Shown one piece after another: positions 1-64,000 of a stretch of DNA of 64,000 nucleotides. The DNA lies in NCBI GenBank assembly GCA_023246355.1, contig JAHFIQ010000001.1, positions 222,234-286,233 of the forward strand, written 5' to 3'. A program made the translations under genes and the position numbers. Below the pieces are notes generated by a model. That model had not been told where the DNA came from. It did not search any database and saw only the letters and a list, made by a program, of their open reading frames with translations. Origin of the DNA: Candidatus Uhrbacteria bacterium. GTDB taxonomy: Bacteria; Patescibacteriota; Patescibacteriia; UBA9934; GWF2-40-263. Each line of letters begins with the position of its first letter. Within the stretch, counting starts at the first letter, position 1.

Positions 1-1616
1 TTTTCAAAAGGATAATGCAGCTGCGCGTATGGCATGGAACCAGATTCAAACCAACAATCAAGCACCTCGGGGATACGTCGAAACACCTTTCCTTCTTTTT
101 CAAAGGTGACGGCATCCACATACTGCTTGTGCACATTTTGAATTTTTTTTCCTGAAAGTTGTTCTAACTCAGAAACGGATCCCACACAGTGCACATCACC
201 CTCATCACTGATCCAAAGCGGCAATGGCGTTCCCCAAAATCTTGAACGAGAAACAGACCAGTCAGGAGAACCAGCGAGTCCTTTTCCAAACCGACCTTCT
301 TTGATGTGCTCAGGAACCCAGTGAATCTCCTCTGCCTTTGTGAGTAGTCGATCAACCACGGACTCAACCGCCACAAACCAGGAAGAGGTCGCATAGTTCA
401 GCAGCGGCGTGTCACAACGCCAACACAGAGGATAGCTATGTTTGATTTTTTCCTTGGAAAACAAACGACCGCTATGCGCCAGAGCCTTGACAATCTCAAT
501 ATCCACACTCATCGTGTCGCCTTTCTTTTTGACTGGGACATCTTTCACTGTGTAGCCAGCTTGTGATAGGGGTTCTGCGACCTCACTCACAAACTGCCCA
601 TTCATCTGAACGTGAAAAATCGGCTCAACCTGTTCTCTCTTGCCTACCTCATAGTCATCAGATCCAAACCCAGGAGCAATATGAACCAACCCTGTTCCCT
701 CATCGATTGTGACAAAATCTCCCTCAACGACCCGAAAAGCATTTGGATGATCCTGAAAAAATGGAAACAACGGTTTGTATGTCAACCCAACAAGATCTGA
801 TCCTTTGAGAGAATCAGTGATCGTGTACTCTTTGCCTTGAAAAACTTTTTGGGCGAGCTCATTGGCAACAAGATAGTTCTCGCCTTCAGATTTCACAATG
901 GCGTACACGATGTCTGGATTCACAGCCACAAGTGTGTTCCCAGGCAATGTCCATGGGGTTGTCGTCCAGGCAAGCATCTTTACATCTGTGAATATCCCAC
1001 TGGTTATTGGAAACGCCACAACGACCGTCATGTCTGTGACTTCTTCATAGCCCTGATTCACCTCGAATTTCGAAAGAACCGTTTCACAACGAGGACAAAG
1101 ATGAATCGGCTTGTGTCCTTGGTAGATCAATCCCTTTTCCCACAACGTCTTAAACACCCACCAGACCGACTCCATGAAAGACAGATCCATGGTTTTGTAG
1201 TCGTCGTCCATGTCGACCCATCTACCAAGTCGCCGAATGACCTTCTTCCACTCAGTGGCATACAACATCACTTCTGCGTGGCAGGCATCATTAAATTTTG
1301 CTACGCCATATTCCTCGATGGCTTTCTTTGAACCAAGATCAAATTTTTTCTCAACGATATTTTCAATCGGCAACCCATGACAATCCCATCCCCACTTGCG
1401 ATCCACATGAAACCCACGCATGGTCCAAAAACGAGGTACCACATCTTTCATCACGCTGGCCACGATGTGTCCGTAATGCGGAAGGCCTGTGGCAAACGGC
1501 GGGCCGTCATAAAACACAAACGGCCCTTTGGGGGAGGGCTTTGCAAGGGTCTTTTGAAAAATCTTGTTGGCTTCCCACCCGTTCAGGACCTCGAGTTCGC
1601 GTTCAGGAAAATTCAT
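1..1616 (-). CDS. ileS: isoleucyl-tRNA synthetase, N-terminal part (runs off the window start)
   Basis: Reverse-strand translation from the ATG at 1616..1614 gives MNFPERELEVLNGWEANKIFQKTLAK..FVFYDGPPFATGLPHYGH, the class I HIGH motif, in an IleS-like context. Not in the ORF track because no stop lies within the window. Confidence 0.8.
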   Translation of the reverse strand, partial: MNFPERELEVLNGWEANKIFQKTLAKPSPKGPFVFYDGPPFATGLPHYGHIVASVMKDVVPRFWTMRGFHVDRKWGWDCHGLPIENIVEKKFDLGSKKAIEEYGVAKFNDACHAEVMLYATEWKKVIRRLGRWVDMDDDYKTMDLSFMESVWWVFKTLWEKGLIYQGHKPIHLCPRCETVLSKFEVNQGYEEVTDMTVVVAFPITSGIFTDVKMLAWTTTPWTLPGNTLVAVNPDIVYAIVKSEGENYLVANELAQKVFQGKEYTITDSLKGSDLVGLTYKPLFPFFQDHPNAFRVVEGDFVTIDEGTGLVHIAPGFGSDDYEVGKREQVEPIFHVQMNGQFVSEVAEPLSQAGYTVKDVPVKKKGDTMSVDIEIVKALAHSGRLFSKEKIKHSYPLCWRCDTPLLNYATSSWFVAVESVVDRLLTKAEEIHWVPEHIKEGRFGKGLAGSPDWSVSRSRFWGTPLPLWISDEGDVHCVGSVSELEQLSGKKIQNVHKQYVDAVTFEKEGKVFRRIPEVLDCWFESGSMPYAQLHYPFE

Positions 1617-1689
1617 AATGTACAGAGCGTAGCAACGAGTACTTGAAAAATCAAATGAAGAAAGGTAAGATCGTCCTGAAGATCCTTCT

Positions 1690-1923
1690 ATGAAAACAAT
1701 GACGAGAATAAAAGACAAAAAAACCGCAGAGGTCACACTCACCAGGCTCCAACAAGAAGTGGCCCTCCTGCGCTCAGCCGTGATCAGTCTTTTGGGTGTG
1801 GACTCAGAAGGTGAATACAGACCAGAGTTCGTCAAACAGACACTCAAGGCAGCGAAAGCGCCTGCCATCTACCAGTTCAAGAACGCAAAATCCTTTCTGC
1901 GTCAATTGAATACAGGGGTATGA
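1690..1923 (+). CDS. type II antitoxin (Phd/RelB-like), 77 aa
   Basis: Small ORF whose stop overlaps the downstream RelE/ParE-like toxin start (ATGA). Confidence 0.5.
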   Translation: MKTMTRIKDKKTAEVTLTRLQQEVALLRSAVISLLGVDSEGEYRPEFVKQTLKAAKAPAIYQFKNAKSFLRQLNTGV

Positions 1924-2183
1924 TTTCTCTCGAGTTCAACAAACATTTTTTAAATTCTTCCAGAAAACTTTCAACGGTCGAGCAAATAAAACTTGCCACT
2001 CTCCTTGAACGGTTTCAGCACAACCCTTTCGACGCAAGCTTGCAGACCAAAAAACTGAAAGGGGAACTGAGTGGTTTATTTTCCTTCAGAGTCACTCGTG
2101 AACGACGGGTGATTTTTCAATTTATGAATGAGACAACCATCCGACTTATCAACGTCATCCACCGCAAGGATGCCTATCGCTAA
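1920..2183 (+). CDS. RelE/ParE-family toxin
   Basis: 87 aa with C-terminus FRVTRERRVIFQFMNETTIRLINVIHRKDAY, typical of RelE/ParE; translationally coupled to the upstream antitoxin. Confidence 0.65.
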   Translation: MISLEFNKHFLNSSRKLSTVEQIKLATLLERFQHNPFDASLQTKKLKGELSGLFSFRVTRERRVIFQFMNETTIRLINVIHRKDAYR

Positions 2184-2189
2184 ATACCT

Positions 2190-2657
2190 ATGCACAAACC
2201 AACCATCTACATCGGCGCGGACCATGCCGGCTGGGATTTGAAAGAAGCGCTTGAGGACCATCTCAAAGAACAAGGATTTAACGTGACCGACATGGGAAAC
2301 GAAAATCTCGTAGGAGACGACGATTATCCAGACTTTGGCTACGCGGTGGCCAAGCGTGTGGCAACAGATGGCAACGCCCACGGCATTGTCATTTGCGGCA
2401 ATGCGCAGGGTATCTGCATCGTGGCCAACAAAGTGAAGGGCGTACGCGCGGCAACCGGGTTCAACAAAGAGGTGGCGCAGAGCGCTCGCACCGATGACAA
2501 CTCAAACGTCCTGTGTCTTCCAGGACGACACCTCACACACAAAGAAGCCAAGGGCATCGTGGACACGTGGCTCTCAACGGACTTTAGTTCTGAAGATCGA
2601 CACCTACGGAGACTCAAAAAAGTGGAGGAGATTGAGAAGCAAGAGTTTGGGAAATGA
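2190..2657 (+). CDS. rpiB: ribose-5-phosphate isomerase B
   Basis: IYIGADHAG and GIVICGNAQGICIVANK motifs of RpiB/LacAB; 155 aa. Confidence 0.85.
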   Translation: MHKPTIYIGADHAGWDLKEALEDHLKEQGFNVTDMGNENLVGDDDYPDFGYAVAKRVATDGNAHGIVICGNAQGICIVANKVKGVRAATGFNKEVAQSARTDDNSNVLCLPGRHLTHKEAKGIVDTWLSTDFSSEDRHLRRLKKVEEIEKQEFGK

Positions 2658-2706
2658 AAAGCGGCCACCTGTTTAGGTAACCGCCGTTGGTCGAAATAAA
2701 TTCGAT

Positions 2707-3651
2707 CTAGAACTGCACCAGGAAGCGGAAGGCGATGTTGACGAGCCGGTTGCCGCTCCAGTAGTCGTTGACATACGCGAGCCCACCGTCGCCGGTGTGG
2801 CCCACGATGAGCGCGCCCTGGGAACCGCAGCGGTTCTCGCACCACTCCACTGCATTGGTAGAACCAAGGTCTGGGAAGGAGTCGGCGGTGTGCTGGGTCA
2901 CCCAGTTGAAGAGGTTCCCCATGAAGTTGAAGGCCTTCACGGACTGGATGCGGGAATTGCCACCCAGGGGCTTGAAGACCCCTGAGACCTTGGGGAGGAT
3001 GTCCGCCACGAGGTCGTCTCCCTCACCCTTTTCCGAGTGCGGGTGGCTGAAGCGGGTCTTGAGGCCGATCGTCACCATGAGCCGGTCGTCGGGGTAGACG
3101 CCGTCCTGGTAGTTGGGCTTCTGGATGACCTCGAAGGCAATCCACCTTCCCAGCAACGGAAGAGGCGTGACATCAGCACCCGACAGGTATCGTTTCCAGT
3201 CAGGCTTCACGAAGCTCTTGGGATAGTCCTTCTCCTTCCAGGCCGGGACGAAGAAGAGCCCGAGCTTGAACTTGGCCATCAACCGACGTTGAGCACGGTT
3301 GAAGTCCGGTGGCTCAGGCAACTCGGTCTTGGGGCTGCCTTCCATCTCGTGCAAGGCGTCGAAGATCGTCTGCATCCAGGTGTGGAGCTGCGCCTTCCAG
3401 TCCTTTCCCGTGAGGCTGGGGTACTTGAGGCTCTTCAGGTGGTCGGAATGGGACTGCCGCCGCGACAGTTCCGCTTCTTCACGCTCGACGATCTCCGTCA
3501 GTTCAAGGAGGAAGCCTTCGCCGCGTGCTCCCAGCACTCCGGCGTGATTGAACAGGTCGAAGTACTTCACGATCGTGGGCATGCCCTCGCCGCCCGTACG
3601 ATTGACCTGACTGACGAGCTCCTTGACCCATGAAGGAATACTGAATTGCAT
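2707..3651 (-). CDS. high-GC hypothetical protein with FGE/C-type-lectin-like C-terminal domain; paralog of the DGR target
   Basis: About 60% GC. C-terminus VEWCENRCGSQGALIVGHTGDGGLAYVNDYWSGNRLVNIAFRFLV aligns with the DGR target C-terminus STWCWLRTRFGRGALDACDLGGVVRVF. Start chosen at MQFSIPSW (3651), which has a GGAGAG SD; the ORF track extends to 3666. Confidence 0.55.
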   Translation of the reverse strand: MQFSIPSWVKELVSQVNRTGGEGMPTIVKYFDLFNHAGVLGARGEGFLLELTEIVEREEAELSRRQSHSDHLKSLKYPSLTGKDWKAQLHTWMQTIFDALHEMEGSPKTELPEPPDFNRAQRRLMAKFKLGLFFVPAWKEKDYPKSFVKPDWKRYLSGADVTPLPLLGRWIAFEVIQKPNYQDGVYPDDRLMVTIGLKTRFSHPHSEKGEGDDLVADILPKVSGVFKPLGGNSRIQSVKAFNFMGNLFNWVTQHTADSFPDLGSTNAVEWCENRCGSQGALIVGHTGDGGLAYVNDYWSGNRLVNIAFRFLVQF

Positions 3652-3738
3652 TGTCTCTCCAGCCACAGGTACCAGTTCCTCCTCGACTGAGTAAACAGTC
3701 GATTTGGTTCTCCCTATGGACGGTTGTCCTACACGGTG

Positions 3739-3826
3739 CCGCCGTGCCGGTGTGAGTGCAAAACCGACGGTTTTCGGCTCTGCAAACGACTGGAGACTAT
3801 ACTCCCGTTTGGCGGAAAAGTCAAGG
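3739..3826 (-). promoter_or_regulatory. conserved promoter plus 5' leader element, copy A
   Basis: Minus strand reads TTGACT-17nt-TATAGT (-35 at 3819..3824, -10 at 3796..3801). The ~75-nt transcribed leader is about 85% identical to copy B at 16354..16442. Confidence 0.6.
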
Positions 3827-3846
3827 AATTGGTATGTTTGTGTGGT

Positions 3847-3984
3847 ATGTCAATAAAAAACGAGTATCCTGAAGGAGTTTACAGACCTATATTCGTCCAG
3901 CGTATGCGAGAGGCGCTCGACGATAAACCGATCTACTCTTACACAGACCCTGGCTCGCTCCTCAAACAGCTCGAAAAACTATGA
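3847..3984 (+). CDS. small hypothetical ORF (45 aa), possibly an orphan antitoxin-like protein
   Basis: ATG at 3847; its stop overlaps the rpe start (ATGA). No recognisable motif. Confidence 0.25.
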   Translation: MSIKNEYPEGVYRPIFVQRMREALDDKPIYSYTDPGSLLKQLEKL

Positions 3985-4673
3985 TCGAAATCGTGCCGGC
4001 CTTTTTGGCCGAATCAGAACGTGAGTTTGAGCGCAACCTTCGGCTGGTCGAGAACGACTGCCAGCTCATCCAGGTCGACGTGCTCGACGGCTCGTTGTTT
4101 CCCAACACCTGCTGGTTCGACGCGGAGCGAATCGGCAACCTCAAGACCAACGTCGAAATGGAACTTCACCTCATGGTCGAGAATCCCATTCCCATCATCG
4201 AGGCGTGGAAAAAATATGTGCCAACCTTCAAACGCGCCATTGTTTCCGCGGAGATGCATCGACCAACAGGCGCGGTCACGGGCTTCATCAAAGACGAACT
4301 CAAACTCGAAGTTGGCGTGGCGCTGAGTCCTGAGTCGCCCCTCAAAGAAATCGAAGAAGTGCTCCACCAAGTTGATGCGCTCACCATCATGAGTGTGCAT
4401 CCAGGTCGCCAAGGTCAAACCTTTGGCGATCCTGAGCACGGGGGAAACCTCCCGTTCATCTTGGAAAAAATCGCCCAAGCTCGGGCGCATCGACCTGATC
4501 TCATGATCGAAGTAGACGGAGGCGTGACAGCTGAACTCATCCCGGCTCTGATAAAAGCTGGTGCCAATCGTCTGTGTGTTGGTGGCGCGATCTTCAAATC
4601 AACTGACCCAGCTGGTACACTGAAGGAAATGAACCAATACCTTTATGAACTTTTGCAAAACAGCGCAGGCTAA
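3981..4673 (+). CDS. rpe: ribulose-phosphate 3-epimerase
   Basis: LHLMVENP and MIEVDGGV motifs; 230 aa. The last three codons and the stop are supplied by a REP element. Confidence 0.85.
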   Translation: MIEIVPAFLAESEREFERNLRLVENDCQLIQVDVLDGSLFPNTCWFDAERIGNLKTNVEMELHLMVENPIPIIEAWKKYVPTFKRAIVSAEMHRPTGAVTGFIKDELKLEVGVALSPESPLKEIEEVLHQVDALTIMSVHPGRQGQTFGDPEHGGNLPFILEKIAQARAHRPDLMIEVDGGVTAELIPALIKAGANRLCVGGAIFKSTDPAGTLKEMNQYLYELLQNSAG

Positions 4674-5457
4674 AGCCTGCGGCTACCTCACAATCTTTAC
4701 CCTGCTCGCCATCCTTGCCCTACCTGTTCACGCCGCCACCGTCTCCGCTGACGACCTCACGCCTGGCGATCTGATCCGTGGGGAATCTTTTTCCGCTGTC
4801 TACTACTATGCAGAAGATGGGCTGCGCTACGTTTTCCCAAATAGCAAAGTCTACTTCACGTGGTACGAGGACTTCGACGATGTGAGCTGGCTTTCCGATG
4901 AAGATCTCGCCACCATAGAAATCGGCGGCAACGTCACCTACAAACCAGGCATCAAGATGGTCAAGATCAACTCCAGTCCCCAGGTCTATGCGGTTGGAGC
5001 TGGTGGTATCTTGCGCGGCATTGCATCTGAAAACGTTGCACAAGAACTCTACGGCGAGGATTGGAACCAGAATATTGATGACATCCCTGATGGATTTTTT
5101 GGCAACTATGAAATTGGAGAGGACATCGAACTTTCAACCCAGTACGATCCAGATGTTGAAGAGCAAGACGCTCAAGACATCGATGACGATCGCGACATCA
5201 AACCGTTTGTGGAGATCACGGTCACAGAGGAAGGCTACAGCGAACCAACCGTGACTATCGACTCAGGAACAGCCGTCCGATGGACGAATGAGGGAGAAGA
5301 AAACCACACCGTGACGGAATGGGATAGCGTCTGGGGATCTGGAACGCTGAAGCCCGGTCACCACTTCACCCACTATTTCCGGGAAGAAGGCACCTGGCAC
5401 TACTATTCAAAAACCGACGATCGCAACATCTTTGAAGGTGCTGTGATTGTGGAATAA
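4645..5457 (+). CDS. secreted protein with degenerate cupredoxin-like C-terminal domain (paralog A)
   Basis: Signal peptide. About 60% identical to 5533..6348, but the copper-site residues are replaced (WHYYSKTDD versus FHCKYHSSM). Confidence 0.6.
   Translation: MNFCKTAQAKACGYLTIFTLLAILALPVHAATVSADDLTPGDLIRGESFSAVYYYAEDGLRYVFPNSKVYFTWYEDFDDVSWLSDEDLATIEIGGNVTYKPGIKMVKINSSPQVYAVGAGGILRGIASENVAQELYGEDWNQNIDDIPDGFFGNYEIGEDIELSTQYDPDVEEQDAQDIDDDRDIKPFVEITVTEEGYSEPTVTIDSGTAVRWTNEGEENHTVTEWDSVWGSGTLKPGHHFTHYFREEGTWHYYSKTDDRNIFEGAVIVE
4663..4687 (+). repeat. REP element copy 1 (GCGCAGGCTAAAGCCTGCGGCTACC)
   Basis: Palindromic core GCAGGCT.AAGCCTGC with a GTAG/CTAC end. The same 25-mer recurs at 12876, 13404, 13442 and 48977. 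Confidence 0.8.
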
Positions 5458-5532
5458 AAGTGGAAAAAAGATTTCTCGCCCTGTTTCCATTGTGCTATAC
5501 TACTGTCGTTCACTAATTTTTGACCCAACCTT

Positions 5533-6348
5533 ATGACAAAACGCCTTTCCTTTTTGTCAGTCTCGCTGCTCGCCATAGCCATGGTTTCAAGCGTTGTTCT
5601 CTCCGGGCTCGTTCCAACCGCTGGCGCCACCAGCCTCACAGATCCAGAAGATCTGGAGCCAGGTGACCTTATCCGTGGAGAAACATTTTCTGCTGTCTAC
5701 TATTACGGTGAAGATGGTTTCCGCTATGTGTTCCCCAACAGCAAAACCTACTTCACTTGGTATGAAGACTTCGACGACGTGGTTTGGTTGTCTGACTCGG
5801 ACATGTCCACGATCCAAATCGGCGGCAACGTCACCTACAAGCCAGGAGTAAAAATGATCAAAATCAACTCTGACCCAACCGTCTACGTGGTAGGCATGGG
5901 CGGAGAAATCCAAGGCATTCCATCGGAGGAAGTAGCTGAAGCGCTCTACGGTTCTACCTGGAACCAACAAATTGACGATGTCCCAGATGGATTCTTTAGC
6001 AACTACACCATGGGCTCGGATCTGGAATTCGCCTCGCAGTTTGATCCAGATGCAGAAGAAGCTGAGGCCGACTCCATCAACGATGACAAAGCTCTTCAAC
6101 CCTACGTCACCATCACCATCACGGACAACGAATACAGCGACGAGAACCTCACGGTCGAAGCGGGAACCGCCGTGCGCTTCGTGAATGAAGGAAGCAGCAA
6201 CCACACGGCAAGTGCAGACGACGGCTCCTGGGGAACCGGAACCCTCGCCAGTGGCAAGAACTTCTCGCGTTACTTTGACGAGGAAGGCGACTATGACTTC
6301 CACTGTAAGTATCATTCAAGCATGACGGGAACGATCACTGTTGAGTAA
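5533..6348 (+). CDS. secreted cupredoxin (plastocyanin/azurin-like) domain protein (paralog B)
   Basis: C-terminal YDFHCKYHSSMTG fits the type 1 copper site pattern H..C..H....M, with an upstream His at NHTA; signal peptide. Confidence 0.65.
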   Translation: MTKRLSFLSVSLLAIAMVSSVVLSGLVPTAGATSLTDPEDLEPGDLIRGETFSAVYYYGEDGFRYVFPNSKTYFTWYEDFDDVVWLSDSDMSTIQIGGNVTYKPGVKMIKINSDPTVYVVGMGGEIQGIPSEEVAEALYGSTWNQQIDDVPDGFFSNYTMGSDLEFASQFDPDAEEAEADSINDDKALQPYVTITITDNEYSDENLTVEAGTAVRFVNEGSSNHTASADDGSWGTGTLASGKNFSRYFDEEGDYDFHCKYHSSMTGTITVE

Positions 6349-6373
6349 ACTGTAGAAAAATCGAATGGTTATC

Positions 6374-6405
6374 AAAGCCGGAGTTCGTACTCCGGCTTTA
6401 TGTTT
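6374..6405 (+). terminator. rho-independent terminator
   Basis: Hairpin AAGCCGGAGTtcgtACTCCGGCTT followed by TATGTTT. Confidence 0.6.
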
Positions 6406-6422
6406 GCTAGAATGATTGCACT

Positions 6423-7322
6423 ATGCCGAATTTGACTATGGGTCCCAAGGTTCGAAAACCTTTGCATCTGCATGACAAAAAACTCAAGCAACTAGAGGAA
6501 CGTGCACAGATGATCCGCGAGGACGTGATCGACATGCTGGTGCAAGCTGGTTCTGGACACTCGGCTGGACCTCTTGGGATGGCGGACATCTTCACCGCCC
6601 TCTATTTTCACGTCCTGGTTCATGACCCCAAACGCCCTGACTGGAAAGACCGCGATCGTCTAATCCTGAGTAACGGCCACATCTGTCCCATCCGCTACGC
6701 CACCATGGCGCATGCTGGCTACTTCCCAAAAAAACTGTTGATGACCCTGCGCAAGCTCGGCTCACCGTTGCAAGGACATCCTGAACGAGAAAAACTTCCG
6801 GGGGTTGAGACTACCTCTGGTCCACTTGGTTCAGGATCATCACAAGCCGCAGGACTTGCCTACACCGCTCTCTTGGATCGATCCCCATGGCGAGTGTACT
6901 GCGTGATGAGCGACGGAGAATTGGCTGCCGGACAAACCTGGGAAGCCATGCTGTTTGCTAGCCGCAACAAACTCTACAACTGCACATTCGTGATCGATCG
7001 CAACAACATCCAAATCGATGGCACGACCGAGGAGATCATGCCGCTTGAACCCTTGGCCGCAAAGTTCGAAGCGTTCAATCTCAACGTCGAGCACTGCGCA
7101 GGAAACTCGATTCGAGATTTTGTCACAGCGATTGAGCGTGCGCACTCTGTCAGTGAAAAACCCACCGTGATCATCGCAGACACGATCCCCGGCTACGGCG
7201 TTGAGTTCATGGAGCATGACTTTCTCTGGCACGGAAAACCGCCATCCCCTGGAGAAGAGGCCCACCTGGCCATCGAACAACTCAGAACACTCTCAGGAAA
7301 AATAATAAGTGAGCATCAATAA
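6423..7322 (+). CDS. tkt: transketolase, N-terminal subunit (split tkt)
   Basis: GSGHSAGPLGMADI thiamine-diphosphate-binding region; 299 aa matches the N-terminal half only. Confidence 0.85.
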   Translation: MPNLTMGPKVRKPLHLHDKKLKQLEERAQMIREDVIDMLVQAGSGHSAGPLGMADIFTALYFHVLVHDPKRPDWKDRDRLILSNGHICPIRYATMAHAGYFPKKLLMTLRKLGSPLQGHPEREKLPGVETTSGPLGSGSSQAAGLAYTALLDRSPWRVYCVMSDGELAAGQTWEAMLFASRNKLYNCTFVIDRNNIQIDGTTEEIMPLEPLAAKFEAFNLNVEHCAGNSIRDFVTAIERAHSVSEKPTVIIADTIPGYGVEFMEHDFLWHGKPPSPGEEAHLAIEQLRTLSGKIISEHQ

Positions 7323-8256
7323 ATCTATGACCATTCAAAAAGCTCTACCCTGGATCACACGCGGCTTTGCCATCGTTGGGATCGTCGCTCTTATCTGGTG
7401 GGTCGCTCAATATTTCACCGGCGTTCAACCTGTCTTTACGACATCTTCTGGAGATTACTACGAACAGACCATGATCGGGTCGTCTGCATCTTTTGCAGGT
7501 GACTACGGTGAAAAAGCGATCATGCCAGGAGAAGAACTTTTGTACGACTCAGCCCTTGCCGCTGAGATCGATCAGAAGATCATCAAGACAGGCGACCTGT
7601 CGTTGATTGTTCTGGACGTGGAAAAAAGTGCCGATGTCGTGAAGGCTCTTGCGTCAGAAAAAAACGGCTATGTTCAGTCATCATCCGTATCTGAACACGA
7701 AGACGGAACACTTTCAGGCTACGTGATCATCCGTGTCCCAGCCGATCAATTTGATACAAGCGTTGAAGCGTTGAAAGCTGAGGCGCTCGTTGTCGAAGAA
7801 GAATTTGTTTCCACGCAAGACGTAACCGAGCAGTACATCGACCTTGCCGCACGTCTGAAAAATGCTCAAGTACAAGAAACGCGCTACGTGGAAATCTTGG
7901 ACGTCGCCAACACGGTGGAAGAAATTTTGCAGATTGAAAATGCGCTTGCAAACGTCCGCGGCACCATCGAATCGCTCACTGGACAAATTCAATATCTCGA
8001 CTCACAAACAAACTTCTCCACGATCACAGTGAATCTCGATGAGGAACCGGTGATCACCGTGGGCGGAAAAGAGTTTCGCCCAGGCACCACTGTGAAACTT
8101 GCTGCCCAGGCCGTCGTGCGTTTGGCTCAATGGCTCGTTGAGGCCATCATCTGGCTCGTCATCGTCGGCATTGGGATTGGTGTGCCACTGCTTATTCTTG
8201 GATGGATTCTTGTGGTAAAAATTGGAAAGAAATTGATCAATCGATTCAGGAAATAA
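7309..8256 (+). CDS. DUF4349-like membrane-anchored protein
   Basis: N-terminal TM, central coiled-coil region, C-terminal TM; resembles DUF4349 architecture. Confidence 0.5.
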   Translation: MSINKSMTIQKALPWITRGFAIVGIVALIWWVAQYFTGVQPVFTTSSGDYYEQTMIGSSASFAGDYGEKAIMPGEELLYDSALAAEIDQKIIKTGDLSLIVLDVEKSADVVKALASEKNGYVQSSSVSEHEDGTLSGYVIIRVPADQFDTSVEALKAEALVVEEEFVSTQDVTEQYIDLAARLKNAQVQETRYVEILDVANTVEEILQIENALANVRGTIESLTGQIQYLDSQTNFSTITVNLDEEPVITVGGKEFRPGTTVKLAAQAVVRLAQWLVEAIIWLVIVGIGIGVPLLILGWILVVKIGKKLINRFRK

Positions 8257-8286
8257 GTATGGCCAAAGCACGATCTGCAACCGGCA

Positions 8287-9333
8287 TCAACCGTTCTTGA
8301 ACTTCATACGTTTTACCAAATTGAGTAGTCGCCTCTGATTCCTAAATTCCTGACCATGGTCGAAAGCCGACAAACAGGACTGAATTGTCTCACTGAAATT
8401 TTCCTCTAGGATGCCCGTATCCTCGTATTGCGCTACTAAATTCTCAACCCGTCCGAAAAGTCGTTTTCGCGTTGTTCTCCTCATTGTTCGTACCGTTGGT
8501 CTCAACACCCAACCAAGAAAGTCGACACCTTGTTGGTATGTCCGAATGGAAACCTTGTACGGATGAAGGCGCAAAAGTAGACGTCGTGAGAGATACGATT
8601 CAATTTGCAGAAGGGCTGATTCCAAAAACTGACGACTCTCGTGAAGGAGAATAAAATCATCACAAAACCGAATGTACCACCGTATCCTCAGGTGTTCCTT
8701 CACCCAATGGTCGAACGCATTGAGGTAGACGTTGGCAAAAAGTTGGCTGGTGACATTCCCAAGTGGGAGTCCGCACGATACCCCCTTGACAGACAAGTGG
8801 CTTGCTACGACTTGGCCTATAAGCCGCAACAATGGTTCATTGGTGACACGCCGTGCAAGCATCCCCATAAGCACATCGTGCTGTATCGAATCGAAAAATT
8901 TGGAGATGTCGCACTTGAGCGCATAAATGCGACGCGAGTCGTTACAGGATCCTCGTCTCAAAAAATCTTCAAGTCGGTCAATCGCCGCATGCGTCCCTTT
9001 TCCCTTACGCGAAGCAAACGAATCGAAAATGAAGGATGACTCGAAAGCCGGTTCCAAGACGTTCACAAGCGCCTGATGTACAACCCTGTCACGAACGCTT
9101 GCTTTGCTGATGTACCGACGTTTCGGATCATGAATATAAAATTGCTCATACCCACCGTGGAGATAGGATCCATTCTCAAGGTCGTGTACCAGATCAAACA
9201 ATTCATCCTCAAGCCTCATGGAAAATTGAAGCACATCTTGCTTGGCCATCTTTCCACAACTGAATACTTCCCAGGCATCAAACAAATTTTCTAACGAAAT
9301 AACTTCTTGTAGTGATCCGTTCCTATGAGTCAC
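8287..9333 (-). CDS. DGR reverse transcriptase
   Basis: 348 aa; LPLGNVTSQLFANVYLNAFD is the DGR-specific SQ variant of RT motif 4, and FCDD stands in for YxDD. Confidence 0.85.
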   Translation of the reverse strand: MTHRNGSLQEVISLENLFDAWEVFSCGKMAKQDVLQFSMRLEDELFDLVHDLENGSYLHGGYEQFYIHDPKRRYISKASVRDRVVHQALVNVLEPAFESSFIFDSFASRKGKGTHAAIDRLEDFLRRGSCNDSRRIYALKCDISKFFDSIQHDVLMGMLARRVTNEPLLRLIGQVVASHLSVKGVSCGLPLGNVTSQLFANVYLNAFDHWVKEHLRIRWYIRFCDDFILLHESRQFLESALLQIESYLSRRLLLRLHPYKVSIRTYQQGVDFLGWVLRPTVRTMRRTTRKRLFGRVENLVAQYEDTGILEENFSETIQSCLSAFDHGQEFRNQRRLLNLVKRMKFKNG

Positions 9334-9361
9334 CCCCCCCCCGACGGAGTTTGATCGATGG

Positions 9362-9736
9362 TTGACTGGATTCTCCGGTGAAGAATTCGGATTGGTTCAT
9401 AAATTGTATGAATGGTACAAGCTCCTGCACACCGATGTGATTAGGTTCCCCAAAACGGAACGATACACGATTGGTGAAGTGTTGAAGATGCGGACACTTC
9501 AGCTCATCGAAGGAATCTGGGAGGCGAACTCCCTACCACTCCCAGAACGCCTTGCCTTACTCGACCGACTACAACGATCACTCGACCTTATAAAAATCCT
9601 CATTCGCCTCACGTACGATCTAGGAATCTACAAACGTGATGGTTACATCTATCGGGAAAACCGACTCATGGAAATCGGTCGCATGCTCGGAAGTTGGCGA
9701 AAGAAGACACGAGGCCGCTTGGGTCTCGTGTCTTAA
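9362..9736 (+). CDS. avd: Avd-like accessory variability determinant (four-helix-bundle, TIGR02436-like)
   Basis: 124 aa, basic; LYEWYKLL, FPKTERYTIG and a C-terminal EIGRMLGSWRKK resemble Avd proteins. TTG start. It lies on the strand opposite to the RT and TR. Confidence 0.6.
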   Translation: MTGFSGEEFGLVHKLYEWYKLLHTDVIRFPKTERYTIGEVLKMRTLQLIEGIWEANSLPLPERLALLDRLQRSLDLIKILIRLTYDLGIYKRDGYIYRENRLMEIGRMLGSWRKKTRGRLGLVS

Positions 9737-9746
9737 CAGTTAACGG

Positions 9747-9867
9747 CTTCCACGGCACGGCCACCTTCATTGTCGTACGGGATCGAGAGATTGTCAGCGT
9801 CGTTCCTGTTGACCCTCACCTCGCCGTCGTTGTCGTTGGCGTTGAGAGCACCCTGGCCGAAGCGCGT
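9747..9867 (-). repeat. DGR template repeat (TR)
   Basis: 121-bp match to the VR. On the coding (minus) strand every one of the 18 differences is an A in TR (AAC codons N-A-N-D-N-D..N-R-N..). The 3' end carries the IMH*-like GGTGGCCGTGCCGTGGAAG. Confidence 0.85.
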
Positions 9868-10145
9868 TGCGCCGCTTCCTTCCTTACTCACCAGAGGGAA
9901 CCCATGGGTTGCCTCCTGAATTCCGGGATCCGGAAATGTATTCGGACGGACAGACTGTTTGGCGATCCGCCATAAAAGCGGCACGAAGTGGTTCAACTGT
10001 TTACTCACCGTTACCGACTTCTCCGATTATCATGAACCGGATGCTCGTGGGTAACAGCAGGATGTTGGTAACCAACAAGTTCTCGCTTATTGGTCTACAA
10101 ACCTTCACCAGCAGTATTGTAACAAGATCCAAAACAAAATTAATA

Positions 10146-10182
10146 GCCCTGCTCCGCTACCGCTTGGTAGCAAGAGCAGGGC
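10146..10182 (-). promoter_or_regulatory. GC-rich nested hairpin immediately 3' of the VR (DGR target-recognition hairpin and/or terminator)
   Basis: GCCCTGCTC-tt-GCTACC-aagc-GGTAGC-g-GAGCAGGGC, followed by a T-rich run. Confidence 0.6.
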
Positions 10183-10195
10183 AGGGGGTCAAGGT

Positions 10196-10942
10196 TCAAG
10201 CAGCATTCTTGACCACTTCCACGGCACGGCCACCCTCATTGCCGAACGGGATCGAGAGAGAGGCAGCGTCGCACCTGAAGACCCTCACCACGCCGCCGAG
10301 GTCGCAGGCGTCGAGAGCACCCCGGCCGAAGCGCGTGCGCAGCCAGCACCAGGTGCTGACGTCGATGTGCTCGCCGATGAGGTCGCGGTGCGTCCAGTAG
10401 ACGATCGCGTATTCCTCCAGCGAGAGGAGCTTCACCGCCGCGGTGAGGTCATTCCAGCTCGTATTGATCCGGGGGCACCTGGGAGCGATCTCCACAGTGA
10501 ACCAGTAACCAGCCTGGGCGATCTCCCAGCCGATCTTGGCACGGTCGTCGGCGTTCGCGACAGTCCAGTGATTGGACTGACCGTGCGCAATCATCCACCC
10601 TTCATAGGTCATCTCGACCGTCGACGGGCGGTAGAACAGCTCGCGACCTTCGCGGCGCCAGCGCTTGAGGGTCGTGTTGGAGACGCCGGGCCTGGGCACC
10701 GCGATCGTGAACCCGCGGGCGCGGAAGTTCGCCTCGATGGCGACACGGCGCTCCTCGGCCAGGTCGACCTTGGGCCTGTGGTCCTTCTCGCCGGCCTTTG
10801 CGCGAACTTCGGCCTCGCTGGTGCCGTCGATGATCGCCTGCAGGACAGTACGAGCAATCGCGGCCTTGGCCGGATCGGCGAGGGCGTGGCGTTGTGCTTC
10901 GTCAAACTGGCGCCGGAGCGCCAACTCAATCATGGCTTCCAT
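10196..10942 (-). CDS. DGR target protein (high GC; C-terminal C-type-lectin/FGE-like variable domain)
   Basis: VR sits at the C-terminus. Start chosen at MEAMIE, which has an AAGGAAAG SD; the ORF track extends to 11035. Confidence 0.7.
   Translation of the reverse strand: MEAMIELALRRQFDEAQRHALADPAKAAIARTVLQAIIDGTSEAEVRAKAGEKDHRPKVDLAEERRVAIEANFRARGFTIAVPRPGVSNTTLKRWRREGRELFYRPSTVEMTYEGWMIAHGQSNHWTVANADDRAKIGWEIAQAGYWFTVEIAPRCPRINTSWNDLTAAVKLLSLEEYAIVYWTHRDLIGEHIDVSTWCWLRTRFGRGALDACDLGGVVRVFRCDAASLSIPFGNEGGRAVEVVKNAA
10216..10336 (-). repeat. DGR variable repeat (VR) at the 3' end of the target gene
   Basis: Encodes TRFGRGALDACDLGGVVRVFRCDAASLSIPFGNEGGRAVE against the TR-encoded TRFGQGALNANDNDGEVRVNRNDADNLSIPYDNEGGRAVE. 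Confidence 0.85.
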
Positions 10943-11035
10943 GGTCTTTCCTTTGCTTGTGCCCATGTCGCGCCGGAGCGCAGAGGCACGTTTTGCCCCA
11001 AATTCCAGGCCGAACGCCCAGGTTGGAACCAACAA

Positions 11036-11064
11036 ACAATACAGGAAAATTCGGTTTTTGTCAA
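11036..11064 (-). promoter_or_regulatory. sigma70-like promoter of the DGR target gene
   Basis: Minus strand TTGACA(11059..11064)-17nt-TATTGT(11036..11041). Confidence 0.55.
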
Positions 11065-11074
11065 GCGATTTGGT

Positions 11075-11641
11075 ATGATTCTGCTACCTGTGAAAAAAGA
11101 GGAACAAAACAACGCATACATCGACGCGGCGAACCTGCATCATGGTGTTCAGTCCCAAGGTTGGATTCTTGACTATCGTCGTTTCCGCATCTGGTTAAAA
11201 GAAAAGCATGGGGTAAAAAATGCCTATCTATTTCTTGGGTTGATTCCAAAGCACCATGCCCTGTATCAATCATTACAAGAGGCAGGATTCATCCTGATCT
11301 TTAAGGAAGTTATCTTTGACCGTGATGGTAAGCCTAAGGGTAATTGCGATGCGGATCTTGTCTTGCAGGTCACTGTGGACTTCTTTCATAAAACGTTCCA
11401 AAAAGCAGTCATCGTCACGAGCGATGGAGATTACGCTGGACTCGTAAAAATGCTGCACGCTCATCATGCACTGGAAATGATCGTCTCTCCAGCACAAGAA
11501 AAAAAGTGTTCAATTTTATTGAAACGATCGAATGCTCCCATGACTTATCTTGGACAGTCCCGTATGCGTCCACTTCTAGAGCGCCGAAAAGAAAAAGCCC
11601 CCGATGCGGACGGAACCGCACAGGGGTCTTCTTCGTGGTGA
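11075..11641 (+). CDS. NYN/LabA-like (PIN-like) domain protein
   Basis: AYIDAANLHHG....DADLVLQVTVD...AVIVTSDGDYAGLV pattern of DUF88/NYN. The track ORF 10367..11641 is inflated by the antisense frame of the target gene. Confidence 0.55.
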   Translation: MILLPVKKEEQNNAYIDAANLHHGVQSQGWILDYRRFRIWLKEKHGVKNAYLFLGLIPKHHALYQSLQEAGFILIFKEVIFDRDGKPKGNCDADLVLQVTVDFFHKTFQKAVIVTSDGDYAGLVKMLHAHHALEMIVSPAQEKKCSILLKRSNAPMTYLGQSRMRPLLERRKEKAPDADGTAQGSSSW

Positions 11642-11689
11642 TACAGAAACAATACAACCTCTGTGTATATAAGTCAAGAAAAAATACTA

Positions 11690-12816
11690 TGAGATCGAAA
11701 ACCCAATCAGGCATCAACCGCGAGGCGTGGCTTGCCCGCGATCTGTTTGATGAAAAAAAGCTTAGGCAGACTCCCACCCGCAACGGCTTTGGCGAGGGTT
11801 TGGTTGAAGCTGGACGAGTCAACAAAAATATCGTTGTCCTGTGTGCAGACCTCACCGAATCCACACGCGTTCTTCCCTTCAAGGAAGCCTATCCAGATCG
11901 TTTCGTTCAACTCGGGGTGAGTGAACAATCCATGCCTTCGATCGCGGCCGGCATGGCCATGGCTGGGAAAATTCCGTTCATTGCCAGCTATGCGTGCTTT
12001 TCTCCAGGTCGCAACTGGGAACAAATTCGCACCACGGTCGCACTCAACAACATGAACGTCAAAATTGCCGGCGCGCATGCGGGCGTCTCGGTCGGTCCCG
12101 ACGGCGCCACCCATCAGATGATCGAGGACCTTGCCATCATGCGAGTGCTGCCAAATATGAACGTCGTCGTCCCATGCGATACGATCGAAACACGAAAAGC
12201 AACAGAGACGATCGCGAAACTTGTCGGGCCATGCTATTTACGTTTTGCTCGAGAAAAATCGCCGGTGTTCACCACGATAAAGACGCCATTCAAAATTGGG
12301 CGTGCGGAAACATATCGATTCGGTCAGGACGTCACGATCATTGGAGCGGGGCCTCTTTTGTACGAAGCCCTCTTGGCAGCCGAAAGACTCTCCAAAGACT
12401 TTGGGATCGAATGCCGTGTTGTGAACATGCATACGATCAAGCCCTTGGATGTAAAGACGATCGTGAAGGCTGCGAAAGAAACTGGCGCGATTGTCACGGT
12501 TGAAGAAGCTCAGGCTGCTGGTGGACTTGCTGGCGCTGTGGCTGAAACCATTTCTCTGACAACACCTGTGCCCATGGAACGCATTGGTGTGCAAGATCGT
12601 TTTGGTGAATCTGGTACACCGCGCGAAGTCCAAGAAGGACTTGGCCTTACGGCCGAATTCATCGCTCTTGCCGTTGATCGTGTGCTTCGGCGCAAACATG
12701 GACAGCGTGTGCCGGATGTTCCCGCTCATGTCCTAGCCGCCCAAGAAAAACTCGTCAAAATGCAAAAGGCTGTTATGGACGCGGCGCTCAAAAAAGTCCC
12801 GAGGAAGTGGAAATAA
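11690..12816 (+). CDS. tkt: transketolase, C-terminal subunit (split tkt)
   Basis: Pyrimidine-binding and C-terminal domains (GVSEQSMPSIAAGMA, HAGVSVGPDGATHQ). The N-terminal 60 aa of the track ORF are a spurious extension. Confidence 0.85.
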
Positions 12817-12821
12817 CAAAA

Positions 12822-12848
12822 AAGAGCCTCCCCGGCTCTTTTTTGTTA
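12822..12848 (+). terminator. rho-independent terminator
   Basis: AGAGCC-tccc-CGGCTCT followed by TTTTTTGTT. Confidence 0.6.
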
Positions 12849-12875
12849 TACTGTAGTTGGCTTGAAGATCTTGGG

Positions 12876-12900
12876 GGTAGCCGCAGGCTTCAGCCTGCGC
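12876..12900 (-). repeat. REP element copy 2 (inverted orientation)
   Basis: GGTAGCCGCAGGCTTCAGCCTGCGC. Confidence 0.8.
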
Positions 12901-12925
12901 CCTGCTAAGCTGGTGCTGTTGAGAT

Positions 12926-13402
12926 ATGCTTCCAATCGAACGACCACATCGACTGGAACGTGACGATTACGAAGGTTTTCTCTGTTGTACATTCACTTGT
13001 TGCATTGAAAATAGGAAAAACTTTTTTGTCACACCGGAGATCTTTTCAATCTTCGAATCAAAGCTGCGACACGTTCTTGAAAAGAATCATTGTGGTGCTC
13101 ATGTTTATCTGTTCATGCCAGACCACCTTCATATTTTAGCAGAAGGAAAATCAGAAGAAGCGGATCTCTGGAAAATGATCGTCGACTTTAAGCAGCAAAC
13201 TGGATATTGGCTCTCAAAAAATGGAAATGGAATTCGATGGCAAAAAGATTTTTATGATCACATCCTTCGAGAGGAGGAGGATGTGACAAAGCACATGGCC
13301 TATATTCTCGATAACCCCATCCGTGCTGGTCTTGCGCGAGATTGGAGGGACTACCTGTACAAAGGATCGACACTCTATAATCTTCATGAACTCGAAATCT
13401 AG
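12926..13402 (+). CDS. REP-associated tyrosine transposase (RAYT, IS200/IS605-like Y1 HUH transposase)
   Basis: HLHIL (HuH) and YILDNPIRAGLA motifs; flanked by REPs in opposite orientations. Confidence 0.8.
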   Translation: MLPIERPHRLERDDYEGFLCCTFTCCIENRKNFFVTPEIFSIFESKLRHVLEKNHCGAHVYLFMPDHLHILAEGKSEEADLWKMIVDFKQQTGYWLSKNGNGIRWQKDFYDHILREEEDVTKHMAYILDNPIRAGLARDWRDYLYKGSTLYNLHELEI

Positions 13403-13403
13403 G

Positions 13404-13428
13404 GCGCAGGCTAAAGCCTGCGGCTACC
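13404..13428 (+). repeat. REP element copy 3
   Basis: GCGCAGGCTAAAGCCTGCGGCTACC. Confidence 0.8.
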
Positions 13429-13441
13429 GTCAAAAACCTAC

Positions 13442-13466
13442 GCGTAGGCTAAAGCCTGCGGCTACA
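13442..13466 (+). repeat. REP element copy 4
   Basis: GCGTAGGCTAAAGCCTGCGGCTAC. Confidence 0.75.
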
Positions 13467-13472
13467 ACTTCT

Positions 13473-14444
13473 ATGTACGATTTGATTACCATCGGCGATA
13501 TCAAACTGGACACCTTTGTGGTCTTGGATGGCAATGGCCAGCAATGCTCTTTAAAGATGCCTGAGGCAAAACTGTGTTTAGATTATGGAGCGAAGATCGA
13601 TGTCCAGGTGGTAGATTCTCAAATCGCTGGTTCTGCCCCAAACGTCGCTGTGGGTCTCAGCCGCATGAAGAAAAAAACCGCTGTACTTTCCGTGATGGGA
13701 GAAGACACCACGCGACCTCTGGCGATGGAAATGCTTGCACGAGAACAGGTCGACACGTCTCTGATTGAAATCGCCAAGGGTGAAAAAAGTACGTTCTCCG
13801 TGGTCTTGAACTACGCCGGCGAAAAAACGATTCTCACCGGCCACATCAAACACGAATACCATCTCCCCAAATCTTTTCCTAAACCCGAGTGGCTCTACGT
13901 GGGCGAGATGGGTGAAGGATACGAAAAAATCTACAAGCAAGTCATTGCGTACGCTAAAGACGACGGTGTACACATCGTGATGAATCCAGGATCGATCCAA
14001 GTGGAAGAACACAAACCCGCACTCTTTGAACTGCTCAAGTATCTCGAAGTCTTATTTATCAACCGCGAAGAAGCTCAAATCATTTCTGGTTCCAAATCGC
14101 TCGAGATTCACAAACTCGCAGGCGCCCTCTACAAATTTGGTCCCAAGCACGTGATCATCACCGATGGCCCACACGGGTCGTATGAATACGGTGGCCATGA
14201 GTTGAGATTTTGTCCGATCTTCCCTGGGAAACTCGTGGAGGCCACGGGCGCTGGCGACGCCTTTGCCTCGGGATACCTGGGCGCCGTCCTACACGGTGAA
14301 TCCTGCTCTGAAGGTCTGCGCTGGGGCTCGGTGAACTCCGCATCCGTGGTCGGACACGTAGGGCCGACCAAGGGACTGCTCAGCGCCACGGAAATTCGCA
14401 CACGTCTCAAAAAGAAATCTGGCTTCAGAGTAAAAACCGTTTAA
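13473..14444 (+). CDS. PfkB-family carbohydrate kinase (ribokinase-like)
   Basis: TGAGDAFASG motif and ribokinase fold pattern; start at MYDLITIGD. Confidence 0.75.
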   Translation: MYDLITIGDIKLDTFVVLDGNGQQCSLKMPEAKLCLDYGAKIDVQVVDSQIAGSAPNVAVGLSRMKKKTAVLSVMGEDTTRPLAMEMLAREQVDTSLIEIAKGEKSTFSVVLNYAGEKTILTGHIKHEYHLPKSFPKPEWLYVGEMGEGYEKIYKQVIAYAKDDGVHIVMNPGSIQVEEHKPALFELLKYLEVLFINREEAQIISGSKSLEIHKLAGALYKFGPKHVIITDGPHGSYEYGGHELRFCPIFPGKLVEATGAGDAFASGYLGAVLHGESCSEGLRWGSVNSASVVGHVGPTKGLLSATEIRTRLKKKSGFRVKTV

Positions 14445-14445
14445 T

Positions 14446-15369
14446 ATGCTCGTCTCTCTCAAAGACCTCCTCACAAAAGCCTCTCGCGGTCACTATGCCG
14501 TCGGAGCCTTTAACGTTAACAATCTTGAAACCATCCAGGCGATCATGGATGCAGCAGACGCTGAGAGAGCGCCGGTGATTCTCTCAACCTCTGAAGGGGC
14601 CATTGACTACGCTGGCATGGAGGAACTCGCAAGCCTCGCTCATATCGCCGCACGCAGAACAAAACGGCCAGTCGTGTTTCACCTTGATCATGGAAAAAAT
14701 TATGACTTGGTTGTTGAAGCAATCGCGTCAGGCTGGTACACGAGCGTGATGTACGACGGCTCATCACTTCCGCTCACGGAAAACATCAAGCGAACAACGC
14801 AGATCGTAAAGCTCGCGCACAAGAAAAAAATCAGTGTCGAGGCAGAGCTCGGCGCGATCGCCGGCATCGAAGATTTTGTGTCCGTGGAAGATCGCGATGC
14901 GCATCTCACGGATCCCGAGCAGGCAGCCGAATTTGTGAAAAAGACTGGATGTGATGCCCTCGCCATCGCCATCGGCACCAAACATGGCGCGTTCAAGTTC
15001 ACAGGTGAATCACGACTCGACTTCGGTCGCCTCAAAGAAATCGCCGAGCGCGTTTCTGTTCCCTTGGTCTTGCACGGTGCCTCAGGCGTTCCTGCCAATA
15101 TCAAAAAAATCTGCACCACGTACGGCTGCGAAATTTCAAGCGCCAAAGGCGTCTCCGATTCAGCGGTGCGTAAGGCGGTGATGCTGGGTGTGTGCAAAGT
15201 GAACGTGGACACGGACCTGCGTCTGGCGTTTGATGCTGGGATCCGCAAATTTCTGAAAGAACGCCCCGAGGTCATCGACCCACGTGAAATTTTAAAACCC
15301 GCCAAGGAGTTGATGACCAAAGTCGTAAAACAAAAAATGAAAATGCTTGGGAGTAGTGGGAAAGGATAG
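14446..15369 (+). CDS. fba: class II fructose/tagatose-bisphosphate aldolase
   Basis: VVFHLDHG, LHGASG and GVCKVNVDTD motifs. Confidence 0.85.
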   Translation: MLVSLKDLLTKASRGHYAVGAFNVNNLETIQAIMDAADAERAPVILSTSEGAIDYAGMEELASLAHIAARRTKRPVVFHLDHGKNYDLVVEAIASGWYTSVMYDGSSLPLTENIKRTTQIVKLAHKKKISVEAELGAIAGIEDFVSVEDRDAHLTDPEQAAEFVKKTGCDALAIAIGTKHGAFKFTGESRLDFGRLKEIAERVSVPLVLHGASGVPANIKKICTTYGCEISSAKGVSDSAVRKAVMLGVCKVNVDTDLRLAFDAGIRKFLKERPEVIDPREILKPAKELMTKVVKQKMKMLGSSGKG

Positions 15370-15477
15370 CTTTCAACTTGAGGTTGCCAATCAAACTCTG
15401 GTCAAGGCTCTTTCGAGGATTTCGGGGACGGCAAACCTTGATCGGCCGTTCATCACCCTACTCTCACAAATGAGTGT

Positions 15478-15510
15478 AAATGAAAACGTCCGGGTCTCCC
15501 AGACCGGACG
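15478..15510 (-). terminator. terminator of the minus-strand high-GC gene
   Basis: On the minus strand: CGTCCGGtctgggagaCCCGGACG followed by TTTTCATTT. Confidence 0.5.
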
Positions 15511-15564
15511 TGAAGGAAGAAGGTTGAGGCTCAAAGAAGATTGAACCATGAGGGATGAATGTTG

Positions 15565-16275
15565 CTACTTCCGGCGAAGACGCACGGTCCCGTAACCCGG
15601 GTCGGCGAGGCCAGAGCGCCTGTCGAGGTCGAGCCTCACCTGACCCCTCCACACCTCGAGGAAGGCACAGTTCATGCGGCTGTCACGGAGCACCGTCCTG
15701 GGGAGGTCGATGGAGTGCTCGTTCTCCACCACGATCGTTGGGTGAAGGGCGTAGGCGAAGACGCCTTCGAGAGCCGTACCGGCCAGGACGTCGCCGACGA
15801 GCTCGTCTCGGCAGTGGTCGGGGCGACGGTTGCGGTTCTTGCGTCCGTCGTCGTGGCGGAACCAGAACGGCTCGGTGGGGAGCGGGAAGTTCTGGTCGAA
15901 GGGCTCGGCTGAGTCCTCGGCGTAGCCCAGCTCCTCGTACTCGATTTCCAGCATCCTGCAGGAGCGCAGAAGTCCCGGACGAGGGTCGCACAGGGAGAGC
16001 AGCGGTAGCTCTGGGTCGTCGGCGACCAACCCTTCCGGAATCTTGGGGATCCCGGCCAGGTACGCCTTGAAGTTCTTGGCGCCGACACTCGGGTCACGAC
16101 CGAAGCCCCGATCCCACAGGCGCTTGGCCTGAATGCGCCACTGGTTCACGCCGCCCATCTCCAGGCGACGGATAAGTTCCTCGACCTCTGAGCCGATGCC
16201 TTCCTGACCGGCGCTCAGTCGCGCAGCCTGGATCTCGTGGAGCTTGGCCACATGGCCAACATCGAACAGTCTCAT
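15565..16275 (-). CDS. high-GC hypothetical protein (236 aa)
   Basis: About 66% GC. Shares the conserved promoter/leader with the 2707 gene; weak similarity to the N-terminal regions of 2707 and the DGR target. Confidence 0.5.
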   Translation of the reverse strand: MRLFDVGHVAKLHEIQAARLSAGQEGIGSEVEELIRRLEMGGVNQWRIQAKRLWDRGFGRDPSVGAKNFKAYLAGIPKIPEGLVADDPELPLLSLCDPRPGLLRSCRMLEIEYEELGYAEDSAEPFDQNFPLPTEPFWFRHDDGRKNRNRRPDHCRDELVGDVLAGTALEGVFAYALHPTIVVENEHSIDLPRTVLRDSRMNCAFLEVWRGQVRLDLDRRSGLADPGYGTVRLRRK

Positions 16276-16353
16276 TTGAAACTCCGTAAGTCGGTATCCT
16301 CACAAGAGCCTAAGCCCTCTGTTTGGTACGCCGACGGACAGATGCGCACAGTT

Positions 16354-16442
16354 CCGCCGTGCCGGTGTGTGTGTGCAAAACCGGAGGATTCCGGCTCTGC
16401 AAACGACTGGAGACTATACTCCTGTTTGGCGGAAAAGTCAAG
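16354..16442 (-). promoter_or_regulatory. conserved promoter plus 5' leader element, copy B
   Basis: TTGACT(16436..16441)-17nt-TATAGT(16413..16418); the leader is about 85% identical to copy A. Confidence 0.6.
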
Positions 16443-16462
16443 AGTTGATATAGTATTCGTAT

Positions 16463-16657
16463 ATGAATTACCCATTCACGGTCACAAAAAAGGACGAGAC
16501 ATACACTGTTCAATTTGGTCAAGAATATTGGGAAAAATTTGCTGCCGCCATGGGTCTTTTGTCTGACGAATGTCTTGCAAGCATCCAGATGGCTGAGGAG
16601 GATTTCAAAAAAGGACGTGTACTCACTATAAAATCTTTCAGAGAGCTCGAGGATTAA
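16463..16657 (+). CDS. type II antitoxin (64 aa)
   Basis: Small acidic ORF; its stop overlaps the toxin start (ATGA). Confidence 0.5.
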   Translation: MNYPFTVTKKDETYTVQFGQEYWEKFAAAMGLLSDECLASIQMAEEDFKKGRVLTIKSFRELED

Positions 16658-16932
16658 TGGCTATGCGTTCCCTCATTGCCTCATCTGAATTCAGGCGTCG
16701 ATACAATGAACTTCCAGAAACAGTCAAAGATCGACTCGACAAACAGAAGGAACTCCTCACGACAGACATTCGACATCCTTCGCTCCACGTAGAAAAGCTC
16801 GCACCCAAGAGCAAAAATATGTGGAGTTTTCGAATAGATATTCACTACCGTGTTCTCTTTCAAGTGCTTGATAACGGAGACCTCTTTCTCCTGACCGTCG
16901 GAACCCATGATTGGGTGTATCGACGCATCTGA
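16657..16932 (+). CDS. RelE/ParE-superfamily toxin
   Basis: WSFRIDIHYRVLFQVLDNGDLFLLTVGTHD is the RelE/ParE C-terminal pattern. Confidence 0.6.
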   Translation: MAMRSLIASSEFRRRYNELPETVKDRLDKQKELLTTDIRHPSLHVEKLAPKSKNMWSFRIDIHYRVLFQVLDNGDLFLLTVGTHDWVYRRI

Positions 16933-16936
16933 ATCT

Positions 16937-17941
16937 ATGTACGACGTCATAACCATCGGCGCGGCCACACGAGACGTTTTTCTCGTGTCTGACAAATTCA
17001 TCGCACTCAAATCACGCAAGTTTGGAACAGGTGCGGGAGAATGCGTGGCGCTTGGATCAAAAATTGACATTGACGAGCTTGTGCTGACAACTGGTGGCGG
17101 CGCAACCAATGCGGCGGCCACGTTTGCTCACTTAGGATTTCGTACCGCTACCATTTGTCGCATCGGTGATGACTCCCCTGGCAAAGACGTGGTTGAGGAC
17201 CTGACCGCCCAGGGAGTCAGCACACATTTGGTGCGCATGATGAGAGGCGGCGAGACGGCGTACTCAACGCTTCTCACCATGAAAGATGGTGAGCGCACGG
17301 CTCTCGTGCATCGGGGAACAAGCTCTTCATTCACACAGGCCGATATTCCTGTATCGATCTTTGAACAGACACGTTGGATCTATCTCACTTCCCTGGGAGG
17401 AAATCTTCCGCTCGTACGAAAGATCGCCACAGCCGCGCAAAAGGCCAATGTAAAAATTGCGTGGAACCCAGGTGGAGCTGAACTCAAAGGTGGATTTGCA
17501 AGCATCGAAACACTGCTTCCGATGATTTCAGTTCTGATCATGAACCGCGAGGAAGCAATGCTTCTCACAAAAAAATCCGGCCTAAAGGCCGGATCCGGCT
17601 CCGCCGGAAAGGACCTCACAAAAATCTTTGAATTACTCCACACAGATGGGGCTGTGCATCTGGTCACCGACGGTACCAACGGATCAACGGTGTATCGCGA
17701 CGGCTGGATGGCCCATGCGGGAACCAGTGGAGTGAACGGCATTTCTCGCACCGGAGCTGGTGACGCATTTGGATCTGGATTTGTCGCCGGACTCATCAAA
17801 ACGGAAGATCTCAAAGAAGCCCTGCGTGTGGGCACACTGAACGCCGAGTCTGTCATTCAACAATTCGGCGCAAAAAAAGGTATTTTGAAATCCTGGCCAG
17901 GACAACTTAAAAAACAACGGATCAAGATTTCGGTTTTATGA
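16937..17941 (+). CDS. PfkB-family sugar kinase (second copy)
   Basis: TGAGDAFGSG motif; start at MYDVITIG. Confidence 0.75.
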   Translation: MYDVITIGAATRDVFLVSDKFIALKSRKFGTGAGECVALGSKIDIDELVLTTGGGATNAAATFAHLGFRTATICRIGDDSPGKDVVEDLTAQGVSTHLVRMMRGGETAYSTLLTMKDGERTALVHRGTSSSFTQADIPVSIFEQTRWIYLTSLGGNLPLVRKIATAAQKANVKIAWNPGGAELKGGFASIETLLPMISVLIMNREEAMLLTKKSGLKAGSGSAGKDLTKIFELLHTDGAVHLVTDGTNGSTVYRDGWMAHAGTSGVNGISRTGAGDAFGSGFVAGLIKTEDLKEALRVGTLNAESVIQQFGAKKGILKSWPGQLKKQRIKISVL

Positions 17942-18924
17942 GACATCACGTTTTCGTGACGCGGAAAATTCCAGACGAAGGGCTCAAGATGCTCAAAGCC
18001 GATAAGCGCATCGCGCTTTCTGTCTATCAAAAAAACCAAGTCATTCCACGCGCTGAACTTTTGCGTCGTGTGAAAGGGATGAACATCATCCTTTCGATCC
18101 TCACCGAAAAAATCGATGCAGCGGTCATGGACGCAGCTGGACCATCCCTGAAGATGATCGCCAACTACGCGGTTGGGTTTGATAACATCGATCTTGCCGA
18201 AGCAAAAAAACGAGGTATCGCCGTCACCAATGCGGCTCATCCGTGTGTCTCTGAATCTGTGGCTGAGCACACCATCGCTTTGTTGTTTGCCTTGGCTCAC
18301 AGGATCGTAGAAGCAGATCACTTCACGCGGTCAGGTCAGTACAAGGGCTGGGAGCCTGAGCTTCTGCTCGGAGGTGACCTCATGGGCAAAACACTCGGCC
18401 TCATCGGCACAGGTAATATCGGCACCATGGTTGCGCGCCGACTCTCAGGAGGATTTGGCATCAAGATTCTCTACACGGACGTGAAACGCAATCCTGCATT
18501 TGAAAAAGCATTCGGTGCAAAATTTAAAAGCAAGGAAGCGCTCCTGCGCGAATCTGATTTTGTGTCCCTGCATGTCCCGCTACTTCCCGCAACGCAACAC
18601 CTGATGAATCATGCCGCGTTTGGACTCATGAAATCGTCTGCCTTCTTGATCAACACGGCGCGTGGTCCTATCGTTGATTCTGCCGCCCTCGTAGATGCCT
18701 TGAAGAAAAAACAAATTGCTGGCGCCGCTCTTGACGTCTTCGAAGGCGAGCCTACATTTGCTCTCAAAAAAAGTGATGCGACGTTTCTTCAGCATGCCTG
18801 GAACGTCATTCTCACCCCACACACGGCCTCGGCCACGGTTGAAACACGACAAGCCATGAGTCGTACAGCCGCTGAAAATATCTTGGCGTTTGTAAGAGGC
18901 AAACGACCACCGAATCAAATTTAA
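17938..18924 (+). CDS. D-isomer-specific 2-hydroxyacid dehydrogenase (glyoxylate/hydroxypyruvate reductase-like)
   Basis: GLIGTGNIGTMVARRL NAD-binding motif and catalytic-domain pattern. Confidence 0.8.
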   Translation: MRHHVFVTRKIPDEGLKMLKADKRIALSVYQKNQVIPRAELLRRVKGMNIILSILTEKIDAAVMDAAGPSLKMIANYAVGFDNIDLAEAKKRGIAVTNAAHPCVSESVAEHTIALLFALAHRIVEADHFTRSGQYKGWEPELLLGGDLMGKTLGLIGTGNIGTMVARRLSGGFGIKILYTDVKRNPAFEKAFGAKFKSKEALLRESDFVSLHVPLLPATQHLMNHAAFGLMKSSAFLINTARGPIVDSAALVDALKKKQIAGAALDVFEGEPTFALKKSDATFLQHAWNVILTPHTASATVETRQAMSRTAAENILAFVRGKRPPNQI

Positions 18925-18959
18925 AAGCGACGAACCTTCGTTCATCGCTGAGATGCCGC

Positions 18960-20363
18960 CTATTGTGGGTGGCGTTTTTCGTATTCACTCTGACGTGCAC
19001 GCGCTTCGTCTGCCAACTTTGGCCAGACCTGCTTCTCGATCTGCGCGCGAAACGCTTCGTCGAAAAGAACCTTGTAGATCCACTCGTACTTCAGCAGATA
19101 CAGCCGCGTTTCCTCGGGCAACTCCACACAGGCCTTTCCTGTGGAAGCCTGATCCGGGCTCCTCTGTGCACAGGAAGCAGCGCAGTCGTTCTCCCTCCAA
19201 CGCTCTTTGCATTCGTGGATCACACGGTGGACCGTCGCCACGTTCGCGTTGTACCCGGCGGCCAGGACGAGCTGACGTTCCCATACATTGTTTACGATGT
19301 AGGTCCGATGGGCGTCTTCATCTTTGCCAGCGAAGGTCCAGAGCTCTGCGTCCGCGTGACAGATCATCGCCTTGATCGAGGTGTGATGATCTGTGCGACC
19401 GTCCACGGAATTTTCGGGAAGGTCTGCACGGGGATACTGCTCACGAATGGCCTTGTAAGGACCACCGACAATCTGACCGATCCCACGCGCATCTGCGAAG
19501 GACTTGGTGTACTGGTAGCTGCGCCAGCGGTTGAGGCTCAGAGTCACCAGGGCGCGATCGAGCATTTCGAGTCGATCGGCATCCGTGCCTTCCACAAACC
19601 ACTTGTCCGAGTACATCTGCTCGGTCAAGATGAGCGCGATCACGTGGTCGGGTGTGCCGAAATCGGTCACGTAGCGGTTGGCGATGAACTGACTGCGTAC
19701 ATCCTTTGCGCGCAGCTCGTAGAACGCGGCCAAAACCGCATCGCGTAGATACTCCACGCCAGCCGTCCGAAGCTCGGGGTCGTTGAGCCTGGTCGAATAG
19801 GGAATGTAGACCGCTGGACTGATTCCGTCAGGACCATTCGTGTCGTAAACCGCGGTTCGAATCGCGACCACTGTCCAGCCCGGAGGCGAGAAGACATTGA
19901 ATGGCGGATTGACTCCACCATTGCAGGCGCCGTCACGCTCGCATCTGACCGTGAAGCCTTCCTGCGACGGTTTGCCGCCATAGACTTCGATGAGTTGCAT
20001 CTTCCCCTGTTCATTGGAAGCCGCCAGAAGGTAGTCTCCCAGACAGCGCTTCCATCCTTCCTGTGAGTCGCTTTTGGGCACACACTTCTCTTGCGAGAGA
20101 TGCGAGGAGGAGACGAGCTTCACTCCATAGCGGATCACCTCCACAAGATCTTGTGGCACGTCCGGCAAACGCGGAGGCCCTGGAGGGACGAACGCTCTGT
20201 GACCGTCGATCTGCACCGCGACCACAGGGGGCGGCGCCGCGAAAGGGTCGATCACGTCGACAGACTGCTGTGCTGGATTGCAGGCTCGCAGCAGCAGCGG
20301 CAGCAACAACATGAGGGCAAGCAGCATCGCAACCGCTTTGAGCGGATGATACTTGGTAAGCAC
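18960..20363 (-). CDS. high-GC secreted lipoprotein, hypothetical (possible lytic-transglycosylase-like)
   Basis: Lipobox LLRAC; about 63% GC; own TTGACA-17-TATCTT promoter. GIGQIVGGPY only weakly resembles the SLT motif. Confidence 0.45.
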   Translation of the reverse strand: MLTKYHPLKAVAMLLALMLLLPLLLRACNPAQQSVDVIDPFAAPPPVVAVQIDGHRAFVPPGPPRLPDVPQDLVEVIRYGVKLVSSSHLSQEKCVPKSDSQEGWKRCLGDYLLAASNEQGKMQLIEVYGGKPSQEGFTVRCERDGACNGGVNPPFNVFSPPGWTVVAIRTAVYDTNGPDGISPAVYIPYSTRLNDPELRTAGVEYLRDAVLAAFYELRAKDVRSQFIANRYVTDFGTPDHVIALILTEQMYSDKWFVEGTDADRLEMLDRALVTLSLNRWRSYQYTKSFADARGIGQIVGGPYKAIREQYPRADLPENSVDGRTDHHTSIKAMICHADAELWTFAGKDEDAHRTYIVNNVWERQLVLAAGYNANVATVHRVIHECKERWRENDCAASCAQRSPDQASTGKACVELPEETRLYLLKYEWIYKVLFDEAFRAQIEKQVWPKLADEARARQSEYEKRHPQ

Positions 20364-20402
20364 GGGGCCTCCCGTTCGTGAGGGACATCCTCAGAACTGA
20401 AA

Positions 20403-20431
20403 AAAGATACAGGAAACTTGCGGTTTTGTCA
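20403..20431 (-). promoter_or_regulatory. sigma70-like promoter (TTGACA-17nt-TATCTT)
   Basis: The -35/-17/-10 architecture is near-identical to the DGR target promoter, including AAAACCG..TTTCCTG in the spacer. Confidence 0.55.
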
Positions 20432-20499
20432 AACGATCCGATTGACACAGGCCCAGAGCATTGATACGATTCCGCCGTCCAAAAGTCACACAGGCTGAT

Positions 20500-20575
20500 G
20501 GGCCAATAGCTCAGTTGGTAGAGCATCGCCTTTGCAAGGCGGGGGTCTGGGGTTCGAATCCCCATTGGTCCACCA
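20500..20575 (+). tRNA. tRNA-Ala (anticodon TGC)
   Basis: Cloverleaf with a G3:U70 pair, anticodon loop cTTTGCAAg, encoded CCA. Confidence 0.85.
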
Positions 20576-20608
20576 TCCTGTGTGGTTTTTTGTTATGATA
20601 CGTAACGT

Positions 20609-21907
20609 ATGCGTTTATTGATTCTCTTGTTTGTCCTCATTCCAACCCAGATCGCCTTGGCTTCCCATCCCCAAACGGTCACCATCAAATCGTTTGACGG
20701 AACGATTGAATTTGCATTTCCTGTGAGTGACGACGTAGGTGGAGTGAGTTTGGCGCTTGCAGATCTTGGAACAGATGGTGTCTCTGAAATTATTGTCGGA
20801 GCAGGACTGGGGTCTGAACCTCGTGTCACCGTGCTGAGGCAAGACGGTTCACAGGTCGGATCTTTCCTGGCTTATGCATCGACCTTGGGGGTGGGCATCA
20901 ACGTCATCGCCTGTGATCTAACTGGAGATGGTGTGAACGAAATTGTCACATCACCACAGCGAGGAGGCGGCCCACACATTCGTGTCTGGAGCGCGATGGG
21001 AGACGCGATCGACCAGGGAGGATTTTTTGCCTACGAAGAATCATTCCGAGCGGGAGTGAATCTCGCCTGCGGTGATCTCACTGGAAATGGAGTGGCTGAG
21101 CTTGTCACACTTCCTGGTCCAGGTGGTGGTCCACATGTTCGTGTGTGGAGTTGGAGCGCACAGGGGATGCAGATGACACAAAATTTTTTTGCGTTTCATG
21201 AAAGCGATCGCACAGGACTTGTAGGAGTGGTAAATGACGGAACACTTCTTGTGAGTGAGCAACACACACAAACTCCCACGATCAAAAAAATAGTTATCCA
21301 CAGTTCCCCAGAAACAATTCAGGAAGAACTTTTTCCGATTGAAGCACTCGGCGTCTCATCTGTGACCGTCTTCAATCACCATCTGCTTGTGTCCACAACC
21401 AACGACGGTCTCCTCTTCGACCTCACAGAGAATACCTCACAGTCGCTTGATGACTCACCGAATAATCTCATCCTTGCAAACGATGGAACACACATGATCT
21501 ACAGCCGAGGGAGAAATTATTTTTCATCTTCAACAGATCCACAGAGCATCGTTGTCGATATTTCTGAACAACGTTTATACGCGTGGGAAGAAGGTGTTTT
21601 ACAAAACAGTTTTCTTATCTCAAGCGGAAAAAATAACGCCACTCCGCTTGGAAATCATTCAATTTTAGCCAAACTTCCACTCGTGCACTACGCCTGGTTC
21701 TATGGATCCGGCAGTCCCCTGAACTACGACTTGGGCTGGGTTCCCTACAACCTGCGCTTCTATCCGCACATCTACATTCACTACGCACCGTGGCACAATA
21801 ATTTTGGTCACCCAATGAGTCACGGGTGCGTGAACGTCTCACTCGAAGACATGAAGTGGATTTACGATTGGGCGGATGTTGGAGTACCCGTGAGTATCAT
21901 GGAGTAA
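20609..21907 (+). CDS. FG-GAP/VCBS-repeat protein with C-terminal L,D-transpeptidase (YkuD) domain
   Basis: Repeated DLTGDGV..GGGPHIRVW units; C-terminal catalytic SHGCVN motif; signal peptide. Confidence 0.7.
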   Translation: MRLLILLFVLIPTQIALASHPQTVTIKSFDGTIEFAFPVSDDVGGVSLALADLGTDGVSEIIVGAGLGSEPRVTVLRQDGSQVGSFLAYASTLGVGINVIACDLTGDGVNEIVTSPQRGGGPHIRVWSAMGDAIDQGGFFAYEESFRAGVNLACGDLTGNGVAELVTLPGPGGGPHVRVWSWSAQGMQMTQNFFAFHESDRTGLVGVVNDGTLLVSEQHTQTPTIKKIVIHSSPETIQEELFPIEALGVSSVTVFNHHLLVSTTNDGLLFDLTENTSQSLDDSPNNLILANDGTHMIYSRGRNYFSSSTDPQSIVVDISEQRLYAWEEGVLQNSFLISSGKNNATPLGNHSILAKLPLVHYAWFYGSGSPLNYDLGWVPYNLRFYPHIYIHYAPWHNNFGHPMSHGCVNVSLEDMKWIYDWADVGVPVSIME

Positions 21908-22214
21908 ATAAAAAAATGTGACGCACCTCATTCACCGTTTTCAAACTCACCTTTTTTTCTACACGTGAACTCTCATTTTTTTTTGAAAAGTTTTTTTACA
22001 TCCACATTCCTCTTGTTGCAAAAAAAAATATACTCTACAATACATCTATCGCTCGAAGCAGCGCGTCCTGCGTCGACGACAAACTGCACGTCTCTTAATT
22101 TGTGTGCAGTGCTCGATCGAGCACATTAACATCTCGTTCACCTCACGGAGGAACAATGTGTTCTGACTTGAATCGCTCTGTCGATTCATGGAGGTGATTC
22201 AGAACAACAATATT

Positions 22215-22292
22215 ATGGCAGCAAAAAAGAAGGCCAAGAAAGCAGCGCCAAAGAAGCGCAAGGCCGCAAAGAAATCCAAGAAGCGCTCGTAG
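22215..22292 (+). CDS. small lysine/alanine-rich basic peptide (25 aa, MAAKKKAKKAAPKKRKAAKKSKKRS)
   Basis: Followed by a strong terminator; the start is uncertain (an in-frame upstream ATG would give 34 aa). Confidence 0.3.
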   Translation: MAAKKKAKKAAPKKRKAAKKSKKRS

Positions 22293-22304
22293 TAGTCAAA
22301 CATG

Positions 22305-22345
22305 AAACACTCTCCAGGACGCGCCGGAGAGTGTTTTTTAGTGGC
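22305..22345 (+). terminator. rho-independent terminator
   Basis: CACTCTCC-aggacgcgcc-GGAGAGTG followed by TTTTTT. Confidence 0.6.
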
Positions 22346-22460
22346 TACAAAAACTTCACCTGCTGCGTTGCGGGTCCCGACCATCGCCGCGCAGTAGCGC
22401 TGCTACAGCTTTGGCGAATGGCCACCCGCGCCTTGCATCTGAAGCTTTTGTAGCCACTAA
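22338..22460. repeat. about 120-bp element bounded by a 22-bp inverted repeat (TTTTAGTGGCTACAAAAACTTC / GAAGCTTTTGTAGCCACTAAAA) enclosing a GC-rich core
   Basis: 21 of 22 positions complementary. Sits between convergent genes; possibly a MITE, structured ncRNA or bidirectional terminator. Confidence 0.4.
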
Positions 22461-23734
22461 AATAAAGTCTTTTGATTTTTTATAGAGCCATCTTCATCAA
22501 GGACCCTCACTTTTCCGTAGATTCCATCGTATCCAGGCTTGATCATTAACCGACCATCCCGGACGCGACCGATCGCCTCAGCAAGCATGGGTACATGTGA
22601 AAACGATTCGATCTGCGTGAGAGGCGTTTCAAGAAGCAAGGTAAACTCATTAGCCAAACCCTCTGTGAGACGCAGATATTCCTCTTCGACTTTTTTCGAA
22701 GCCACAGAACTCACGCCGTAGCACTCAGCAAGAATTTCGGCGAGTGGGACGATCGACTTGAACGGAATCTTGCGGCTGCTAACCGTTGTCGGATCGCGAT
22801 CAGCCAACGCTTCCACACGATGATGAACACCGAGGGTAAGAAAACGCTTACACGAAGGACAGCGCTCCCCCAACCGTTTTGATTCTTTTGGATCGCATGA
22901 AAATGCGCAGGCCGCACAACCGTCAAAATGATACTTCCCTTCTTCTGGAAAAAATTCAATCGTATATTTGAAACGTGACGCGTCTTGTTTTTTGAGGACA
23001 TCGATAAAGTCGTCATACGTCGGCGGCGTATCAAACTCGAACACATTTGCCTCACGGCCTAATTTTCGTGGAGAATGCGCATCCGAATTTGAAATCATCA
23101 CAACCGCATCAAGCTGCGAGAGCTGCCAATTCATCGCTGGATCTGACGAAAGTCCTGTCTCGATCGCGTAGATGTACGAACTCATCTCACCAAAGCATTC
23201 GTGAATCGCATCAAACCCTGACTTGCTCCCAAAGATGGCATACCACGGCGTCCAGGCATGAGCCGGAATCATGATGATCCGCTCGTCGATATCTTTTAAA
23301 AGCTTGTACAAATCCTCTGAATCAATTCCCAAAATCGGCCGACCGTCAGACTTCAGATTGAATCCACGCTTCGTGAGTTCGTTGTTCACCTTCTCACACG
23401 TCTCAAGCGACGGCGAAAAAACAAGATTGTGTACTCTGCGAGTCTTATCACCTTTTTTGTAAATCTGGCTCACCTCGGTCACGAGCATGAACTCAGTGTT
23501 CTCCCCCCTTGCCAAGGGGGGATCAAGGGGGGTCTTAAGCTGATAAATCCCTTGCCTTTCCTCAATGAGATTCTCTCGTACATGTTTGAACCATTCCGGA
23601 TGCGTCCAATCACCCGTGGCAACAATATCGATGCCTTTTCGCACACACCAGCTCGCGATCGAGGGCAATACCAAATCTTTCGAACAGGCTCGAGAATATT
23701 TGGAGTGAATATGCCAGTCGACAATGGTACGCAT
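22457..23734 (-). CDS. PHP-domain metal-dependent phosphoesterase with Cys4 zinc ribbon (EndoQ/TIGR00375-like)
   Basis: N-terminal VDWHIHSKYS PHP motif; CAACAFSCD...CPSCKR zinc ribbon. Confidence 0.55.
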   Translation of the reverse strand: MRTIVDWHIHSKYSRACSKDLVLPSIASWCVRKGIDIVATGDWTHPEWFKHVRENLIEERQGIYQLKTPLDPPLARGENTEFMLVTEVSQIYKKGDKTRRVHNLVFSPSLETCEKVNNELTKRGFNLKSDGRPILGIDSEDLYKLLKDIDERIIMIPAHAWTPWYAIFGSKSGFDAIHECFGEMSSYIYAIETGLSSDPAMNWQLSQLDAVVMISNSDAHSPRKLGREANVFEFDTPPTYDDFIDVLKKQDASRFKYTIEFFPEEGKYHFDGCAACAFSCDPKESKRLGERCPSCKRFLTLGVHHRVEALADRDPTTVSSRKIPFKSIVPLAEILAECYGVSSVASKKVEEEYLRLTEGLANEFTLLLETPLTQIESFSHVPMLAEAIGRVRDGRLMIKPGYDGIYGKVRVLDEDGSIKNQKTLF

Positions 23735-23737
23735 ACC

Positions 23738-24016
23738 TTACGAACGATAAATCTCACGTCTGTGTCCCACAGCAGCAATAACGATTTTTTGATTTTTTTG
23801 ATCCACAACTACCACGACTCGATAATCACCAACACGAAACCGAGCATCACCAATCGCAGGTGGTCGAAGACGAACGGCGTGTATGAGCGCCTCAGGTTGA
23901 TTGGCAAACCAACCCAATTTTTTGATGATGCGTTGAGCGATCGTACGATCAAGAGCTTCAAGATCTGCCAGCGCGTGTGAGCTCCACTCAAATACGTACG
24001 CCATACCTCTTGGCAA
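23738..24016 (-). CDS. ParE/RelE-family toxin
   Basis: FRVGDYRVVVVVDQKNQKIVIAAVGHRREIY is the ParE/RelE signature. Confidence 0.65.
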   Translation of the reverse strand: MPRGMAYVFEWSSHALADLEALDRTIAQRIIKKLGWFANQPEALIHAVRLRPPAIGDARFRVGDYRVVVVVDQKNQKIVIAAVGHRREIYRS

Positions 24017-24278
24017 CCACAGAAAACGGTACCGTCTTTGCTGCTTTCATTTCACGACGAGCTTCCTTCACACGCGTCTTAAATGAAGAGCTGGAAAACG
24101 CTTGGATATCCTCAAGCAGATCTCCGAGCTCTTCGTTGGAAAAGAAAAACCCGACCGTTTTACTTCCACGCACCACACGCGTAATGCCACGCAACGCTCT
24201 CGATGGATTTTTTTGGATGTCCCGAATGGAGGCGACGCTTTCTTGAGCCAAAACGTTGAGCTTGTCGGTCATAGTCAT
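23988..24278 (-). CDS. Phd/YefM-like antitoxin
   Basis: Upstream of the toxin and overlapping it by 29 nt; 96 aa. Confidence 0.5.
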   Translation of the reverse strand: MTMTDKLNVLAQESVASIRDIQKNPSRALRGITRVVRGSKTVGFFFSNEELGDLLEDIQAFSSSSFKTRVKEARREMKAAKTVPFSVVAKRYGVRI

Positions 24279-24343
24279 TACGTTAAAAGTTACATACTCA
24301 TCATAATCCTCTCACTCGCCATGGTCAACAACACTCATACAGT

Positions 24344-24691
24344 ATGATACGATGTTCACCTATGAATCTTTCGGATTATCAAATCTTCGCAAAAACCACA
24401 GCCCTTTATCCAAACGCTGGTCAAAATCTCTACTACCCCGCTCTAGGCCTCGGGGGTGAAACTGGCGAGGTGCTCAATAAGGTCAAAAAGGTCATGCGGG
24501 ATCACGGAGGAACAGTCACAGACGAATACCGCGCGATCCTCAGAAGCGAGCTTGGCGATGTCTTATGGTATGTTGCGGCTCTTGCACGAGAGCTGAACCT
24601 CGACCTGGATGATATCGCACAGGCAAACCTCGACAAGCTGCTTTCACGCAAAGAGCGTGGGACACTCGGTGGAGACGGCGACACCCGCTAA
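24344..24691 (+). CDS. MazG-like nucleotide pyrophosphohydrolase (small all-alpha NTP-PPase)
   Basis: GLGGETGEVLNKV and ELGDVLWYVAALA motifs; the start may be at 24362. Confidence 0.6.
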   Translation: MIRCSPMNLSDYQIFAKTTALYPNAGQNLYYPALGLGGETGEVLNKVKKVMRDHGGTVTDEYRAILRSELGDVLWYVAALARELNLDLDDIAQANLDKLLSRKERGTLGGDGDTR

Positions 24692-25248
24692 TCGTTGCCT
24701 AAAATAAACTTCATAATCTCATCGTGGTCGACAGCATCAAAATTTGTCGTGTCCACGATTTTTGTTTTGCCTGAGAGCGGCAAGGGAAGAAATGATTTGT
24801 TGAACCACTTAGTTTCAAATTCTTGAAGCACGTCCTCAAGGGCGTCATTATGACCTGGATGACGATGCGTGTTGGCTCGTTCAATAAATCGATCGCGTAG
24901 GACATCTTGATCCGCGATTAAGTGAACCTGGATGAACTGCACCCCATGCGCTTTCTCAAACCGTTCAAACCATTCCAGATCTGCCCAGTGAATGAATGGG
25001 TTATCGACGATCACAGACTCCCCGCGTTTCAAATACATCTCAACCACTCCCATGAACAAGGGAAAGGCGAGAGCTCCAAGCTCGCGCGACCACTCCCGAT
25101 CACGATATTCAATTACATCAAACAAATGCTCTTTGAGCAGGTCCTTGGACACGCGACGAAATCCCGTCGCCTCCACTACACGATCAGCCAGGACACTTTT
25201 TCCCGTGGCTGGCGCACCGCCAATAATGATGAGCTTAGGAACTGACAT
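24688..25248 (-). CDS. P-loop NTPase (AAA_33/zeta-toxin-like kinase fold)
   Basis: Walker A IIIGGAPATGKS; start chosen at MSVPKL. Confidence 0.55.
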   Translation of the reverse strand: MSVPKLIIIGGAPATGKSVLADRVVEATGFRRVSKDLLKEHLFDVIEYRDREWSRELGALAFPLFMGVVEMYLKRGESVIVDNPFIHWADLEWFERFEKAHGVQFIQVHLIADQDVLRDRFIERANTHRHPGHNDALEDVLQEFETKWFNKSFLPLPLSGKTKIVDTTNFDAVDHDEIMKFILGND

Positions 25249-25993
25249 GACGTTTGAGAAGCACGGCTTCAGCAATCTCGCGTTCCTCTTGCGTGTTAAT
25301 ACCCACGGCCTCCTCAGGCGGAATGCTCATGCTGGCGATTTCATGGCCTTGGGCAACCGCAAGCTCGATGAGATCGGTCAAATAATATTCGCGCTTGGCG
25401 TTCAAATTTTTCACTTGCCCGATATTTTCCCAAAGCCACTTCGTCTCAAAACAGAAAAAACACGGGTTCACTTCACGAATCTCTCGCTCAGATTCCATGG
25501 CATCTTTGTACTCACGAGAACCAATCATATGACCATGGACGTCTCGCAAAATACGTCCCCAATGGAGATAGGCACTGTACCATCCATCAAATGAAGGAAC
25601 GGTTGTCGTCATCATGGTGAGCACACGTTTCTCCCGTTCATGAAGCAGGGCGAGATCACGCAGAGTTCGTGCGGAAACAAACGGGTGATCGCCATAGAGC
25701 ACAATGATGGCGTCTGCGTCATTCACGACATCACGGCACACTTTCACGGCGTGAGCGGTTCCCAACTGTTCTTCTTGCACGACATACTCACACACCCCGC
25801 CAAACTGGGAACAAAGCTGTTCGCGTTCATGCCCAACCACGATCACGGGAACGCCGTCTACACCAGAGGCCTGCACGGACTCGTACAGGTGCTGCAAAAT
25901 AGGCTTCCCGCCAATAGGCGTGAGCGTCTTGGGGAGCTCAGACTTCATGCGTGTCCCCTTCCCAGCGGCCAAAATGATGAATCGAAAGGTCAT
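25235..25993 (-). CDS. sugar-phosphate nucleotidyltransferase (GlmU N-terminal-domain-like)
   Basis: ILAAGKGTRM motif with LGTAHAV. Confidence 0.65.
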   Translation of the reverse strand: MTFRFIILAAGKGTRMKSELPKTLTPIGGKPILQHLYESVQASGVDGVPVIVVGHEREQLCSQFGGVCEYVVQEEQLGTAHAVKVCRDVVNDADAIIVLYGDHPFVSARTLRDLALLHEREKRVLTMMTTTVPSFDGWYSAYLHWGRILRDVHGHMIGSREYKDAMESEREIREVNPCFFCFETKWLWENIGQVKNLNAKREYYLTDLIELAVAQGHEIASMSIPPEEAVGINTQEEREIAEAVLLKRHVSS

Positions 25994-26171
25994 AGCGTCC
26001 GTATTCTAACAGCGGGTCATTTTTTTACAATATCGACAGCAAAATCCCCCCGATCAGCCCCACGATCACACCAAACCCAAATATAAAAACCGTTTTAAAC
26101 AGCTGACAGAGGTAGCAAGATTGTTTTTCTTGATCCATACCCAGACATTGTAACAAATCAAAAAGACTCCT

Positions 26172-26286
26172 TTGTCCTGGCGCCTACCTACTCTCGCGCA
26201 ATCGCACTACCATTGGCCCAAGAGAGCTTAACGGCCGTGTTCGAGATGGGAACGGGTGTGGCCTCTCAAGGAAGTGGCACCAAGAC
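26172..26286 (-). rRNA. rrf: 5S rRNA
   Basis: Reverse complement contains ..CCCGTTCCCATCTCGAACACGG..GCGAGAGTAGGTAGGCGCCAGG. Confidence 0.8.
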
Positions 26287-26623
26287 AAAGGAGTCTTTCT
26301 TTTTTTGTAGAAGAGATATTTCTCGCTTGAGACGAATCAAACGTAGAAATGGTTGTAGAGCTCGACCTATTAGTACTGCTCCGCTGAACGTCTTACGACG
26401 CTTACACGTACAGCCTATCAACCTCATAGTCTCTGAGGGGTCTCAAATGAAAACTAATCTTGGGAACGGCTTCGCACTTAGATGCTTTCAGCGCTTATCC
26501 GTACCGAACGTAGCTACCCGGCATTGCCCTTGGCAGGACAACCGGTACACGAGAGGTTCGTTCATTCCGGTCCTCTCGTACTAGGAATGAATTCCCTCAA
26601 TTTTCGATGCCCACGGCAGATAG

Positions 26624-26656
<33 letters not shown>

Positions 26657-26665
26657 ACTCACGTA

Positions 26666-26697
<32 letters not shown>

Positions 26698-27283
26698 AAC
26701 CTTCTCCAGCTCCAGGATGCGATGAGTCGACATCGAGGTGCCGAACCTCCCCGTCGCTGTGGACGCTTGGGGGAGACTAGCCTGTTATCCCCGGAGTAGC
26801 TTTTATCCGATGAGCTTCCGCCGTCCTATTTCGTACGGTCGGATCACTAACTTCTGCTTTCGCAACTGCTCGACTGGTCGGTCTCGCAGTAAAGCTGGCT
26901 TCTGGGTTTGCCCTTAGAGCGCGATTTCCATCCGCGCCAAGCCAACCTTTGTAAACGCCTCCGTTACATTTTAGGAGGCACCCGCCCCAGGTAAACTACC
27001 CACCAGATCCTGTCCCTGACTCCGGTTTCACGGAGTCTGGTTAGAATGCACACGACACAAGGGTGGTATCTCACTGGTGCCCGAAGGCTCCCACCTATTC
27101 TCAACATGTGATGCATGAACCCAAGATCAAGTTATAGTAAAGCTTCACGGGGTCTTTTCGTCTAGCCGCGGGTAGTGAGCATCTTCACTCACATTGCAAT
27201 TTCGCCGAGTCCATCGTTGAGAGAGTTCTCAACTTGTTATGCCATTCGTGCAGGACGGAACTTACCCGTCAAGGAATTTCGCT

Positions 27284-28002
27284 CGGGTCTGTTACACTCC
27301 CATTCATGGGAGGAGGTGATCATTTCTGTCACCTTCTGCATGTCACCATGCAGGTCGGACTATATCATCGTCTGTTAAGACGTTTGGCGTGTAGTCTCTG
27401 AGGATTCTAGAAATCGTGATGGAACCTTTCGGTTCATACTTTGAATAATGCGAGCAGCATCTTGAAGACCTTCAATTGTTTGATGTCGTCTGTTTTCCAT
27501 TAACTGTAAAACGGCGACAAACTTTTCGAAGTCTTCTTGTTTTGCTGTTCGTAATGGATGTTGAATGAAGAATGGGATGATCTTCAAACGAAGATCCCTC
27601 GTTGACCTCACACAATATCTCAGCAACGATTCGCGGTGATTGTCTGACCTTCGATTAAGATAGATCGATCCACACTGAAAGTGATCATGGATCAACTTCA
27701 GTGCCTCTCGACTCTTCTCACCTTGGGTTACGACAAACTCTGGGAACAATTGCCAGCCAAAGCTAGTGGTTGAATTACGGATCATGCTGACTGAGAAGCA
27801 ACCCTCTCCGTCGACAAATCCTACAATCCACCCAACGATATCTAGTCTTTCCTGCTGATTGTCTGGTCTATTAATCGCCATACTATGGCCGAATAATACC
27901 ATAGACCAGGTGTTCCAGCATATAGCCAAATTTTCTCTCTACATCTCCGCGGCAAACGAAGTTCAAGAGGAGGACATTCACCTCACTAAGGCAGTGTTAT
28001 TC
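27284..28002 (-). mobile_element. group I intron in 23S rRNA (inserted after ..GTCCTAAGGT, E. coli position about 1917) carrying a homing endonuclease gene
   Basis: The exon sequence is continuous when 27284..28002 is removed (GTCCTAAGGT | AGCGAAATTCCTTG). The intron ends in G and the upstream exon ends in U. Confidence 0.75.
27375..27929 (-). CDS. LAGLIDADG homing endonuclease
   Basis: IVGFVDGEGCF motif; lies wholly within the intron. Confidence 0.8.
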   Translation of the reverse strand: MAICWNTWSMVLFGHSMAINRPDNQQERLDIVGWIVGFVDGEGCFSVSMIRNSTTSFGWQLFPEFVVTQGEKSREALKLIHDHFQCGSIYLNRRSDNHRESLLRYCVRSTRDLRLKIIPFFIQHPLRTAKQEDFEKFVAVLQLMENRRHQTIEGLQDAARIIQSMNRKVPSRFLESSETTRQTS

Positions 28003-28856
28003 ACCTTAGGACGATTATAGTTATCGCCGGCGTTCATCCGCGCTTCAGTCGAAGGCTGCCGCCCTTGCGGGCTTGACCCCCTTCCTTAACGTTCGGACAC
28101 TGGCCAGGCATCAGCCCCTATACATCACCTTACGGTTTAGCAGGGACCTGTGTTTTTGGTAAACAGTCAGTTGAGATCTTTCGCTGCGGGTCGCATCCTC
28201 CCGGATGCAACCAGGCCTTATCCCGAAGTTACGGCCACTGTTTTGCCTAGTTCCTAAACGATGGTTCTCTCGTACGCCTTGGCACATTCACGTGCCCATC
28301 TACCTGTGTCGGTTTCCGGTACGGGTCTCTCTCACATAATCTTAGCAGCTTTTCTTGGCGCCCTGTCCTTTCCCCTTGTCAGTCCGATTGGACCAACTTG
28401 CGATTGTCTCCGTGCTCGAGATTGAACTCAGCTTGGCGGACTTCCCTACCAAGCGCCTAGAAACACCCAACGCTATAGCCATAGAGCGCGGGAAATTTCA
28501 GAACGCGTCCCTGCGTCAGTGTGAAAGAGAGTGCAGGAATAATAACCTGCTGTGCATCGACTACGCCTTTCGGCCTCGCCTTAGCTCCCGACTAACCCTG
28601 GGTCGATTCGCGTTGCCCAGGAAACCTTAGATTTACGGCGGACGGGATTCTCACCCGTCTTTTTGCTACTCATGCCAACATTCTCTCTTCGCATCGCTCC
28701 ACCCGTGGTCACCCACGAGCTTCAGTGCTGATACGAATGCTCCCCTACCGCGCCCTTCACTAACGTGAAGGACACCCTCAACTTCGGCACGTCATTTAGC
28801 CCCGGTACATTTTCGGCGCAAGAAAGCTTGACCAGTGAGCTGTTACGCTATCTTTA

Positions 28857-28894
<38 letters not shown>

Positions 28895-29511
28895 AGCCTT
28901 CTCACCACCTTTTACACTTAATGACGATTTAGGGGCCTTAGTTTGAGATCTGGGCTGTTGCCCTTTCGACCAATGGAGCTTCGCCCCCATGGTCTGACTG
29001 CCGGGAACACATAATGGTATTCGGAGTTTGGTTAGGCTCGCTAGCCGAAGCCGCTAAGCCCATTCAGTGCTCTACCCCCATTATGTTATTTACCGACGCT
29101 AGTCCAAAAACTATCTCGGGGAGAACCAGCTATTACCGAGTTCGATTGGAATTTCTCCGCTATCCACGCGTCATCCCCGACTTTTGCACAGGTCGTGGGT
29201 TCGGGCCTCCACGGGTTGTTACACCCGCTTCACCCTGCGCATGGATAGGTCACCCGGTTTCGGGTCGTGTGCGCGTCACACTCTATCTTTCTACTCGACC
29301 CCGCTTACCAAACTTGGCAGCGATTGAATCGAGTAGAGAGAAAGATCACGCGGGTTAACGCTCGCTTTCACTACGCCTTCGTCCCGGAGGACTTAAGCAA
29401 GCGACGCACAGCACACTCGTTGGCTCATTCTTCAATAGGAATGCCATCACCCCTTGCGAGGCTCTGACTCCTTGTAAGCATACGGTTTCAGATACTATTT
29501 CATTCCCCTCT

Positions 29512-29544
<33 letters not shown>

Positions 29545-30509
29545 GTTCACTATCGATCAGAACATGTATTTAGCCTTACCAGATAGTCCCGGCAGGTTCC
29601 TACAGGATTTCACGAGTCCCGTAGTACTCAAGGATGTCACTTATGATGGTGCGAATGAATTTCACATACAGGACTATCACCTTCTGTGGTTCTCTTTTCC
29701 AAGAGATTTTGTTATTCATCACACAGGTCCCATCACTCGTCTTTGAAAGAAGACGACCGTAACCCTTACAACCCCTACAACCACAACGGCTTCCACCTTT
29801 CGCCACCGTTTACATGTTGACTTGCGTCGCGATGCTCACCGTAACTTCATGATCGTAGGTTTGGGCTATTTCCTGTTCGCTCGCCGCTACTAAGGAAATG
29901 GATTCGCTTGCACGTTTCCACGCATCGAGAACTCGTGCGTAAAAATGTGAAACGAATAATACTTTTTCTTTTCCTCTGGGTACTGAGATGTTTCACTTCC
30001 CCAGGTTCCCTTCCTGCACCTATGTATTCAGTACAGGACCATGCGGCATTCCCCGCATGAGGTTTCCCTATTCGGAAATCTTCGGATCAAAGGTTGCTTG
30101 CCACCTCCCCGAAGCTTATCGCAGGCTGCTACGTCCTTCATCGGCACGTTCTGTCGAGCCATTCACCGTATGCCCTTATTAATGCTCTACAACCATTTCT
30201 AAATTCGATTTAGAGAATGGTGTATCTCTTCTACCCTATTGTTCAATTGTGAAAGGTCGTCTGGCCGATATGAGAGACGGCTCTATTCTTCGGTGCAGAT
30301 TTTGTCATCTGAACCCAAGGACACAAAAAACCGCGCAGGCGGTCTTCACCGTAACCAAAGTGTTTACGATAAGATCGCTCTGTCATCGTGAAACTTGTGT
30401 TACGTTTGTCATAGATGTGGTCTCCGTGAGCTCTCCCTCTCTTCAATCCCTCTGGATTCAGCCTCGGTTCAGGGGACAAAAGAGGAAGAACGTGTTTCAA
30501 ATTACTGGC

Positions 30510-30542
30510 AAGAGTTTAAAGGAACCCAGAAAGACTGTCAAG
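30510..30542 (-). promoter_or_regulatory. candidate rRNA-operon promoter (TTGACA-17nt-TAAACT)
   Basis: On the minus strand about 330 nt upstream of the 23S 5' end. Confidence 0.35.
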
Positions 30543-30603
30543 AGAACTATCCCCGGCTCTTCCACAGCCATAAAAAGACATAAAAATGGTAGGATTTAAG
30601 CCT

Positions 30604-31029
30604 ATGTTTACGATCAATATCGTCCAGGTAGGCAAGATGAAAAAAGGCCCACTTGCTGAGCTCGCTCATGAGCTTCACAAACGCCTGCCGCCCTATGCCA
30701 GAGTTCAGCTCAGAACCGTTAAGGAACTCACGGGCGCAGAATCATGGTGGGGTAATGACTCGTTAAAGATTCTCTTAAGCGAAAAAGGAAAGACGACGGA
30801 TTCGATCGCGTTTGCTCAGGCTCTCACCACATGGAGTGATCACGGACAACGTGCTGTGACATTTGTGGTGGCAGGTCCACACGGATTCTCACCAGCCGTT
30901 CTCAAACACGCCGACCATTTGCTCTCTTTGTCACAAATGACCTTCACCCACGAAATGGCGTACGTCATTTTACTCGAACAACTCTACCGCGCCGGAACGA
31001 TCCTCGCGGGCAAGACGTATCACTACTAA
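30604..31029 (+). CDS. rlmH: 23S rRNA (pseudouridine1915-N3)-methyltransferase RlmH (SPOUT)
   Basis: FVVAGPHGFS...LSLSQMTFTHEMAYVILLEQLYRA C-terminal SPOUT pattern. Confidence 0.75.
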   Translation: MFTINIVQVGKMKKGPLAELAHELHKRLPPYARVQLRTVKELTGAESWWGNDSLKILLSEKGKTTDSIAFAQALTTWSDHGQRAVTFVVAGPHGFSPAVLKHADHLLSLSQMTFTHEMAYVILLEQLYRAGTILAGKTYHY

Positions 31030-31036
31030 ATTAAAT

Positions 31037-31714
31037 CTACTTTAACGTCTGAATCCCGATATAGTCGTCGGTCAAACTTTGACCTGGGGCAAATTCAAAT
31101 GGACGTCCAGCAATTTCTTCGATGGTTTCCAAAAGCACCGGATAGCGCTCGGCCATGTAGTGATCGTCGCCGTTGGTTTCAACGAGGCGTGCTTTCAGTT
31201 GTGCGGCCAAACGCTCGCCATGTTCAAACGGCACGAGCGCGTCGTCTTTTGAATGGATGACCACAAACTCGCGCGCCTTCCACATGAGGACCTCCGCATC
31301 AAGGTCTGCCAAAAACAATCTCTGCAATTCTGGACGAGACACATTCCAAGGGGCTGCCACGAGAATCACGGCTCGCGGTGTCTCGGTCATCTCAACCGCT
31401 TCCAGATACTGAGGGATGATAAACGCCCCAAGCGAATGGCCAAGCAAAATATCATCGGACTTGATAAAGCCCACTTGGCTTTTCATCGCCTCGATGATAA
31501 CCGGCAAATTCAATTCTTCTTTTGTGGAAAGTGGAAGCGCAGGCACCACAACCTCAAATCCCTTGTCGCGCAGAGCGCCAGCAAGCCAAGGGTGAAAGTT
31601 CATCTGTGGGTTGGCATTAAAGCCATGGACAAGGATGACGCGCATAATGGTGAGAGCGTACCCAAAAATGATTTGCTTGTCGAGATTGTCGTTGTCATCG
31701 CAAAGTAAATACAC
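31037..31714 (-). CDS. alpha/beta-hydrolase (RBBP9/YdeN-like serine hydrolase)
   Basis: VILVHGFNANP and GHSLGA nucleophile elbow; GTG start, or the internal ATG at 31645. Confidence 0.6.
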   Translation of the reverse strand: MYLLCDDNDNLDKQIIFGYALTIMRVILVHGFNANPQMNFHPWLAGALRDKGFEVVVPALPLSTKEELNLPVIIEAMKSQVGFIKSDDILLGHSLGAFIIPQYLEAVEMTETPRAVILVAAPWNVSRPELQRLFLADLDAEVLMWKAREFVVIHSKDDALVPFEHGERLAAQLKARLVETNGDDHYMAERYPVLLETIEEIAGRPFEFAPGQSLTDDYIGIQTLK

Positions 31715-31729
31715 TAAACTCGTCTGTAT

Positions 31730-31814
31730 GCCGGGGTGGCGAAACTGGTAGACGCGCCAGCCTTAGGAGCTGGTATCGCAAGATATGGAGGTTCGAGTCC
31801 TCTCCCCGGCACCA
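31730..31814 (+). tRNA. tRNA-Leu (anticodon TAG)
   Basis: Long variable arm; anticodon loop cTTAGGa; CCA encoded. Confidence 0.8.
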
Positions 31815-31818
31815 CGCT

Positions 31819-32475
31819 ATGGATCAAAAACAGCAACGCATCATCGACCACGTCTCACAAGCGGTTCGTGCACGGATGTCTGGCGATTCGTCACATGACT
31901 GGTGGCATGTATTTCGTGTGTCGAACATGGCAAAACAACTCTGTAAACAAGAAGGCGCAGATTCTTTTGTGGTCGAACTTGGTGCCCTCTTGCATGACGT
32001 GGCTGACTGGAAATTTCATGACGGCGACGATACGGTTGGTCCACGAGTCGCTCGTGAGATTCTCGTGGAGCACGAAGTCGACTCAACCGTGATCGATCAG
32101 GTCTGTGAAATTATTTCGACGATCTCATTCAAAGGCGCTGGCGTTCCGACACCCATGAAAACGCTCGAGGGAAAAATCGTTCAAGATGCAGATCGATTGG
32201 ATGCGATCGGCGCGATCGGCATCGCTCGAACATTTGCTTACGGAGGAAATAAAAATCGCGAGATGTACAATCCAGAGCGTGAACCAACGCTCCATCAAAA
32301 CAAAGAGGACTACTTCCGCAACGATGGCGCGACGATCAATCACTTCTACGAAAAGCTTCTTCTGCTCAAAGACCGAATGAACACCAACACGGCCAAACAG
32401 ATCGCACAGAACCGACATCAGTTTATGGAACTGTATCTGAAAGAATTTTTTCGTGAGTGGGAAGGAAGGGGATAA
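31819..32475 (+). CDS. HD-domain phosphohydrolase
   Basis: HDWWHVFRV...LLHDVADWK HD motif. Confidence 0.75.
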   Translation: MDQKQQRIIDHVSQAVRARMSGDSSHDWWHVFRVSNMAKQLCKQEGADSFVVELGALLHDVADWKFHDGDDTVGPRVAREILVEHEVDSTVIDQVCEIISTISFKGAGVPTPMKTLEGKIVQDADRLDAIGAIGIARTFAYGGNKNREMYNPEREPTLHQNKEDYFRNDGATINHFYEKLLLLKDRMNTNTAKQIAQNRHQFMELYLKEFFREWEGRG

Positions 32476-32477
32476 CT

Positions 32478-33002
32478 ATGTACTCCCCCGTCACCCACAT
32501 CCCCTACACCATCTGCTTCTGCAAAGCCGGCGATAAAATTTTGATGCTCCATCGCCATCGTCCTCCCAACCAAGGACTCTGGAATGGAGTTGGCGGAAAA
32601 ATCAAAGATGACGAGTCCATCGAGGAAAGTCTGCACCGAGAGGTATTCGAGGAAACAGGACTCGACATCCAAGATGCACTCGAGATTCGATTGGCTGGTG
32701 TTGTGAGCTGGACCGGCGCTCGAGATCCAAACAACGAAAACCGTGGGATGTACGCATACGTCGTCGAGTTTCCTGAGTCAGTCATCAACAATTCTCAGGA
32801 AACAGATGAAGGGACACTCCAGTGGAAGCCGATCACCTGGATCCTGAGTCACACCAACACCGAGGTCACCGAAAATATTCCCTACTTTCTTCCACGCATG
32901 CTCTGTCATCTCCCTCCTGCCGAGTATCGATGTGTATACGACAACGGCGTGCTCAAAGAATTTCTGATTCGTCCATGGAAAAACCAGTCGATTCAAAAAT
33001 AA
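32478..33002 (+). CDS. NUDIX hydrolase
   Basis: Nudix box GGKIKDDESIEESLHREVFEETGL. Confidence 0.75.
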   Translation: MYSPVTHIPYTICFCKAGDKILMLHRHRPPNQGLWNGVGGKIKDDESIEESLHREVFEETGLDIQDALEIRLAGVVSWTGARDPNNENRGMYAYVVEFPESVINNSQETDEGTLQWKPITWILSHTNTEVTENIPYFLPRMLCHLPPAEYRCVYDNGVLKEFLIRPWKNQSIQK

Positions 33003-33090
33003 TCCACACCCACGCTCTTGACGGCCTGCCAGATCCATGATGTCATGAAGGTACAAGTGAATCCCTCCCCAATCGCTCGCTCACCATTTT

Positions 33091-35787
33091 TTGTGTAAGC
33101 GGCGTTGGGGAGTTTTTGTTTGTCGCGCGTTCTGTGCACAGCTCATTAACAATCTAAACCGACCTATGATGCTATTTAATCGAGCCTGGCTTGTTGTTGT
33201 CATGCTTCTGTCGATCGTGGCCCTCCCGATCCGCGCAGGAGCAACTTCACCCACGGTGATCTTTTCTGAGATCGCCTGGGCTGGTTCGTCGATCTCAAGT
33301 TCTGACGAATGGATCGAGCTCACAAATCTTACTTCTGAAACAATCGATGTCTCAGGATGGACGATCACGGGGGCAGGATCCAGTGGAAAAAAACTGACGC
33401 TCCCAACAAGCAGCTCCATGGCCCCTTACTCAACCTTTCTCATCACCAATTATGAACATGGAAACAAAAACACGGTCCTTGCCTCTGCACCCAACTACAC
33501 AACGTCCACCGTGTCCCTGCCAAATGACGGATTCGCACTTACTCTCTTTGATGCTCTCGGTACAACCATCGATACCGCAGGAGGAAGTGGAGCTCCTTTC
33601 GCTGGAGGATCTGGCGCTACTGCAACGTCTGCTGATGGACGATACCGATCCATGGTCCGAATCGATGGACTGATGGCTGGATCAGAAAAAACAGCTTGGA
33701 CAGATGCAACAAGTTCATCTGGATTTCTCGAAGGTGTTACAGATTTGGGAACACCTGGAGTTGTTGAACCGGTCGAACAAGTTGTGATCGTTGAGAACGT
33801 GGAGACCGCGGAAGTCGCAGAGGCTGAAGTGACAGAAACACCGGTCCAAGAAGAAGTGGTCGTTGTGGTCGTGCCAATCGCAGTGGAAGAAGTATCCGTT
33901 GCACAAACCGTAGAAGAGACAGTCGAGGTCATCGTTGATGAAATTCAATCAGCCCCCTCTGTCCTATCCGACCCAGAAGTCCTAGCTCAAGATCCAATCA
34001 TTGAGGAAACCATTCAAGCAGATGTGGTCGAGGAAACAACGGAGAATGAGGTGGACAAGGTGGATGAGGTGGAAGAAGTGGAAGAGGAAGTAAAAATTGA
34101 AACAGTGTTAACCGAACCACTCGTGTCCTACACACCCGGGGTGATTCTGATCAACGAGTTCGTTGTGGATCCATTGGACACTCAAACCGAATGGATCGAA
34201 TTGGTGAACCGTTCAGGTGAAACAATCACACCCACCAACTGGACCATCGAGGACGCAGCAGGAAAAACAACGGACCTCTCGAATCTAATTCTTGCCCCGG
34301 GATCGTTTGCGATCGTCGATGCTCCAAAAGGAAAACTCAACAACGACCGTGACACGATCACTCTGCGCGACGCCACACATCTCATCATCGACTCAGTGAG
34401 CTACGGCGGCTCACTGCCCTCACCTCAAGACGGGATGGCACTCGCACGAAATAGTTCAGATGAGTTTGTACTCACGGAAACCACAACACCTGGAACGGTG
34501 AACGTAATTTTTGTGGAACAAGCCGTAGAGGCTATCAAAGCCGCCGAAACGAAAGAAGAATCGGTTGAGAAAGATGCATCGGTATCATCTGACCAAGATG
34601 CAGCGAATGAAGTACAGACCTACACAGGTCCGACAACCCTTGGGTTCTCCTCGCTCTATCCCAATACAACAGGGTCAGATGAAACGGAAGAATATATCGA
34701 GCTCACCAACACGGGAACAGAATCCATCGACCTGCTGGGCTGGTCCATCGAAGACAGCACACTCGATCGCTACACAGGCTCAGAGTCACAAATCGTGGAG
34801 CCTGGAGCTCACGTGAAAATCGGACGAATAGATTCTGGCATCACTCTCAACAACACGGGTGACACACTTGAGCTCCGTGATCCAAACAACGAGGTTGTGG
34901 ACACCGTGAGTTATGGTAATGCAGCAAAGGGAGCGGCCTACACACTTGAAGACGATGCATGGTCCTGGTCAGGAACTGTCTCAGTTGCTGAAGCGATCGC
35001 TGCCACAATGGCAGTGAGCACTACACGAACCATCTCAAGTGCATCCTCTTCTTCCACATCCTCAAGAACGCAAACCATGACCATCGAGGAATCAAAAAAC
35101 CTGTCAGACGGTAAGCGTGTACGAGTGGAAGGAATCGTCACAGCCCTGCCTGGAGTGTTTGCTCGCCAGACGCTCTATGTCATGGACGAAACCGGTGGCA
35201 TTCAAATCTACTTCTACGATGCTGACTTTCCCGAACTCGTGATCGGGCAGAGGATCTCTCTCATAGGAGAAATGAGCACGTCCCACGGCGAGCGACGCAT
35301 TAAAATACACACGCAAGAGGATGTGGTCACCACAGAACAAACCGCGACGAACACACCGATTCTTCTCTCGATCCCAGAGATAGGCGATGATCAGGTGGGG
35401 TTACTCATCACCACAAAAGGCTTGGTGCAATCGCGTGAAAGCGGAAAGCTCCTGATCGAAGATTCTGGATCCGAACTGGTTGTGTCTTTGAAGAGCAACC
35501 CTGAGATTGATGCAGCTCGCTTTGAGCGGGGGGATCACATCACCATCACTGGTGTCCTTACCAGCTACGACGGTGAGCATCGTATTCGACCACGTACAGA
35601 GGAAGACATCATGATCGACGAGTCCGTCGAAACCCTTGCTCTGTCAACAGATGAGGATGGCAAATCTCTATTTGAAGATGCCCAAGCACGCACAGGTATG
35701 ATCCTCTTGCTCGTCACGGCTGCATCGCTGGGGTTGCTCGCTTTCCGTCAACGTCGTATTCGACAGCTCACCTTGAGCACACCCTAA
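33091..35787 (+). CDS. large secreted protein with three lamin-tail-domain (LTD) repeats, acidic linker, OB-fold region and C-terminal TM anchor
   Basis: Three repeats of the ..EWIELTN.S....D.SGW.I.D.. pattern typical of LTDs; signal peptide; C-terminal hydrophobic segment followed by RQRRIR. Confidence 0.55.
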   Translation: MCKRRWGVFVCRAFCAQLINNLNRPMMLFNRAWLVVVMLLSIVALPIRAGATSPTVIFSEIAWAGSSISSSDEWIELTNLTSETIDVSGWTITGAGSSGKKLTLPTSSSMAPYSTFLITNYEHGNKNTVLASAPNYTTSTVSLPNDGFALTLFDALGTTIDTAGGSGAPFAGGSGATATSADGRYRSMVRIDGLMAGSEKTAWTDATSSSGFLEGVTDLGTPGVVEPVEQVVIVENVETAEVAEAEVTETPVQEEVVVVVVPIAVEEVSVAQTVEETVEVIVDEIQSAPSVLSDPEVLAQDPIIEETIQADVVEETTENEVDKVDEVEEVEEEVKIETVLTEPLVSYTPGVILINEFVVDPLDTQTEWIELVNRSGETITPTNWTIEDAAGKTTDLSNLILAPGSFAIVDAPKGKLNNDRDTITLRDATHLIIDSVSYGGSLPSPQDGMALARNSSDEFVLTETTTPGTVNVIFVEQAVEAIKAAETKEESVEKDASVSSDQDAANEVQTYTGPTTLGFSSLYPNTTGSDETEEYIELTNTGTESIDLLGWSIEDSTLDRYTGSESQIVEPGAHVKIGRIDSGITLNNTGDTLELRDPNNEVVDTVSYGNAAKGAAYTLEDDAWSWSGTVSVAEAIAATMAVSTTRTISSASSSSTSSRTQTMTIEESKNLSDGKRVRVEGIVTALPGVFARQTLYVMDETGGIQIYFYDADFPELVIGQRISLIGEMSTSHGERRIKIHTQEDVVTTEQTATNTPILLSIPEIGDDQVGLLITTKGLVQSRESGKLLIEDSGSELVVSLKSNPEIDAARFERGDHITITGVLTSYDGEHRIRPRTEEDIMIDESVETLALSTDEDGKSLFEDAQARTGMILLLVTAASLGLLAFRQRRIRQLTLSTP

Positions 35788-35807
35788 TATGAGCCCGTAC
35801 AAAATCA

Positions 35808-36149
35808 GTGCCTCGCAACTTCAAGGTTCTATTGAACGCCAAGCCTACGCCTACGGCATCTCCCCAGCCGTTTCAACCTTACTCGGGGAATATGTCATCG
35901 AACTCATCAAAAACACCTATGTCAGACCCACAGAGAAACAACTGGTTCCAAGCCCTGTTGGACAGAATTAACATGTTCGCAGAACAGTTCGAGCTGGACG
36001 AAGTCGAAACAGGAGCATTCCGTGACTTCGTGGTCACAACCGCCCGAGAACAATTCAAAGTCGGAAGCAAATCCGGCGCCGGATGGGCCTTTAAGAAAGC
36101 TCGTGAAGGGCAGGCCCAACCCCCTCGTCTTGTTGAACAACCTGTATGA
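35808..36149 (+). CDS. hypothetical protein
   Basis: ORF only; the alternative overlapping frame 35789..35971 is also open. Confidence 0.25.
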   Translation: MPRNFKVLLNAKPTPTASPQPFQPYSGNMSSNSSKTPMSDPQRNNWFQALLDRINMFAEQFELDEVETGAFRDFVVTTAREQFKVGSKSGAGWAFKKAREGQAQPPRLVEQPV

Positions 36150-36164
36150 ACGGCTAATGAGTAG

Positions 36165-36192
36165 AGCCCGGTTGAAGGCCTAACCGGGCTTC
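36165..36192 (+). terminator. terminator hairpin (AGCCCGGTT-gaaggcct-AACCGGGCT)
   Basis: 9-bp GC-rich stem followed by a pyrimidine-rich tail; an extended -10 TGGTATAAT for the next gene follows at about 36203. Confidence 0.45.
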
Positions 36193-36229
36193 TTCCTCCC
36201 ATGGTATAATCACACAAACGAAACAACCT

Positions 36230-36703
36230 ATGGAAAAAGAAATGACCCTCAATCAACTTGCCAACAAAATGGACCAACGCTTTGATGGGTTAGAGAAGCG
36301 ATTCGAAGGGATTGACCAACAGTTCGTTGGGATAGAGAAACGATTCGAAGGGATCGATCAACGGTTCGATGGGATGGATCAACGGTTCGATGGGATGGAG
36401 AAGCGGTTCGGTGAGATGGATCAACGGTTCGATGGGATGGAGAAGCGGTTCGGTGAGATGGATCAACAGTTCGTCGGAATAGAAAAGCGCCTTGGGAACG
36501 TGGAAAACAAAGTGGACGGCATTGCCACGGACTTGGAAGATTTAGCGATTATGACAAAGATGGGATTCGATGATCTGGGAGAAAAAGTCGACGCAAACAC
36601 TAAATCGATCTCTGTTCTCAGTCACCGAGTTGGGAAGCTACAAGACAAGTCCCTGGATCATGACGTGCGAATCAGACGACTTGAAAGAGCCCAACCAGCC
36701 TAA
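36230..36703 (+). CDS. coiled-coil repeat protein with about nine tandem 11-residue repeats (consensus KRFEGIDQRFDGMx)
   Basis: 33-nt nucleotide period between about 36290 and 36490. Confidence 0.6.
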   Translation: MEKEMTLNQLANKMDQRFDGLEKRFEGIDQQFVGIEKRFEGIDQRFDGMDQRFDGMEKRFGEMDQRFDGMEKRFGEMDQQFVGIEKRLGNVENKVDGIATDLEDLAIMTKMGFDDLGEKVDANTKSISVLSHRVGKLQDKSLDHDVRIRRLERAQPA

Positions 36704-36709
36704 TAATAA

Positions 36710-36742
36710 AACACCTCCGACATTTCCTCGGAGGTGTTTATT
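36710..36742 (+). terminator. rho-independent terminator
   Basis: ACACCTCCGA-catttcc-TCGGAGGTGT followed by TTATTGTT. Confidence 0.65.
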
Positions 36743-36745
36743 GTT

Positions 36746-37210
36746 CTACTTCCAACTAAACAGAATCCCGGCCATCACTAGAAGGGACACAAGATAGTAG
36801 ACGTTGTCCAACAGCCACAAGTTTTTGGAACGTCCTCCCCAAATCACACTATTTAAACTCACGGTTGCAATGAAACCCAACCACGTCCAAAAAGCTGCCT
36901 CAAATGCCATGCTGAGAGTAACCGCGTTGAGCGCGACAAAATGTGCCAGCACGTAGGACATCAGAAGTGACACGCCAAAACCCATGGCATAGATCGCGTG
37001 CATGTTGGGATGGCATTTTTCTATGCTTTCTTTGGTCATGCCTGAGAGGGCCATCCACTTTTTTCCAAACAAGGGGCCGTACCAGATGGAACCGATGATC
37101 ATATTGGCTATGGCCGCCACAAGCACGGCAACCAGGTTGACTTCAATGGACATAGGAAAAGAGAGAGTGAATAATGATTCCATGGTAGCACCGCTTGAAA
37201 AGAAAAACAT
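36746..37210 (-). CDS. DUF1761-like small membrane protein
   Basis: Four predicted TM helices; the start may be MESLFTL. Confidence 0.45.
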   Translation of the reverse strand: MFFFSSGATMESLFTLSFPMSIEVNLVAVLVAAIANMIIGSIWYGPLFGKKWMALSGMTKESIEKCHPNMHAIYAMGFGVSLLMSYVLAHFVALNAVTLSMAFEAAFWTWLGFIATVSLNSVIWGGRSKNLWLLDNVYYLVSLLVMAGILFSWK

Positions 37211-37240
37211 CTACTGGTACACTCATGCTCGAAATTCATT

Positions 37241-37315
37241 GCGGGTATAGCTCAGTGGTAGAGCGTCTCCTTGCCAAGGAGAAGGTCGCGGGTTCGAACC
37301 CCGTTGCCCGCTCCA
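37241..37315 (+). tRNA. tRNA-Gly (anticodon GCC)
   Basis: Anticodon loop cTTGCCAa; CCA encoded. Confidence 0.85.
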
Positions 37316-37372
37316 CAATGCACCTTAGACTGTCTAGGGTGTTTTGTTTTAGGCTGCTATACTAAAACGTAC

Positions 37373-39106
37373 ATGTCTCGCAAGACCATAACCAACAAAC
37401 AGATCGTCGATGTCCTGCGCGAAATAGCGCTGTATCTTCGGGCACAGGATGTGGCGTTCAAGCCGCAAGCCTACGAAATCGCCGCAGAGGGAATCGCGGG
37501 GTTAGAAACAGAACTCTCTGCCCTCTTTGCCGCGTGTGGAAAAAAATGCATTGATGACATTCCTGGCGTCGGTGAATCGATCGCAGAAAAGATCGAGGAG
37601 ATTTTGACGACCGGCAGGCTCGCCTATTACCAACAGCTCAAAAAAAAATTTCCCTTTGACATGCTCGCCCTTTCGCAAATCCAGGAAGTCGGTCCGAAGA
37701 CCGCGATGAAACTGTTCAAAACACTCCACATCAAAACCGTGCGAGATCTGGAACGCGCTGGTGCGACACACAAAATCGAACAGGTCCCTGGCCTCGGACA
37801 CAAAAGTGAACAGAAGATCATGCGCGGGATTGCTTTCTTAAAAACCGCAGGTGGCCGACGTGTCATCCACGATGTTCTTCCCTATGCACAGCGTCTCGTG
37901 CATCGTCTGCAAAAAGTCGAAGGCGTGACACACCTCGATGTAGCTGGATCTCTGCGCCGTCGCAAAGAAACCATCGGGGACATCGATCTTATCGCCACAA
38001 CCACACAGCCGAGAAAACTTATTCGCACCTTCACGTCTCTCCCTGAAATCACGGAGGTTCTCGAGTCCGGTGAGACAAAAATCGCGGTGCGCTATTCCAA
38101 TGGGTTGAGTGGTGATCTGCTGATCCTTGAACCAGAGCACTACGGCACCGCTCTCCTGCACTTTACCGGCAGTCGTGAACACAACATTCTCTTGCGCGAG
38201 TTGGCCATCAAGAAAAAAATGAAGCTCTCTGAGCATGGTCTGTTCAGAAAACAAACACGTGTCACATGTCGTACAGAGGAAGCCGTGTATCAAGCGCTCG
38301 GACTCCAGTTTATTCCTCCCGAGTTGCGCACAGGTCGCGACGAGATCGAACTCGCACAGCGCAAAAAAATCCCTGAACTCATCCGCTTCGGCAGTCTCAA
38401 GGGAGATCTCCAAGTCCAAACCAGCTGGACCGATGGTTCTGCTTCTATCGAAGAAATGGCTCGTGCGGCCAAAGCCTGTGGACTCTCCTACATGGGGGTC
38501 ACTGATCACACAAAGGCGCTTGCCATGACAGGAGGACTGGATGAAAAAGCCCTACGTCGTCAAGGAAAAGAAATCGATCGTCTCAACAAAAGACAACGGG
38601 GCTTCCGCATTTTGAAATCGACTGAGTGTGATATTTTGAGAGATGGAACATTGGATCTTCATGATGATGCTCTGAGCACTCTTGATCTGGTCTGTGTCTC
38701 CGTCCACTCCCACTTTACGCTACCCAAACGCGAGATGACTGAGCGCATTATCCGCGCTCTCAAGCATCCCCTCGTGAATATCTTTTTCCATCCCACCGGC
38801 CGAGTCGTTGGCAGACGTGAACCCTACCAAGTCGACATGGATCGCGTAATCCGCGCCGCCAAGCAGTTCAACGTCGCGCTGGAAATCAACGGATCAGAAC
38901 GTCTTGACCTCCATGAACACTACATCCGTGCGTGTCTCAACATCGGGACAAAGCTCGTTGTCAATTCAGACGCGCACAACCCTTCACACTTCGCAGAACA
39001 TCTTGACCACGGCGTGGCTCAAGCCCGTAAGGGTTGGGCAACCCAGGCCGATATCTTAAACACAAAACCGCTCAAGCAATTCTTGGCGGCTCTGAGGAAG
39101 AAATAA
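37373..39106 (+). CDS. polX: family X DNA polymerase with C-terminal PHP domain (PolX)
   Basis: HhH motifs, VAGSLRRRKETIGDIDLIA (Pol beta palm) and a C-terminal PHP histidine cluster. Confidence 0.8.
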   Translation: MSRKTITNKQIVDVLREIALYLRAQDVAFKPQAYEIAAEGIAGLETELSALFAACGKKCIDDIPGVGESIAEKIEEILTTGRLAYYQQLKKKFPFDMLALSQIQEVGPKTAMKLFKTLHIKTVRDLERAGATHKIEQVPGLGHKSEQKIMRGIAFLKTAGGRRVIHDVLPYAQRLVHRLQKVEGVTHLDVAGSLRRRKETIGDIDLIATTTQPRKLIRTFTSLPEITEVLESGETKIAVRYSNGLSGDLLILEPEHYGTALLHFTGSREHNILLRELAIKKKMKLSEHGLFRKQTRVTCRTEEAVYQALGLQFIPPELRTGRDEIELAQRKKIPELIRFGSLKGDLQVQTSWTDGSASIEEMARAAKACGLSYMGVTDHTKALAMTGGLDEKALRRQGKEIDRLNKRQRGFRILKSTECDILRDGTLDLHDDALSTLDLVCVSVHSHFTLPKREMTERIIRALKHPLVNIFFHPTGRVVGRREPYQVDMDRVIRAAKQFNVALEINGSERLDLHEHYIRACLNIGTKLVVNSDAHNPSHFAEHLDHGVAQARKGWATQADILNTKPLKQFLAALRKK

Positions 39107-39107
39107 A

Positions 39108-39923
39108 TCACATGGCGGCACCTGCAATGCGATCTGTCACACGTGTGAAGCTTTCAAACCCTGGAAGTTGCGCCACACGATTATTCACGTATGTCTTGAT
39201 CATGTCCACTCCGTCTTTTCCACTGAACAGAGTGCGGATGACCACATTCGATTCCGCCTCGGTCTTCACCCCTTCCCCAACGGGCCTCCAAAATTTTTCA
39301 ACAAGATAGCGAGCGAGCTGCTGGCGCAGTGGATGCTCCTTCAAATGAATGCGCGCCACACTCCAGTAAAACAGTGAGTGCTTCGCTTCCTCACGCGCAA
39401 TGGCTTTCAAAAGATATTCAAGAACCGGATGACCTGAGAGTTCCCAGAGTCGACGATAGCCTGTCAGAGTGGAGTATTCGTGAATCGCTCCCCAGGTCAT
39501 GTGCACGCTCGTAAAGTTTTTACCAAATGGGAGCGTCATCCATTCTTGGATTTTGCTGCGCAAACGATAGGAAACCGTAAGACGATCAAATCCTTTTTTC
39601 TTCCAGTCTGCTTCCTGCGGACAACCAGCCTCTTCTAAAAACCGACTGAGGATCGCTCCGTGCATGGGCTCTTCTTCCACCCACTGCTCCATGAACTGAC
39701 GAATGATCGGATCTTTCCCTGTTGCGCTTTTCATGAGCTCGGCAAAATACCGCTCGGTCATCGTCTCGATGTCGCGCATGTACAACAGGACCGGAAAAAA
39801 CTTCTCATCAATGGGATGACGCTTCACCTCATTCCACGGCACCGAATCTAAAAAAGCCTTGGTGATCACCCGCTCACCACTCTGGTACCATGTGAGTGCT
39901 TCCTCTGCTGTCTCAAATAACAT
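39108..39923 (-). CDS. ferritin-like di-iron protein, hypothetical
   Basis: Two E..H motifs (EEEPMHG, REEAKHS) spaced as in di-iron carboxylate proteins. Confidence 0.4.
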   Translation of the reverse strand: MLFETAEEALTWYQSGERVITKAFLDSVPWNEVKRHPIDEKFFPVLLYMRDIETMTERYFAELMKSATGKDPIIRQFMEQWVEEEPMHGAILSRFLEEAGCPQEADWKKKGFDRLTVSYRLRSKIQEWMTLPFGKNFTSVHMTWGAIHEYSTLTGYRRLWELSGHPVLEYLLKAIAREEAKHSLFYWSVARIHLKEHPLRQQLARYLVEKFWRPVGEGVKTEAESNVVIRTLFSGKDGVDMIKTYVNNRVAQLPGFESFTRVTDRIAGAAM

Positions 39924-39948
39924 AGTTGTCCCATCTTAACGTGATTGC

Positions 39949-40695
39949 ATGCTCCGTCAAGCTCAGAGTCCCTTTGAAGAAATAGAACGACACTTGCGTG
40001 GTCGAGTCGAGCCTGATCCGATCTACAAAGCGTTTCGTGAAAAGACGTCGAAGCTGAACGTTTTAGGATTGCGTTTGCCAATCATCCAGGAAATAGAGCA
40101 GACCGGTTTCTCTTTTTACAAAAACCCTCAGAATGAAATCCTGAACGTCTGGGATCACGTCTGGAACACAGCAACGACCCATGAAGTGATGTATCTGCCA
40201 CTCTTTTACTATCGTCGACACCGGACAGAACTTGATCCTCCTCACTGGCGCGTAATGAAGCAGTGGATCAACCGTGTGGAAAACTGGGAGCATGCGGATG
40301 CTCTGTGCCAACTCTATTCGATTTTTTTCGAGCGATATCCAAAGTTGGTCTTGCCAACACTCAAAACATGGAATCACTCCAAGAATCCTTGGAAGCGCCG
40401 CGCGTCAGTCGTCTCGACGATCTATTATGCCTCGCCTCGGCGCAAGGCCCCACCCATGAAGAGCGTTTTCTCACTCATCAAGCCGCTCGTCCTGGACACA
40501 AACGTCTACGTCCAAAAAGCCGTGGGTTGGCAGCTACGTGAAGCCTACAAGCTATGGCCACAAGAGACGCTCACCTTCCTCAAGAAACATCTTCTGGCTC
40601 TGAGTGCGATCAGCTTTTCCTACGCAACAGAAAAACTCACAACACACGAAAAAACGCCACTAAAACAGCGACGCCAGATCGAACGCAAAAAATAA
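39949..40695 (+). CDS. DNA alkylation repair protein (AlkD-like HEAT-repeat glycosylase family)
   Basis: NVWDHVWNT...WNHSKNPWKRRASV pattern of PF08713. Confidence 0.55.
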   Translation: MLRQAQSPFEEIERHLRGRVEPDPIYKAFREKTSKLNVLGLRLPIIQEIEQTGFSFYKNPQNEILNVWDHVWNTATTHEVMYLPLFYYRRHRTELDPPHWRVMKQWINRVENWEHADALCQLYSIFFERYPKLVLPTLKTWNHSKNPWKRRASVVSTIYYASPRRKAPPMKSVFSLIKPLVLDTNVYVQKAVGWQLREAYKLWPQETLTFLKKHLLALSAISFSYATEKLTTHEKTPLKQRRQIERKK

Positions 40696-40780
40696 AAACT
40701 TTTTTTGCGATCGCAAAAAATTCCAAACGTTTTTTCGATCGTCAAAAATAAGACCCCGGACGTGTTCCGGGGATGATGTC

Positions 40781-41302
40781 TCATGGCCAGGTGATCGTGG
40801 GAGTCTCGGAGCCCGATCGAATGCGGGAGGCCACGTGACTGAACACCCGCAAGCTGGAGCAGAAGTCGATCGCGAGCCTGTGGCGTACCACACCTTCCTT
40901 GAGGGTCTCGATGGAGACGACAGCCTTGACGACCTCGTCTGTGTTCTCGACATGTATCTCGTACTCACCATTCTGGATCCCGGCGACGGACTCGAAGTAG
41001 ACGACACCGGACACGACTTTGACAGGGTACGTGCCAACATCGAGAAGGTAGTCAGGTGGCATGAACCCACCTGGATCATAGGCGATCTTCCGTCCATTGC
41101 CCTCCTGGACATAGAACACTTGAGCCTGTTTGTCCCAAAAGATGAAGCCGCAGGCCTCAGGCAGACCGATCCTCTTTGCGTTCTTCCTCATCCAGTCGTT
41201 CTTTCCCGTCCAGGAGTCGAAACCCTCCTCCAACCTCCGACGGTCTTCGTCGGTAAGCCTGAACGGCGACATGTCGAGGTAGAACCGAATCAACGCTTCC
41301 AT
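40781..41302 (-). CDS. high-GC hypothetical protein (173 aa)
   Basis: About 60% GC; CAGGAG SD before MEALIRFY. Confidence 0.45.
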   Translation of the reverse strand: MEALIRFYLDMSPFRLTDEDRRRLEEGFDSWTGKNDWMRKNAKRIGLPEACGFIFWDKQAQVFYVQEGNGRKIAYDPGGFMPPDYLLDVGTYPVKVVSGVVYFESVAGIQNGEYEIHVENTDEVVKAVVSIETLKEGVVRHRLAIDFCSSLRVFSHVASRIRSGSETPTITWP

Positions 41303-41439
41303 GACTTGCTCCTGTCATGTGGAGAATTCCTGCCATGATGGTCAGGGCCACTCTGACACAGAGAACCTACTTGAATAACGAAAATAAGACAAGACTCTAA
41401 CTTCACGCCCACAAAAAACTCTGCTAACCTTCCGCACAT

Positions 41440-41525
41440 GGGCGAGTGGCGGAATGGTATACGCAGGGGACTTAAAATCCCCAGAGGGCAACCTCATGAG
41501 GGTTCGACTCCCTCCTCGCCTACCA
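41440..41525 (+). tRNA. tRNA-Leu (anticodon TAA)
   Basis: Long variable arm; anticodon loop cTTAAAa; CCA encoded. Confidence 0.8.
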
Positions 41526-41529
41526 AGAT

Positions 41530-42546
41530 ATGATCGAACGAGAAGAGAGGGAGATACCGGAAACGGTCGTGAACACACAAGCTCCCACGGAAGAGCGGGA
41601 ATTTGAGGTTGGACTGCGGCCCCAGACCCTGCAGGATTTTGTGGGCCAGGAAGACATCAAAGAAAATTTGTCGATTTTTATCGAAGCAGCAAAAAAACGT
41701 GGAGAGGCACCTGAACACGTCATGCTCTATGGCAACCCGGGGCTAGGCAAAACCACACTCGCCCACATCATTGCCAACGAGATGGGGTCCCAGATTCGTA
41801 TCACGTCGGGGCCTGCCCTTGAACGCGTCGGCGACCTGGCCGCGATTCTCTCCAACATGGGACGTGGCGATGTGTTGTTCATTGACGAGATCCACCGCAT
41901 GAACAAAACGATTGAAGAAGTCCTCTACCCTGCCATGGAAGACTTCGCACTCGATATCATTGTTGGCAAAGGCCCAACCGCGCGCACCCTGCGCCTCAAC
42001 CTGGAACGCTTTACCATCATCGGCGCGACAACAAGACTCTCGCTTCTGTCTTCGCCACTACGCGATCGTTTTGGCGTAACGCATCACTTAAACTTCTACG
42101 AGGAAGCGGATATTAGTCGCATCATTTCCCGCAGCGCAAAACTCTTAAACGTCGAGCTCGATGGGGATGCCATGGACCTCCTTTCCAGGAGATCTCGCCG
42201 CACGCCCCGCATTGCCAACCGTCTGCTGCGACGCGTACGTGATTTTGCCGATGTGCGAGCACAAGGTCGCATCTCGCCTCAAGTCTGCGAAGATGCGATG
42301 AAGATGCTACACGTCGACCATCTGGGACTCGACCAAACCGACCGACGTATTTTGCAAACCATCATCGAAAAATTTAACGGTGGTCCCGTGGGTCTTTCCA
42401 CCATCGCCGCCGCCACCCAAGAAGAAATGGAAACGATTGAAGACGTCCACGAACCCTTTCTCATCCAAATTGGATTTTTGACTCGCACTCCTCGTGGACG
42501 CATGGTCACCGAACACGCTTACACGCATTTGAAGCTTGAGGAGTAG
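41530..42546 (+). CDS. ruvB: Holliday junction branch-migration helicase RuvB
   Basis: Walker [20 protein letters not shown]; [10 protein letters not shown]; C-terminal winged helix. Confidence 0.9.
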
Positions 42547-42596
42547 CAAGTATACTTGCTACTTGATACTTGCTACTTGCTCCTTTTATCTGTGAT
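42547..42596 (+). terminator. terminator hairpin with tandem TACTTGC heptads
   Basis: Perfect palindrome AGTAGCAAGTA|TACTTGCTACT, then TTGATACTTGCTACTTGCTCC TTTT. Confidence 0.55.
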
Positions 42597-42601
42597 ACAA
42601 T

Positions 42602-42895
42602 TTGGACAGTATGTTCGATCTTCCAAATTTCAGCATTCCCATCTACGTGTTTCTTTTTGTGTTCGCCGCCTACATGCTTTTTTATGTTCTCTACGCCCTG
42701 TTCAATATTTATCACCTCATTCGCTACGGCGTGTACGGCCTTGGTCTCTACCTCATCGTAACCATCTTCACCGGTGGCACCATTATTTTAGTCGCTGGAT
42801 CCGTCTTCCTACTTATGGACTATGATTGGCTCCATCCCATCACCTTCGGCGACGCGGTTGATTACTACAACGAAGATCTTTTTCCAAACTTATGA
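42602..42895 (+). CDS. small membrane protein
   Basis: Three predicted TM helices; overlaps the next gene (ATGA). Confidence 0.4.
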   Translation: MDSMFDLPNFSIPIYVFLFVFAAYMLFYVLYALFNIYHLIRYGVYGLGLYLIVTIFTGGTIILVAGSVFLLMDYDWLHPITFGDAVDYYNEDLFPNL

Positions 42896-43473
42896 TGCGC
42901 CTTGATCGTCTCCCCAATCAACGACCTGATGAACGCGTCGTCTTATTCCTGAGGCGACACTGGTTTGCGATTCTCTCAATCGCCACGGCTTTTACTCTAC
43001 TCACAAGCGTGCCGCTGCTGCTTGGATGGTTTTTTTGGGATACGGTGCAGGGGTGGACAGAGCAGGAAGTGCTGGGGCCAATCATCGTGATCATCGGCAG
43101 CATCTATTTTCTCTCTGTCTGGCTCTTTGCCTTTCTGGAATTCACGGATTATTACCTGGACACGTGGATCATCACCAGCGAACGGATCATCAACATCGAA
43201 CAACAAGGGCTGTTCAACCGCACAGCATCAGAATTAGACCTCGCATCTGTCCAAGACACCACAGCTGAAATCCGCGGCATCTGGCAGACCTTGTTTACCT
43301 ACGGCAATGTCTTTGTTCAAACCGGTGGAGAAAAAGCACGATTCCATTTCAAAAATATTGACAACCCGGAACACGTAAAGGAGCTGATCAACGCCTTGGT
43401 CGAGGAGGATAAACAACGACTCAGCATGCTGGGCGCTGGCGGGAAAGGCAAAATGAAAACGATGATCAAATAA
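42892..43473 (+). CDS. bacterial PH-domain (bPH_2/YdbT-like) membrane protein
   Basis: Two N-terminal TM helices followed by a PH-like domain pattern. Confidence 0.45.
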   Translation: MMRLDRLPNQRPDERVVLFLRRHWFAILSIATAFTLLTSVPLLLGWFFWDTVQGWTEQEVLGPIIVIIGSIYFLSVWLFAFLEFTDYYLDTWIITSERIINIEQQGLFNRTASELDLASVQDTTAEIRGIWQTLFTYGNVFVQTGGEKARFHFKNIDNPEHVKELINALVEEDKQRLSMLGAGGKGKMKTMIK

Positions 43474-43491
43474 GAGGCAGGGGCCTCTTAT

Positions 43492-44559
43492 TTAGTTTTG
43501 CTTCTGCCAGGCGTACGACTCCCAGGCCCAGTCCGCAAGACGCTCAGCGTTCACAAAAGAGTCACTGCGCGAGTCAGCGCCAAATAAGACAATCAAAAGC
43601 TCTCGATCTGTGTCTGCGCCATCCGGACGCAACGCTACAACCAAATTCCATCCAGACTCTATCAGGTATCCTGTCTTGCCACCGGTCACATAGACATCAT
43701 CATACTCGGGTTTGTAAATCATCCAATTCGTGGTGGTCATTTTTTTGGTAGTGCCTTGAGTGATATCCGTGATGTATTTGATATACGTCGAAGTGAAGCG
43801 AGCAACCTCCTGACGAGCAAGAATGTCCGAGGCGAGGCGAGCCATCTCCCGTGCGGTGGAGACGTTGCCAAGCTCAATCCCGGTTGGGTCGACAAAACGT
43901 GTGTGGGTGAGGTTGAGGGCAGCTGCACGAATGTTCATCTCGCTCACAAAATCCTTCTTGGATAAACCGGTCGCACGAGACAGCGCGTTGGCGGCATTAT
44001 TCGCAGATCCGACAAGCGCCGCATAGAACAAATCCTGAATCGTAAACTGATCCCCATCGTACACCGAAAGCTTTGCTCCACCGACATCATCCTGTGATTG
44101 AATATCCGCGACCGTACTCATGGAAACTCCCTCGTCGAGGACCACATCTGCTGTCACCAATTTCGTGAGGCTCGCGATCGGCCAAACCCGATTCTCATTT
44201 TTGACCGTCAGAATTTTTCCTGTGGATCGATCCATCACCACATACGACTGTGCTTGAATTTCTGATTCAATTTCTGTTGCGTCCACACGCACAGGAATGC
44301 CATCATCTTGCTCCGGTCCATACGCAGCCAGTGTCTCATCCTCCTGCCAGCCGTACTGCACCGCCCAATCTTCCAAGTCCAAAAGAAACCCAGCCGCTGT
44401 GCCTGGTATGGCCAGACCTGTTTTACGATCAAACGCGGCTTGGAGATCTGGACGGTGTTCGTACACGTTCATGAGTGCGTCTGTCTGAGCCAAAAGCGCC
44501 GTCGGAAAAACGACGGCGATCAGAAGTCCGATAAAACTGAAAGGTCGAATTATTCCCAT
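43492..44559 (-). CDS. dacA: D-alanyl-D-alanine carboxypeptidase (S11, PBP5/DacA-like)
   Basis: SLTK (SxxK), SAN and KTG motifs; signal peptide from MGIIRPFSFIGLL. Confidence 0.75.
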   Translation of the reverse strand: MGIIRPFSFIGLLIAVVFPTALLAQTDALMNVYEHRPDLQAAFDRKTGLAIPGTAAGFLLDLEDWAVQYGWQEDETLAAYGPEQDDGIPVRVDATEIESEIQAQSYVVMDRSTGKILTVKNENRVWPIASLTKLVTADVVLDEGVSMSTVADIQSQDDVGGAKLSVYDGDQFTIQDLFYAALVGSANNAANALSRATGLSKKDFVSEMNIRAAALNLTHTRFVDPTGIELGNVSTAREMARLASDILARQEVARFTSTYIKYITDITQGTTKKMTTTNWMIYKPEYDDVYVTGGKTGYLIESGWNLVVALRPDGADTDRELLIVLFGADSRSDSFVNAERLADWAWESYAWQKQN

Positions 44560-46466
44560 CGTTGATTCAGTTGAATCCCTGTATAAAAGTAAGGCAAAAT
44601 TTCCTCCCATGTGCTTCCCTCGTTGGCCATGCACAAAGCCTCTGTGGCACTCATGCCAACCCCATGGCCCCACAGCGTGTATCCACGTTTTTTATCGCAC
44701 GGCGCATCAACCCCTTTGAGCCATGCCACGTCTCCACCCCAAACTTCGCTCCAACTTCTGGTACGCCCATCCGAACGAGAAAAGTACGGCGTGAGCGCGG
44801 TGCGGCCGTCGTAATTCACCGTCACACCACGCGTGTCATCGACGGCTTGTTTGATGAGTGGATTATTTTTTTCATACTCATACCCGAAGTACACTTGGTC
44901 ATCGGCGTAGGAATTCATGGTGAAATACTCATCCGCATGTTTGGTTCCACGCTCCCAGTGATACAACGCATACGTCCTGGCAACGGTGATGAGCGCCTTT
45001 TTAAATTCCTCATGGCTGGCGTTGGATGTTTCGCCCAGTCCATACAAATACTCTTCGATCGGAAGTTCGTTGATGAGCCAGGTGCGATCATGGGCGCTGT
45101 TATAGCGCAGCTCAAGCACATCGCGAAACTGGTTGAGGGCATAGGCCGCACCACGCGTTTCTCGTCGATCAAAGTTTTCAACCGTACACACGGCGTCTTC
45201 ATCGTTTGGCACAAAACGGAGATACTTGTAAGTCTGCTCAATCGCTTTTCCGCGATTGAAATAGTAGCGCTGATTTTTGTAAAACGCGCGGACCATGTCC
45301 CCCGCATCTATCTGACCGAGCAAACCTCCCTCTGAGTCCAGAAGCTTCCAATCTGAATCACACGAAACTTCCACTTGCCAATCTGTTTCCTCATCCACGA
45401 TCAGCACGCCGATTCTCATCGTGGGCTCGTCAATCATTCTGTCTGCCTGAACATCGTCCTCATCCACAGAGAGCGGCTCGTCTTTGATCTCGTCTGATCC
45501 TTCGGTCACGGTCACGGGAATGTCGATTTCAAAATCTGGAATGACTTCATCATCGACCGCGATCTTGTAGCTCACCGTATGCGTACCATTGGTTGAAGGA
45601 GCGGTGAAAGTAAAAGTGAAAAAATCCAGACCACCTGGCTTCACAGATCCTGAATCATTCACGACCAGCTGAGTAGAAGACACCCACGTGGCGTGCGCTG
45701 TTTCGTCCTCATCTGAGGAAGCAATCGCAAAATCGCTCGTGACAATTTCACGCTTTTGCCAAGTCGCTGTACCGGTATTTTTCACCCCGACTTTATAGGA
45801 CACGGAAGCTCCGGCTTTTGCCGATACGGATTTTGCTGAACGCAAAAGGACAGTCGCAGACAAGCCGTTTGATTCAGGTGATGCCTGTCCGTCTGCGAGC
45901 GATGGATCATCTTGTTGCTGAGCAACGACATCCTCCTCACCATCCTCTACCTTGATGGTCAACGTAAACTCCCCCCCAGGAATCCAAGCCGTATCCTCAG
46001 CAGCCAACTGGAACGTTTCTTCATAGGTGCCTTCTGATTTTGGTGCCTTGAGCGTCAAGTAAATACTCCCAACACCTCCAACAGACACAGACGATTCTTT
46101 CAAAAGGGCCGCTTGCGTGTAATCCACCCAATCATCGGCGCGAAAATCGCTCACGCGATATTTTGGATCGTAGGTGTAAATAGAAACGTAGGAGGAGCCA
46201 GAATTCGTCCATGTTTTTGTTCCGATGTTTTTGAAGGTCATGAGGACTTGGGTTTGCTCGCCCGGTTCCATGGTGAATCCGGACTTGGGCATAGACACTT
46301 GCAGGGCTTCAAATCCGTTCTTCGCCGCTGCCTCGGCCTGGCTGGGTAACAAAAAAAGTCCTCCCAAGATGAAGAACAGTGAAATCAAAACCAACGAAAT
46401 GTTCGAGGTTCTCACGTCAGATGCAGCAAAATCTTTCGCGAGCCGTGGAATCATAGGTACGGTCAT
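44550..46466 (-). CDS. SpoIID/LytB-domain protein with N-terminal Ig-like domains
   Basis: C-terminal SpoIID domain with GHGVGMS; signal peptide. Confidence 0.7.
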   Translation of the reverse strand: MTVPMIPRLAKDFAASDVRTSNISLVLISLFFILGGLFLLPSQAEAAAKNGFEALQVSMPKSGFTMEPGEQTQVLMTFKNIGTKTWTNSGSSYVSIYTYDPKYRVSDFRADDWVDYTQAALLKESSVSVGGVGSIYLTLKAPKSEGTYEETFQLAAEDTAWIPGGEFTLTIKVEDGEEDVVAQQQDDPSLADGQASPESNGLSATVLLRSAKSVSAKAGASVSYKVGVKNTGTATWQKREIVTSDFAIASSDEDETAHATWVSSTQLVVNDSGSVKPGGLDFFTFTFTAPSTNGTHTVSYKIAVDDEVIPDFEIDIPVTVTEGSDEIKDEPLSVDEDDVQADRMIDEPTMRIGVLIVDEETDWQVEVSCDSDWKLLDSEGGLLGQIDAGDMVRAFYKNQRYYFNRGKAIEQTYKYLRFVPNDEDAVCTVENFDRRETRGAAYALNQFRDVLELRYNSAHDRTWLINELPIEEYLYGLGETSNASHEEFKKALITVARTYALYHWERGTKHADEYFTMNSYADDQVYFGYEYEKNNPLIKQAVDDTRGVTVNYDGRTALTPYFSRSDGRTRSWSEVWGGDVAWLKGVDAPCDKKRGYTLWGHGVGMSATEALCMANEGSTWEEILPYFYTGIQLNQRWE

Positions 46467-46522
46467 AGGATAGCATTTTTTTCACCTCTCGTCAAAACGA
46501 TTGTGCTACACTTGACGCAGTT

Positions 46523-47941
46523 ATGACCACGGGAACATCTCTCGCACGCAACTTTTCGATCCAACTGAGTGGAAAAATCCTCTCGGTCTTGATTGGACTT
46601 CTCTCCGTGGCCATCATCACGCGAGCGCTTGGCACCTCTGCCTTCGGTGAGTTCACCACGTCCACGACCTACTTACAGATGTTTGGAAGTGTGGTGGATT
46701 TTGGCCTCACCCTCACGCTTATCGTGATGATTTCGGAAACCGGAGCTGACGAACCACGCATCGTAGGAAATTTTTTTGGCCTCCGTCTGTTGTCGGGATT
46801 CATCCTGTTTACGCTGGCGCCACTCACCGTGCTGTTCTTTCCCTGGTCCGCGGCCATCAAACAAGCTGTGTTCATTGGAGCGTTTGCCTACTTTCTCATG
46901 GGCGGTGCCACCATGCTCGTGGGAGTCTTCCAACGTCATGAAAGCATGTGGCGCGCGGCGATCGCCGAGCTCGTGAACCGTGGTGTGCTCGTCCTCTTTG
47001 TCGGATTGTTTGCTCTCACTTCCCCGAGCGTTGCTGTCATGATGGTCGCCAGTGTAATCGCCAACTTTATTTGGCTGATGTTGATGGTCCGCTTCGCCCA
47101 TCCCTTTGTTCATGTACAGCCGCTCTTTGAGTGGAACGAGTGGAAAAAAATCATCTCGCGCTCCTGGCCCATTGCTGTGTCCATTATCTTTAACCTACTC
47201 TACTTAAAAGGTGACATTTTATTTCTTGCCTATTTCCGCAGTCAGACAGACGTTGGACTCTACGGGATGAGCTACCGCATCATCGATGTGCTCACGGTTC
47301 TCCCCGTGATGTTCATGGGTCTCGTCCTTCCAAGTCTGGTTGCTGCCTGGAGCGCGGGGCGCAAAGAGGAATTTCGTTTGCGTGTGGCCAGAACCTTTGA
47401 CGTGTTTGTGATGGCGATTGTCCCACTTATCATCGGCGCACAACTGGTTGCGACCAAACTGATTGTCTTGATCGCGGGAGACCGTTTTGCGCAGGCTGGT
47501 CCTGTGCTTGCTGTGCTTATCCTGGCTCTCATTGGCATTTACGGCGGAGCCTTGTACGGACATCTGGTGGTTGCCATCCATCGACAAAAACAGATGACCT
47601 GGGGCTACGTGTCTGTGGCGATCCTCTCGATCATCGGCTACCTCTTTTTCATTCCTCCCTATGGAATCTGGGGGGCTGTTGCTGTGACGCTATTCTCAGA
47701 AGCCTGTATCGCGCTTATCACCTTTCTGGTTGTCTATCGCGTCACAGGATCCCTTCCGCATCTTACGGTCACGCTAAAATCTCTCATCGCTGGGACGGTG
47801 ATGTTTCTTGTGCTCAAACATATTCCTGAAACACATGTAGTAATCGATCTGCTCGTTGGGGCATCCGTCTATGGTGCTGTCCTGCTCGCTCTGAAAGCCG
47901 TCACGATCACTGAGCTCAAATCACTGTTGCCTACACGATAG
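46523..47941 (+). CDS. MOP-superfamily polysaccharide/lipid-II flippase (Wzx/MurJ-like)
   Basis: About 14 predicted TM helices; PST-family N-terminal pattern. Confidence 0.55.
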   Translation: MTTGTSLARNFSIQLSGKILSVLIGLLSVAIITRALGTSAFGEFTTSTTYLQMFGSVVDFGLTLTLIVMISETGADEPRIVGNFFGLRLLSGFILFTLAPLTVLFFPWSAAIKQAVFIGAFAYFLMGGATMLVGVFQRHESMWRAAIAELVNRGVLVLFVGLFALTSPSVAVMMVASVIANFIWLMLMVRFAHPFVHVQPLFEWNEWKKIISRSWPIAVSIIFNLLYLKGDILFLAYFRSQTDVGLYGMSYRIIDVLTVLPVMFMGLVLPSLVAAWSAGRKEEFRLRVARTFDVFVMAIVPLIIGAQLVATKLIVLIAGDRFAQAGPVLAVLILALIGIYGGALYGHLVVAIHRQKQMTWGYVSVAILSIIGYLFFIPPYGIWGAVAVTLFSEACIALITFLVVYRVTGSLPHLTVTLKSLIAGTVMFLVLKHIPETHVVIDLLVGASVYGAVLLALKAVTITELKSLLPTR

Positions 47942-47942
47942 T

Positions 47943-49178
47943 ATGTTCGTCGTCTATCTCATCTTTACCGCAGCTTTTGCTCTGATCGCTTGGCGAGACC
48001 TTCAGCTCGGTCTGCTGCTCATGATCACCCTGCTGCCAAGCTATCTTCTGCGCACAGAAATTTTCGGTCTGCCAACAACTCTGCTGGAAATGCTGCTCGT
48101 CGCGTTTGTGACCATATGGTGCATAAGACGTCGCCCACATGTCTTTTCTTTTTTTGCTCTTCCCCGTTCACTTGCCCTCCCAATCTTCCTCCTTGTGCTT
48201 GCCTCCTTTATTTCTCTTTTCATTGCTCCTGATCTCGCCTCTGCACTGGGAATCTGGAAAGCCTACTTCCTAGAACCAATGCTTTTATTCTTCATCATCC
48301 GATTTGAACACATCGACGCATCTCGTATCTTCAAAGCTCTGGGCATCACCGCTCTCTTTCTCTCCCTTGTCGCCATCCTCCAGTGGCTCACAGGTCAGGG
48401 CATCCCAATCCCTTGGGATATTGAAGGCCGCGTGACAAGTGTGTTTGAGTATCCAAATGCCCTCGGGTTATTTTTAGGGCCGATTGTTATCATCGGCGCC
48501 CTGTCGTGGAGACAAGATAAAAAATTCTGGATCACGACGATCCTCCTCTCTGCGATTGCCATCGTCCTAGCACAATCTGAGGCCGCAGTCGTGGCTGTGC
48601 TTGCGACACTCGTGATCGCTGGACTTTCAAACAAACAAACGCGCAACAAAACGCTCCTTGCCGTGCTTACCGCGATCCTCTTGATCACTCTTTCACCCTG
48701 GCGCGGATTCGTGATGGAAAAACTCACGCTCCAAGACTATTCAGGCCAAGTGCGTCTGACTCAATGGAGTGAGACTGTGGAGATGCTGAAAGATCACTGG
48801 CTTTTCGGCGCTGGCCTCTCAGGATATCCAACCGTGTTTGAGCCTTATCACCAAGCCACCCATATTGAAATCTTTCAGTACCCGCACAACATCATCCTGA
48901 ATATCTGGGTAGAATTGGGACTGCTGGGAGTTATTGCATTCATACTTCTTGCGTACCAAGCCATACTCGAATTCTGGCGCAGGCTGAAGCCTGCGGCTAC
49001 CACCTCTTCCACCTTGGCCACCTTTGCATCCCTATTCGCCCTCCTGGAAATCACCATCCACGGTCTGGTCGACGTCCCGTACTTCAAAAACGACCTCGCG
49101 ATTCTGACGTGGATTTTGTTGGCCATTATTTTTTCAGACAAGGAAAAAAATAAAAGATCAACTCCCTATGAGACCTGA
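47943..49178 (+). CDS. O-antigen-ligase-like (Wzy_C) membrane protein with an in-frame REP insertion
   Basis: Polytopic membrane protein; REP copy 5 at 48977..49001 encodes ..RRLKPAAT.. Confidence 0.5.
   Translation: MFVVYLIFTAAFALIAWRDLQLGLLLMITLLPSYLLRTEIFGLPTTLLEMLLVAFVTIWCIRRRPHVFSFFALPRSLALPIFLLVLASFISLFIAPDLASALGIWKAYFLEPMLLFFIIRFEHIDASRIFKALGITALFLSLVAILQWLTGQGIPIPWDIEGRVTSVFEYPNALGLFLGPIVIIGALSWRQDKKFWITTILLSAIAIVLAQSEAAVVAVLATLVIAGLSNKQTRNKTLLAVLTAILLITLSPWRGFVMEKLTLQDYSGQVRLTQWSETVEMLKDHWLFGAGLSGYPTVFEPYHQATHIEIFQYPHNIILNIWVELGLLGVIAFILLAYQAILEFWRRLKPAATTSSTLATFASLFALLEITIHGLVDVPYFKNDLAILTWILLAIIFSDKEKNKRSTPYET
48977..49001 (+). repeat. REP element copy 5 (inside a CDS)
   Basis: GCGCAGGCTGAAGCCTGCGGCTACC. 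Confidence 0.75.
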
Positions 49179-49953
49179 AACACCGAGCCAGTACCTTGAA
49201 AAACACCTAAGCCAAGAAATGGATGAACAATCTGTGACGAATGCCATCAGACGTCTTGAGGTTCCTTTTGGAGAAGCTACATACGAAGGGGAAAGTAAGA
49301 TCGAAGTAAAAAAGGAACCGTTCATGGTCACATTAGAGTACACAGAGATTCGGCCAGATAATCCTGTGCTCGACAAAACACGAGATACTCACGTCGTGCT
49401 CTATCGCGTCGATGAACTCACAATCAACCGCACTGATGTGGGAACGTTAAGTATTTCTGCCTTTGTGCCAGAGGGCTGGCATGTCTACTTCGACCCGAGC
49501 GAGACAGAGGAAACAAGTTACGCAGATCTCCATGAAAAAATGATCGTCTTGCGTCGCGATCCACTCCAACCTATCGGTCTTCTTACACTGCTTCACGAAA
49601 TTGGGCACACCTACGAATCTGAAATGCCAAAAGAATTCACACAGGAGACATTCGAAAACCGAAATACATTTGACCAAACCGATCTCGCCGCAAAGCTCCA
49701 GTCAGAACGCGATGCATGGGCCTTTGCGTTTAAAAAAATCAGGCCATTCCTTGATGCATCACCCACAAACGGATTCTCTATTCAACGACAGGATGCGCTC
49801 GTGTACGCAAAAAAATATGCCTTGCAGTCCTACGACATCTGGGTTCGGTCTCAACAAAGTGAACGACGCACCATGACGGACTTCGCAAAGGACTACTATG
49901 ATTTGGATCAACCTGACTGGTGGGATCTTGAAGTTGAAGAAGAAAAAACGTAA
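49168..49953 (+). CDS. hypothetical protein with HEIGH zincin-like motif (possible ImmA/IrrE-type metallopeptidase)
   Basis: LLTLLHEIGHTYE contains HExxH; no other recognisable domain. Confidence 0.35.
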   Translation: MRPETPSQYLEKHLSQEMDEQSVTNAIRRLEVPFGEATYEGESKIEVKKEPFMVTLEYTEIRPDNPVLDKTRDTHVVLYRVDELTINRTDVGTLSISAFVPEGWHVYFDPSETEETSYADLHEKMIVLRRDPLQPIGLLTLLHEIGHTYESEMPKEFTQETFENRNTFDQTDLAAKLQSERDAWAFAFKKIRPFLDASPTNGFSIQRQDALVYAKKYALQSYDIWVRSQQSERRTMTDFAKDYYDLDQPDWWDLEVEEEKT

Positions 49954-50001
49954 CTCGTTTTTTTGACGCATCTGACAACGTTGGGGTAACCTTCATGTAC
50001 T

Positions 50002-50256
50002 ATGTGGAATACAAAACCTACACTTTCCAATGGACAAAATCTACGTGGTCGTACTGTGCGCGCTCGACAACTTGCCGATGGACACTTTGAATTCTTGGAG
50101 CCGGTTCAACTTGTTGAATCTGAGTTCGAGGTAACGATCGTAGAAAAACCAGTCCTTGAAAAAAAACGCACTGGTACAAGTGCCCTCCCACCTGCATGGA
50201 ACATGGGCGTGCTGGATCCGCTCCATCGAGAAGACATCTATGAGGACAACATCTGA
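50002..50256 (+). CDS. VapB-like antitoxin
   Basis: Small ORF overlapping the PIN toxin start. Confidence 0.45.
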   Translation: MWNTKPTLSNGQNLRGRTVRARQLADGHFEFLEPVQLVESEFEVTIVEKPVLEKKRTGTSALPPAWNMGVLDPLHREDIYEDNI

Positions 50257-50683
50257 ACGTGGAATTATTGACACGAATGTACTCGTAGCAGCCTTTGATG
50301 CAGCGTCTCCTGAGCATCTCGCGTGCCGTCGCCTCGTGGAAGACGCTGAGGCTGGTCGAGTTCAGGCGTGTCTCGCTCCGATGGTTCTTTTCGAATTCAT
50401 GGCCGTCGTAACAAACACGAAACGAGTTCGGACAGCTCGCTCCCCGGTCGAAGCAGCCGCCTTAATCGAAAAAATCAGCCACGCCATCCCAATGATCCAT
50501 CCACCGCATGATATTCATTTTCGAGTTTCCAAATTGTACCGCGATGTTCCTCATTTTAGTGGTAAACAAGTATTTGATCTCGTCCTCGCAATAACAGCCC
50601 TCACAAACGGTGTCACGGGTATCTACACATATAACGACAAGGACTTCCTTGCTGTTCCTGGCCTAGAAGTGCTGACTCCGTAG
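50243..50683 (+). CDS. vapC: PIN-domain VapC toxin
   Basis: IIDTNVLV...TNTKRV...TYNDKDF acidic PIN residues. Confidence 0.65.
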   Translation, partial: RTTSERGIIDTNVLVAAFDAASPEHLACRRLVEDAEAGRVQACLAPMVLFEFMAVVTNTKRVRTARSPVEAAALIEKISHAIPMIHPPHDIHFRVSKLYRDVPHFSGKQVFDLVLAITALTNGVTGIYTYNDKDFLAVPGLEVLTP

Positions 50684-50749
50684 CCACCAAATTCCAGCTC
50701 CAACAACGGCTGGTTTTTTGGTAGATCGCCATCCAAATTTTCTCCATCT

Positions 50750-51379
50750 ATGCTCCTCACGCGTCTCCTGCGCAGAAAAAAATCGAATGAGCCACGGACA
50801 GAGCACACGCGTTGGGTCCTGTTTCTTGTGATTGCGATTTTAGCGAGCACCGTTATCTTGAAACTAATAGACACAACGATAGCCCCTGCCCGTTCGCTCC
50901 TCGCCACGGCTCCTGGTCTTGTCGTGCTCTCAACCCTGGACCAACTCGGCGACACCTCGAGTCTTGCCATCACGCCGCCTACAGAAACAGTTGGTGGAGA
51001 GCTCTACGTCATTGGACTCTATAAGGAAATCAACAACGTCTTTCCAACCGGCACGGTCTCACTTGTGTATGTGAAAGATGGTTGGCGGACACTGGAAGTT
51101 GATTATCTACCAAATCGCACGCTACAGGACCAACTCGCCATGCTTTCTCTGTATCCCAGAGAGGAAGTCACGCTCAGCGAAACAACCTCTGCAACGATCC
51201 TAACACGTGACGACTCACCCAGATGCATCGACTACAATGATGGCCTCCCAAACAAATGTGAGATCACGCATCAGCTGCTCTTTGAAAACGAAGGCCTGCT
51301 TATTTCTCTCTCAAGCGACGGGGATCATGTGACGGTAGGTGAGCTGATTGAGATTGCAAAATCTTTCGCTGACCGGTAG
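50750..51379 (+). CDS. membrane-anchored hypothetical protein
   Basis: N-terminal TM segment; no motifs recognised. Confidence 0.35.
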   Translation: MLLTRLLRRKKSNEPRTEHTRWVLFLVIAILASTVILKLIDTTIAPARSLLATAPGLVVLSTLDQLGDTSSLAITPPTETVGGELYVIGLYKEINNVFPTGTVSLVYVKDGWRTLEVDYLPNRTLQDQLAMLSLYPREEVTLSETTSATILTRDDSPRCIDYNDGLPNKCEITHQLLFENEGLLISLSSDGDHVTVGELIEIAKSFADR

Positions 51380-51390
51380 TCTCTCTGCAA

Positions 51391-51479
51391 TGGAGAGGTC
51401 GCATAGTTGGTCTAGTGCGCGCGACTCGAAATCGCGTAACCCGCAAGGGTTCGAGGGTTCGAATCCCTCCCTCTCCGCC
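51391..51479 (+). tRNA. tRNA-Ser (anticodon CGA)
   Basis: Long variable arm; anticodon loop cTCGAAa; CCA encoded. Confidence 0.8.
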
Positions 51480-51635
51480 AATCCATTGAAGCCAACTGCT
51501 TGGCTTCAATGGATTGGTCACAGACAGAAAGAAGGGATTCGAACGCCGGAGCCATGCCACGCCGACTGTGTCGGGAGGCGTGGCGGCGAGGCGGTGGCCA
51601 GGCCGAGGAGGCGGAAGCCGACGAGAGCCGCGGCC

Positions 51636-51656
51636 GAATCCCTCCCTCTCCGCCAA
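51636..51656 (+). repeat. 21-bp direct repeat of the tRNA-Ser 3' end (GAATCCCTCCCTCTCCGCCAA)
   Basis: Identical to 51460..51480; the intervening 155 bp is GC-rich and begins with a perfect 13-bp-stem hairpin at 51481..51512. Confidence 0.7.
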
Positions 51657-51661
51657 GGTTT

Positions 51662-52384
51662 ATGGAAGTTCTCTTCATCTCACTCATCACCTTCATCGCG
51701 GCTACCGTTGGAACAACTACGGGTTTTGGGACTTCGACCCTGATGATTCCGATACTCGTGATGTTTTTGCCTCCAATTGAAACGATTTTTTTAGTGGCAA
51801 TCATTCACTGGTTTGGGGACATCTGGAAAATCGTCCTCTTTCGTTCTGGATTCCACCTCCGTTTACTTTTGCTCTTTGGTCTGGTTGGTCTCGCAACGAG
51901 TTATGTAGGAGCGTCTCTCACACTGGGAGTGAACGAACCACTTTTTTTGCGCCTGCTTGGTCTGTTTGTTGCAGGCTATGCCCTCTTTTTAGTTTTTCAA
52001 CCGAAATGGAAAGTCCCAGCTGGGGATCTTACAGCCGTAACTGGTGGAGCCTTATCAGGATTTTTTGCTGGATTGTTCGGTATTGGAGGAGCTATCCGCA
52101 GTTTATTTCTGACGATTTTTGACTTACCAAAAGCGATGTATCTCGCCACCGCCGGAGCCATTGGACTTCTCGTTGATTCAACCCGTATCATCACCTACTT
52201 CACTGAGGGAGTGACTCTCCCAAACAGGCTCTGGTGGGGACTCTTCCTGTTTATTCCCATTTCGTTTGTCGGCGCGCAAACCGCAAAAAAAATTGTGGAC
52301 AAAATTCCACAACCCATGTTCCGTGCGGTTGTTGCGTTCTTGCTTTTCGTCATCGGATTAAAACTCCTCTTGTTTCCATCGTGA
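51662..52384 (+). CDS. TauE/SafE-family (DUF81) sulfite/anion exporter
   Basis: Eight TM helices with GxGGG repeats. Confidence 0.6.
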   Translation: MEVLFISLITFIAATVGTTTGFGTSTLMIPILVMFLPPIETIFLVAIIHWFGDIWKIVLFRSGFHLRLLLLFGLVGLATSYVGASLTLGVNEPLFLRLLGLFVAGYALFLVFQPKWKVPAGDLTAVTGGALSGFFAGLFGIGGAIRSLFLTIFDLPKAMYLATAGAIGLLVDSTRIITYFTEGVTLPNRLWWGLFLFIPISFVGAQTAKKIVDKIPQPMFRAVVAFLLFVIGLKLLLFPS

Positions 52385-52444
52385 GTGCAATCTCTGGAAT
52401 CCTCAATACCTCTGAAGGCGAAAAACCGCTACAATGGTTCCCGT

Positions 52445-52996
52445 ATGAACCATTCAACCATCTACGCAGATGACGACAAGGAACCAGTATCGCTCTTGCT
52501 GCGGCTTAGAATGCCCTCTCTGCTGCTTGGACTTGTGCTTGGCATGGGCACCTCGTTTCTCACCTCCCGATTTGAAGAGGTGATCGCTGCAAATGTTCAC
52601 ACCGCGTTTTTCATTCCCTTTGTGGTCTACATCGCCGATGCGATCGGCACACAAACGCAAACCATCTATGCCCGTGACCTGAAGTCAGGCCACGCAAAAT
52701 TTAAAGCGTACCTCTTGAAAGAATCCGCCCTGGGTCTCATCCTTGGTTTGTTGTTTGGAGCTTCTTCCTTCGCGATCATCACCCTGTGGCTTCACGACAA
52801 CCTTCTGGCAATGAGTGTTGGCATCTCCGTTGTGTGTGTGATTATGACCGCGCCGCTCATTGCCCTGCTTGTCACACGATTTTTGAATGATCTTCACGAA
52901 GACCCGGCCGTTGGGTCAGGTCCCATTGCGACCGTGATCCAAGACGCGATCAGCATTCTGATCTACGGGAGCATCTTGAGTTTCTTCATTTTATGA
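52445..52996 (+). CDS. MgtE-family divalent cation transporter membrane domain
   Basis: PF01769-like TM pattern (IADAIGTQTQTI). Confidence 0.45.
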   Translation: MNHSTIYADDDKEPVSLLLRLRMPSLLLGLVLGMGTSFLTSRFEEVIAANVHTAFFIPFVVYIADAIGTQTQTIYARDLKSGHAKFKAYLLKESALGLILGLLFGASSFAIITLWLHDNLLAMSVGISVVCVIMTAPLIALLVTRFLNDLHEDPAVGSGPIATVIQDAISILIYGSILSFFIL

Positions 52997-53056
52997 GCGC
53001 ACGGCTTTTCGTGTTCGGCCTCATCTTTTTTGTTCTTCTGCTGATCATCGCCGTCT

Positions 53057-54040
53057 ATGCTTCCAAGGAATAGCGCCCTGTGTCTGTTACTGCTCTTGGG
53101 ACTTGGCTGCACACAGACACCTGCGATCACCATCACAGCTACCACGCTTCCCGAGTATCAAGAACAACTCTCAGCTCTCGTTCAATCGGATGATCCTTCT
53201 ATTGCTCTTCAAACCCTTGCCGCTCTCATGGAAACAGACAGCTTTGCTCTCAACAACTGTCATGAAATTTTGCACGAGATAGGCGAAGCCGCGCTCAACA
53301 AGTATGGTTTTGTTGAAGCCCTAAGCTATCAAGATGATCTGTGCAACTCAGGCTTCGTCCATGGCGTGATCGAAGCGTATTTTAAAGAGGCACAGGACAT
53401 CACGGTCTCCATGCAAGAAGTTTGTGTAGGACTTCCGGAGCCATCGCTCAGTGCTTGGGAGTGCTATCACGGCACAGGCCATGGATTTATGCTCGCCACA
53501 GGAACGGATCTTGATGCATCTCTTGCTCTGTGCGGCGAGCACAAAAATACCTTTGAACAAAAGGCCTGCGTGAACGGCGTGTTCATGGAAGTCTTCACAC
53601 TCGATGATGTGTCACGTGCGTATTATCTCCCGGCTTCTGCTGATGCTCTTACATTCTGTGGAGGAATAACCAGCGGACGCACGGATTGCTTTACCTATGC
53701 AGGAACGTTGTACCTCAAAGAGCATCCAGACGACTTTGAAGGACTGATCGCTTGGTGCTCGGGCGCAACAGATACGGATAGAGCGCACTGCATTGCTGGA
53801 GCCGGAAGTGAAATGATGAAACGATCCATGGACAACCCAGAGCGTGTGGAGACTTCCTGTCTAAACGCCGAAGAAAATCTTGTGCCTGAATGTCTCATGG
53901 GAGCGGTCACGCAAGCCGTCTTTCACACAGGAAATTCAGCTGAAGTGAAATCAACCGTCTGTCGCGCATGGAGTTCAGAAAACAAAAAAGGTTGCTCTCG
54001 TGCCGTCGAGTTGATTGCCGATCGCTATCAAATCGAATAG
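53057..54040 (+). CDS. Cys-rich lipoprotein, hypothetical
   Basis: Lipobox LLGLGC; many conserved Cys residues. Confidence 0.4.
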   Translation: MLPRNSALCLLLLLGLGCTQTPAITITATTLPEYQEQLSALVQSDDPSIALQTLAALMETDSFALNNCHEILHEIGEAALNKYGFVEALSYQDDLCNSGFVHGVIEAYFKEAQDITVSMQEVCVGLPEPSLSAWECYHGTGHGFMLATGTDLDASLALCGEHKNTFEQKACVNGVFMEVFTLDDVSRAYYLPASADALTFCGGITSGRTDCFTYAGTLYLKEHPDDFEGLIAWCSGATDTDRAHCIAGAGSEMMKRSMDNPERVETSCLNAEENLVPECLMGAVTQAVFHTGNSAEVKSTVCRAWSSENKKGCSRAVELIADRYQIE

Positions 54041-54053
54041 AATGAAGGTACCT

Positions 54054-54917
54054 ATGAAGATTCGAAAAGCGATTATTCCCGTGGCCGGCATGGGCACGCG
54101 GTTTCTCCCTGCCTCCAAGGCCCAACCCAAAGAAATGCTCGCGGTCGTGGACAAGCCCATCATCCAGTACATTGTGGAAGAAGCCGTGGCAAGCGGGATC
54201 GAAGAAATCATTTTTGTGACCTCCATTGGCAAGCGCGCCATAGAAGATCACTTTGATCGCAACTTCGAGCTTGAATATCGCTTGGAGCAAAAGAAAAAAA
54301 TGAAGGAACTCGACCAAGTGAAAGCCGTGGGCAAGCTCGCGAAGTTTGCCTTCGTCCGCCAGTCCAAACCTTTGGGTGATTGTCATGCCGTGCTCTCAGC
54401 TCTTCCCTTCATCGATGCCCATGAACCCGTTGCTGTTCTCTTTGGCGATGACATCATCGACGGAAAAATTCCTGCCCTGCGACAACTCATGGACGTGTAT
54501 GAAAAATACGGCGACCCGGTGGTCTCTCTGCACAAAGTCCCGAAAAAAATGGTACCGAGTTTCGGAGTGGTTGATGGAAAACGCTTGGACAAAAAAACCT
54601 GGGAGATCAGTCGGTTTGTTGAAAAGCCAACGCTCGCGCAAGCTCCGTCAGACTTGGTCGTGATCGGCCGATATATTCTCACACCAGAGGTTATGGCGCT
54701 CCTCACAAAAACCAAGCCAGGCCCAGACGGAGAAATTCGCCTCGCCGGCGCCTTCGAAGATTTGCTCGCACAAAAGAAGGCTCTCTACGGATGCATCTTT
54801 GAAGGCACCTGGTACAACTGTGGAAATAAATTTGGATTTTTGAAAGCGCAAATTGAACTTGGGCTCAAGCACCCAGAAACAGGAAAAGAGCTCAGACGCT
54901 ATCTTGCAACCGTATGA
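54054..54917 (+). CDS. galU: UTP--glucose-1-phosphate uridylyltransferase
   Basis: KAIIPVAGMGTRFLPASKAQPKEML N-terminal signature. Confidence 0.85.
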   Translation: MKIRKAIIPVAGMGTRFLPASKAQPKEMLAVVDKPIIQYIVEEAVASGIEEIIFVTSIGKRAIEDHFDRNFELEYRLEQKKKMKELDQVKAVGKLAKFAFVRQSKPLGDCHAVLSALPFIDAHEPVAVLFGDDIIDGKIPALRQLMDVYEKYGDPVVSLHKVPKKMVPSFGVVDGKRLDKKTWEISRFVEKPTLAQAPSDLVVIGRYILTPEVMALLTKTKPGPDGEIRLAGAFEDLLAQKKALYGCIFEGTWYNCGNKFGFLKAQIELGLKHPETGKELRRYLATV

Positions 54918-56284
54918 AAAATTTTTGGAGGTCCGTCATGGTGCTCATGCTCCCCGCTCTCATCTTGAGTGGCTGTGGAGGTTCAAGCGCAGCTCAGACG
55001 CTTGCTAGCAAACCTGTCACGATTACGATTTGGCGCGTGTTTGACGACAGCGATACGTTTCAAAGTCTCATGAGCGCCTACCAGGCCATCCACCCAAATA
55101 TTTCTTTTTCGTACAAAGAGCTTCGTTATGATGAATACGAAGATGAACTGATTCGCGCATTTGCTGAAGGCAAGGGTCCAGATATTTTTTCCCTGCACAA
55201 TACCTGGATTGGCGAATACGAAAGTTTGATCAAACCCTTGCCAAAATCTCTCTCCATTGCCTACGCTGAAACACGCGGCACGATCAAAAAAGAAACCGTT
55301 TACACAATAGAAGAAGAACCAACCATGTCTGAAAGGACCCTCAAGGCAGACTTCGTCGACGTGGTTGCCCAAGATGTCCTAAGGTCCTACAAAGCGAATG
55401 CAAAATCTGAATCTGAAGATCGCATATTCGCCTTGCCCCTTTCGATGGACACGCTGGCACTCTACTACAACAAGGATTTGCTGGACGCCGCTGGAATCGC
55501 AGAACCCCCTTCCACCTGGACCGAATTTCAAGACGACGTGACGCTGCTTACCAAAATCGGGAGCAACGACCAAATTCTCCAGGCCGGTGCGGCCATGGGA
55601 ACATCCCAAAACGTTGAACGCGCGTTTGATTTGGTCTCCCTGCTCATGATGCAAAACGGCACAGCCATGACCGACTCGCGTGACCGTCCGACCTTTGCCA
55701 ATGAAACAGACGCGGGATTTTTGGCTGGCGAGGCTGTACGTTTTTACACAGACTTCGCCAATCCTCTGAAAGCTGTCTACACCTGGAACGCACAGCAACC
55801 AAATTCGTTTGATGCGTTTGTGAACGGCAACTCCGCCTTTTTCTTTGGCTACTCCTACCACAACGCTTTCATCAAAACCGCCAACAGCAAACTTGATTTT
55901 GGCATTGCACCGATTCCGCAAATTGACGGAGGGAAAACCGTCAACTACGCCAACTACTGGGTGGAGACAGTGGCCAAATCAAGTGACGCTGGAGATTGGG
56001 CCTGGGACTTTGTGCAGTTTGCGGCACAGGAAGACAACGTCGACAGCTACTTAGAAGCCGCGAACAAACCCACGGCTCTGCGTGGCCTCCTTTCGACTCA
56101 ACTCGAAGACGAGGTCCTTTCTGTGTTTGCTGGTCAGGCACTCACAGCGGATTCGTGGTACAAAGGAAGCGACGCACAAGTCGCTGAAGATGCGTTCCTA
56201 GATCTCATTGATGCGATTCTTGCTGGCGACGAACAAGAAACAGCTCTCAAAGAAGCTCAGAACAAAGTGAGCCAAACGCTATGA
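54914..56284 (+). CDS. ABC transporter extracellular solute-binding lipoprotein (family 1, sugar-type)
   Basis: Lipobox LILSGCGG; SBP_bac_1-like length and pattern. Confidence 0.6.
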   Translation: MKNFWRSVMVLMLPALILSGCGGSSAAQTLASKPVTITIWRVFDDSDTFQSLMSAYQAIHPNISFSYKELRYDEYEDELIRAFAEGKGPDIFSLHNTWIGEYESLIKPLPKSLSIAYAETRGTIKKETVYTIEEEPTMSERTLKADFVDVVAQDVLRSYKANAKSESEDRIFALPLSMDTLALYYNKDLLDAAGIAEPPSTWTEFQDDVTLLTKIGSNDQILQAGAAMGTSQNVERAFDLVSLLMMQNGTAMTDSRDRPTFANETDAGFLAGEAVRFYTDFANPLKAVYTWNAQQPNSFDAFVNGNSAFFFGYSYHNAFIKTANSKLDFGIAPIPQIDGGKTVNYANYWVETVAKSSDAGDWAWDFVQFAAQEDNVDSYLEAANKPTALRGLLSTQLEDEVLSVFAGQALTADSWYKGSDAQVAEDAFLDLIDAILAGDEQETALKEAQNKVSQTL

Positions 56285-57024
56285 TGAATTTTTCTCGTCA
56301 TTTCAAAATGGGCTTCCTCGCGTTGCTTGGAATGACGCTAGCCTTAATGCCCTTCCCTGTCTTTGCCTACTCCTCAAATATCTGCACGGCTGGCAGCACT
56401 TGTGGAGCGAACGAAGTTGGTGTGTTCATGCAAGGCATTTCACTGGCCTGTGGCAACACCGGAGACTGTACGCTCAATGACATCATGCTGGTGTTTGTGA
56501 ACACCGGAAACTATGTCGTGGGTCTCATCGGTGGGATTGTGCTTCTCATGTACATCATTGGCGGCGTGTATTTCCTCACCTCAGCCGGAAACCCAGAACG
56601 CGTCAAAGAAGGAAAAAAATATCTCAGCATCTCCACAATCGGACTGCTCATTGTGATGTTTAGCTACCTTGGAATCTACGCACTAAAAGGCGTTCTTCAG
56701 GGAGGAACCTTCTCCGTGAGTGGTGACTATGTCGCCTGCACAGGGACCGACGCAAATGAAGGAGCTGCTTGCGATCTCAACAGCACTTGCGTGGAGGGAA
56801 TCTGTCTGAGTCAATGCGAACAAAATCACGCTGACAGTTACTCATATAGCTCCTCAACTGGCATCGCAAGTTTTTATACTTGTGTCGATAAAGATCACAC
56901 CGCAACGTCTCAATCAGAAAGTACGGATGGAACCTGGTACACAGGATCCTGCCAAACCAATCTCTGTCCAGGAGGGACAGGTACACAATGCTGCCTACTA
57001 AATAGAGTACAAAGCTCAGAGTAA
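56281..57024 (+). CDS. T4SS-pilin-like (TrbC/VirB2-like, PF18895-type) protein 1, with extra Cys-rich C-terminal extension
   Basis: Signal peptide plus the conserved two-TM core GGVYFLTSAGNPERVKEGKKYL..IGLLIVMFSY. Confidence 0.55.
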   Translation: MMNFSRHFKMGFLALLGMTLALMPFPVFAYSSNICTAGSTCGANEVGVFMQGISLACGNTGDCTLNDIMLVFVNTGNYVVGLIGGIVLLMYIIGGVYFLTSAGNPERVKEGKKYLSISTIGLLIVMFSYLGIYALKGVLQGGTFSVSGDYVACTGTDANEGAACDLNSTCVEGICLSQCEQNHADSYSYSSSTGIASFYTCVDKDHTATSQSESTDGTWYTGSCQTNLCPGGTGTQCCLLNRVQSSE

Positions 57025-57028
57025 TTTT

Positions 57029-57364
57029 ATGCAACGTTTTCTCATCATCTCCCTCGGTGCACTCTTGGCTTCACTCCCTCGTCTAAGCCACGCAGCCGCG
57101 CTCACGAACCCGCTTGGGACAACCGACCTCACGGTGATTATCGCCCGTCTTATCCAAGCCATCCTTGGCATCACTGGCGCGATTGCGCTTCTCATGTTCA
57201 TCTGGGGTGGATTCCAGTGGCTGATCTCTGCTGGATCTCCTGAGAAAGTAAAAAAAGGGAAAGAGACACTGACTTGGGCTGTAATCGGCTTGGCTGTCAT
57301 TGTTGGCGCCTACATGTTGGTCTCGGCTGTTGTGTCCGCCCTTGAATCCGGAACCCTTGCCTAA
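57029..57364 (+). CDS. T4SS-pilin-like protein 2
   Basis: WGGFQWLISAGSPEKVKKGKETL..IGLAVIVGAYM. Confidence 0.55.
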   Translation: MQRFLIISLGALLASLPRLSHAAALTNPLGTTDLTVIIARLIQAILGITGAIALLMFIWGGFQWLISAGSPEKVKKGKETLTWAVIGLAVIVGAYMLVSAVVSALESGTLA

Positions 57365-57493
57365 AACCTACTCCCTACAACCTACCCCCTTCCTGTGTGG
57401 ATATCTTTATTCGTTCAAATCCCCAAAAAGCTTTAGAATAATAGCAACCTAGTTTTTAACTTTTAAGCATTTCCTCTAAAGGAGGTGAAGCCT

Positions 57494-57952
57494 ATGTACA
57501 ACCTTGTTTCAAAAAAGCACATTGGATATTTCCTCGGTGCTGTTCTGGCTCTTTCGTTTGGTGCCATTGCCCTCATGGGTGTGCATCCTGTAGCAGCTCA
57601 AGATTCTGACTCTGCTCTTACAGCTGATGAACTCTTTGGCGGATCAACTGGTGATTCATTCGCTGCTTCCGCTGGTCTTGGTGACGCAAATTTGGTGGAC
57701 TCCATTGCGTCCATCATTCGTATCGCCTTAGGATTTCTGGGAGTCATCGCCGTGGTGATCATCTTGCTTGGTGGATTCAAGTGGATGACGGCCGGTGGCA
57801 ACGATGAAAAAGTAAAAGGTGCCAAAAAATTGATCTTCTCAGGTATCATTGGTTTGGTGATTGTCATCGCAGCTTACGCCATCGCGAGCTTTGTCATCGA
57901 TTCGATCATTTCTGCCACAAGCGACTCTTCTTCTTCCTCAAGTTCAGAATAA
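57494..57952 (+). CDS. T4SS-pilin-like protein 3
   Basis: GGFKWMTAGGNDEKVKGAKKL..IGLVIVIAAYAIASFVI; GGAGGTG SD 6 nt upstream. Confidence 0.55.
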   Translation: MYNLVSKKHIGYFLGAVLALSFGAIALMGVHPVAAQDSDSALTADELFGGSTGDSFAASAGLGDANLVDSIASIIRIALGFLGVIAVVIILLGGFKWMTAGGNDEKVKGAKKLIFSGIIGLVIVIAAYAIASFVIDSIISATSDSSSSSSSE

Positions 57953-58027
57953 ATCCTGTCCCCTATCCTCTGGATGGGGGCCTGCCCAGTGTCGCCACTT
58001 TGTTGTGACCCTGGGTGAGCCTCTTCT

Positions 58028-58453
58028 ATGACTTTGACCTATAAACGTTCGATCATCTTCGGACTGGCTCTTTCGATGCTCTTCACGAGCTTCAGCCTTG
58101 CCCTCGCAGAAGAGGACACAACCGAGAGCGCGACCACAACTATTTCAGCAGGCCTCGATTCTGCGGCCGAGGGCTCTTACTCTGACACAGCCTCACTCAC
58201 GGAATTCATCGGTAACCTCATTCAAGTTCTGCTCACGGCCACGGGTATTCTCTTCCTGGTTCTCACGGTCTATGCTGGAGTGCTCTACATGACCGCAGCC
58301 GGAGATGAGAACAAGATCAAAAAAGCCAAGGGGATGATCGTGAGTGCACTTATTGGTCTCATTATCATCATCGGTGCCTATGCACTTACAAGTTATGTGA
58401 TCAGCGCGCTTTCCACTGCTTCCACAGCTACTACCGAAGCTTCTACAACCTAA
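58028..58453 (+). CDS. T4SS-pilin-like protein 4
   Basis: YAGVLYMTAAGDENKIKKAKGM..IGLIIIIGAYALTSYVI. Confidence 0.55.
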   Translation: MTLTYKRSIIFGLALSMLFTSFSLALAEEDTTESATTTISAGLDSAAEGSYSDTASLTEFIGNLIQVLLTATGILFLVLTVYAGVLYMTAAGDENKIKKAKGMIVSALIGLIIIIGAYALTSYVISALSTASTATTEASTT

Positions 58454-58478
58454 AACCTAATCCCTACCACCTTAATCT

Positions 58479-58865
58479 ATGAAACACCTTTGGACAAAAT
58501 TCGCTGCCTGGGCCTCCGTGCTTCCCATTCTTCTGCTCCCTGCCGCTGCCATGGCACAACTCTCAAGTGCTTCAGATGAGCTTACTTCCGTTGGAACAGC
58601 GATCGGAACAGACGCGACAACGAATGATCTTCCAGCTCTCATTGGAAACTTGATCAGTGTGCTTCTCTCAGTTCTGGGTATCATCTTTGTCGTGCTGGTT
58701 GTCTACGCCGGTTTCCTGTACCTCACAGCGGCTGGTGATGATGAGAAGGTCAAAAAGGCAAAGAAACTTCTCTCTCAATCTGTCATTGGGCTCGTCATCA
58801 TCATCGCTGCTTACGCGATTGCCAGCTATGTGATCGATGCCCTGTCCACAGCAGCAACGGGTTAA
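58479..58865 (+). CDS. T4SS-pilin-like protein 5
   Basis: YAGFLYLTAAGDDEKVKKAKKL..IGLVIIIAAYAIASYVI. Confidence 0.55.
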   Translation: MKHLWTKFAAWASVLPILLLPAAAMAQLSSASDELTSVGTAIGTDATTNDLPALIGNLISVLLSVLGIIFVVLVVYAGFLYLTAAGDDEKVKKAKKLLSQSVIGLVIIIAAYAIASYVIDALSTAATG

Positions 58866-58959
58866 CAAATCGTCAATCATAAAGCCGATCACACGATCGG
58901 TTTTTTGTTTCCAAAGGAAAACCCGCCGTGGCTAGAAGCCAGGCGGGTCGTTGCACGGG

Positions 58960-59787
58960 TTACCGTGCGGGCCAGTCTCGCCAGAGCGAGTAGGCATTCG
59001 CCGAGAGGTTGCCGCCGGGAGAGGAGGCAGAGCCAGGGCGGCAGTGGAGTGGCGCGTTGTCACCATGGCGCGGGGTGCGCCAGACGGTCTGCAGAGGCAG
59101 CCCAGGCACCTGGATCACCTTCCCGCTTTCACGCAGGTAGGTGAAGGTGAGAGCGTCGCCGCTTCGCCAGGTGGTGTAGAAACCAGTCTGGCGAGCAGGA
59201 TCGAGCACCTTGTAGGGCGTGGCGTCGGGTTCACCGTCACCGTCCAGATCCGCGTAGACTTCGACGAAACCCGAGGGAGCACCTGGCGGCGCCCACACAG
59301 GAACCGGGATCCCGTGGTTCATCACGATCACCCGAGCCTTGCTGGTTCCGCCGCAGCGTTCGTAGGAGCTTCGATCGCCCAGTGCGGTCACGTGAAGCGT
59401 GTCGCCCTCGATCTGCGTGAGGGTCTGGTAGATCGACACGAGACTCGGGCGCTGAACGCTCTGGTAGGGCACGCCGCCGACCACCGCAAAGGTGGTGCGA
59501 GCAGGAGCCGTAGAAGGCACAGAGATCGAAGTCGGTTCTTGACGATCGGCCGTCAGCTTGGCGACCGAGTCGCTGAGGCTCGCGACCTGCTCGCGAATCT
59601 CGACCTGGCCCTCTTGGATCTGACCGAGTTGATCGCTCAGGTCCTCTTGCGCTGCCTCGAGCGCCTGGAACCGAGGCTCGGCCATGCACGCCGCGATGGC
59701 CGCGGCATTGTGGTAGCGGTCCATGCAGGACTTGGCCAGATCCTGCGGCGCATCCGCGAACGCTACCGAGATGATGAGCGCGATCAT
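58960..59787 (-). CDS. high-GC secreted coiled-coil protein, hypothetical
   Basis: Signal peptide; about 66% GC; first gene of a three-gene minus-strand block. Confidence 0.45.
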   Translation of the reverse strand: MIALIISVAFADAPQDLAKSCMDRYHNAAAIAACMAEPRFQALEAAQEDLSDQLGQIQEGQVEIREQVASLSDSVAKLTADRQEPTSISVPSTAPARTTFAVVGGVPYQSVQRPSLVSIYQTLTQIEGDTLHVTALGDRSSYERCGGTSKARVIVMNHGIPVPVWAPPGAPSGFVEVYADLDGDGEPDATPYKVLDPARQTGFYTTWRSGDALTFTYLRESGKVIQVPGLPLQTVWRTPRHGDNAPLHCRPGSASSPGGNLSANAYSLWRDWPAR

Positions 59788-60257
59788 TTCTGCTCCTGGA
59801 TGGCATGAAGGGCGAGGGTCACGTCTTCTTCCGCACAGGCGGCCTGCTCGGCCGGGTTTGCGCGTTTTCGATCCTTGGGACAGGGAACGAGGCTGTTGTC
59901 ATGGGAGACGTTCTGCACCACGGTGGTGCCAAGTCGAGGAAGCGAACCTCCCTGACCGGTCCCCATGTACCAGCCGCTCGTGGTCGAAACCACATCCGCC
60001 GGCGCGTAGCCGTACAGACCAGACCCCGTGACGTAGCCATTGCCGGTCGTGAAACCGACGAAGGTATCCGTCATCTGCAGGTTGACTGGTTGCCCCTTGT
60101 CCATGGCCGCCTGTGCCAGGTCGAAGGACCGCTGTGCTTCCACGATGTCGACGGCCCCCTTGGCCGTTCCGAAGTAGGTGACGACCGGGGGTTCTTCGCC
60201 CACCGGTTGATGGATGGTTGCGCAGCCCACGAGGGCCAGAGGGATGAAGAATCGCAT
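59784..60257 (-). CDS. high-GC lipoprotein, hypothetical
   Basis: Lipobox LALVGC; start at MRFFIP. Confidence 0.45.
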   Translation of the reverse strand: MRFFIPLALVGCATIHQPVGEEPPVVTYFGTAKGAVDIVEAQRSFDLAQAAMDKGQPVNLQMTDTFVGFTTGNGYVTGSGLYGYAPADVVSTTSGWYMGTGQGGSLPRLGTTVVQNVSHDNSLVPCPKDRKRANPAEQAACAEEDVTLALHAIQEQK

Positions 60258-60384
60258 GGTGTTCTCCTTCGAAAAGAACGCTACAAAATACCATAAAAAT
60301 GGCATTTTGTCAATCAAAAACGCTTGAAACCCAATAAAATCAAATAGAAAAGCGGCTCATCCGAAGATGAACCGCCGTAATCGA

Positions 60385-62466
60385 CTACTTCTTGGGGCAG
60401 CCGATTTGCTCTCGCTGGTAGACCGAGATTGGCTGGTCGCAGATGTCCGTATGGCTCTTCTTGGGAGCCGGGGCAGGAGCCGCGACCACAGGCGTGGACG
60501 CGGCCGAGGAGGACTGGTAGCTCAGACCCCAGGGGAACCCTGAGCAGAGGAACCCTGCAGCGATCGTGATGACCATGCCCACCATGAGCGGGCCAACGCC
60601 GCGAATGCGCAAACGCGCGGGAGTCCCGTCGGGTACCTTTCGATACTCGAACCAGGACACGAGTGCGCTGAGTCCCATCAACCCTGCCAGAACCATCGCG
60701 AGCTTGAACCAGCTGGAAATGGTCGACAGACCCTTAACTCCTTGCGCGATGATCGCCACCTCGCTGGGATGAGCCGAGACCCAACCGTAGAGGAAGACGT
60801 TCAAGACCAGGTAGATCGCAAACGCGATGCTGAGCACCTTGCCGCTTTGCACGGCCGCGAGCTCTGCCTCGTAGCGATGGTTCGCCTCCACGTAGAGGAA
60901 ACCGACGGCCACCGTTCCCAGAAGGATCAGCGGAATCGGCAGACGCTGCGCAGGTGGAACTCCTAGCGCGATGGCGATCTGGGTCACCAGGCACATGACC
61001 AGCGTGAAGGCCGCGATCCTGCGACCGTAGGACTTCAGCAGATCCTTCTCATCGTGAAAGATGAACTTCATCCACCCAAACAGTGTCTGGATGAACGGAA
61101 ACGTGCAGGTGACCAGAAACGTGATGACTCCTGCCCACAGCACGTTCAAAGTTGCGGCTTCAGGTGCCGTCACCACGCTTCCACGGAACATCGCCACACC
61201 CTGCAAGGGCATGTTGAGTCCCATGAGGTACATCTTGCCCGCGAGGATCAGCAGCGCGATGAGGATGAGAGCTGGCACCCACACCGTGGCGGACAGTCCG
61301 AGAATCCCCAGACCAACCCACCAGGGACTGGCACCGCTCAGGGTCGCAGCACGACGGAAACGTCGAAGCCCACGAACGACCTTGGTGTAAAGCGGCTGCT
61401 CGCCACCCAACCACTTGTCGATCGCCTGGGTCTCGATCTCCACGAGCACGTCCAAGGAAAACTCTCCCTCGGGCGCTCCCTGACCGATCCGGCTGTGGTA
61501 GCCTTCGCCCAAGAGCTCATTGACGAACTTGGGTTCAGGCTTGCCCTTCAAGAGCGATTCCACCAGTCCCTCAGACTCCTCGCTGTCCAACCAGTCGAGG
61601 AGTCCTTCCCGCTGGAAGCGAGCATAGGACTTCATGTAGGCACGGATGACTTCCCAGGTATGCGGCGACCACTCACCGGCCTTCACAGGCGTGAAGAGCC
61701 GGGTGATGCGATCCAGCACCGAGGTCTCGACTTGGACGCCAGTGGCTTGCACCATCTGGGCCCATTCGGCAACGGTGTAGAGACGAACCGGCGAGGTCTG
61801 GATGACCCTGGTGGGCGGACCCTGAGGCTGGTTGCGACCACCACCCCCACGAGTTTCTTCTCGATGTGGGTTACGAACTTCGTAGTCTGTGACGAACCGC
61901 TGATAGGCCACATCCAGAACGACCGGGTTTCCCCAGGCCGTCATCCGAATGTTCCCTTGGTCGTCACGCGCCACGGGGAAGAACGGGTGTGCCATCCCAT
62001 ACGCGACATGCTCGATGATGGCCACCATGTCCACCGTCTTGTTGCGTTCAGCTGCAGCCGCACCTGCGGGCGAGACGGTCCGGTCAACGGCCGTGTTGAT
62101 CTGACGCTCGATCACGTCGGTTGCGGCTTCGCCCATGCCGATCAAGGCCGGAGCAGAAGCATGCAACGCCAGACGCACGGCGCGAACGATCGGCCGCTGA
62201 TCTCCCGGAAGGAACGTGAGAGCCTTGCGGCTGATGACCTCCGCCGCGATCGTGAAGACCAAGTGCGGAGCGTACTGAAGACCGGGAATGGCGCGAGCCG
62301 CTGCAACCAGGGCCGAGTCCGGACCGAACATCTGTCGATACGCACGCTTGGTGAGCGCGTTCTCGTCGTCACCAGCGGCAATGCCGGCGTCGATCGCCTT
62401 GCGAAATTCTCCCTCGACATGTCGTTCGGCCATTTCTGCGCCGATCCGATCGATGATGCCAGCCAT
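60385..62466 (-). CDS. high-GC large polytopic membrane protein (about 690 aa), hypothetical
   Basis: About 380-aa soluble N-domain followed by 8 or more TM helices; GGAGAG SD; TTGACA-17-TATAAA promoter at 62604..62632. Confidence 0.5.
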   Translation of the reverse strand: MAGIIDRIGAEMAERHVEGEFRKAIDAGIAAGDDENALTKRAYRQMFGPDSALVAAARAIPGLQYAPHLVFTIAAEVISRKALTFLPGDQRPIVRAVRLALHASAPALIGMGEAATDVIERQINTAVDRTVSPAGAAAAERNKTVDMVAIIEHVAYGMAHPFFPVARDDQGNIRMTAWGNPVVLDVAYQRFVTDYEVRNPHREETRGGGGRNQPQGPPTRVIQTSPVRLYTVAEWAQMVQATGVQVETSVLDRITRLFTPVKAGEWSPHTWEVIRAYMKSYARFQREGLLDWLDSEESEGLVESLLKGKPEPKFVNELLGEGYHSRIGQGAPEGEFSLDVLVEIETQAIDKWLGGEQPLYTKVVRGLRRFRRAATLSGASPWWVGLGILGLSATVWVPALILIALLILAGKMYLMGLNMPLQGVAMFRGSVVTAPEAATLNVLWAGVITFLVTCTFPFIQTLFGWMKFIFHDEKDLLKSYGRRIAAFTLVMCLVTQIAIALGVPPAQRLPIPLILLGTVAVGFLYVEANHRYEAELAAVQSGKVLSIAFAIYLVLNVFLYGWVSAHPSEVAIIAQGVKGLSTISSWFKLAMVLAGLMGLSALVSWFEYRKVPDGTPARLRIRGVGPLMVGMVITIAAGFLCSGFPWGLSYQSSSAASTPVVAAPAPAPKKSHTDICDQPISVYQREQIGCPKK

Positions 62467-62603
62467 GGAGTCTCTCCTGTGCGGGATGAACCGCCTTGAG
62501 TTGAAAGGTGCGCGCCCTGCCAGACTGCGAGAGGATTCCCGCAAATTCCGACAGAACAAAAGACCTTCAAAAGTTTGGCTTTCGCCGCACTGAAGAAGGT
62601 CTG

Positions 62604-62632
62604 TTTATACGTGAATTTTCTCAAAATGTCAA
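62604..62632 (-). promoter_or_regulatory. sigma70 promoter for the high-GC island operon
   Basis: Minus strand TTGACA(62627..62632)-17nt-TATAAA(62604..62609). Confidence 0.55.
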
Positions 62633-63813
62633 GGAATCTGTCGTCGAAGGCTAACAAAATCAACCTTTTGTGCGATTCCATCAGTCACGACCTTACGATC
62701 TTGATTACGGCCAATCATCACCCCGCCGACCACCCTCCCTTGCCGTTCAAAGATTTGCGTCACGCCACCTGACTCAATAGACCCGACAAGGTGAACGTGA
62801 TCAGCCGCTGCTTTTTCGACATCTCCGACAAAAATAATTTCTAGTCCAATCGCATTGGTTGCATACGAAGATACGAGTCGAAACTCGGTCTTCTCACCGC
62901 TCATTGTTTTTGCCACACAGCGACCTTGACTCATCGCGTTCATCCAGTTGCCTATCTGGATCTGACGCTCAATTATGGGATCAAAAAATTCTGCGATATC
63001 ACCGGCCGTGTACACGTCAGGAACATTGGTCTCAAGAAACGCATTGGCTTTTACTCCAACTCCTGTTTCAACATGAGCCTCCCGCATCCAAGAAAAATCT
63101 GGTTGAATGCCGATGCCAACTCCCAACAGACTCACGGCGTGCTCTCCAGTTGTTGTCACAACCGATGTGAGTTCCTTCTCTCCTTTCAGTTCTGTGACGC
63201 TTGTGTTTGCCTGAAGCTCCACCTGATGATTTTTGAGATGATTCTCCATAAGCGCTCCAGCTTCAGGCAGAAGTGATCGAGTCCAGAAGTGGGCTCCGCG
63301 ATGAAACAGGGTTGTAGGAATTTGGAAGTGAGAAAAAATATTCAGGTACTCACAGGCAATGAAGCCACCCCCAAAAATCCCTGCGTGTGATCCTGGACCC
63401 TGCTCAGACAAAAGTTGCACGAGGTGATCTGCGTCATCGAGCGTCCGAAAATAGGACACGCCACGCACGTCCTCATCAACCGCTCTCACCTCACCACCCG
63501 TGGCGATCAAGAGTTTGTCGTAGGGAAGCTCACGCCCGTCTGAAAGTCCAACAAACTTATTGCGGGGATCAAGTTGCTTGCAGGTGATTCCTGTAAGCCA
63601 CTCGATGTTCTGCTCTGTGTACCAAGATTCCTTTTTCAAAAAAACCCGCTCACGAACAATTTTGCCTTTCAGATAGTGTGGAAGCAAGACACGTGAATAG
63701 AGTGGATGATGTTCCTCACTGACAAGGGTAATATCCGCGCTCTTGTCACGTTTGCGTAACTCTTCAGCTGCGGTTGTCCCAGCCACTCCTGCGCCGATGA
63801 TTAAAAATCGCAT
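62629..63813 (-). CDS. FAD-dependent pyridine-nucleotide-disulfide oxidoreductase (ferredoxin/NADH reductase-like)
   Basis: N-terminal IIGAGVAGTTAAEELRK; second GxGxxA at IFGGGFIACE. Confidence 0.75.
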   Translation of the reverse strand: MRFLIIGAGVAGTTAAEELRKRDKSADITLVSEEHHPLYSRVLLPHYLKGKIVRERVFLKKESWYTEQNIEWLTGITCKQLDPRNKFVGLSDGRELPYDKLLIATGGEVRAVDEDVRGVSYFRTLDDADHLVQLLSEQGPGSHAGIFGGGFIACEYLNIFSHFQIPTTLFHRGAHFWTRSLLPEAGALMENHLKNHQVELQANTSVTELKGEKELTSVVTTTGEHAVSLLGVGIGIQPDFSWMREAHVETGVGVKANAFLETNVPDVYTAGDIAEFFDPIIERQIQIGNWMNAMSQGRCVAKTMSGEKTEFRLVSSYATNAIGLEIIFVGDVEKAAADHVHLVGSIESGGVTQIFERQGRVVGGVMIGRNQDRKVVTDGIAQKVDFVSLRRQIP

Positions 63814-63837
63814 AGGTCGAATAAGACCAATAGGACC

Positions 63838-64000
63838 TAGAGTTCCGGAAAGAGTTGAACACCAGCCTCATCAAAAATAAAAATCGCAAGCGTTGGACAG
63901 GACTGCGCGGCCAAAATCATATTTTCTTTTTCTTCTTCTGTGACCTCAACAATGCGCTCATAGCTGCGCGGTGTTGGCTCAAGGCCATGATCAAGCACAT
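63838..64000 (-). CDS. small ferredoxin-like protein, C-terminal part (partial at window end)
   Basis: Ends ..ENMILAAQSCPTLAIFIFDEAGVQLFPEL, resembling mono-cluster ferredoxin C-termini; upstream in an operon with the oxidoreductase. Confidence 0.4.

Follow-up and report, generated by a model that had tools for sequence, protein, structure and literature searches.

GC-rich minus-strand genes within an Uhrbacteria sugar-metabolism cluster: probable variable proteins of diversity-generating retroelements and a predicted lytic transglycosylase

Introduction

In a 64,000 nt stretch of a Candidatus Uhrbacteria genome (the window), a plus-strand pentose-phosphate/glycolysis cluster is interrupted by four GC-rich minus-strand genes, here termed H1 to H4. 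The question raised by this locus is what these genes encode and whether they are foreign. The original prediction was repeated acquisition of foreign or phage-derived genes with their own strong promoters, possibly cargo associated with a diversity-generating retroelement (DGR) or with defence. The reading that we consider probable is that H1–H3 are DGR variable proteins and H4 a conserved lytic transglycosylase, all lineage-specific single-gene units with strong promoters. H1–H3 would be ligand-binding proteins, with a firm fold assignment for H3, a weak one for H1 and a variable repeat (VR) in H2.

Results

Composition and coding status

GC content computed along the window confirmed GC-rich islands at the predicted positions (Table 1), exceeding the window mean by 7–14 points. 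The GC content of H1 to H4 was 0.60, 0.65, 0.65 and 0.58, respectively, and their third-position GC (GC3) was 0.82, 0.81, 0.82 and 0.69, compared to a median of ~0.55 for the other ORFs. Further GC-rich minus-strand genes, missed by the original prediction, were present at 40781–41302 and 58960–62559. The neighbouring gene names rpiB, rpe, tktN, fba, two pfkB, a 2-hydroxyacid dehydrogenase and tRNA-Ala were correct as first given; however, instead of a single gene between tktN and tktC, six features were found, namely a DUF4349 gene, the DGR reverse transcriptase (RT), Avd, the template repeat (TR), H2 and an NYN-domain gene.

Long overlapping ORFs on both strands of each island, together with no Pfam or NCBIfam matches, could indicate structured non-coding RNAs or spurious ORFs. 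However, the codon-position GC of the H genes was strongly periodic (0.6/0.4/0.8), and since GC3 far exceeded GC2 in H1–H4 they were taken to be real coding sequences. Dozens of full-length homologs with conserved columns were found, AF2 models were confident (pLDDT 85 and 94), and neither the GC-rich genes nor the leader described below matched Rfam. The non-coding reading, refuted by this protein-level conservation, retains virtually no probability.

Table 1. Positions of the features in the window
Feature	Position	Strand	Details
Terminator-like hairpin 3' of H1	2660–2685	-	Sequence
H1, FGE/C-type-lectin-like fold (weak)	2707–3666	-	314–319 aa; alternative start ATG 3651
H1 promoter + leader module	3726–3824	-	P1 and P2 hairpins, 3726–3793
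H1 promoter	3824–3796	-	TTGACT-17-TATAGT; -35 at 3824–3819, -10 at 3801–3796
DGR reverse transcriptase	8287–9333	-	Pfam RVT_1 3.8e-24
Avd, DGR accessory protein	9362–9736	+ (opposite strand)	Pfam bAvd 4.8e-11, above gathering score
Stem-loop directly 3' of TR	9704–9734	-	AAGACACGAG...CTCGTGTCTT; read from sequence, function putative
Template repeat (TR)	9740–9867	-	128 nt, 32 adenines
GC-rich nested inverted repeat	10146–10182	-	16 nt past H2 stop codon; read from sequence
H2, DGR variable protein	10196–11035	-	Contains VR
Variable repeat (VR)	10209–10336	-	3' end of H2
H2 promoter	11064–11036	-	TTGACA-17-TATTGT
Terminator-like hairpin 3' of H3	15488–15504	-	Sequence
H3, C-type-lectin-fold variable protein	15565–16275	-	236 aa; VR about 15583–15690
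H3 promoter + leader module	16341–16441	-	Leader 16341–16410
H3 promoter	16441–16413	-	TTGACT-17-TATAGT
Candidate toxin-antitoxin pair	16466–16932	+	Small ORF + RelE/ParE-like toxin 16657–16932; divergent from H3 promoter
Terminator-like hairpin 3' of H4	18926–18949	-	Sequence
H4, predicted lipoprotein with SLT-like lytic transglycosylase motifs	18960–20363	-	Not DGR target
H4 promoter	20432–20404	-	TTGACA-17-TATCTT; conserved at orthologous loci

Promoters and the possibility of high expression

The whole 64-kb window was scanned on both strands for promoters reaching 10 of 12 consensus positions. Ten sites were obtained, five preceding GC-rich genes and three preceding 23S rRNA or tRNAs. The proposed TTGAC(A/T)-17-TATxxT promoters were present at all four H genes, each with a 17 nt spacer, and the spacer sequence said to be common to two promoters was found in H2 and H4 (TTGACAAAA(A)CCG..TTTCCTGTAT), where a shuffle test is circular, the pattern having been taken from those two copies. 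H1–H4 have the appearance, as far as can be read from sequence, of lineage-specific single-gene transcription units with promoters of rRNA/tRNA quality.

Promoters as near to consensus as those of 23S rRNA and tRNAs would also be expected if strong promoters and GC3-rich composition simply marked very highly expressed genes, with no DGR link. The same GC3-rich, A3-poor bias in non-DGR genes (H4 and the 58960–62559 block) fits this explanation. However, the glycolytic and ribosomal neighbours lack the bias, and in ribosomal-protein genes of relatives (L31 in L009, L19 in L012) the depleted third-position base is T rather than A, whereas the H genes are depleted 3–10 fold in third-position A. 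High expression as the whole explanation is considered unlikely. The composition is not explained by DGR biology, being found in H4 and other non-DGR genes too.

H2 and its DGR

As judged from the sequence, a complete DGR, with RT, Avd and TR, lies directly downstream of H2 and has H2 as its target. The RT translation contained LGNVTSQ and FCDD motifs and shared 48% identity with that of a DGR in another genome (L018); an alternative start from the gene caller gives 320 aa from 9249. For Avd, a match to NCBIfam DivGenRetAVD (2.3e-15) was below that model's cut-off. The TR and VR, overlooked by the original prediction, were 84% identical, with TR adenines at 18 of the 21 mismatches. The remaining three mismatches were all within the last 11 nt, which is the expectation for an IMH-like end. 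The inverted repeat beyond the H2 stop codon is a candidate DGR target-recognition hairpin, by analogy with PMC3240598. The true start of H2 is probably the ATG at about 10945, giving 249 aa; matches within the family, which comprised 115 clusters at 50% identity, began at query residue about 31. The H2 and H1 families showed a weak profile match (E 0.0038).

In the proposed mechanism, TR RNA would be copied by RT and Avd into cDNA with the template adenines randomised, and this cDNA would replace the VR, rewriting about 18 or more binding-face positions of H2. The H2 VR was identical across three independent metagenome assemblies, which counts against ongoing DGR activity being shown.

An RT beside toxin-antitoxin genes might instead belong to an anti-phage defence island (retron, DRT or Abi) with the GC-rich genes as effectors. 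Sub-threshold NCBIfam matches of the RT to Drt3a, Drt2 and retron RT were obtained, and RelE/ParE, AbiEii, HicAB and PIN modules neighbour H genes. However, the RT scored far under the cut-offs (70 vs 200 bits, 52 vs 390 bits), the Avd gene and the TR/VR pair with its adenine-specific differences identify the system as a DGR, and the lectin fold (firm for H3, weak for H1) points to ligand-binding proteins. A defence island is very improbable.

H3 and H1

H3 has a C-type-lectin fold, a firm assignment. When its last 47 codons were compared to those of a same-genome paralog, 0 synonymous and 17 non-synonymous differences were found, and the 22 nucleotide changes were confined to codon positions 1 and 2. 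Over the 140 codons before this segment, 16 synonymous and 18 non-synonymous differences were counted. Two paralogs are present in the window's own genome, and by comparison with both sequences the C-terminal 47 codons of H3 carry the DGR codon signature. H3 and its paralogs may be rewritten from a TR outside the window. For the toxin-antitoxin pair divergent from the H3 promoter, Pfam matches of the toxin were below gathering scores and the upstream small ORF was read by eye; the pair was absent from the fba-pfkB junction of a relative (L026).

For H1, the VR-like scaffold occupies roughly the last 41 codons (about 2710–2832), with interspersed hypervariable columns, and ends FRVLVVL. The best Foldseek matches of its AF2 model (pLDDT 84.8) were EgtB, FGE, PvdO, CarF, TvpA and Mtd, all FGE/C-type-lectin proteins, at weak E values of 0.04–0.2, so that this fold type is only weakly suggested for H1. 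An L018 homolog, 25% identical and preceded by the same leader, has a TR (3901–4027) and VR (4323–4449) with TR adenines at 15 of 18 mismatches, and Avd and RT there have the same arrangement as in the window. Because this distant family member has its own TR, Avd and RT, H1 presumably is, or was, a DGR target of the same kind as H3. No TR matching the C-terminus of H1 or H3 was found in the window or any fetched locus, and their current diversification is therefore unproven. With H2 a DGR target and VR-type C-termini in H1 and H3, the guess of a DGR association proved right.

H1, H2 and H3 were unrecognised by Pfam or PDB sequence profiles, and no signal peptide was obvious in any of them. 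Profile comparison of H1 and H3 gave no match, and they are therefore separate families with only the fold class in common.

A shared promoter-leader module

The promoter and leader of H1 and H3 were 90% identical over 96 nt (3732–3825 vs 16347–16442), a similarity absent from the original prediction. The module spans roughly 100–150 nt: -35 and -10 boxes on either side of a conserved spacer (TTTTCCGCCAAACAGGAG), followed by a two-hairpin leader. It was common to H1-type and H3-type genes in all Uhrbacteria genomes examined, and wherever a copy of the leader was found, in GTDB representative genomes, in JGI metagenomes or in fetched loci, an H1-like or H3-like gene followed it. Hairpin P1 was covarying, with compensatory changes at 6 of 10 pairs, and P2 was invariant. 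P1 cells were paired in 92.9% of cases, compared to 27–41% for slid controls of the whole structure, and folding z-scores were -3.2 and -4.1. G-U pairs were frequent in the leader, so the structure is strand-specific.

Leader identity was 86–96% within genomes and 67–92% between genomes, which is only suggestive of homogenisation within genomes. The module probably gives strong, co-regulated expression. Being common to different cassettes, it may also let one cassette swap for another at the same slot: between two GT4 genes, L007 carries an H1 homolog and L016 an H3 homolog, and next to Bac_transf, L013 carries an H1 homolog and the genome of the window an H3 paralog.

H4

A signal peptide/lipobox and the motifs TEQM.SD, GIGQI and AGYNAN were read from the H4 sequence. 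Weak Pfam SLT matches (E of about 1e-3) were obtained for 6 of 32 homologs, H4 itself being below Pfam detection. The ghrA/H4/tRNA-Ala/YkuD slot and the promoter were the same in two other genomes (L026, L027). H4 is thus predicted to be a vertically inherited secreted lytic transglycosylase, with only promoter style and codon bias in common with H1–H3.

Foreign acquisition or lineage-own families

For H1, H3 and H4, 34, 59 and 56 matches were found, respectively, most of them nameless; all named ones were from Candidatus Uhrbacteria or Patescibacteria, those of H4 all from Uhrbacteria, and none from another phylum. No match to these genes was present in phage GenBank; in IMG/VR, H1 had no match and H3 a single marginal one. 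The test of synteny breaks gave a divided answer, with no break at H4, and H1 and H3 in different slots in different genomes.

Recent horizontal acquisition from a GC-rich donor, phage or mobile element, promoter carried along, would account for the 7–14 point GC excess, and Wu et al. (PMC5758913) interpreted DGRs whose GC deviates by at least 5% as recently transferred. The different slots of H1 and H3 homologs, their absence at a close relative's fba-pfkB junction and the toxin-antitoxin modules that often flank H1/H3-type genes point the same way. However, besides the lineage-restricted matches and the near-absence of viral ones, the GC3-rich, A3-poor codon usage recurred in all relatives examined, irrespective of host GC. 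The same bias in at least eight genomes of 52–59% GC means that it belongs to the gene families and is not a sign of recent arrival. RT and avd, expected to travel with their target, are host-like or AT-richer in composition. H4 is syntenic in relatives, and an H3 ortholog (75% identity) adjoins ghrA in L027, so H3 was already close to this cluster before those genomes split. The H genes diverge in step with housekeeping genes (52–72% vs 64–87% amino-acid identity), and neither an integrase nor flanking repeats nor att-like sites were noticed. Recent acquisition is judged quite unlikely, and the originally predicted repeated capture of foreign or phage genes is not supported, with the matches, codon bias and H4 synteny against it.

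Comparison with known systems

H4 resembles Family 1 lytic transglycosylases (Pfam SLT, PF01464) in having E-S, G-(L/I)-x-Q and A-Y-N-A-(G/N) in order and an N-terminal lipoprotein signal, but differs in its long Uhrbacteria-specific N-terminal region without known relative.

Like phage morons and integron cassettes, the H genes are single deviant-GC genes between housekeeping genes, most of them having a promoter and terminator of their own, and one slot holds different cassettes in different genomes. Unlike in those systems, no phage context, integrase or attC-like 3' sites were seen here, the families are lineage-restricted and H4 is stably syntenic. The conserved element is a 5' promoter-leader rather than the 3' recombination site of integron cassettes.

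With Mtd (Bordetella phage BPP-1, 1yu0/1yu3) and TvpA (Treponema denticola, 2y3c), the variable proteins share variable residues concentrated in the C-terminal 40–47 codons and a scaffold ending ...FR(V/F)L, like that of many FGE-type VRs. However, H1–H3 have no detectable sequence similarity to them, the lectin domain is much smaller (about 110–130 aa) and lies behind an all-helical N-terminal domain, and H1, H2 and H3 are three families with named homologs in Uhrbacteria/Patescibacteria only.

Among the closest known systems are the Patescibacteria/CPR DGRs ('clade 2' of Roux et al. 2021, PMC8144416; 'CPR set' of Wu et al. 2018, PMC5758913). The present locus departs from these in that avd is on the opposite strand, both in the window and in L018, that at least four extra VR-type genes (H1, H3 and two paralogs) have no TR nearby, and that the targets are GC3-rich and A3-poor while RT and avd are not. 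It agrees with them in the (I/L)GxxxSQ-type RT motif, the presence of Avd, the 128 nt TR whose differences from the VR are adenine-specific, the position of that VR at the 3' end of a small target gene, targets without any Pfam domain, and a chromosomal location in a groundwater CPR host.

Composition and promoters of the four GC-rich genes

The composition profile of the window (51% GC) revealed four GC islands, at 2.7-3.7, 10.2-11.0, 15.5-16.3 and 19.0-20.4 kb, each corresponding to one minus-strand ORF (H1-H4; see table). GC at codon positions 1, 2 and 3 of these ORFs was approximately 0.6, 0.4 and 0.8, and the median GC3 of the remaining ORFs was ~0.55; on these grounds H1-H4 were taken to be true coding regions with deviant codon usage. 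The original prediction had placed GC islands at these positions, and the profile and GC3 agreed with it. The promoters it described were also found, namely TTGAC(A/T), a spacer of exactly 17 nt, and TATAGT, TATTGT or TATCTT, as was the spacer sequence it had reported to be common to two of them (those of H2 and H4). A far larger likeness was present between H1 and H3, extending over 96 nt at 90% identity, from the promoter into the initial portion of the leader. Sites matching at least 10 of 12 consensus positions numbered 10 in the whole window, five of them upstream of GC-rich genes and three upstream of 23S rRNA or tRNA. Terminator-like hairpins were seen 3' of H1, H3 and H4. The genes flanking H1-H4 were rpiB, rpe, tktN, fba, two pfkB genes, a 2-hydroxyacid dehydrogenase gene and tRNA-Ala(TGC). 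Searches of Pfam and NCBIfam with H1-H4 gave no match, and PDB sequence profiles gave nothing meaningful for H1 and H4.

Features of the window, with positions, strands and supporting details
Feature	Position	Strand	Details
H1	2707-3666	minus	GC3 0.82
H2	10196-11035	minus	GC3 0.81
H3	15565-16275	minus	GC3 0.82
H4	18960-20363	minus	GC3 0.69
DGR reverse transcriptase (RT)	8287-9333	minus	RVT_1 3.8e-24; motifs LGNVTSQ and FCDD in translation
Avd	9362-9736	plus	Pfam bAvd 43.5 bits (cut-off 40); NCBIfam DivGenRetAVD 2.3e-15
Template repeat (TR)	9740-9867		
Variable repeat (VR) of H2	10209-10336		3' end of H2
Nested GC-rich inverted repeat	10146-10182		after the H2 stop codon
VR of H3	15583-15690		invariant core GGTGTGGAGGGGTCAGGTG
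RelE/ParE-type toxin-antitoxin pair	16466-16932	plus	divergent from the H3 promoter
Cupredoxin-like tandem duplicates	4645-5457, 5533-6348	plus	65% identity over 642 nt
IS200-like Y1 transposase	12926-13402	plus	
Palindromic element GCGCAGGCTAAAGCCTGCGGCTAC	4663-4693, 13404-13434, 13442-13472, 48977-49007		two by the transposase, two elsewhere
5S rRNA	26175-26284		adjoins 23S rRNA
23S rRNA	26349-30194	minus	3846 nt (model 2925 nt)
LAGLIDADG homing-endonuclease ORF	27375-27929	minus	inside the 23S rRNA gene
Lamin Tail Domain protein	33091-35787	plus	898 aa
Coiled-coil ORF	36230-36703	plus	tandem 21-nt units at 36269-36504
Surface-type gene	40781-41302	minus	composition like H1-H4
Second GC-rich block	58960-62559	minus	near-consensus promoters near 62636 and 60313

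A complete diversity-generating retroelement at H2

The H2 locus is a complete diversity-generating retroelement (DGR), and the earlier guess that the GC-rich genes might be DGR-associated proved correct for this gene, which is a DGR target with TR, RT and Avd adjoining. The TR and VR form a 128-nt direct repeat with 84% identity. Read on the minus strand, 18 of the 21 mismatches fall at TR adenines, and the other three lie within the last 11 nt. When the window was scanned with the TR while ignoring adenines, 93 of 96 non-A positions were identical at the H2 VR, and no second VR site was found in the window. The RT carries LGNVTSQ, which we take to be a DGR-type motif. The VR ends 13 nt upstream of the stop codon and appears, from the sequence, to run into an IMH-like end and a hairpin; a stem-loop also lies 3' of the TR. 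The H2 family comprises 115 clusters at 50% identity. The true start of H2 is probably the ATG near 10945, since the family matches begin at residue 31. No heterogeneity was seen in the H2 VR, which was identical in three independent assemblies, although consensus assemblies can hide variation.

In both of the Uhrbacteria DGRs seen, avd lies on the strand opposite the target, TR and RT (in the second, locus L018 from another Uhrbacteria genome, at 3582-3887). A transcript of the TR that extended beyond it would therefore be antisense to avd.

H3 and H1 as probable variable proteins

The H3 family had 59 members, all named ones from Uhrbacteria or Patescibacteria. The scaffold of H3 was of the C-type-lectin fold, its matches including dozens of C-type lectin domains. 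The genome of the window itself holds, besides H3, a 69%-identical paralog and a third copy represented by its tail. Between H3 and the paralog, codons 50-190 showed 25 changes at position 3 and 19 at positions 1-2 (16 synonymous, 18 non-synonymous). Codons 190-237 showed no change at position 3 and 22 at positions 1-2 (0 synonymous, 17 non-synonymous), and at nearly every variable column of this C-terminal block at least one copy had an A. From this pattern we infer that the block has been rewritten repeatedly from one adenine-bearing template rather than having diverged in the ordinary way. A TR for H3 was found neither in the window nor in L014 and L015, the readable fragments of the same genome, by short-word self-BLAST.

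Six metagenome contigs matching the window at 100% identity each stop at 15506 or 15774, positions that lie at the 3' end of H3 or within it. These ends were rejected as evidence of hypervariability, since a 140-nt stretch identical between the H3 paralogs explains them equally well; either this stretch or population variation in the VR is the likely cause. The H3 genes also have a conserved 3' UTR of their own, AACATTC...TTGAGCCTCAACCTTC.

The H1 family had 34 members, and again all those with names were from Uhrbacteria or Patescibacteria. The C-terminus of H1 (VR-like region at about 2710-2832) is a conserved scaffold with hypervariable columns, EWCEN..GS...LIVG.S..GGLA.V...WR..R.....FRVLVVL. 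A structural model of H1 (pLDDT 84.8) gave matches that were nearly all to FGE/C-type-lectin proteins, including TvpA and Mtd, with weak scores. Pfam searches with individual family members returned noise only. Profile comparison of H1 with H2 was weak (E 0.0038, probability 9%), a hint of a possible relation, and H1 and H3 showed no relation in profile-profile comparison.

The strongest support for H1 as a DGR variable protein came from L018, where an H1-like gene (25% identical, E 8e-26) lies behind the same leader. That gene is followed by a TR (3901-4027) matching its VR (4323-4449), and TR adenines account for 15 of the 18 mismatches. Beyond the TR lie avd, on the opposite strand, and the gene of an RT that shares 48% identity with that of the window, in the same layout as at H2. 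Near H1 itself, short-word self-BLAST found no TR within the window, and none for H1 or H3 in the other loci so searched. A 35-nt match downstream of the H1 homolog in another locus, L007, was considered as a TR and rejected as too weak (E 0.005). In three genomes (L007, at 6943-6985, L009 and L013), a run of the CCTGG motif (CCTGGATTCCTGGCTCCTGGTCCCCTGG) comes immediately after the stop codon of the H1 homolog; it is absent after H1 of the window.

H4, a resident gene

Read by eye, H4 shows a signal peptide of the lipoprotein type together with the three family 1 lytic transglycosylase motifs in order. H4 itself had no Pfam match, and weak Pfam SLT matches were obtained for 6 of 32 homologs (E 8e-4 or weaker). 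In two other genomes, H4 also lies between the 2-hydroxyacid dehydrogenase gene and tRNA-Ala/YkuD, with the same promoter, leader and codon bias. H4 is a resident gene and not a DGR target, and is predicted to encode a conserved lytic transglycosylase.

A shared promoter-leader of H1- and H3-type genes

Pattern searches of GTDB representative genomes and JGI metagenomes, together with loci fetched by homology, yielded 14 distinct copies of the promoter-leader, all of them preceding a gene of the H1-like or H3-like type; the strict leader patterns matched four GTDB loci and five JGI loci. The conserved elements were the -35 box with ~15 nt on its upstream side, the spacer TTTTCCGCCAAACAGGAG, the -10 box, the start region CCAGTCGTTTGCA, a hairpin of 10 pairs (P1) and the stretch CACACCGGCACGGCGGMACCGTG. 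The latter contains a 5-bp hairpin (P2), which the search pattern fixed as invariant, so that P2 carries no covariation evidence. In P1, both partners had changed in 6 of 10 pairs, and the paired share of cells was 92.9%. For the whole leader structure, pairing reached 95.2%, compared with 27-41% in slid controls. The structure forms on the sense strand only, because many of the pairs are G-U. Full leaders folded with z-scores of -3.2 and -4.1, reproducing P1 and P2, and in predicted folds the family-specific 3' halves of the leaders enclosed the ribosome-binding sites. The confinement to the sense strand points to a structure that would act as RNA.

No Rfam model matched the window at the gathering threshold, and none matched 3600-3900 at E values up to 5. 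With a covariance model of the leader, two copies were recovered in the window, and the loci L012 and L027 yielded additional copies of greater divergence. Nucleotide conservation of the leader (~67-96%) was at least equal to the amino-acid identity of the coding regions (52-72%); within-genome concerted evolution of the leader is only suggested.

Origin and mobility

The original prediction regarded the genes as foreign or phage-derived acquisitions carrying their own promoters. This was not supported by the homologs of the four proteins, among which no further phylum was seen; the named ones were all from Uhrbacteria or Patescibacteria, largely from groundwater, and many hits were nameless. 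Phage GenBank and IMG/VR gave no match except one marginal IMG/VR match for H3, without a clean ORF. The synteny breaks that foreign acquisition would entail were found for H3 and for H1, whose homologs occupy different slots; H4 is syntenic.

In L026, from a close relative (87% identity in a housekeeping protein), fba and pfkB are contiguous, where the window has H3 and the RelE/ParE pair. In a more distant genome (L027), an H3 ortholog with 75% identity lies beside ghrA. Other H1 and H3 homologs were located between glycosyltransferase genes, between tsf and gap, beside rplS, beside Bac_transf, and between a tRNA synthetase gene (tRNA-synt_1b, Trp/Tyr type) and RNase J. At two slots, the gene was of H1 type in one genome and of H3 type in the other (L007 versus L016; L013 versus L015, the last from the window's own genome). 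No integrase or flanking repeats were seen at the H genes. We infer that cassettes may be exchanged via the shared 5' module. Contigs identical to the window were present in several metagenome assemblies. A coherent explanation of the pattern is that it comprises a DGR, the variable-protein set H1-H3 (of lectin fold where testable) and H4, all native to Uhrbacteria and with very strong predicted promoters.

Toxin-antitoxin modules were frequent neighbours of H1 and H3 homologs: HicAB, AbiEii, PIN and PemK flanked either these homologs or, in relatives, the same metabolic cluster (L013, L015, L016 and L026).

Third-position composition

The H gene families were GC3-rich in every genome examined, with GC3 of 0.70-0.90 at any host GC. 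In the H genes, third-position A was 0.01-0.13, a 3-10 fold reduction (the median for neighbouring genes being 0.12-0.22 per locus), and third-position T was down about twofold. Ribosomal-protein genes in relatives were depleted in third-position T and not in A. For the DGR RT and avd, third-position A was 0.21-0.29 and T was not reduced (0.18-0.29), their composition being host-like or AT-richer. Decay of A to N by the RT alone was rejected as the cause of the bias, since third-position T is also lower and C rises most. The bias may stem from biased gene conversion where cassettes recombine, from selection acting against adenines, or from an old common origin.

Surface-type genes of similar composition occur elsewhere in the window, one as a single gene and others in a second GC-rich block with the A3-poor codon usage of H1-H4. 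Three proteins without a Pfam match are encoded in the block: one secreted (275 aa), one lipoprotein (177 aa) and one polytopic membrane protein (724 aa).

Other features of the window

The 23S rRNA gene carries ~900 nt of insertions, and the window has no 16S rRNA gene. Intron-bearing rRNA is typical of CPR bacteria. The Y1 transposase gene is directly followed by two of the palindromic GCGCAGGCTAAAGCCTGCGGCTAC copies, and the two together look like a RAYT/REP-type pair. The cupredoxin-like duplicates lie within the pentose-phosphate cluster. At least eight tandem 21-nt units encode part of a heptad-repeat coiled-coil protein (MDQRFDGLEKRFEG...). The 898-aa protein, possibly a nuclease of the cell surface or one that binds DNA, has three Lamin Tail Domains and an OB-fold/DUF5689 region.

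Discussion

DGRs are abundant in Patescibacteria, and their targets are almost wholly unannotated and thought to be single and adjacent. Here, one small genome holds three separate families, invisible to Pfam, of established or probable DGR-type variable proteins, with the RT adjoining only one of them. H1-H3 have predicted promoters of rRNA grade, and two of the three stand behind a shared structured leader. Additional DGR targets can be sought in CPR genomes with the leader covariance model combined with the A3-poor codon signature. The findings also open a route to asking how an episymbiont regulates and reshuffles variable binding proteins. A caution also follows, in that an island of deviant GC in a CPR genome is not necessarily foreign DNA.

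A joint reading, which we consider rather unlikely as a whole, is that the leader is a new cis-element for Uhrbacteria DGR targets and that the A3 depletion is tied to the adenine-mutating RT, together making a multi-target DGR 'regulon'. The ~100-150 nt module would co-regulate unrelated lectin-fold cassettes and would also be the shared homology letting cassettes swap between slots. The whole-gene depletion of third-position adenine would be an adaptation to, or a footprint of, the adenine-mutating RT.

CPR-restricted DGR clades are already known (PMC8144416), and the targets of CPR DGRs are largely unclassifiable (PMC5758913, Wu et al.). Wu et al. also describe CPR DGRs as mostly single-target, assign remote targets to a different lineage, and take a GC deviation of DGRs as a sign of recent transfer. 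The word 'promoter' is absent from both papers, and a target-specific codon bias is reported in neither. The shared structured leader, several putative targets without a TR and the target-specific codon bias make this an unusual case.

Follow-up and report, generated by a model that had tools for sequence, protein, structure and literature searches.

Two dispersed genes on the minus strand of the window (the whole 64,000-nt stretch of Candidatus Uhrbacteria DNA that was analysed), gene A (2707..3651) and gene B (15565..16275), have in common a strong promoter and a folded 5' leader block. On balance, we regard this block as probably the promoter-proximal part of a structured 5' leader of ~130–140 nt that gates the translation of C-type-lectin-fold genes of the variable-protein type, the kind mutated by diversity-generating retroelements (DGRs), in a clade of Uhrbacteria. 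The leader is likely to be an undescribed translational control element; it is new and narrowly distributed, and it falls outside every Rfam family. Literature searches returned no description of such a leader.

A common promoter and leader block before two dispersed genes

A repeat search of the window matched 76 nt at 92% identity between 3750-3825 and 16367-16442, and the 64 kb contain exactly two occurrences of the 21-mer CTCCAGTCGTTTGCAGAGCCG, where none is expected (100 shuffles); the window holds these two leader copies only. From the -35 box through the end of P4 copies A and B are 87% identical, as against 48% for the coding sequences. The first-pass annotation had described a leader of about 75 nt at about 85% identity, of which the shared block stands and the length does not, the 5' UTR being ~130–140 nt, with weaker homology running on past the conserved core. 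Its TTGACT-17-TATAGT promoter was recovered in both copies by a promoter scan (Table 1), and the hexamers, kept across copies at a spacing within the 16–18 nt of sigma-70-type promoters, make this a promoter of that type in sequence, with predicted activity. TTGAC, CGCCAA and TAnnnT are retained in 13 module starts. The difference in the stem that had been pointed out between the copies is also as described, i.e., CCGA-aaaccg-UCGG in copy A and CCGGA-aucc-UCCGG in copy B, the quoted stem being the top of a longer hairpin of 10–11 bp, GCAGAGCCG(G)A...U(C)CGGUUUUGC.

Two further pairings were considered for the start of the block. A three-way junction over the -10 box (CCGCC...GGCGG with GGAG-TATAGT-CUCC) was rejected, its pairings not being kept elsewhere and the region being a canonical promoter. 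The 5' CUCC(AG) is uncertain as an anti-Shine-Dalgarno (anti-SD) sequence: its probable position is upstream of the transcription start, and its letters vary (CUCA, CACC, UUCG).

Table 1. Coordinates of the leader copies, their genes and the DGR of the window
Feature	Position	Strand	Description
Copy A promoter	3796..3824	(-)	-35 TTGACT 3824-3819; -10 TATAGT 3801-3796; scan 10/12
Copy A promoter spacer		(-)	17 nt; holds conserved TTCCGCCAAAC
Copy A leader core	3729..3793	(-)	covariance model match 89.4 bits, E = 4.5e-21
Copy A putative transcription start	~A3791	(-)	
Copy A P3	3783-3758	(-)	GCAGAGCCGA/UCGGUUUUGC, loop AAACCG
Copy A linker	P3 to P4	(-)	ACUCACACCG
Copy A P4	3747-3731	(-)	GCACGG-CGGCA-CCGUGU
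Copy A 3' part	3652..3728	(-)	RNAalifold, five A-type leaders; fold z-score -3.8
Gene A	2707..3666	(-)	314 aa from AUG 3651; predicted helical N-terminal domain and C-type-lectin/FGE fold
Copy B promoter	16413..16441	(-)	-35 TTGACT 16441-16436; -10 TATAGT 16418-16413; scan 10/12
Copy B leader core	16344..16410	(-)	covariance model match 83 bits, E = 2e-19
Copy B putative transcription start	~A16408	(-)	
Copy B P3	16400-16375	(-)	GCAGAGCCGGA-AUCC-UCCGGUUUUGC
Copy B P4	16362-16346	(-)	GCACGG-CGGAA-CUGUGC
Copy B 3' part	16276..16343	(-)	RNAalifold, eight B-type leaders; fold z-score -3.3
Gene B	15565..16275	(-)	236 aa; predicted helical N-terminal domain and C-type-lectin fold
Divergent promoter at copy B	16426..16454	(+)	TTGGCG-17-TATAGT, TG extension; scan 9/12
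DGR RT	8287-9333	(-)	
DGR bAvd	9362-9736	(+)	
DGR TR	~9740-9867		adenines on minus strand, AAC codons
DGR VR	10209-10336		3' end of high-GC target ORF 10196-11035(-)

A cmscan of the whole window against Rfam 15 (4,227 families) at gathering thresholds returned only 23S rRNA, 5S rRNA and tRNAs, and window positions 3600-3900, searched with permissive filters at E <= 10, gave no match. The 23S rRNA match (26175-30194, minus strand) extends over 3,846 nt against a model of 2,925 nt and contains several insertions (e.g., of 64 and 68 nt), such insertions being typical of bacteria of the candidate phyla radiation (CPR); the 5S rRNA adjoins it, and there is no 16S rRNA in the window.

Repeats of other kinds are also present in the window. 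REP-like palindromes (GCGCAGGCTAAAGCCTGCGGCTACC) lie at 4663-4693, 13404-13434, 13442-13472 and 48977-49007, two of them directly after the ORF of an IS200-like Y1 transposase (12926-13402; PF01797), an arrangement that suggests a REP/RAYT-type system. At least eight in-frame 21-nt tandem repeats resembling ATGGA(T/G)CAACGGTTCGATGGG form a heptad-repeat coding segment at 36269-36478. A 248-nt direct repeat at 74% identity (4750-4997 and 5647-5894) matches a tandem pair of paralogous ORFs (4645-5457 and 5533-6348) with a weak cupredoxin-like match, and this ORF pair recurs in L011, L024 and L025.

Further copies precede the same gene families

A search for further copies, which the first-pass annotation had suggested, found 16 more in contigs of Candidatus Uhrbacteria and other Patescibacteria, bringing the total to 18. 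Pattern scans contributed four true loci from representative genomes and four from metagenome contigs, after exclusion of chance matches in GC-rich organisms (L009, L010, L018, L020 and L022), and further copies were obtained from contigs encoding homologs of A or B. A covariance model built on the 65-nt core matches the 18 copies at 29–94 bits, and every match lies in sense orientation directly upstream of an ORF of family A, family B or family C, a paralog of A. Thus, orientation, placement between promoter and start codon, and recurrence before homologous genes are, in all 18 copies, those of a cis-regulatory leader in the generic sense. A single narrow clade supplies most of the copies, at 80–90% identity; there are at least two per genome, with L001 and L026 each carrying two, 2–3 kb apart. 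No true copy was found in viral contigs, where one loose pattern gave chance matches only and two strict patterns gave none. A dispersed mobile repeat of the REP or MITE kind was rejected on account of the two copies per 64 kb, their fixed orientation and their position, always before the same gene families.

At the margins of the family, the divergent copy of L027 scores 13.8 bits (E = 1.9e-4 in a 211-nt upstream region) and is supported as an extension of it, whereas the look-alike leader of L028 is marginal (5.5 bits) and those of L007, L025 and the window's DGR target (~11060-10965) are undetected by the models; these last four leaders have two hairpins that are similar by eye and not significant with models. 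The contig of L025, which is syntenic with the window, has a gene-free stretch of 2 kb (16015-18130) with two weak leader-like matches of ~10 bits each at 17938-17988(-) and 17222-17283(+), possibly remnants of a decayed lectin-gene cassette.

Both window proteins belong to families without annotation: the 34 homologs of A and the 59 of B are all unannotated, their named sources being Candidatus Uhrbacteria or Patescibacteria, and neither Pfam and PADLOC nor profile searches of PDB sequences gave a match for A, B or the window's DGR target. AlphaFold models built from homolog alignments are confident for both (mean pLDDT 92.9 for B and 87.8 for A) and predict a helical domain joined to a C-type-lectin/formylglycine-generating-enzyme (FGE) fold. 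On these models both proteins adopt the fold of DGR variable proteins, in which the variable region is C-terminal. The coding regions had been called barely alignable, and this holds at the level of sequence: besides the low nucleotide identity, BLASTP (E = 0.37) and hhalign (probability 0.4%) rule out sequence homology between the two proteins. What the two share is the fold. Family C (L011 and L012), which also bears the leader, is joined to A at E = 3e-29 over the lectin domain. Within a leader-bearing B-family gene of L005 there is a near-perfect 87-nt tandem duplication (29 codons; 4567-4740).

The conserved core and its covariation

The core consists, in order, of the invariant single-stranded 5' segment AGUCGUUU, hairpin P3 of 10–11 bp and rich in G·U, the linker (A)CACACCG, and hairpin P4 of 5–6 bp with a CGGNA pentaloop. 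The first-pass annotation had observed that changed bases in one stem keep the pairing, and this now extends to covariation in both hairpins: across the 18 copies 10 of 16 pairs are changed on both sides and 92% of pair cells are standard, a percentage inflated by the fitting of the alignment to the model, as compared with 33–40% (~37%) in shifted registers, and none of 500 shuffles matches the observed values. An independent MAFFT alignment of 13 copies has 94% standard pair cells and three P3 pairs changed on both sides. P4 is invariant inside the main clade, and in divergent copies its stem is swapped in a compensatory manner (CGUGG/CCACG in L005, GUACGG/CCGUAC in L027). Compensatory substitutions of the sort expected of a structured leader are therefore present, within a narrow phylogeny and a model-fitted alignment; the figures are supportive rather than definitive, because the alignment is fitted to the model and most of the sequences are closely related.

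The kind of pairing bears on whether RNA or DNA is under selection. G·U is the commonest pair at two positions of P3, and the helix would therefore exist only in the sense RNA and neither in DNA nor in an antisense transcript, which favours RNA over a DNA operator. In L026 (~9812-9900), an insertion of ~75 nt sits within the P3 loop and the stem is retained. The selection on structure that had been proposed, in a cis-regulatory RNA or an operator, is thus supported by the further copies and by the covariation, with the former of the two favoured.

By eye, each version with a CGG loop also has CCG 0–2 nt before P4, and the two divergent copies without a CGG loop (in L024, and at 2881 of L005) are without CCG as well. 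This co-occurrence would fit a small pseudoknot or a bipartite protein site.

Family-specific 3' domains predicted to reach the ribosome-binding site

Past P4 a weaker homology continues (GUCC-AU-GGGAGAC-AAAC...), and each gene family has a 3' domain of its own. Entire leaders fold more stably than their shuffles (z-scores -2.5 to -3.8). In copy A, RNAalifold pairs CCAUAGG (3719-3713) with CCUGUGG (3669-3663), the latter segment holding an upstream in-frame GUG at 3666 that is AUG in orthologs and is probably the start of gene A. Hairpin P6 (CGACUG, 3701-3696, with CAGUCG, 3689-3684) covaries and abuts GAGGAGG (3684-3678), and the start-codon helix and P6 are both retained in the five A-type leaders with one compensatory pair each.

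In copy B, the long-range helix P5, predicted independently by RNAalifold, joins UCUGU-CC-GUCGG (UCUGUCCGUCGG, 16342-16331) to CCGAC-UU-ACGGA (CCGACUUACGGA, 16294-16283) and overlaps the SD GGAG (16285-16282), of which it covers a part only; there is also an internal hairpin at ~16321-16301. Several P5 pairs are changed on both sides among the B-type leaders (e.g., columns 97-150: GC in two, UA in two, AU in two, CG in one). In the C type, UCCUUUGC pairs by eye with GCAAGGGA, adjoining GGAAGGAG. A scan found no sense-strand terminator in the leaders of copies A and B, which makes control by attenuation unlikely, and no upstream ORF was read from the leader sequence.

A leader of this form might be a constitutive 5' UTR element that senses nothing, i.e., a stem-loop set against 5'-end-dependent RNases or a device for tuning basal translation. 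The placement of P3, 8 nt from the predicted 5' end, the RNase J and RNase Y genes seen in leader loci, and the want of a demonstrably conserved alternative, mutually exclusive fold all agree with such an element, which would nonetheless need neither the invariant AGUCGUUU, CACACCGG and CGG loop, kept while the proteins are 45–60% identical, nor a conserved helix to the SD or start codon; we take it to be quite unlikely.

The upstream half as a probable back-to-back promoter

The conserved region extends ~15 nt beyond the -35 box on its upstream side (cctAgcAAattCTTGAC) and takes in the spacer TTyCGCCAAAC, that is, DNA outside the leader itself. The reverse complement of the conserved CGCCAA is TTGGCG, the -35 box of a divergent promoter that at copy B ends 8 nt ahead of the start codon (ATG) of a 64-aa ORF (16463-16657), and every leader copy has a divergently oriented neighbour gene. 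By this reading of the sequence, the conserved spacer probably serves a second, divergent promoter as its -35 box, and the upstream half is read as a back-to-back promoter travelling with a gene cassette, which would explain conservation at the level of DNA without calling for an operator.

A more far-reaching version would make the entire block a DNA-level module, a bidirectional promoter with transcription-factor operators in which the hairpins are palindromic operators. It is true that the conserved region includes the sequence upstream of the -35 box and the spacer CGCCAAA, which are not RNA if transcription starts at AGUCG, that the spacer reads as a divergent -35 box with a divergent neighbour at every copy, and that L008 duplicates the promoter half alone (6431-6470). 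Such a module would account for the promoter part and not for +1 to +140, however, and it sits poorly with the RNA-like features of the core: upper P3 and P4 vary with complementarity kept, unlike protein-bound palindromes, in DNA or on the other strand each G·U pair would turn into an A·C mismatch, the P3 loop accommodates the ~75-nt insertion of L026, and no transcription-factor gene is consistently linked. On this evidence the DNA-level module is unlikely, and a translational leader downstream of a back-to-back promoter is preferred.

In L008, a 40-nt direct repeat of the upstream half of the module (ATCGCCCGCATCCTAGCAATTCTTGAC..CGCCAAAC; 2817-2856 and 6431-6470, 90% identity) flanks a cassette that comprises the B gene, TR, Avd and RT and is inserted within a glycosyltransferase operon. 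The repeat has the look of a footprint left by an insertion or duplication, one that supplies an outward promoter anew. In the window, ORFs of 64 and 91 aa with overlapping stop and start (16463-16932, plus strand) diverge from gene B and are probably a toxin-antitoxin pair with a near-leaderless mRNA from the back-to-back promoter; HicAB, AbiEii or PIN modules adjoin other leader copies (L001, L003, L024 and L026).

These settings raise the question of whether the similarity of the block might be owed mainly to a promoter cassette that was recently duplicated, or homogenised by gene conversion, along with mobile lectin/DGR genes, its structure being unselected. The varied sites, beside toxin-antitoxin modules and inside glycosyltransferase operons, the 40-nt duplication flanking the B-plus-DGR cassette of L008, and the resemblance of same-genome copies would all be expected under it, but the module occupies orthologous positions in several MAGs and metagenome contigs, which come from different samples, and diverges less than the coding sequence. 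Between window copy B and L008, for instance, the module is 88% identical as against 59% of nucleotides in the coding sequence and 46% in the protein, with the same trend in other comparisons; since the module is the more conserved of the two, it is not merely a recent duplication. Compensatory changes, too, are unexpected without structural selection, and we accordingly rate an unselected cassette as very unlikely. Both L001 copies share an odd P3 (CUCAG/CUGAU type) yet precede different gene families, which therefore indicates gene conversion or co-evolution with a genome-specific partner.

Relationship to DGRs

Three leader-bearing loci have DGR-type repeats. L008 is the one locus whose VR and TR were aligned base by base: a second copy of the final 127 nt of its B homolog follows 442 nt downstream with 84% identity, the mismatches are at adenines of that downstream copy (the TR), and bAvd and RT genes are adjacent. 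In L011 and L012, the C-family genes have VR/TR-type repeat pairs at their 3' ends. The window has a DGR of its own (Table 1), and the TR/VR mismatches within its repeat are at TR adenines. An adenine-tolerant scan of the window matches this TR only to the VR at 10209-10336, which rules out A and B as targets of the window DGR. Both genes therefore count as paralogs of the variable-protein type that have no cognate TR within the 64 kb. Nor does the leader resemble a DGR template or variable repeat, lying as it does at the 5' end of the genes and sharing no sequence with TR or VR.

The canonical leader is absent from the true DGR target of the window. That gene, which starts probably at an ATG near 10965, has its own two-hairpin leader after TTGACA-17-TATTGT, beginning GGGCGUUC..GGAAU and vaguely resembling the divergent leader at 4166 of L005.

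A direct part for the leader in DGR function, e.g., in marking variable-protein transcripts or loci for RT-Avd, would agree with its being exclusive to variable-protein-type genes, three of them with adjacent TR, Avd and RT. It appears exceedingly improbable, in that a cognate TR is missing from the vicinity of most genes with the leader, the two of the window among them, while the only VR that the window TR matches belongs to a gene without the canonical leader. In the DGR of Bordetella phage BPP-1, moreover, the known cis requirements (IMH and a hairpin) are at the 3' end of the VR and not in the 5' UTR.

A proposed translational gate and its meaning

In the scheme that we infer for the transcript ends, the 3' extent of the leader and its regulation, the unit would comprise a strong sigma-70-type promoter, AGUCGUUU, P3, CACACCG, P4 and a family-specific domain closed by P5, in which the segment after P4 (UCUGUCC, CCGUCC or UCGUCC) would pair with the purine-rich stretch of the SD or start codon. 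In the folded state the ribosome-binding site would be occluded, P5 blocking the ribosome. A putative trans-acting factor that recognises the invariant P3-linker-P4 would shift the equilibrium and so co-regulate all paralogs; an RNA-binding protein is a candidate, a small ligand being less likely. A metabolite riboswitch is possible but not the preferred reading: the genes downstream are not metabolic ones, which would be atypical of that class, and they offer no clue to a ligand.

A stronger reading would have the leader act as a dedicated switch made of RNA, whether of a new riboswitch class or of an RNA-protein type, that gates the whole DGR-type lectin repertoire of Uhrbacteria. We would give this no better than an outside chance; were it true, it would be a first case in CPR of a hypervariable protein repertoire under coordinated post-transcriptional control, with a possible coupling to the DGR machinery. 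To our knowledge regulatory RNAs in CPR/Patescibacteria are almost unexplored, and we know of nothing on the regulation of DGR-diversified proteins.

Short of that reading, the leader links two families of the C-type-lectin fold that are unrelated in sequence (B, and A together with its paralog C) in what appears to be a single regulon, which predicts a trans-acting factor or signal common to them. Genes A and B, for which there is no Pfam annotation, are also marked out by it as belonging to the DGR variable-protein class, and the leader provides a compact, sequence-defined handle (~65 nt for the core, ~140 nt in full).

Comparison with known systems

Several known classes of elements share some of the features of the leader. 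The cis elements of DGRs (TR RNA, VR, IMH and hairpin) are associated with the same gene class, and the targets in L008, L011 and L012 carry the leader; unlike them, it stands at the 5' end of the target gene, 0.7–0.9 kb from the VR, and also on paralogs that lack a TR. RNA thermometers (fourU and ROSE) are similar in pairing pyrimidine strands with SD-like purines via G·U-rich helices, to which the pairings of UUUU with AGAG in P3 and of UCUGUCC with GGAUGGA in P5 may be likened. Neither fourU nor ROSE was matched in the Rfam search of window positions 3600-3900 at E <= 10, and the leader differs in being far larger and multi-domain, with strong conservation of loops and linkers that is needless in thermometers.

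SD-sequestering translational riboswitches and protein-binding leaders (e.g., ribosomal-protein leaders and compact riboswitch aptamers) differ from it in that the leader has no match in Rfam 15 and precedes genes for C-type-lectin-fold variable proteins, which are not metabolic, transport or ribosomal; its candidate sensor hairpins, moreover, lie 5' of the putative SD-occluding helix rather than being enclosed by it. With both it has in common a promoter-proximal 5' UTR with covarying hairpins and invariant single-stranded nucleotides, a helix downstream that is predicted to occlude the SD or start codon, the lack of a terminator, and several copies per genome before a coherent set of genes.

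Follow-up and report, generated by a model that had tools for sequence, protein, structure and literature searches.

The window, a 64-kb stretch of DNA from Candidatus Uhrbacteria, carries a reverse transcriptase gene (RT, 348 aa; 8287..9333, minus strand), an avd accessory gene (124 aa; 9362-9736, plus strand) that lies on the opposite strand to all the other parts of the cassette, a template repeat (TR; 9747..9867, minus strand), recognized by its alignment with a variable repeat (VR; 10216..10336, minus strand), and a target gene (248 aa; 10196..10942, minus strand), whose last ~40 residues are encoded by VR. Diversity-generating retroelements (DGRs) are reverse-transcriptase systems that rewrite the tip of one binding protein; VR usually lies at the C-terminus of a CLec or Ig fold, and the accessory proteins include Avd and HRDC. 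The first survey of DGRs in CPR organisms, which are ultra-small bacteria, was reportedly that of Paul et al. in 2017. A sequence-only reading of this DNA had described a complete DGR. We tested the RT, Avd, TR/VR and target components, and they support that reading; its account of the cassette stands for RT, TR, VR and target but had left out the plus-strand avd gene.

The RT, which starts at a GTG formed by the last G of a G10 run, matches RVT_1 (3.8e-24) and phrog_1423 (3e-109), and its top match among solved structures is the bRT of phage BPP-1 (8ub7; E 6e-45, residues 3-308), with a group II RT at 3e-20. GNVTSQ, proposed earlier as a DGR-type motif 4, is borne out: the RT keeps LGNVTSQ, in line with the DGR pattern [I/L/V]GxxxSQ, together with an intact YxDD-type box and catalytic D142/D225/D226. 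The three aspartates are invariant, and LGNVTSQ, the catalytic box, FCDD, and the equivalent of bRT R74 are kept across the Uhrbacteria clade. The protein is 79% identical to the RT of Ca. Uhrbacteria GW2011_GWA2_52_8d, whose assembly name points to the 2015 groundwater CPR genome set.

We considered whether the RT might belong to a different system, a group II intron, a retron or a DRT/Abi module, with TR and VR representing an ordinary partial gene duplication. Relatives are annotated publicly as 'group II intron RT' or 'retron-type RT', and there are weak profile matches to group II, Drt3a, retron and UG families. All of these scores, however, fall far under the curated cut-offs: TIGR04416 (group II) gives 150 bits against 300, over profile positions 22-274 of 353 and in the RT part only, and the NCBIfam defence models give 44 for retron (cut-off 235), 70 for Drt3a (200) and 52 for Drt2 (390). 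PADLOC returned generic RT similarity only. Group II introns are defined by an intron RNA of domains I-VI that encloses an RT carrying a maturase (X) domain; here the RT has no maturase or endonuclease domain, no effector gene adjoins it, and Rfam gave no intron or retron RNA at gathering thresholds or at E<=1. Avd adjoins the RT instead, bRT leads the other solved structures by 25 orders of magnitude, and the TR/VR mismatches described below are confined to adenines (P about 7e-14), a pattern recurring at 8 loci. The comparisons place the RT in neither the group II introns nor the retron/DRT/Abi systems, and this alternative is effectively refuted. The profile searches with the 8287..9333 product, as proposed earlier, gave no sign of group II or retron clustering, and the RT is, by sequence, a member of the DGR clade.

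The accessory protein beside the RT is bAvd-like. It matches PF22296 (bAvd; 4.8e-11, score 43.5, over the cut-off of 40), phrog_3206, 'Avd protein of DGR' (3.3e-17), and NF033474 (DivGenRetAVD; 2.3e-15, score 56.8, under the cut-off of 80). We dropped the idea that the inverted avd is a novelty, since it matches architecture B3, target-VR / TR / (avd) / RT, which accounts for 90% of CPR DGRs (PMC5758913); the element is therefore of a known type and ordinary. The same CPR type corresponds to DGR clade 2 of Roux et al. 2021 (PMC8144416), and a groundwater CPR metagenomic study was the main source for the published CPR surveys (PMC5758913; PMC8144416). Both the B3 order and the inverted position of avd are seen at 11 related loci, and VR and TR are spaced 465-493 nt apart in six Uhrbacteria-type loci, 498 in L035 and 761 in L036.

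The DGR is flanked by pentose-phosphate and transketolase genes, in a synteny kept in the sister genome (L004) and in L029 and L030; on these flanks, together with the lack of any BFVD fold match for the target at E<0.1, we rejected a phage origin. An NYN gene at 11084-11641 is excluded from the cassette because it is missing from the syntenic L004 locus. The few named relatives of the target and the RT come from Ca. Uhrbacteria or other Patescibacteria, and in the 23S rRNA, which has no 16S gene linked to it, insertions add up to ~900 nt. With TR-(avd)-RT order, a reverse-strand avd and a CPR host, the element is very probably a complete chromosomal CPR-type DGR of architecture B3 (target-VR, TR, inverted avd, RT) in Candidatus Uhrbacteria.

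The repeat pair and the target protein

Realignment of TR and VR at an offset of 469 reproduces the ungapped 121-nt match with 18 adenine-only mismatches reported by the sequence-only reading. With the minus strand as sense, 18/18 mismatches fall on a plus-strand T of TR, which is an A on the coding strand. TR holds 30 adenines in 121 nt, so that the chance of 18 random mismatches all falling on A is ~6.8e-14, and the same bias is found at 8 related loci. Nearly all of these adenines (28/30) occupy codon positions 1 or 2, and VR carries T at eight of the substituted sites, G at seven and C at three; the A residues at 9748-9749 are unaltered in all six Uhrbacteria-type VRs compared. Hypervariable columns in a 50-sequence alignment of the target family are confined to VR. 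The strings quoted earlier (AACGCCAACGACAAC against GACGCCTGCGACCTC, GNVTSQ and WCWLRTRFGRGAL) are all present, and a scan of both strands of the 64-kb window with TR, scoring non-A positions only, found no second or remote VR.

The GC-rich 3' end said earlier to be common to the two repeats amounts to 19 identical nucleotides. Beyond the shared GGTGGCCGTGCCGTGGAAG, likeness between the repeats runs 7 nt further, to 9740/10209, with 3 non-A differences. The flanks after the common 19 nt read TGGTCAAG in VR (IMH-like, 10215-10208) and CCGTTAAC in TR; the VR flank GAAGTGGTC is unchanged at 6 loci, whereas the TR flanks differ. This IMH/IMH* asymmetry, characteristic of DGRs, is accompanied by a hairpin 3' of VR. 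The feature (10129..10182, minus strand) consists of a GC-rich hairpin (10182-10146; DNA fold -21.8 kcal/mol, z -4.9) and a T-run; it resembles a terminator and may serve as the intrinsic terminator of the target gene and possibly as a DGR target-site hairpin. A hairpin with a T-run follows VR in the window, L004, L030, L032, L033, L034 and L035.

All 14 substitutions that separate the TR of the window from that of the sister genome, L004, recur in the corresponding VR (14/14), and this paired pattern shows that TR-to-VR transfer went on after the two genomes split; for mutagenic retrohoming, with VR turnover dependent on RT, the evidence is indirect. Adenine-mutagenic, RNA-templated copying, as the repeat alignments show, links TR to the C-terminal CLec-fold tip of the 248-aa protein.

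The target consists of an N-terminal helical region and a C-terminal domain of CLec/FGE fold. The earlier assignment of the variable C-terminus to a C-type-lectin/FGE fold agrees with our placement of VR in the CLec-fold tip, within the coding sequence and at the C-terminus of the fold, as is usual in DGRs. The start proposed earlier, TTG 11035, is less well placed: the 50 homologues favour ATG 10942, which gives the same 248 aa as in those proteins and is the most likely start. A consensus scan finds a putative sigma-70-like promoter, TTGACA-17-TATTGT (11036..11064, minus strand; 10/12 matches). Elsewhere in the window, a GC-rich gene at 18960-20363 is preceded by sequence similar to the promoter region of the target.

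The target gene is GC-rich (GC 0.65, GC3 0.83), and at 8/8 loci the GC3 of the DGR target is above that of its own RT and avd genes, a consistent excess. Searches with the protein and 50 family members gave no functional match in Pfam, NCBIfam, PADLOC, PHROGs or PDB sequences, a BFVD fold search with the target returned nothing below E 0.1, and neither a signal peptide nor a transmembrane segment is evident by eye. Around six target homologues (L010, L013, L020, L022, L027 and L028), the sequence examined contains neither TR nor Avd nor RT; these may be remote targets or undiversified paralogues. The GC-rich ORFans of the window were rejected as target paralogues, as hhalign gave a weak and insignificant hint for just one of them, 2707-3666 (E 0.006, probability 6.5%).

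A predicted template RNA with an upstream primer-like motif

The region between the post-VR hairpin and TR is predicted to form a structured 5' leader of the TR RNA (9868..10109, minus strand; helices H1-H4 and H6-H9). The leader is >90% identical between the window and L004, and the proteins are 71-78% identical. RNAalifold gives 94 pairs, and 30 of the 71 leader pairs show compensatory changes, against 14 +/- 2.5 in shuffled and 2-10 in slid controls, counts that rest on 6 sequences, two of them near-identical. A 91-aa ORF that spans TR (9733-10008) and that some pipelines annotate as a gene is probably non-coding because the region is a covarying RNA with indels among relatives that are not multiples of three.

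Within the leader, the motif AACCACUUC (9985..9993, minus strand) repeats the VR 3' junction (GAAG|TGGT) in antisense, and we predict that it acts as a primer or guide. It abuts one strand of H6 (9984-9974), whose predicted partner is 9879-9869, immediately 5' of TR. A leader motif equal to the antisense VR junction lies 226-259 nt from the TR 3' end at 7 loci; the motif of L035 covaries with a VR junction of very different sequence. In L036 the motif is partial, lies ~250 nt upstream and has the same helix after it; the arrangement of motif plus H6 is present at both of these loci. The pairing between leader and TR is short (4 + 2-3 bp), and the 8-nt motif match of the window and L004, when taken alone, is reached by 14-16/300 shuffles. 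The first copied base is predicted to be the G at 9751, with GAAG 9750-9747 paired to the primer motif. No report of a structured leader with an upstream primer-like motif appeared in the literature searched.

A putative promoter for this RNA, the extended -10-like element TGTTACAAT (10116..10124, minus strand), was recognized by sequence inspection only and was not picked up by a two-hexamer promoter scan. TGnTAnAAT occurs at this site in the window, L004, L032 and L034, with TTAGAAT, lacking the TG, in L030 and GATAAT in L033. At the other end, a 10-bp hairpin (9704..9734, minus strand) lies 12 nt past the end of TR, overlaps the last avd codons, and may act as an Avd-binding stem-loop, as the terminator of the TR RNA, or as both; at that site L030, L032, L033 and L034 have an A-run, a GC hairpin and a T-run, in the manner of a bidirectional terminator. 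We infer that TR sits in its own ~400-nt structured RNA, predicted to run from ~10109 to ~9700 on the minus strand, although the promoter, ends and priming site of this RNA, as well as the activity of the DGR, are all predictions from the DNA.

We suggest the following sequence of events. Target transcription would stop at its own terminator, and a promoter just downstream would start a separate ~400-nt RNA made up of a ~240-nt structured leader, TR and a 3' hairpin. The leader segment AACCACUUC would pair with GAAG at the TR 3' end while helix H6 would clamp the TR 5' end. The same leader segment would supply the primer for cDNA synthesis by RT-Avd, probably through a 2'-OH, in the manner of Sp A56 in phage BPP-1. 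Copying would begin at G9751, with misincorporation opposite adenines, and the resulting RNA-cDNA chimera would be colinear with antisense VR, including the VR-only flank TGGTC; it is this colinearity that would direct replacement of VR rather than of TR. In other words, the TR RNA may be a circular permutation of the BPP-1 RNA logic, in which the primer and the stop-duplex strand have come to lie 5' of TR instead of 3'.

Alternatively, the cDNA could be primed downstream of TR, from the 3' hairpin and antisense-avd RNA, as in the BPP-1 paradigm (PMC6182149), in which case the leader would serve folding or stability and the flank identity would have another role or be a coincidence. A cryo-EM preprint (bioRxiv 10.1101/2023.10.23.563531) predicts downstream Avd-binding stem-loops in 207/278 Avd-containing DGRs, and the elements with downstream stem-loops and stop duplexes include CPR members; the 10-bp hairpin past TR could be read in the same way. 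In four relatives, however, the downstream hairpin is followed by a T-run and then by the avd stop codon, which makes it look like a terminator. Moreover, the 450 nt downstream of TR hold no match of at least 7 nt to the antisense VR junction at 7/8 loci, and the match present at the remaining locus, L036, is not a primer-type junction, whereas the leader has the motif at a constant distance, and the motif and H6 covary across lineages. We regard downstream priming as rather unlikely.

The poly-G run and the sampled population

The avd and RT genes diverge from starts that lie 28 nt apart, and the gap contains a homopolymer, C10 on the plus strand and G10 in the RT sense (9333..9342), which is the sole G/C run of at least 8 in the 64-kb window. 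Relatives have a G-run at the same place, with lengths of 6, 7, 9, 9, 11 and 13. A conserved ATG 58 nt upstream, at 9400, is in the RT frame for some run lengths only, and G10 would need a shift of -1; the GTG start, at 9333, arises at the end of the run regardless of its length. In the L034 lineage, 3 assemblies agree on G9, and the G-run of the window is identical in contigs of at least five samples, which are consensus assemblies. Nothing relevant on poly-G or homopolymers in DGRs was found in the literature searched.

VR and the whole cassette are likewise 100% identical in the consensus contigs of at least five samples, and the contigs differ among samples by 1-2 nt, all outside the DGR. 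The population check put forward by the sequence-only reading thus has a divided outcome: VR differences between lineages do track TR adenines, but VR itself does not vary among these sample assemblies. It is quite possible, though we lean slightly against it, that the DGR is intact but silent in the sampled population, regulated off or held in a phase-OFF state by G10, with VR a frozen record of past mutagenesis. The invariance of cassette and VR, and a G10 run that puts the conserved upstream ATG out of the RT frame, are consistent with silence, as is the behavior of L034, with its in-frame G9, where the contigs of two independent assemblies both stop precisely at the VR 3' end, the outcome that a heterogeneous VR would be expected to give. 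These breaks, however, may also stem from the TR/VR repeat itself, the GTG at the end of the run is independent of tract length and may still allow RT to be made, and the ORFs and catalytic motifs are all intact. Minority variants would in any case be hidden in consensus assemblies, and it may be that one study supplied all the samples as replicates.

We tentatively put forward two ideas jointly: that the poly-G tract (G10; G6-G13 in relatives), prone to slippage, is a heritable, reversible on/off switch of the RT and hence of hypermutation, and that the template RNA is permuted, with an upstream primer. That both hold together is a possibility we consider on balance doubtful. If they do, a primer in a permuted RNA that carries the antisense of the VR-only flank would mean that the choice of the repeat to be overwritten by the cDNA is written into the RNA itself.

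As a DGR, the element adds little, given that CPR genomes are known to be rich in the same cassette type and that its close relatives come from the type of groundwater CPR genome covered by published surveys. Its value is that of a small, clean, syntenic example with several sequenced relatives, from which sequence-level predictions can be made. One concerns the choice of VR over TR in homing, where the RNA beside the primer, predicted here and known in BPP-1, is the antisense of the VR-only flank and covaries with it across lineages; another concerns control of a costly mutator, for which the conserved, length-variable G-run exactly at the RT start is a candidate phase switch. The template RNA and this G-run are the features worth testing in an otherwise ordinary element.

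Comparison with CPR elements and phage BPP-1

Relative to TvpA of Treponema denticola and other FGE-type CLec targets, the target described here is only 9-15% identical and gives no FGE-sulfatase Pfam match, and its N-terminal ~95 residues, in contrast to the TvpA type, are helical and match no known family. The gene content and order of the cassette, its chromosomal location and its Patescibacteria host are those of B3 CPR DGRs. The AAC-rich TR is also shared with these elements, as is a target without a Pfam or transmembrane domain save for a C-terminal CLec-type fold. The structured leader with its primer-like motif, the poly-G run between avd and RT, and the target GC3 excess, in contrast, were not found for CPR DGRs in the literature searched.

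The differences from BPP-1 are in setting and layout. The BPP-1 order is mtd-VR, avd, TR, Sp, brt, whereas here an inverted avd separates TR from RT, and the 140-nt Sp between TR and RT is missing; the primer-like motif and stop-duplex strand are instead predicted ~115-125 nt upstream of TR. The element is cellular rather than phage-borne, its target, 248 aa long and lacking any evident signal peptide or transmembrane segment, is not a tail fibre, and the hairpin after VR is terminator-like and lies ~33 nt beyond the repeat end.

The element also shares features with BPP-1. The 8ub7 structure aligns over ~300 RT residues, with R74 and the I181-equivalent motif kept, and both elements have an Avd partner, adenine-specific mutagenesis at codon positions 1 and 2, and a GC-rich common 3' end of TR and VR followed by diverging IMH/IMH*-like flanks. 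In both, a helix, predicted here, joins the strand following the primer to sequence just 5' of TR, and how primer, stop duplex and TR 5' flank are arranged in BPP-1 has been described (bioRxiv 10.1101/2023.10.23.563531). Pairing between primer and IMH in BPP-1 was proposed earlier (PMC5703328). As in our predicted leader, the BPP-1 RNA segment beside the primer is antisense-identical to a VR-only flank: in a control analysis, AGGUGGUCA (Sp 48-56), whose last base is the experimentally mapped primer A56, matched the antisense of the IMH-specific TGACCACCT exactly, and Sp plus cDNA is colinear with antisense VR.

Repeats and proteins of the element

The template repeat (TR, 9747-9867) and the variable repeat at the C-terminal end of the target gene (VR, 10216-10336) align without gaps at a constant offset of 469 nt, and all 18 mismatches lie at plus-strand T positions of TR, which are A on the sense strand. 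With 30 A residues in the 121 nt of TR, 18 mismatches would hit only adenines by chance with a probability of about 7e-14. These adenines occupy codon positions 1 or 2 in 28 of 30 cases, mostly in AAC codons, and are changed to T, G or C. At their 3' ends both repeats have the GC-rich sequence GGTGGCCGTGCCGTGGAAG, beyond which they diverge, with TGGTCAAG following VR and CCGTTAAC following TR. The sequence-only reading had described both features accurately. Scanning both strands of the window revealed no further VR.

The reverse transcriptase (RT) ORF (8287-9333, minus strand; RVT_1 match) carries the LGNVTSQ motif of DGR enzymes, the equivalent of R74 in bRT, the RT of the Bordetella phage BPP-1 DGR, and the three catalytic aspartates. 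Its closest solved structure is bRT (8ub7, E 6e-45, residues 3-308), compared with E 3e-20 for the top group II RT structure. The profile search proposed in the sequence-only reading, which had set a DGR-type RT against group II and retron enzymes, upholds the DGR assignment: the protein matches the phage DGR-RT family phrog_1423 (3e-109) and its scores with the group II, retron, Abi and DRT models fall far short of their curated thresholds. In contrast to the YMDD of bRT, the catalytic box is FCDD, and this is kept throughout the Uhrbacteria clade. Between TR and RT lies a component that the sequence-only reading had not listed, a gene on the plus strand (9362-9736) for a 124-aa homologue of the accessory protein Avd (PF22296, NF033474, phrog_3206).

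The target ORF (10196-10942, minus strand) most likely starts at ATG 10942, as in its homologues, to give a protein of 248 aa. This protein has no match in Pfam, NCBIfam, PADLOC or PHROGs and nothing significant among PDB sequences (best E 0.3). In the family alignment only VR columns are hypervariable, and they are set in the invariant scaffold TWCWLRTRFG.GAL...G.V.V...LS.P...GGRA.EVV.

Adenine-only TR/VR divergence, a DGR-type RT, Avd and a target are thus all found, and the call of a complete DGR was correct. Roux et al. (PMC8144416) describe DGR clade 2 as CPR-restricted and cell-encoded, with targets that lack recognisable domains. The avd gene is inverted in all 11 relatives fetched, and the VR-TR spacing is 465-493 nt in six Uhrbacteria-type relatives, 498 in a Peregrinibacteria locus (L035) and 761 in a Saccharibacteria locus (L036). 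The RT of Ca. Uhrbacteria GW2011_GWA2_52_8d, judging by its name one of the CPR genomes from groundwater released in 2015, is 79% identical to that of the window. With such kin the element belongs to a well-described kind: it is a real, complete and canonical CPR-type DGR, not novel in itself. What merits follow-up is its RNA organisation and a run of G residues.

TR-to-VR transfer, inheritance and surroundings

The expectation that VR variation in related strains and populations would follow TR adenines was borne out in part. Mismatches fall overwhelmingly on TR adenines in eight related loci. Within the repeat, the TRs of the window and of the sister-genome locus L004 have 14 differences, and the VR belonging to each TR echoes every one of them: 13 appear as exact copies, and the remaining one is a new A, itself mutagenized. 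This mirroring indicates that TR-to-VR transfer went on after the two lineages split. Among assemblies of this population, however, VR is invariant: across the cassette, contigs from five or more samples match the window at 99.95-100% identity, with 1-2 differences, all outside the DGR, so that no diversification is visible at the consensus level. This clonality counts against present-day activity. In the lineage of L034, another Uhrbacteria-type locus, two independent DGR assemblies (L045 and L046; Logan SRR12113383 and SRR12113385) start exactly at the VR 3' end, relative to position 497 of L044. These breaks are consistent with VR heterogeneity in the population; a repeat-induced break is also possible.

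The cassette is flanked by pentose-phosphate and transketolase genes, and a DGR occupies the same neighbourhood in L004 (RT 78% identical), L029 and L030, which shows the element to be chromosomal and passed on by vertical descent. A search against viral folds gave no match, and the few named target and RT relatives belong to MAGs of Candidatus Uhrbacteria or other Patescibacteria. The 23S rRNA gene (26349-30194, minus strand) measures 3846 nt against a 2925-nt model and so holds insertions of about 900 nt in all; within the gene lies an ORF of 184 aa (27375-27929). It is adjoined by 5S rRNA (26175-26284, minus strand) with no 16S gene nearby, and an insertion-bearing 23S unlinked to 16S is typical of CPR genomes.

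An NYN/LabA-like nuclease-domain gene (11084-11641, plus strand), oriented divergently to the target gene, probably is not part of the DGR, since it is missing at the syntenic L004 locus. Further off, an ORF of 158 aa with the HUH-type motif PDHLHIL (12926-13402, plus strand) is flanked by palindromic REP-like repeats GTAGCCGCAGGCTnnAGCCTGCGC (12871-12903, 13401-13433, 13442-13465) and by eye resembles a REP-associated tyrosine transposase. Two paralogous genes in tandem, each encoding about 270 aa (4645-5457 and 5533-6348, plus strand), are nearly identical in their N-terminal halves; contig gene calls record cupredoxin-type Pfam matches at the C-terminus of the second and none for the first. 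Elsewhere, target homologues at L010, L013, L020, L022, L027 and L028 are not accompanied by TR, Avd or RT over several kb and may therefore be remote targets or undiversified paralogues. The order in L012 is rearranged to TR-(avd)-target on a contig that has no RT, and L024 has two copies.

The target is GC-rich (GC 0.65, GC3 0.83) beside RT (0.46, 0.49) and avd (GC3 0.54). Its GC3 also exceeds that of neighbouring genes, the GC excess extends to the non-VR part, and the GC3 excess recurs in eight of eight DGR loci (L004, L030-L036) over host GC contents of 0.41-0.62. Recent transfer, recombination-associated GC bias and expression-linked codon use are possible sources. Equal GC3 richness is found in six or seven other ORFs of the window that have no Pfam domain, among them 2707-3666, 15565-16275, 18960-20363, 40781-41302 and 60385-62559 on the minus strand, and 58951-60317 (GC3 0.69-0.82; the window averages 0.56). 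Upstream of the first two lies a conserved element of about 110 nt that contains hairpins and a TTGACT-17-TATAGT promoter (3732-3835, 16347-16451). The sequences upstream of the DGR target and of 18960-20363 resemble each other (TTGACAAAA...TTTCCTGTAT).

A G tract between avd and RT

The 28-nt gap that separates the divergent avd and RT starts contains a sense-strand G10 run (9333-9342), the sole G/C homopolymer of at least 8 nt in the 64-kb window. At the same site the Uhrbacteria-type relatives have runs of 6 (L030 3911-3916), 7 (L033 2913-2919), 9 (L031 426-434; L034 2909-2917), 11 (L004 5982-5992) and 13 (L032 3971-3983). The distant relatives carry G9 (L035 2651-2659) or G10 (L036 2644-2653) in the avd 3' end, 34-57 nt past TR. 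In L029 (Ca. Uhrbacteria GW2011_GWA2_52_8d, LCRH01000027.1, 600-710) the run and roughly the first 37 RT codons are apparently deleted relative to the window; either degeneration of this copy or faulty assembly could be the cause.

Homology to bRT reaches right to the tract. The run plus TG forms a GTG start in the window and L032, and no other locus has a canonical RT start at the run. Each of the seven Uhrbacteria-type loci has an ATG 58 nt further upstream (59 nt in L033), and only L033 and L034 have it in the RT frame; in the window a run of G9 would be required. Such a pattern is what one would expect of a phase-variable tract, which would fit both the clonal VR here and the VR-end contig breaks in the in-frame L034 lineage. 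The case is weakened because the two populations checked each show a single tract length, because the upstream ATG may owe its conservation solely to a conserved histidine codon of Avd on the opposite strand, and because the literature searched makes no mention of a G tract in DGRs.

A predicted leader RNA and a primer-like motif

TR appears to have its own transcription unit. After the target stop codon come a GC hairpin and T-run (10182-10129, minus strand; z -4.9), a putative extended -10 element TGnTAnAAT (10124-10116, minus strand), a leader of about 240 nt, TR itself, and a hairpin 12 nt downstream of TR, which in L030, L032, L033 and L034 has the form of a textbook bidirectional terminator ahead of the avd stop codon. 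The leader is more than 90% identical to that of L004, in contrast to only 71-78% for the proteins. Six aligned loci give a consensus structure with 94 pairs. Across the 71 pairs of the leader, 94% of cells hold a standard pair (84% when shuffled, 37-51% in slid-partner controls) and 30 pairs show compensatory changes (14 +/- 2.5 and 2-10, respectively), a count reached in 0 of 500 shuffles. No Rfam family matches.

Within the leader is an invariant motif, (G/A)ACCACUUCG (9993-9985). Its 3' half, CUUC, is able to pair with the last four bases of TR, GAAG (9750-9747), and over its whole length the motif is exactly antisense to the VR junction GAAG|TGGT(C), which is invariant across six loci; TR flanks vary. 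Directly after it comes one strand (9984-9974) of the leader helix H6, which pairs, with compensatory changes, to an 11-nt partner (9879-9869) ending one base short of the first TR nucleotide. In L035 the VR junction is unrelated (CGG|GCTTCC), and at an equal distance the leader has GGAAGCCCG, antisense to that junction; next comes a helix of 10 bp whose partner is just 5' of TR. The same logic of motif plus helix holds in L036.

Phage BPP-1 served as a control. There the experimentally mapped priming nucleotide is A56 (PMC6182149) of the RNA segment Sp, and Sp 48-56, AGGUGGUCA, terminates at A56 and is the exact antisense of TGACCACCT, specific to the VR-side junction element IMH; joined to cDNA from TR G117, it is colinear with antisense VR. 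Naorem et al. had suggested that primer-IMH pairing might set the direction of homing (PMC5703328), and according to a cryo-EM preprint the primer is succeeded by a "stop duplex" strand, whose pairing partner lies just upstream of TR (bioRxiv 10.1101/2023.10.23.563531).

On comparative evidence, we suggest that the leader motif would act as primer by pairing with GAAG at the TR 3' end, with the H6 strand as stop strand. Synthesis of cDNA is predicted to start at G9751, and this would explain why the two A's of GGAAG are never mutated. Priming downstream of TR is a live alternative, and the same preprint assumes a downstream primer for CPR DGRs (bioRxiv 10.1101/2023.10.23.563531). With the leader motif as primer, and judged against the BPP-1 control, the CPR element appears to use the RNA parts of BPP-1 in permuted order, the predicted primer and stop strand lying 5' of TR rather than 3' of it as in the phage.
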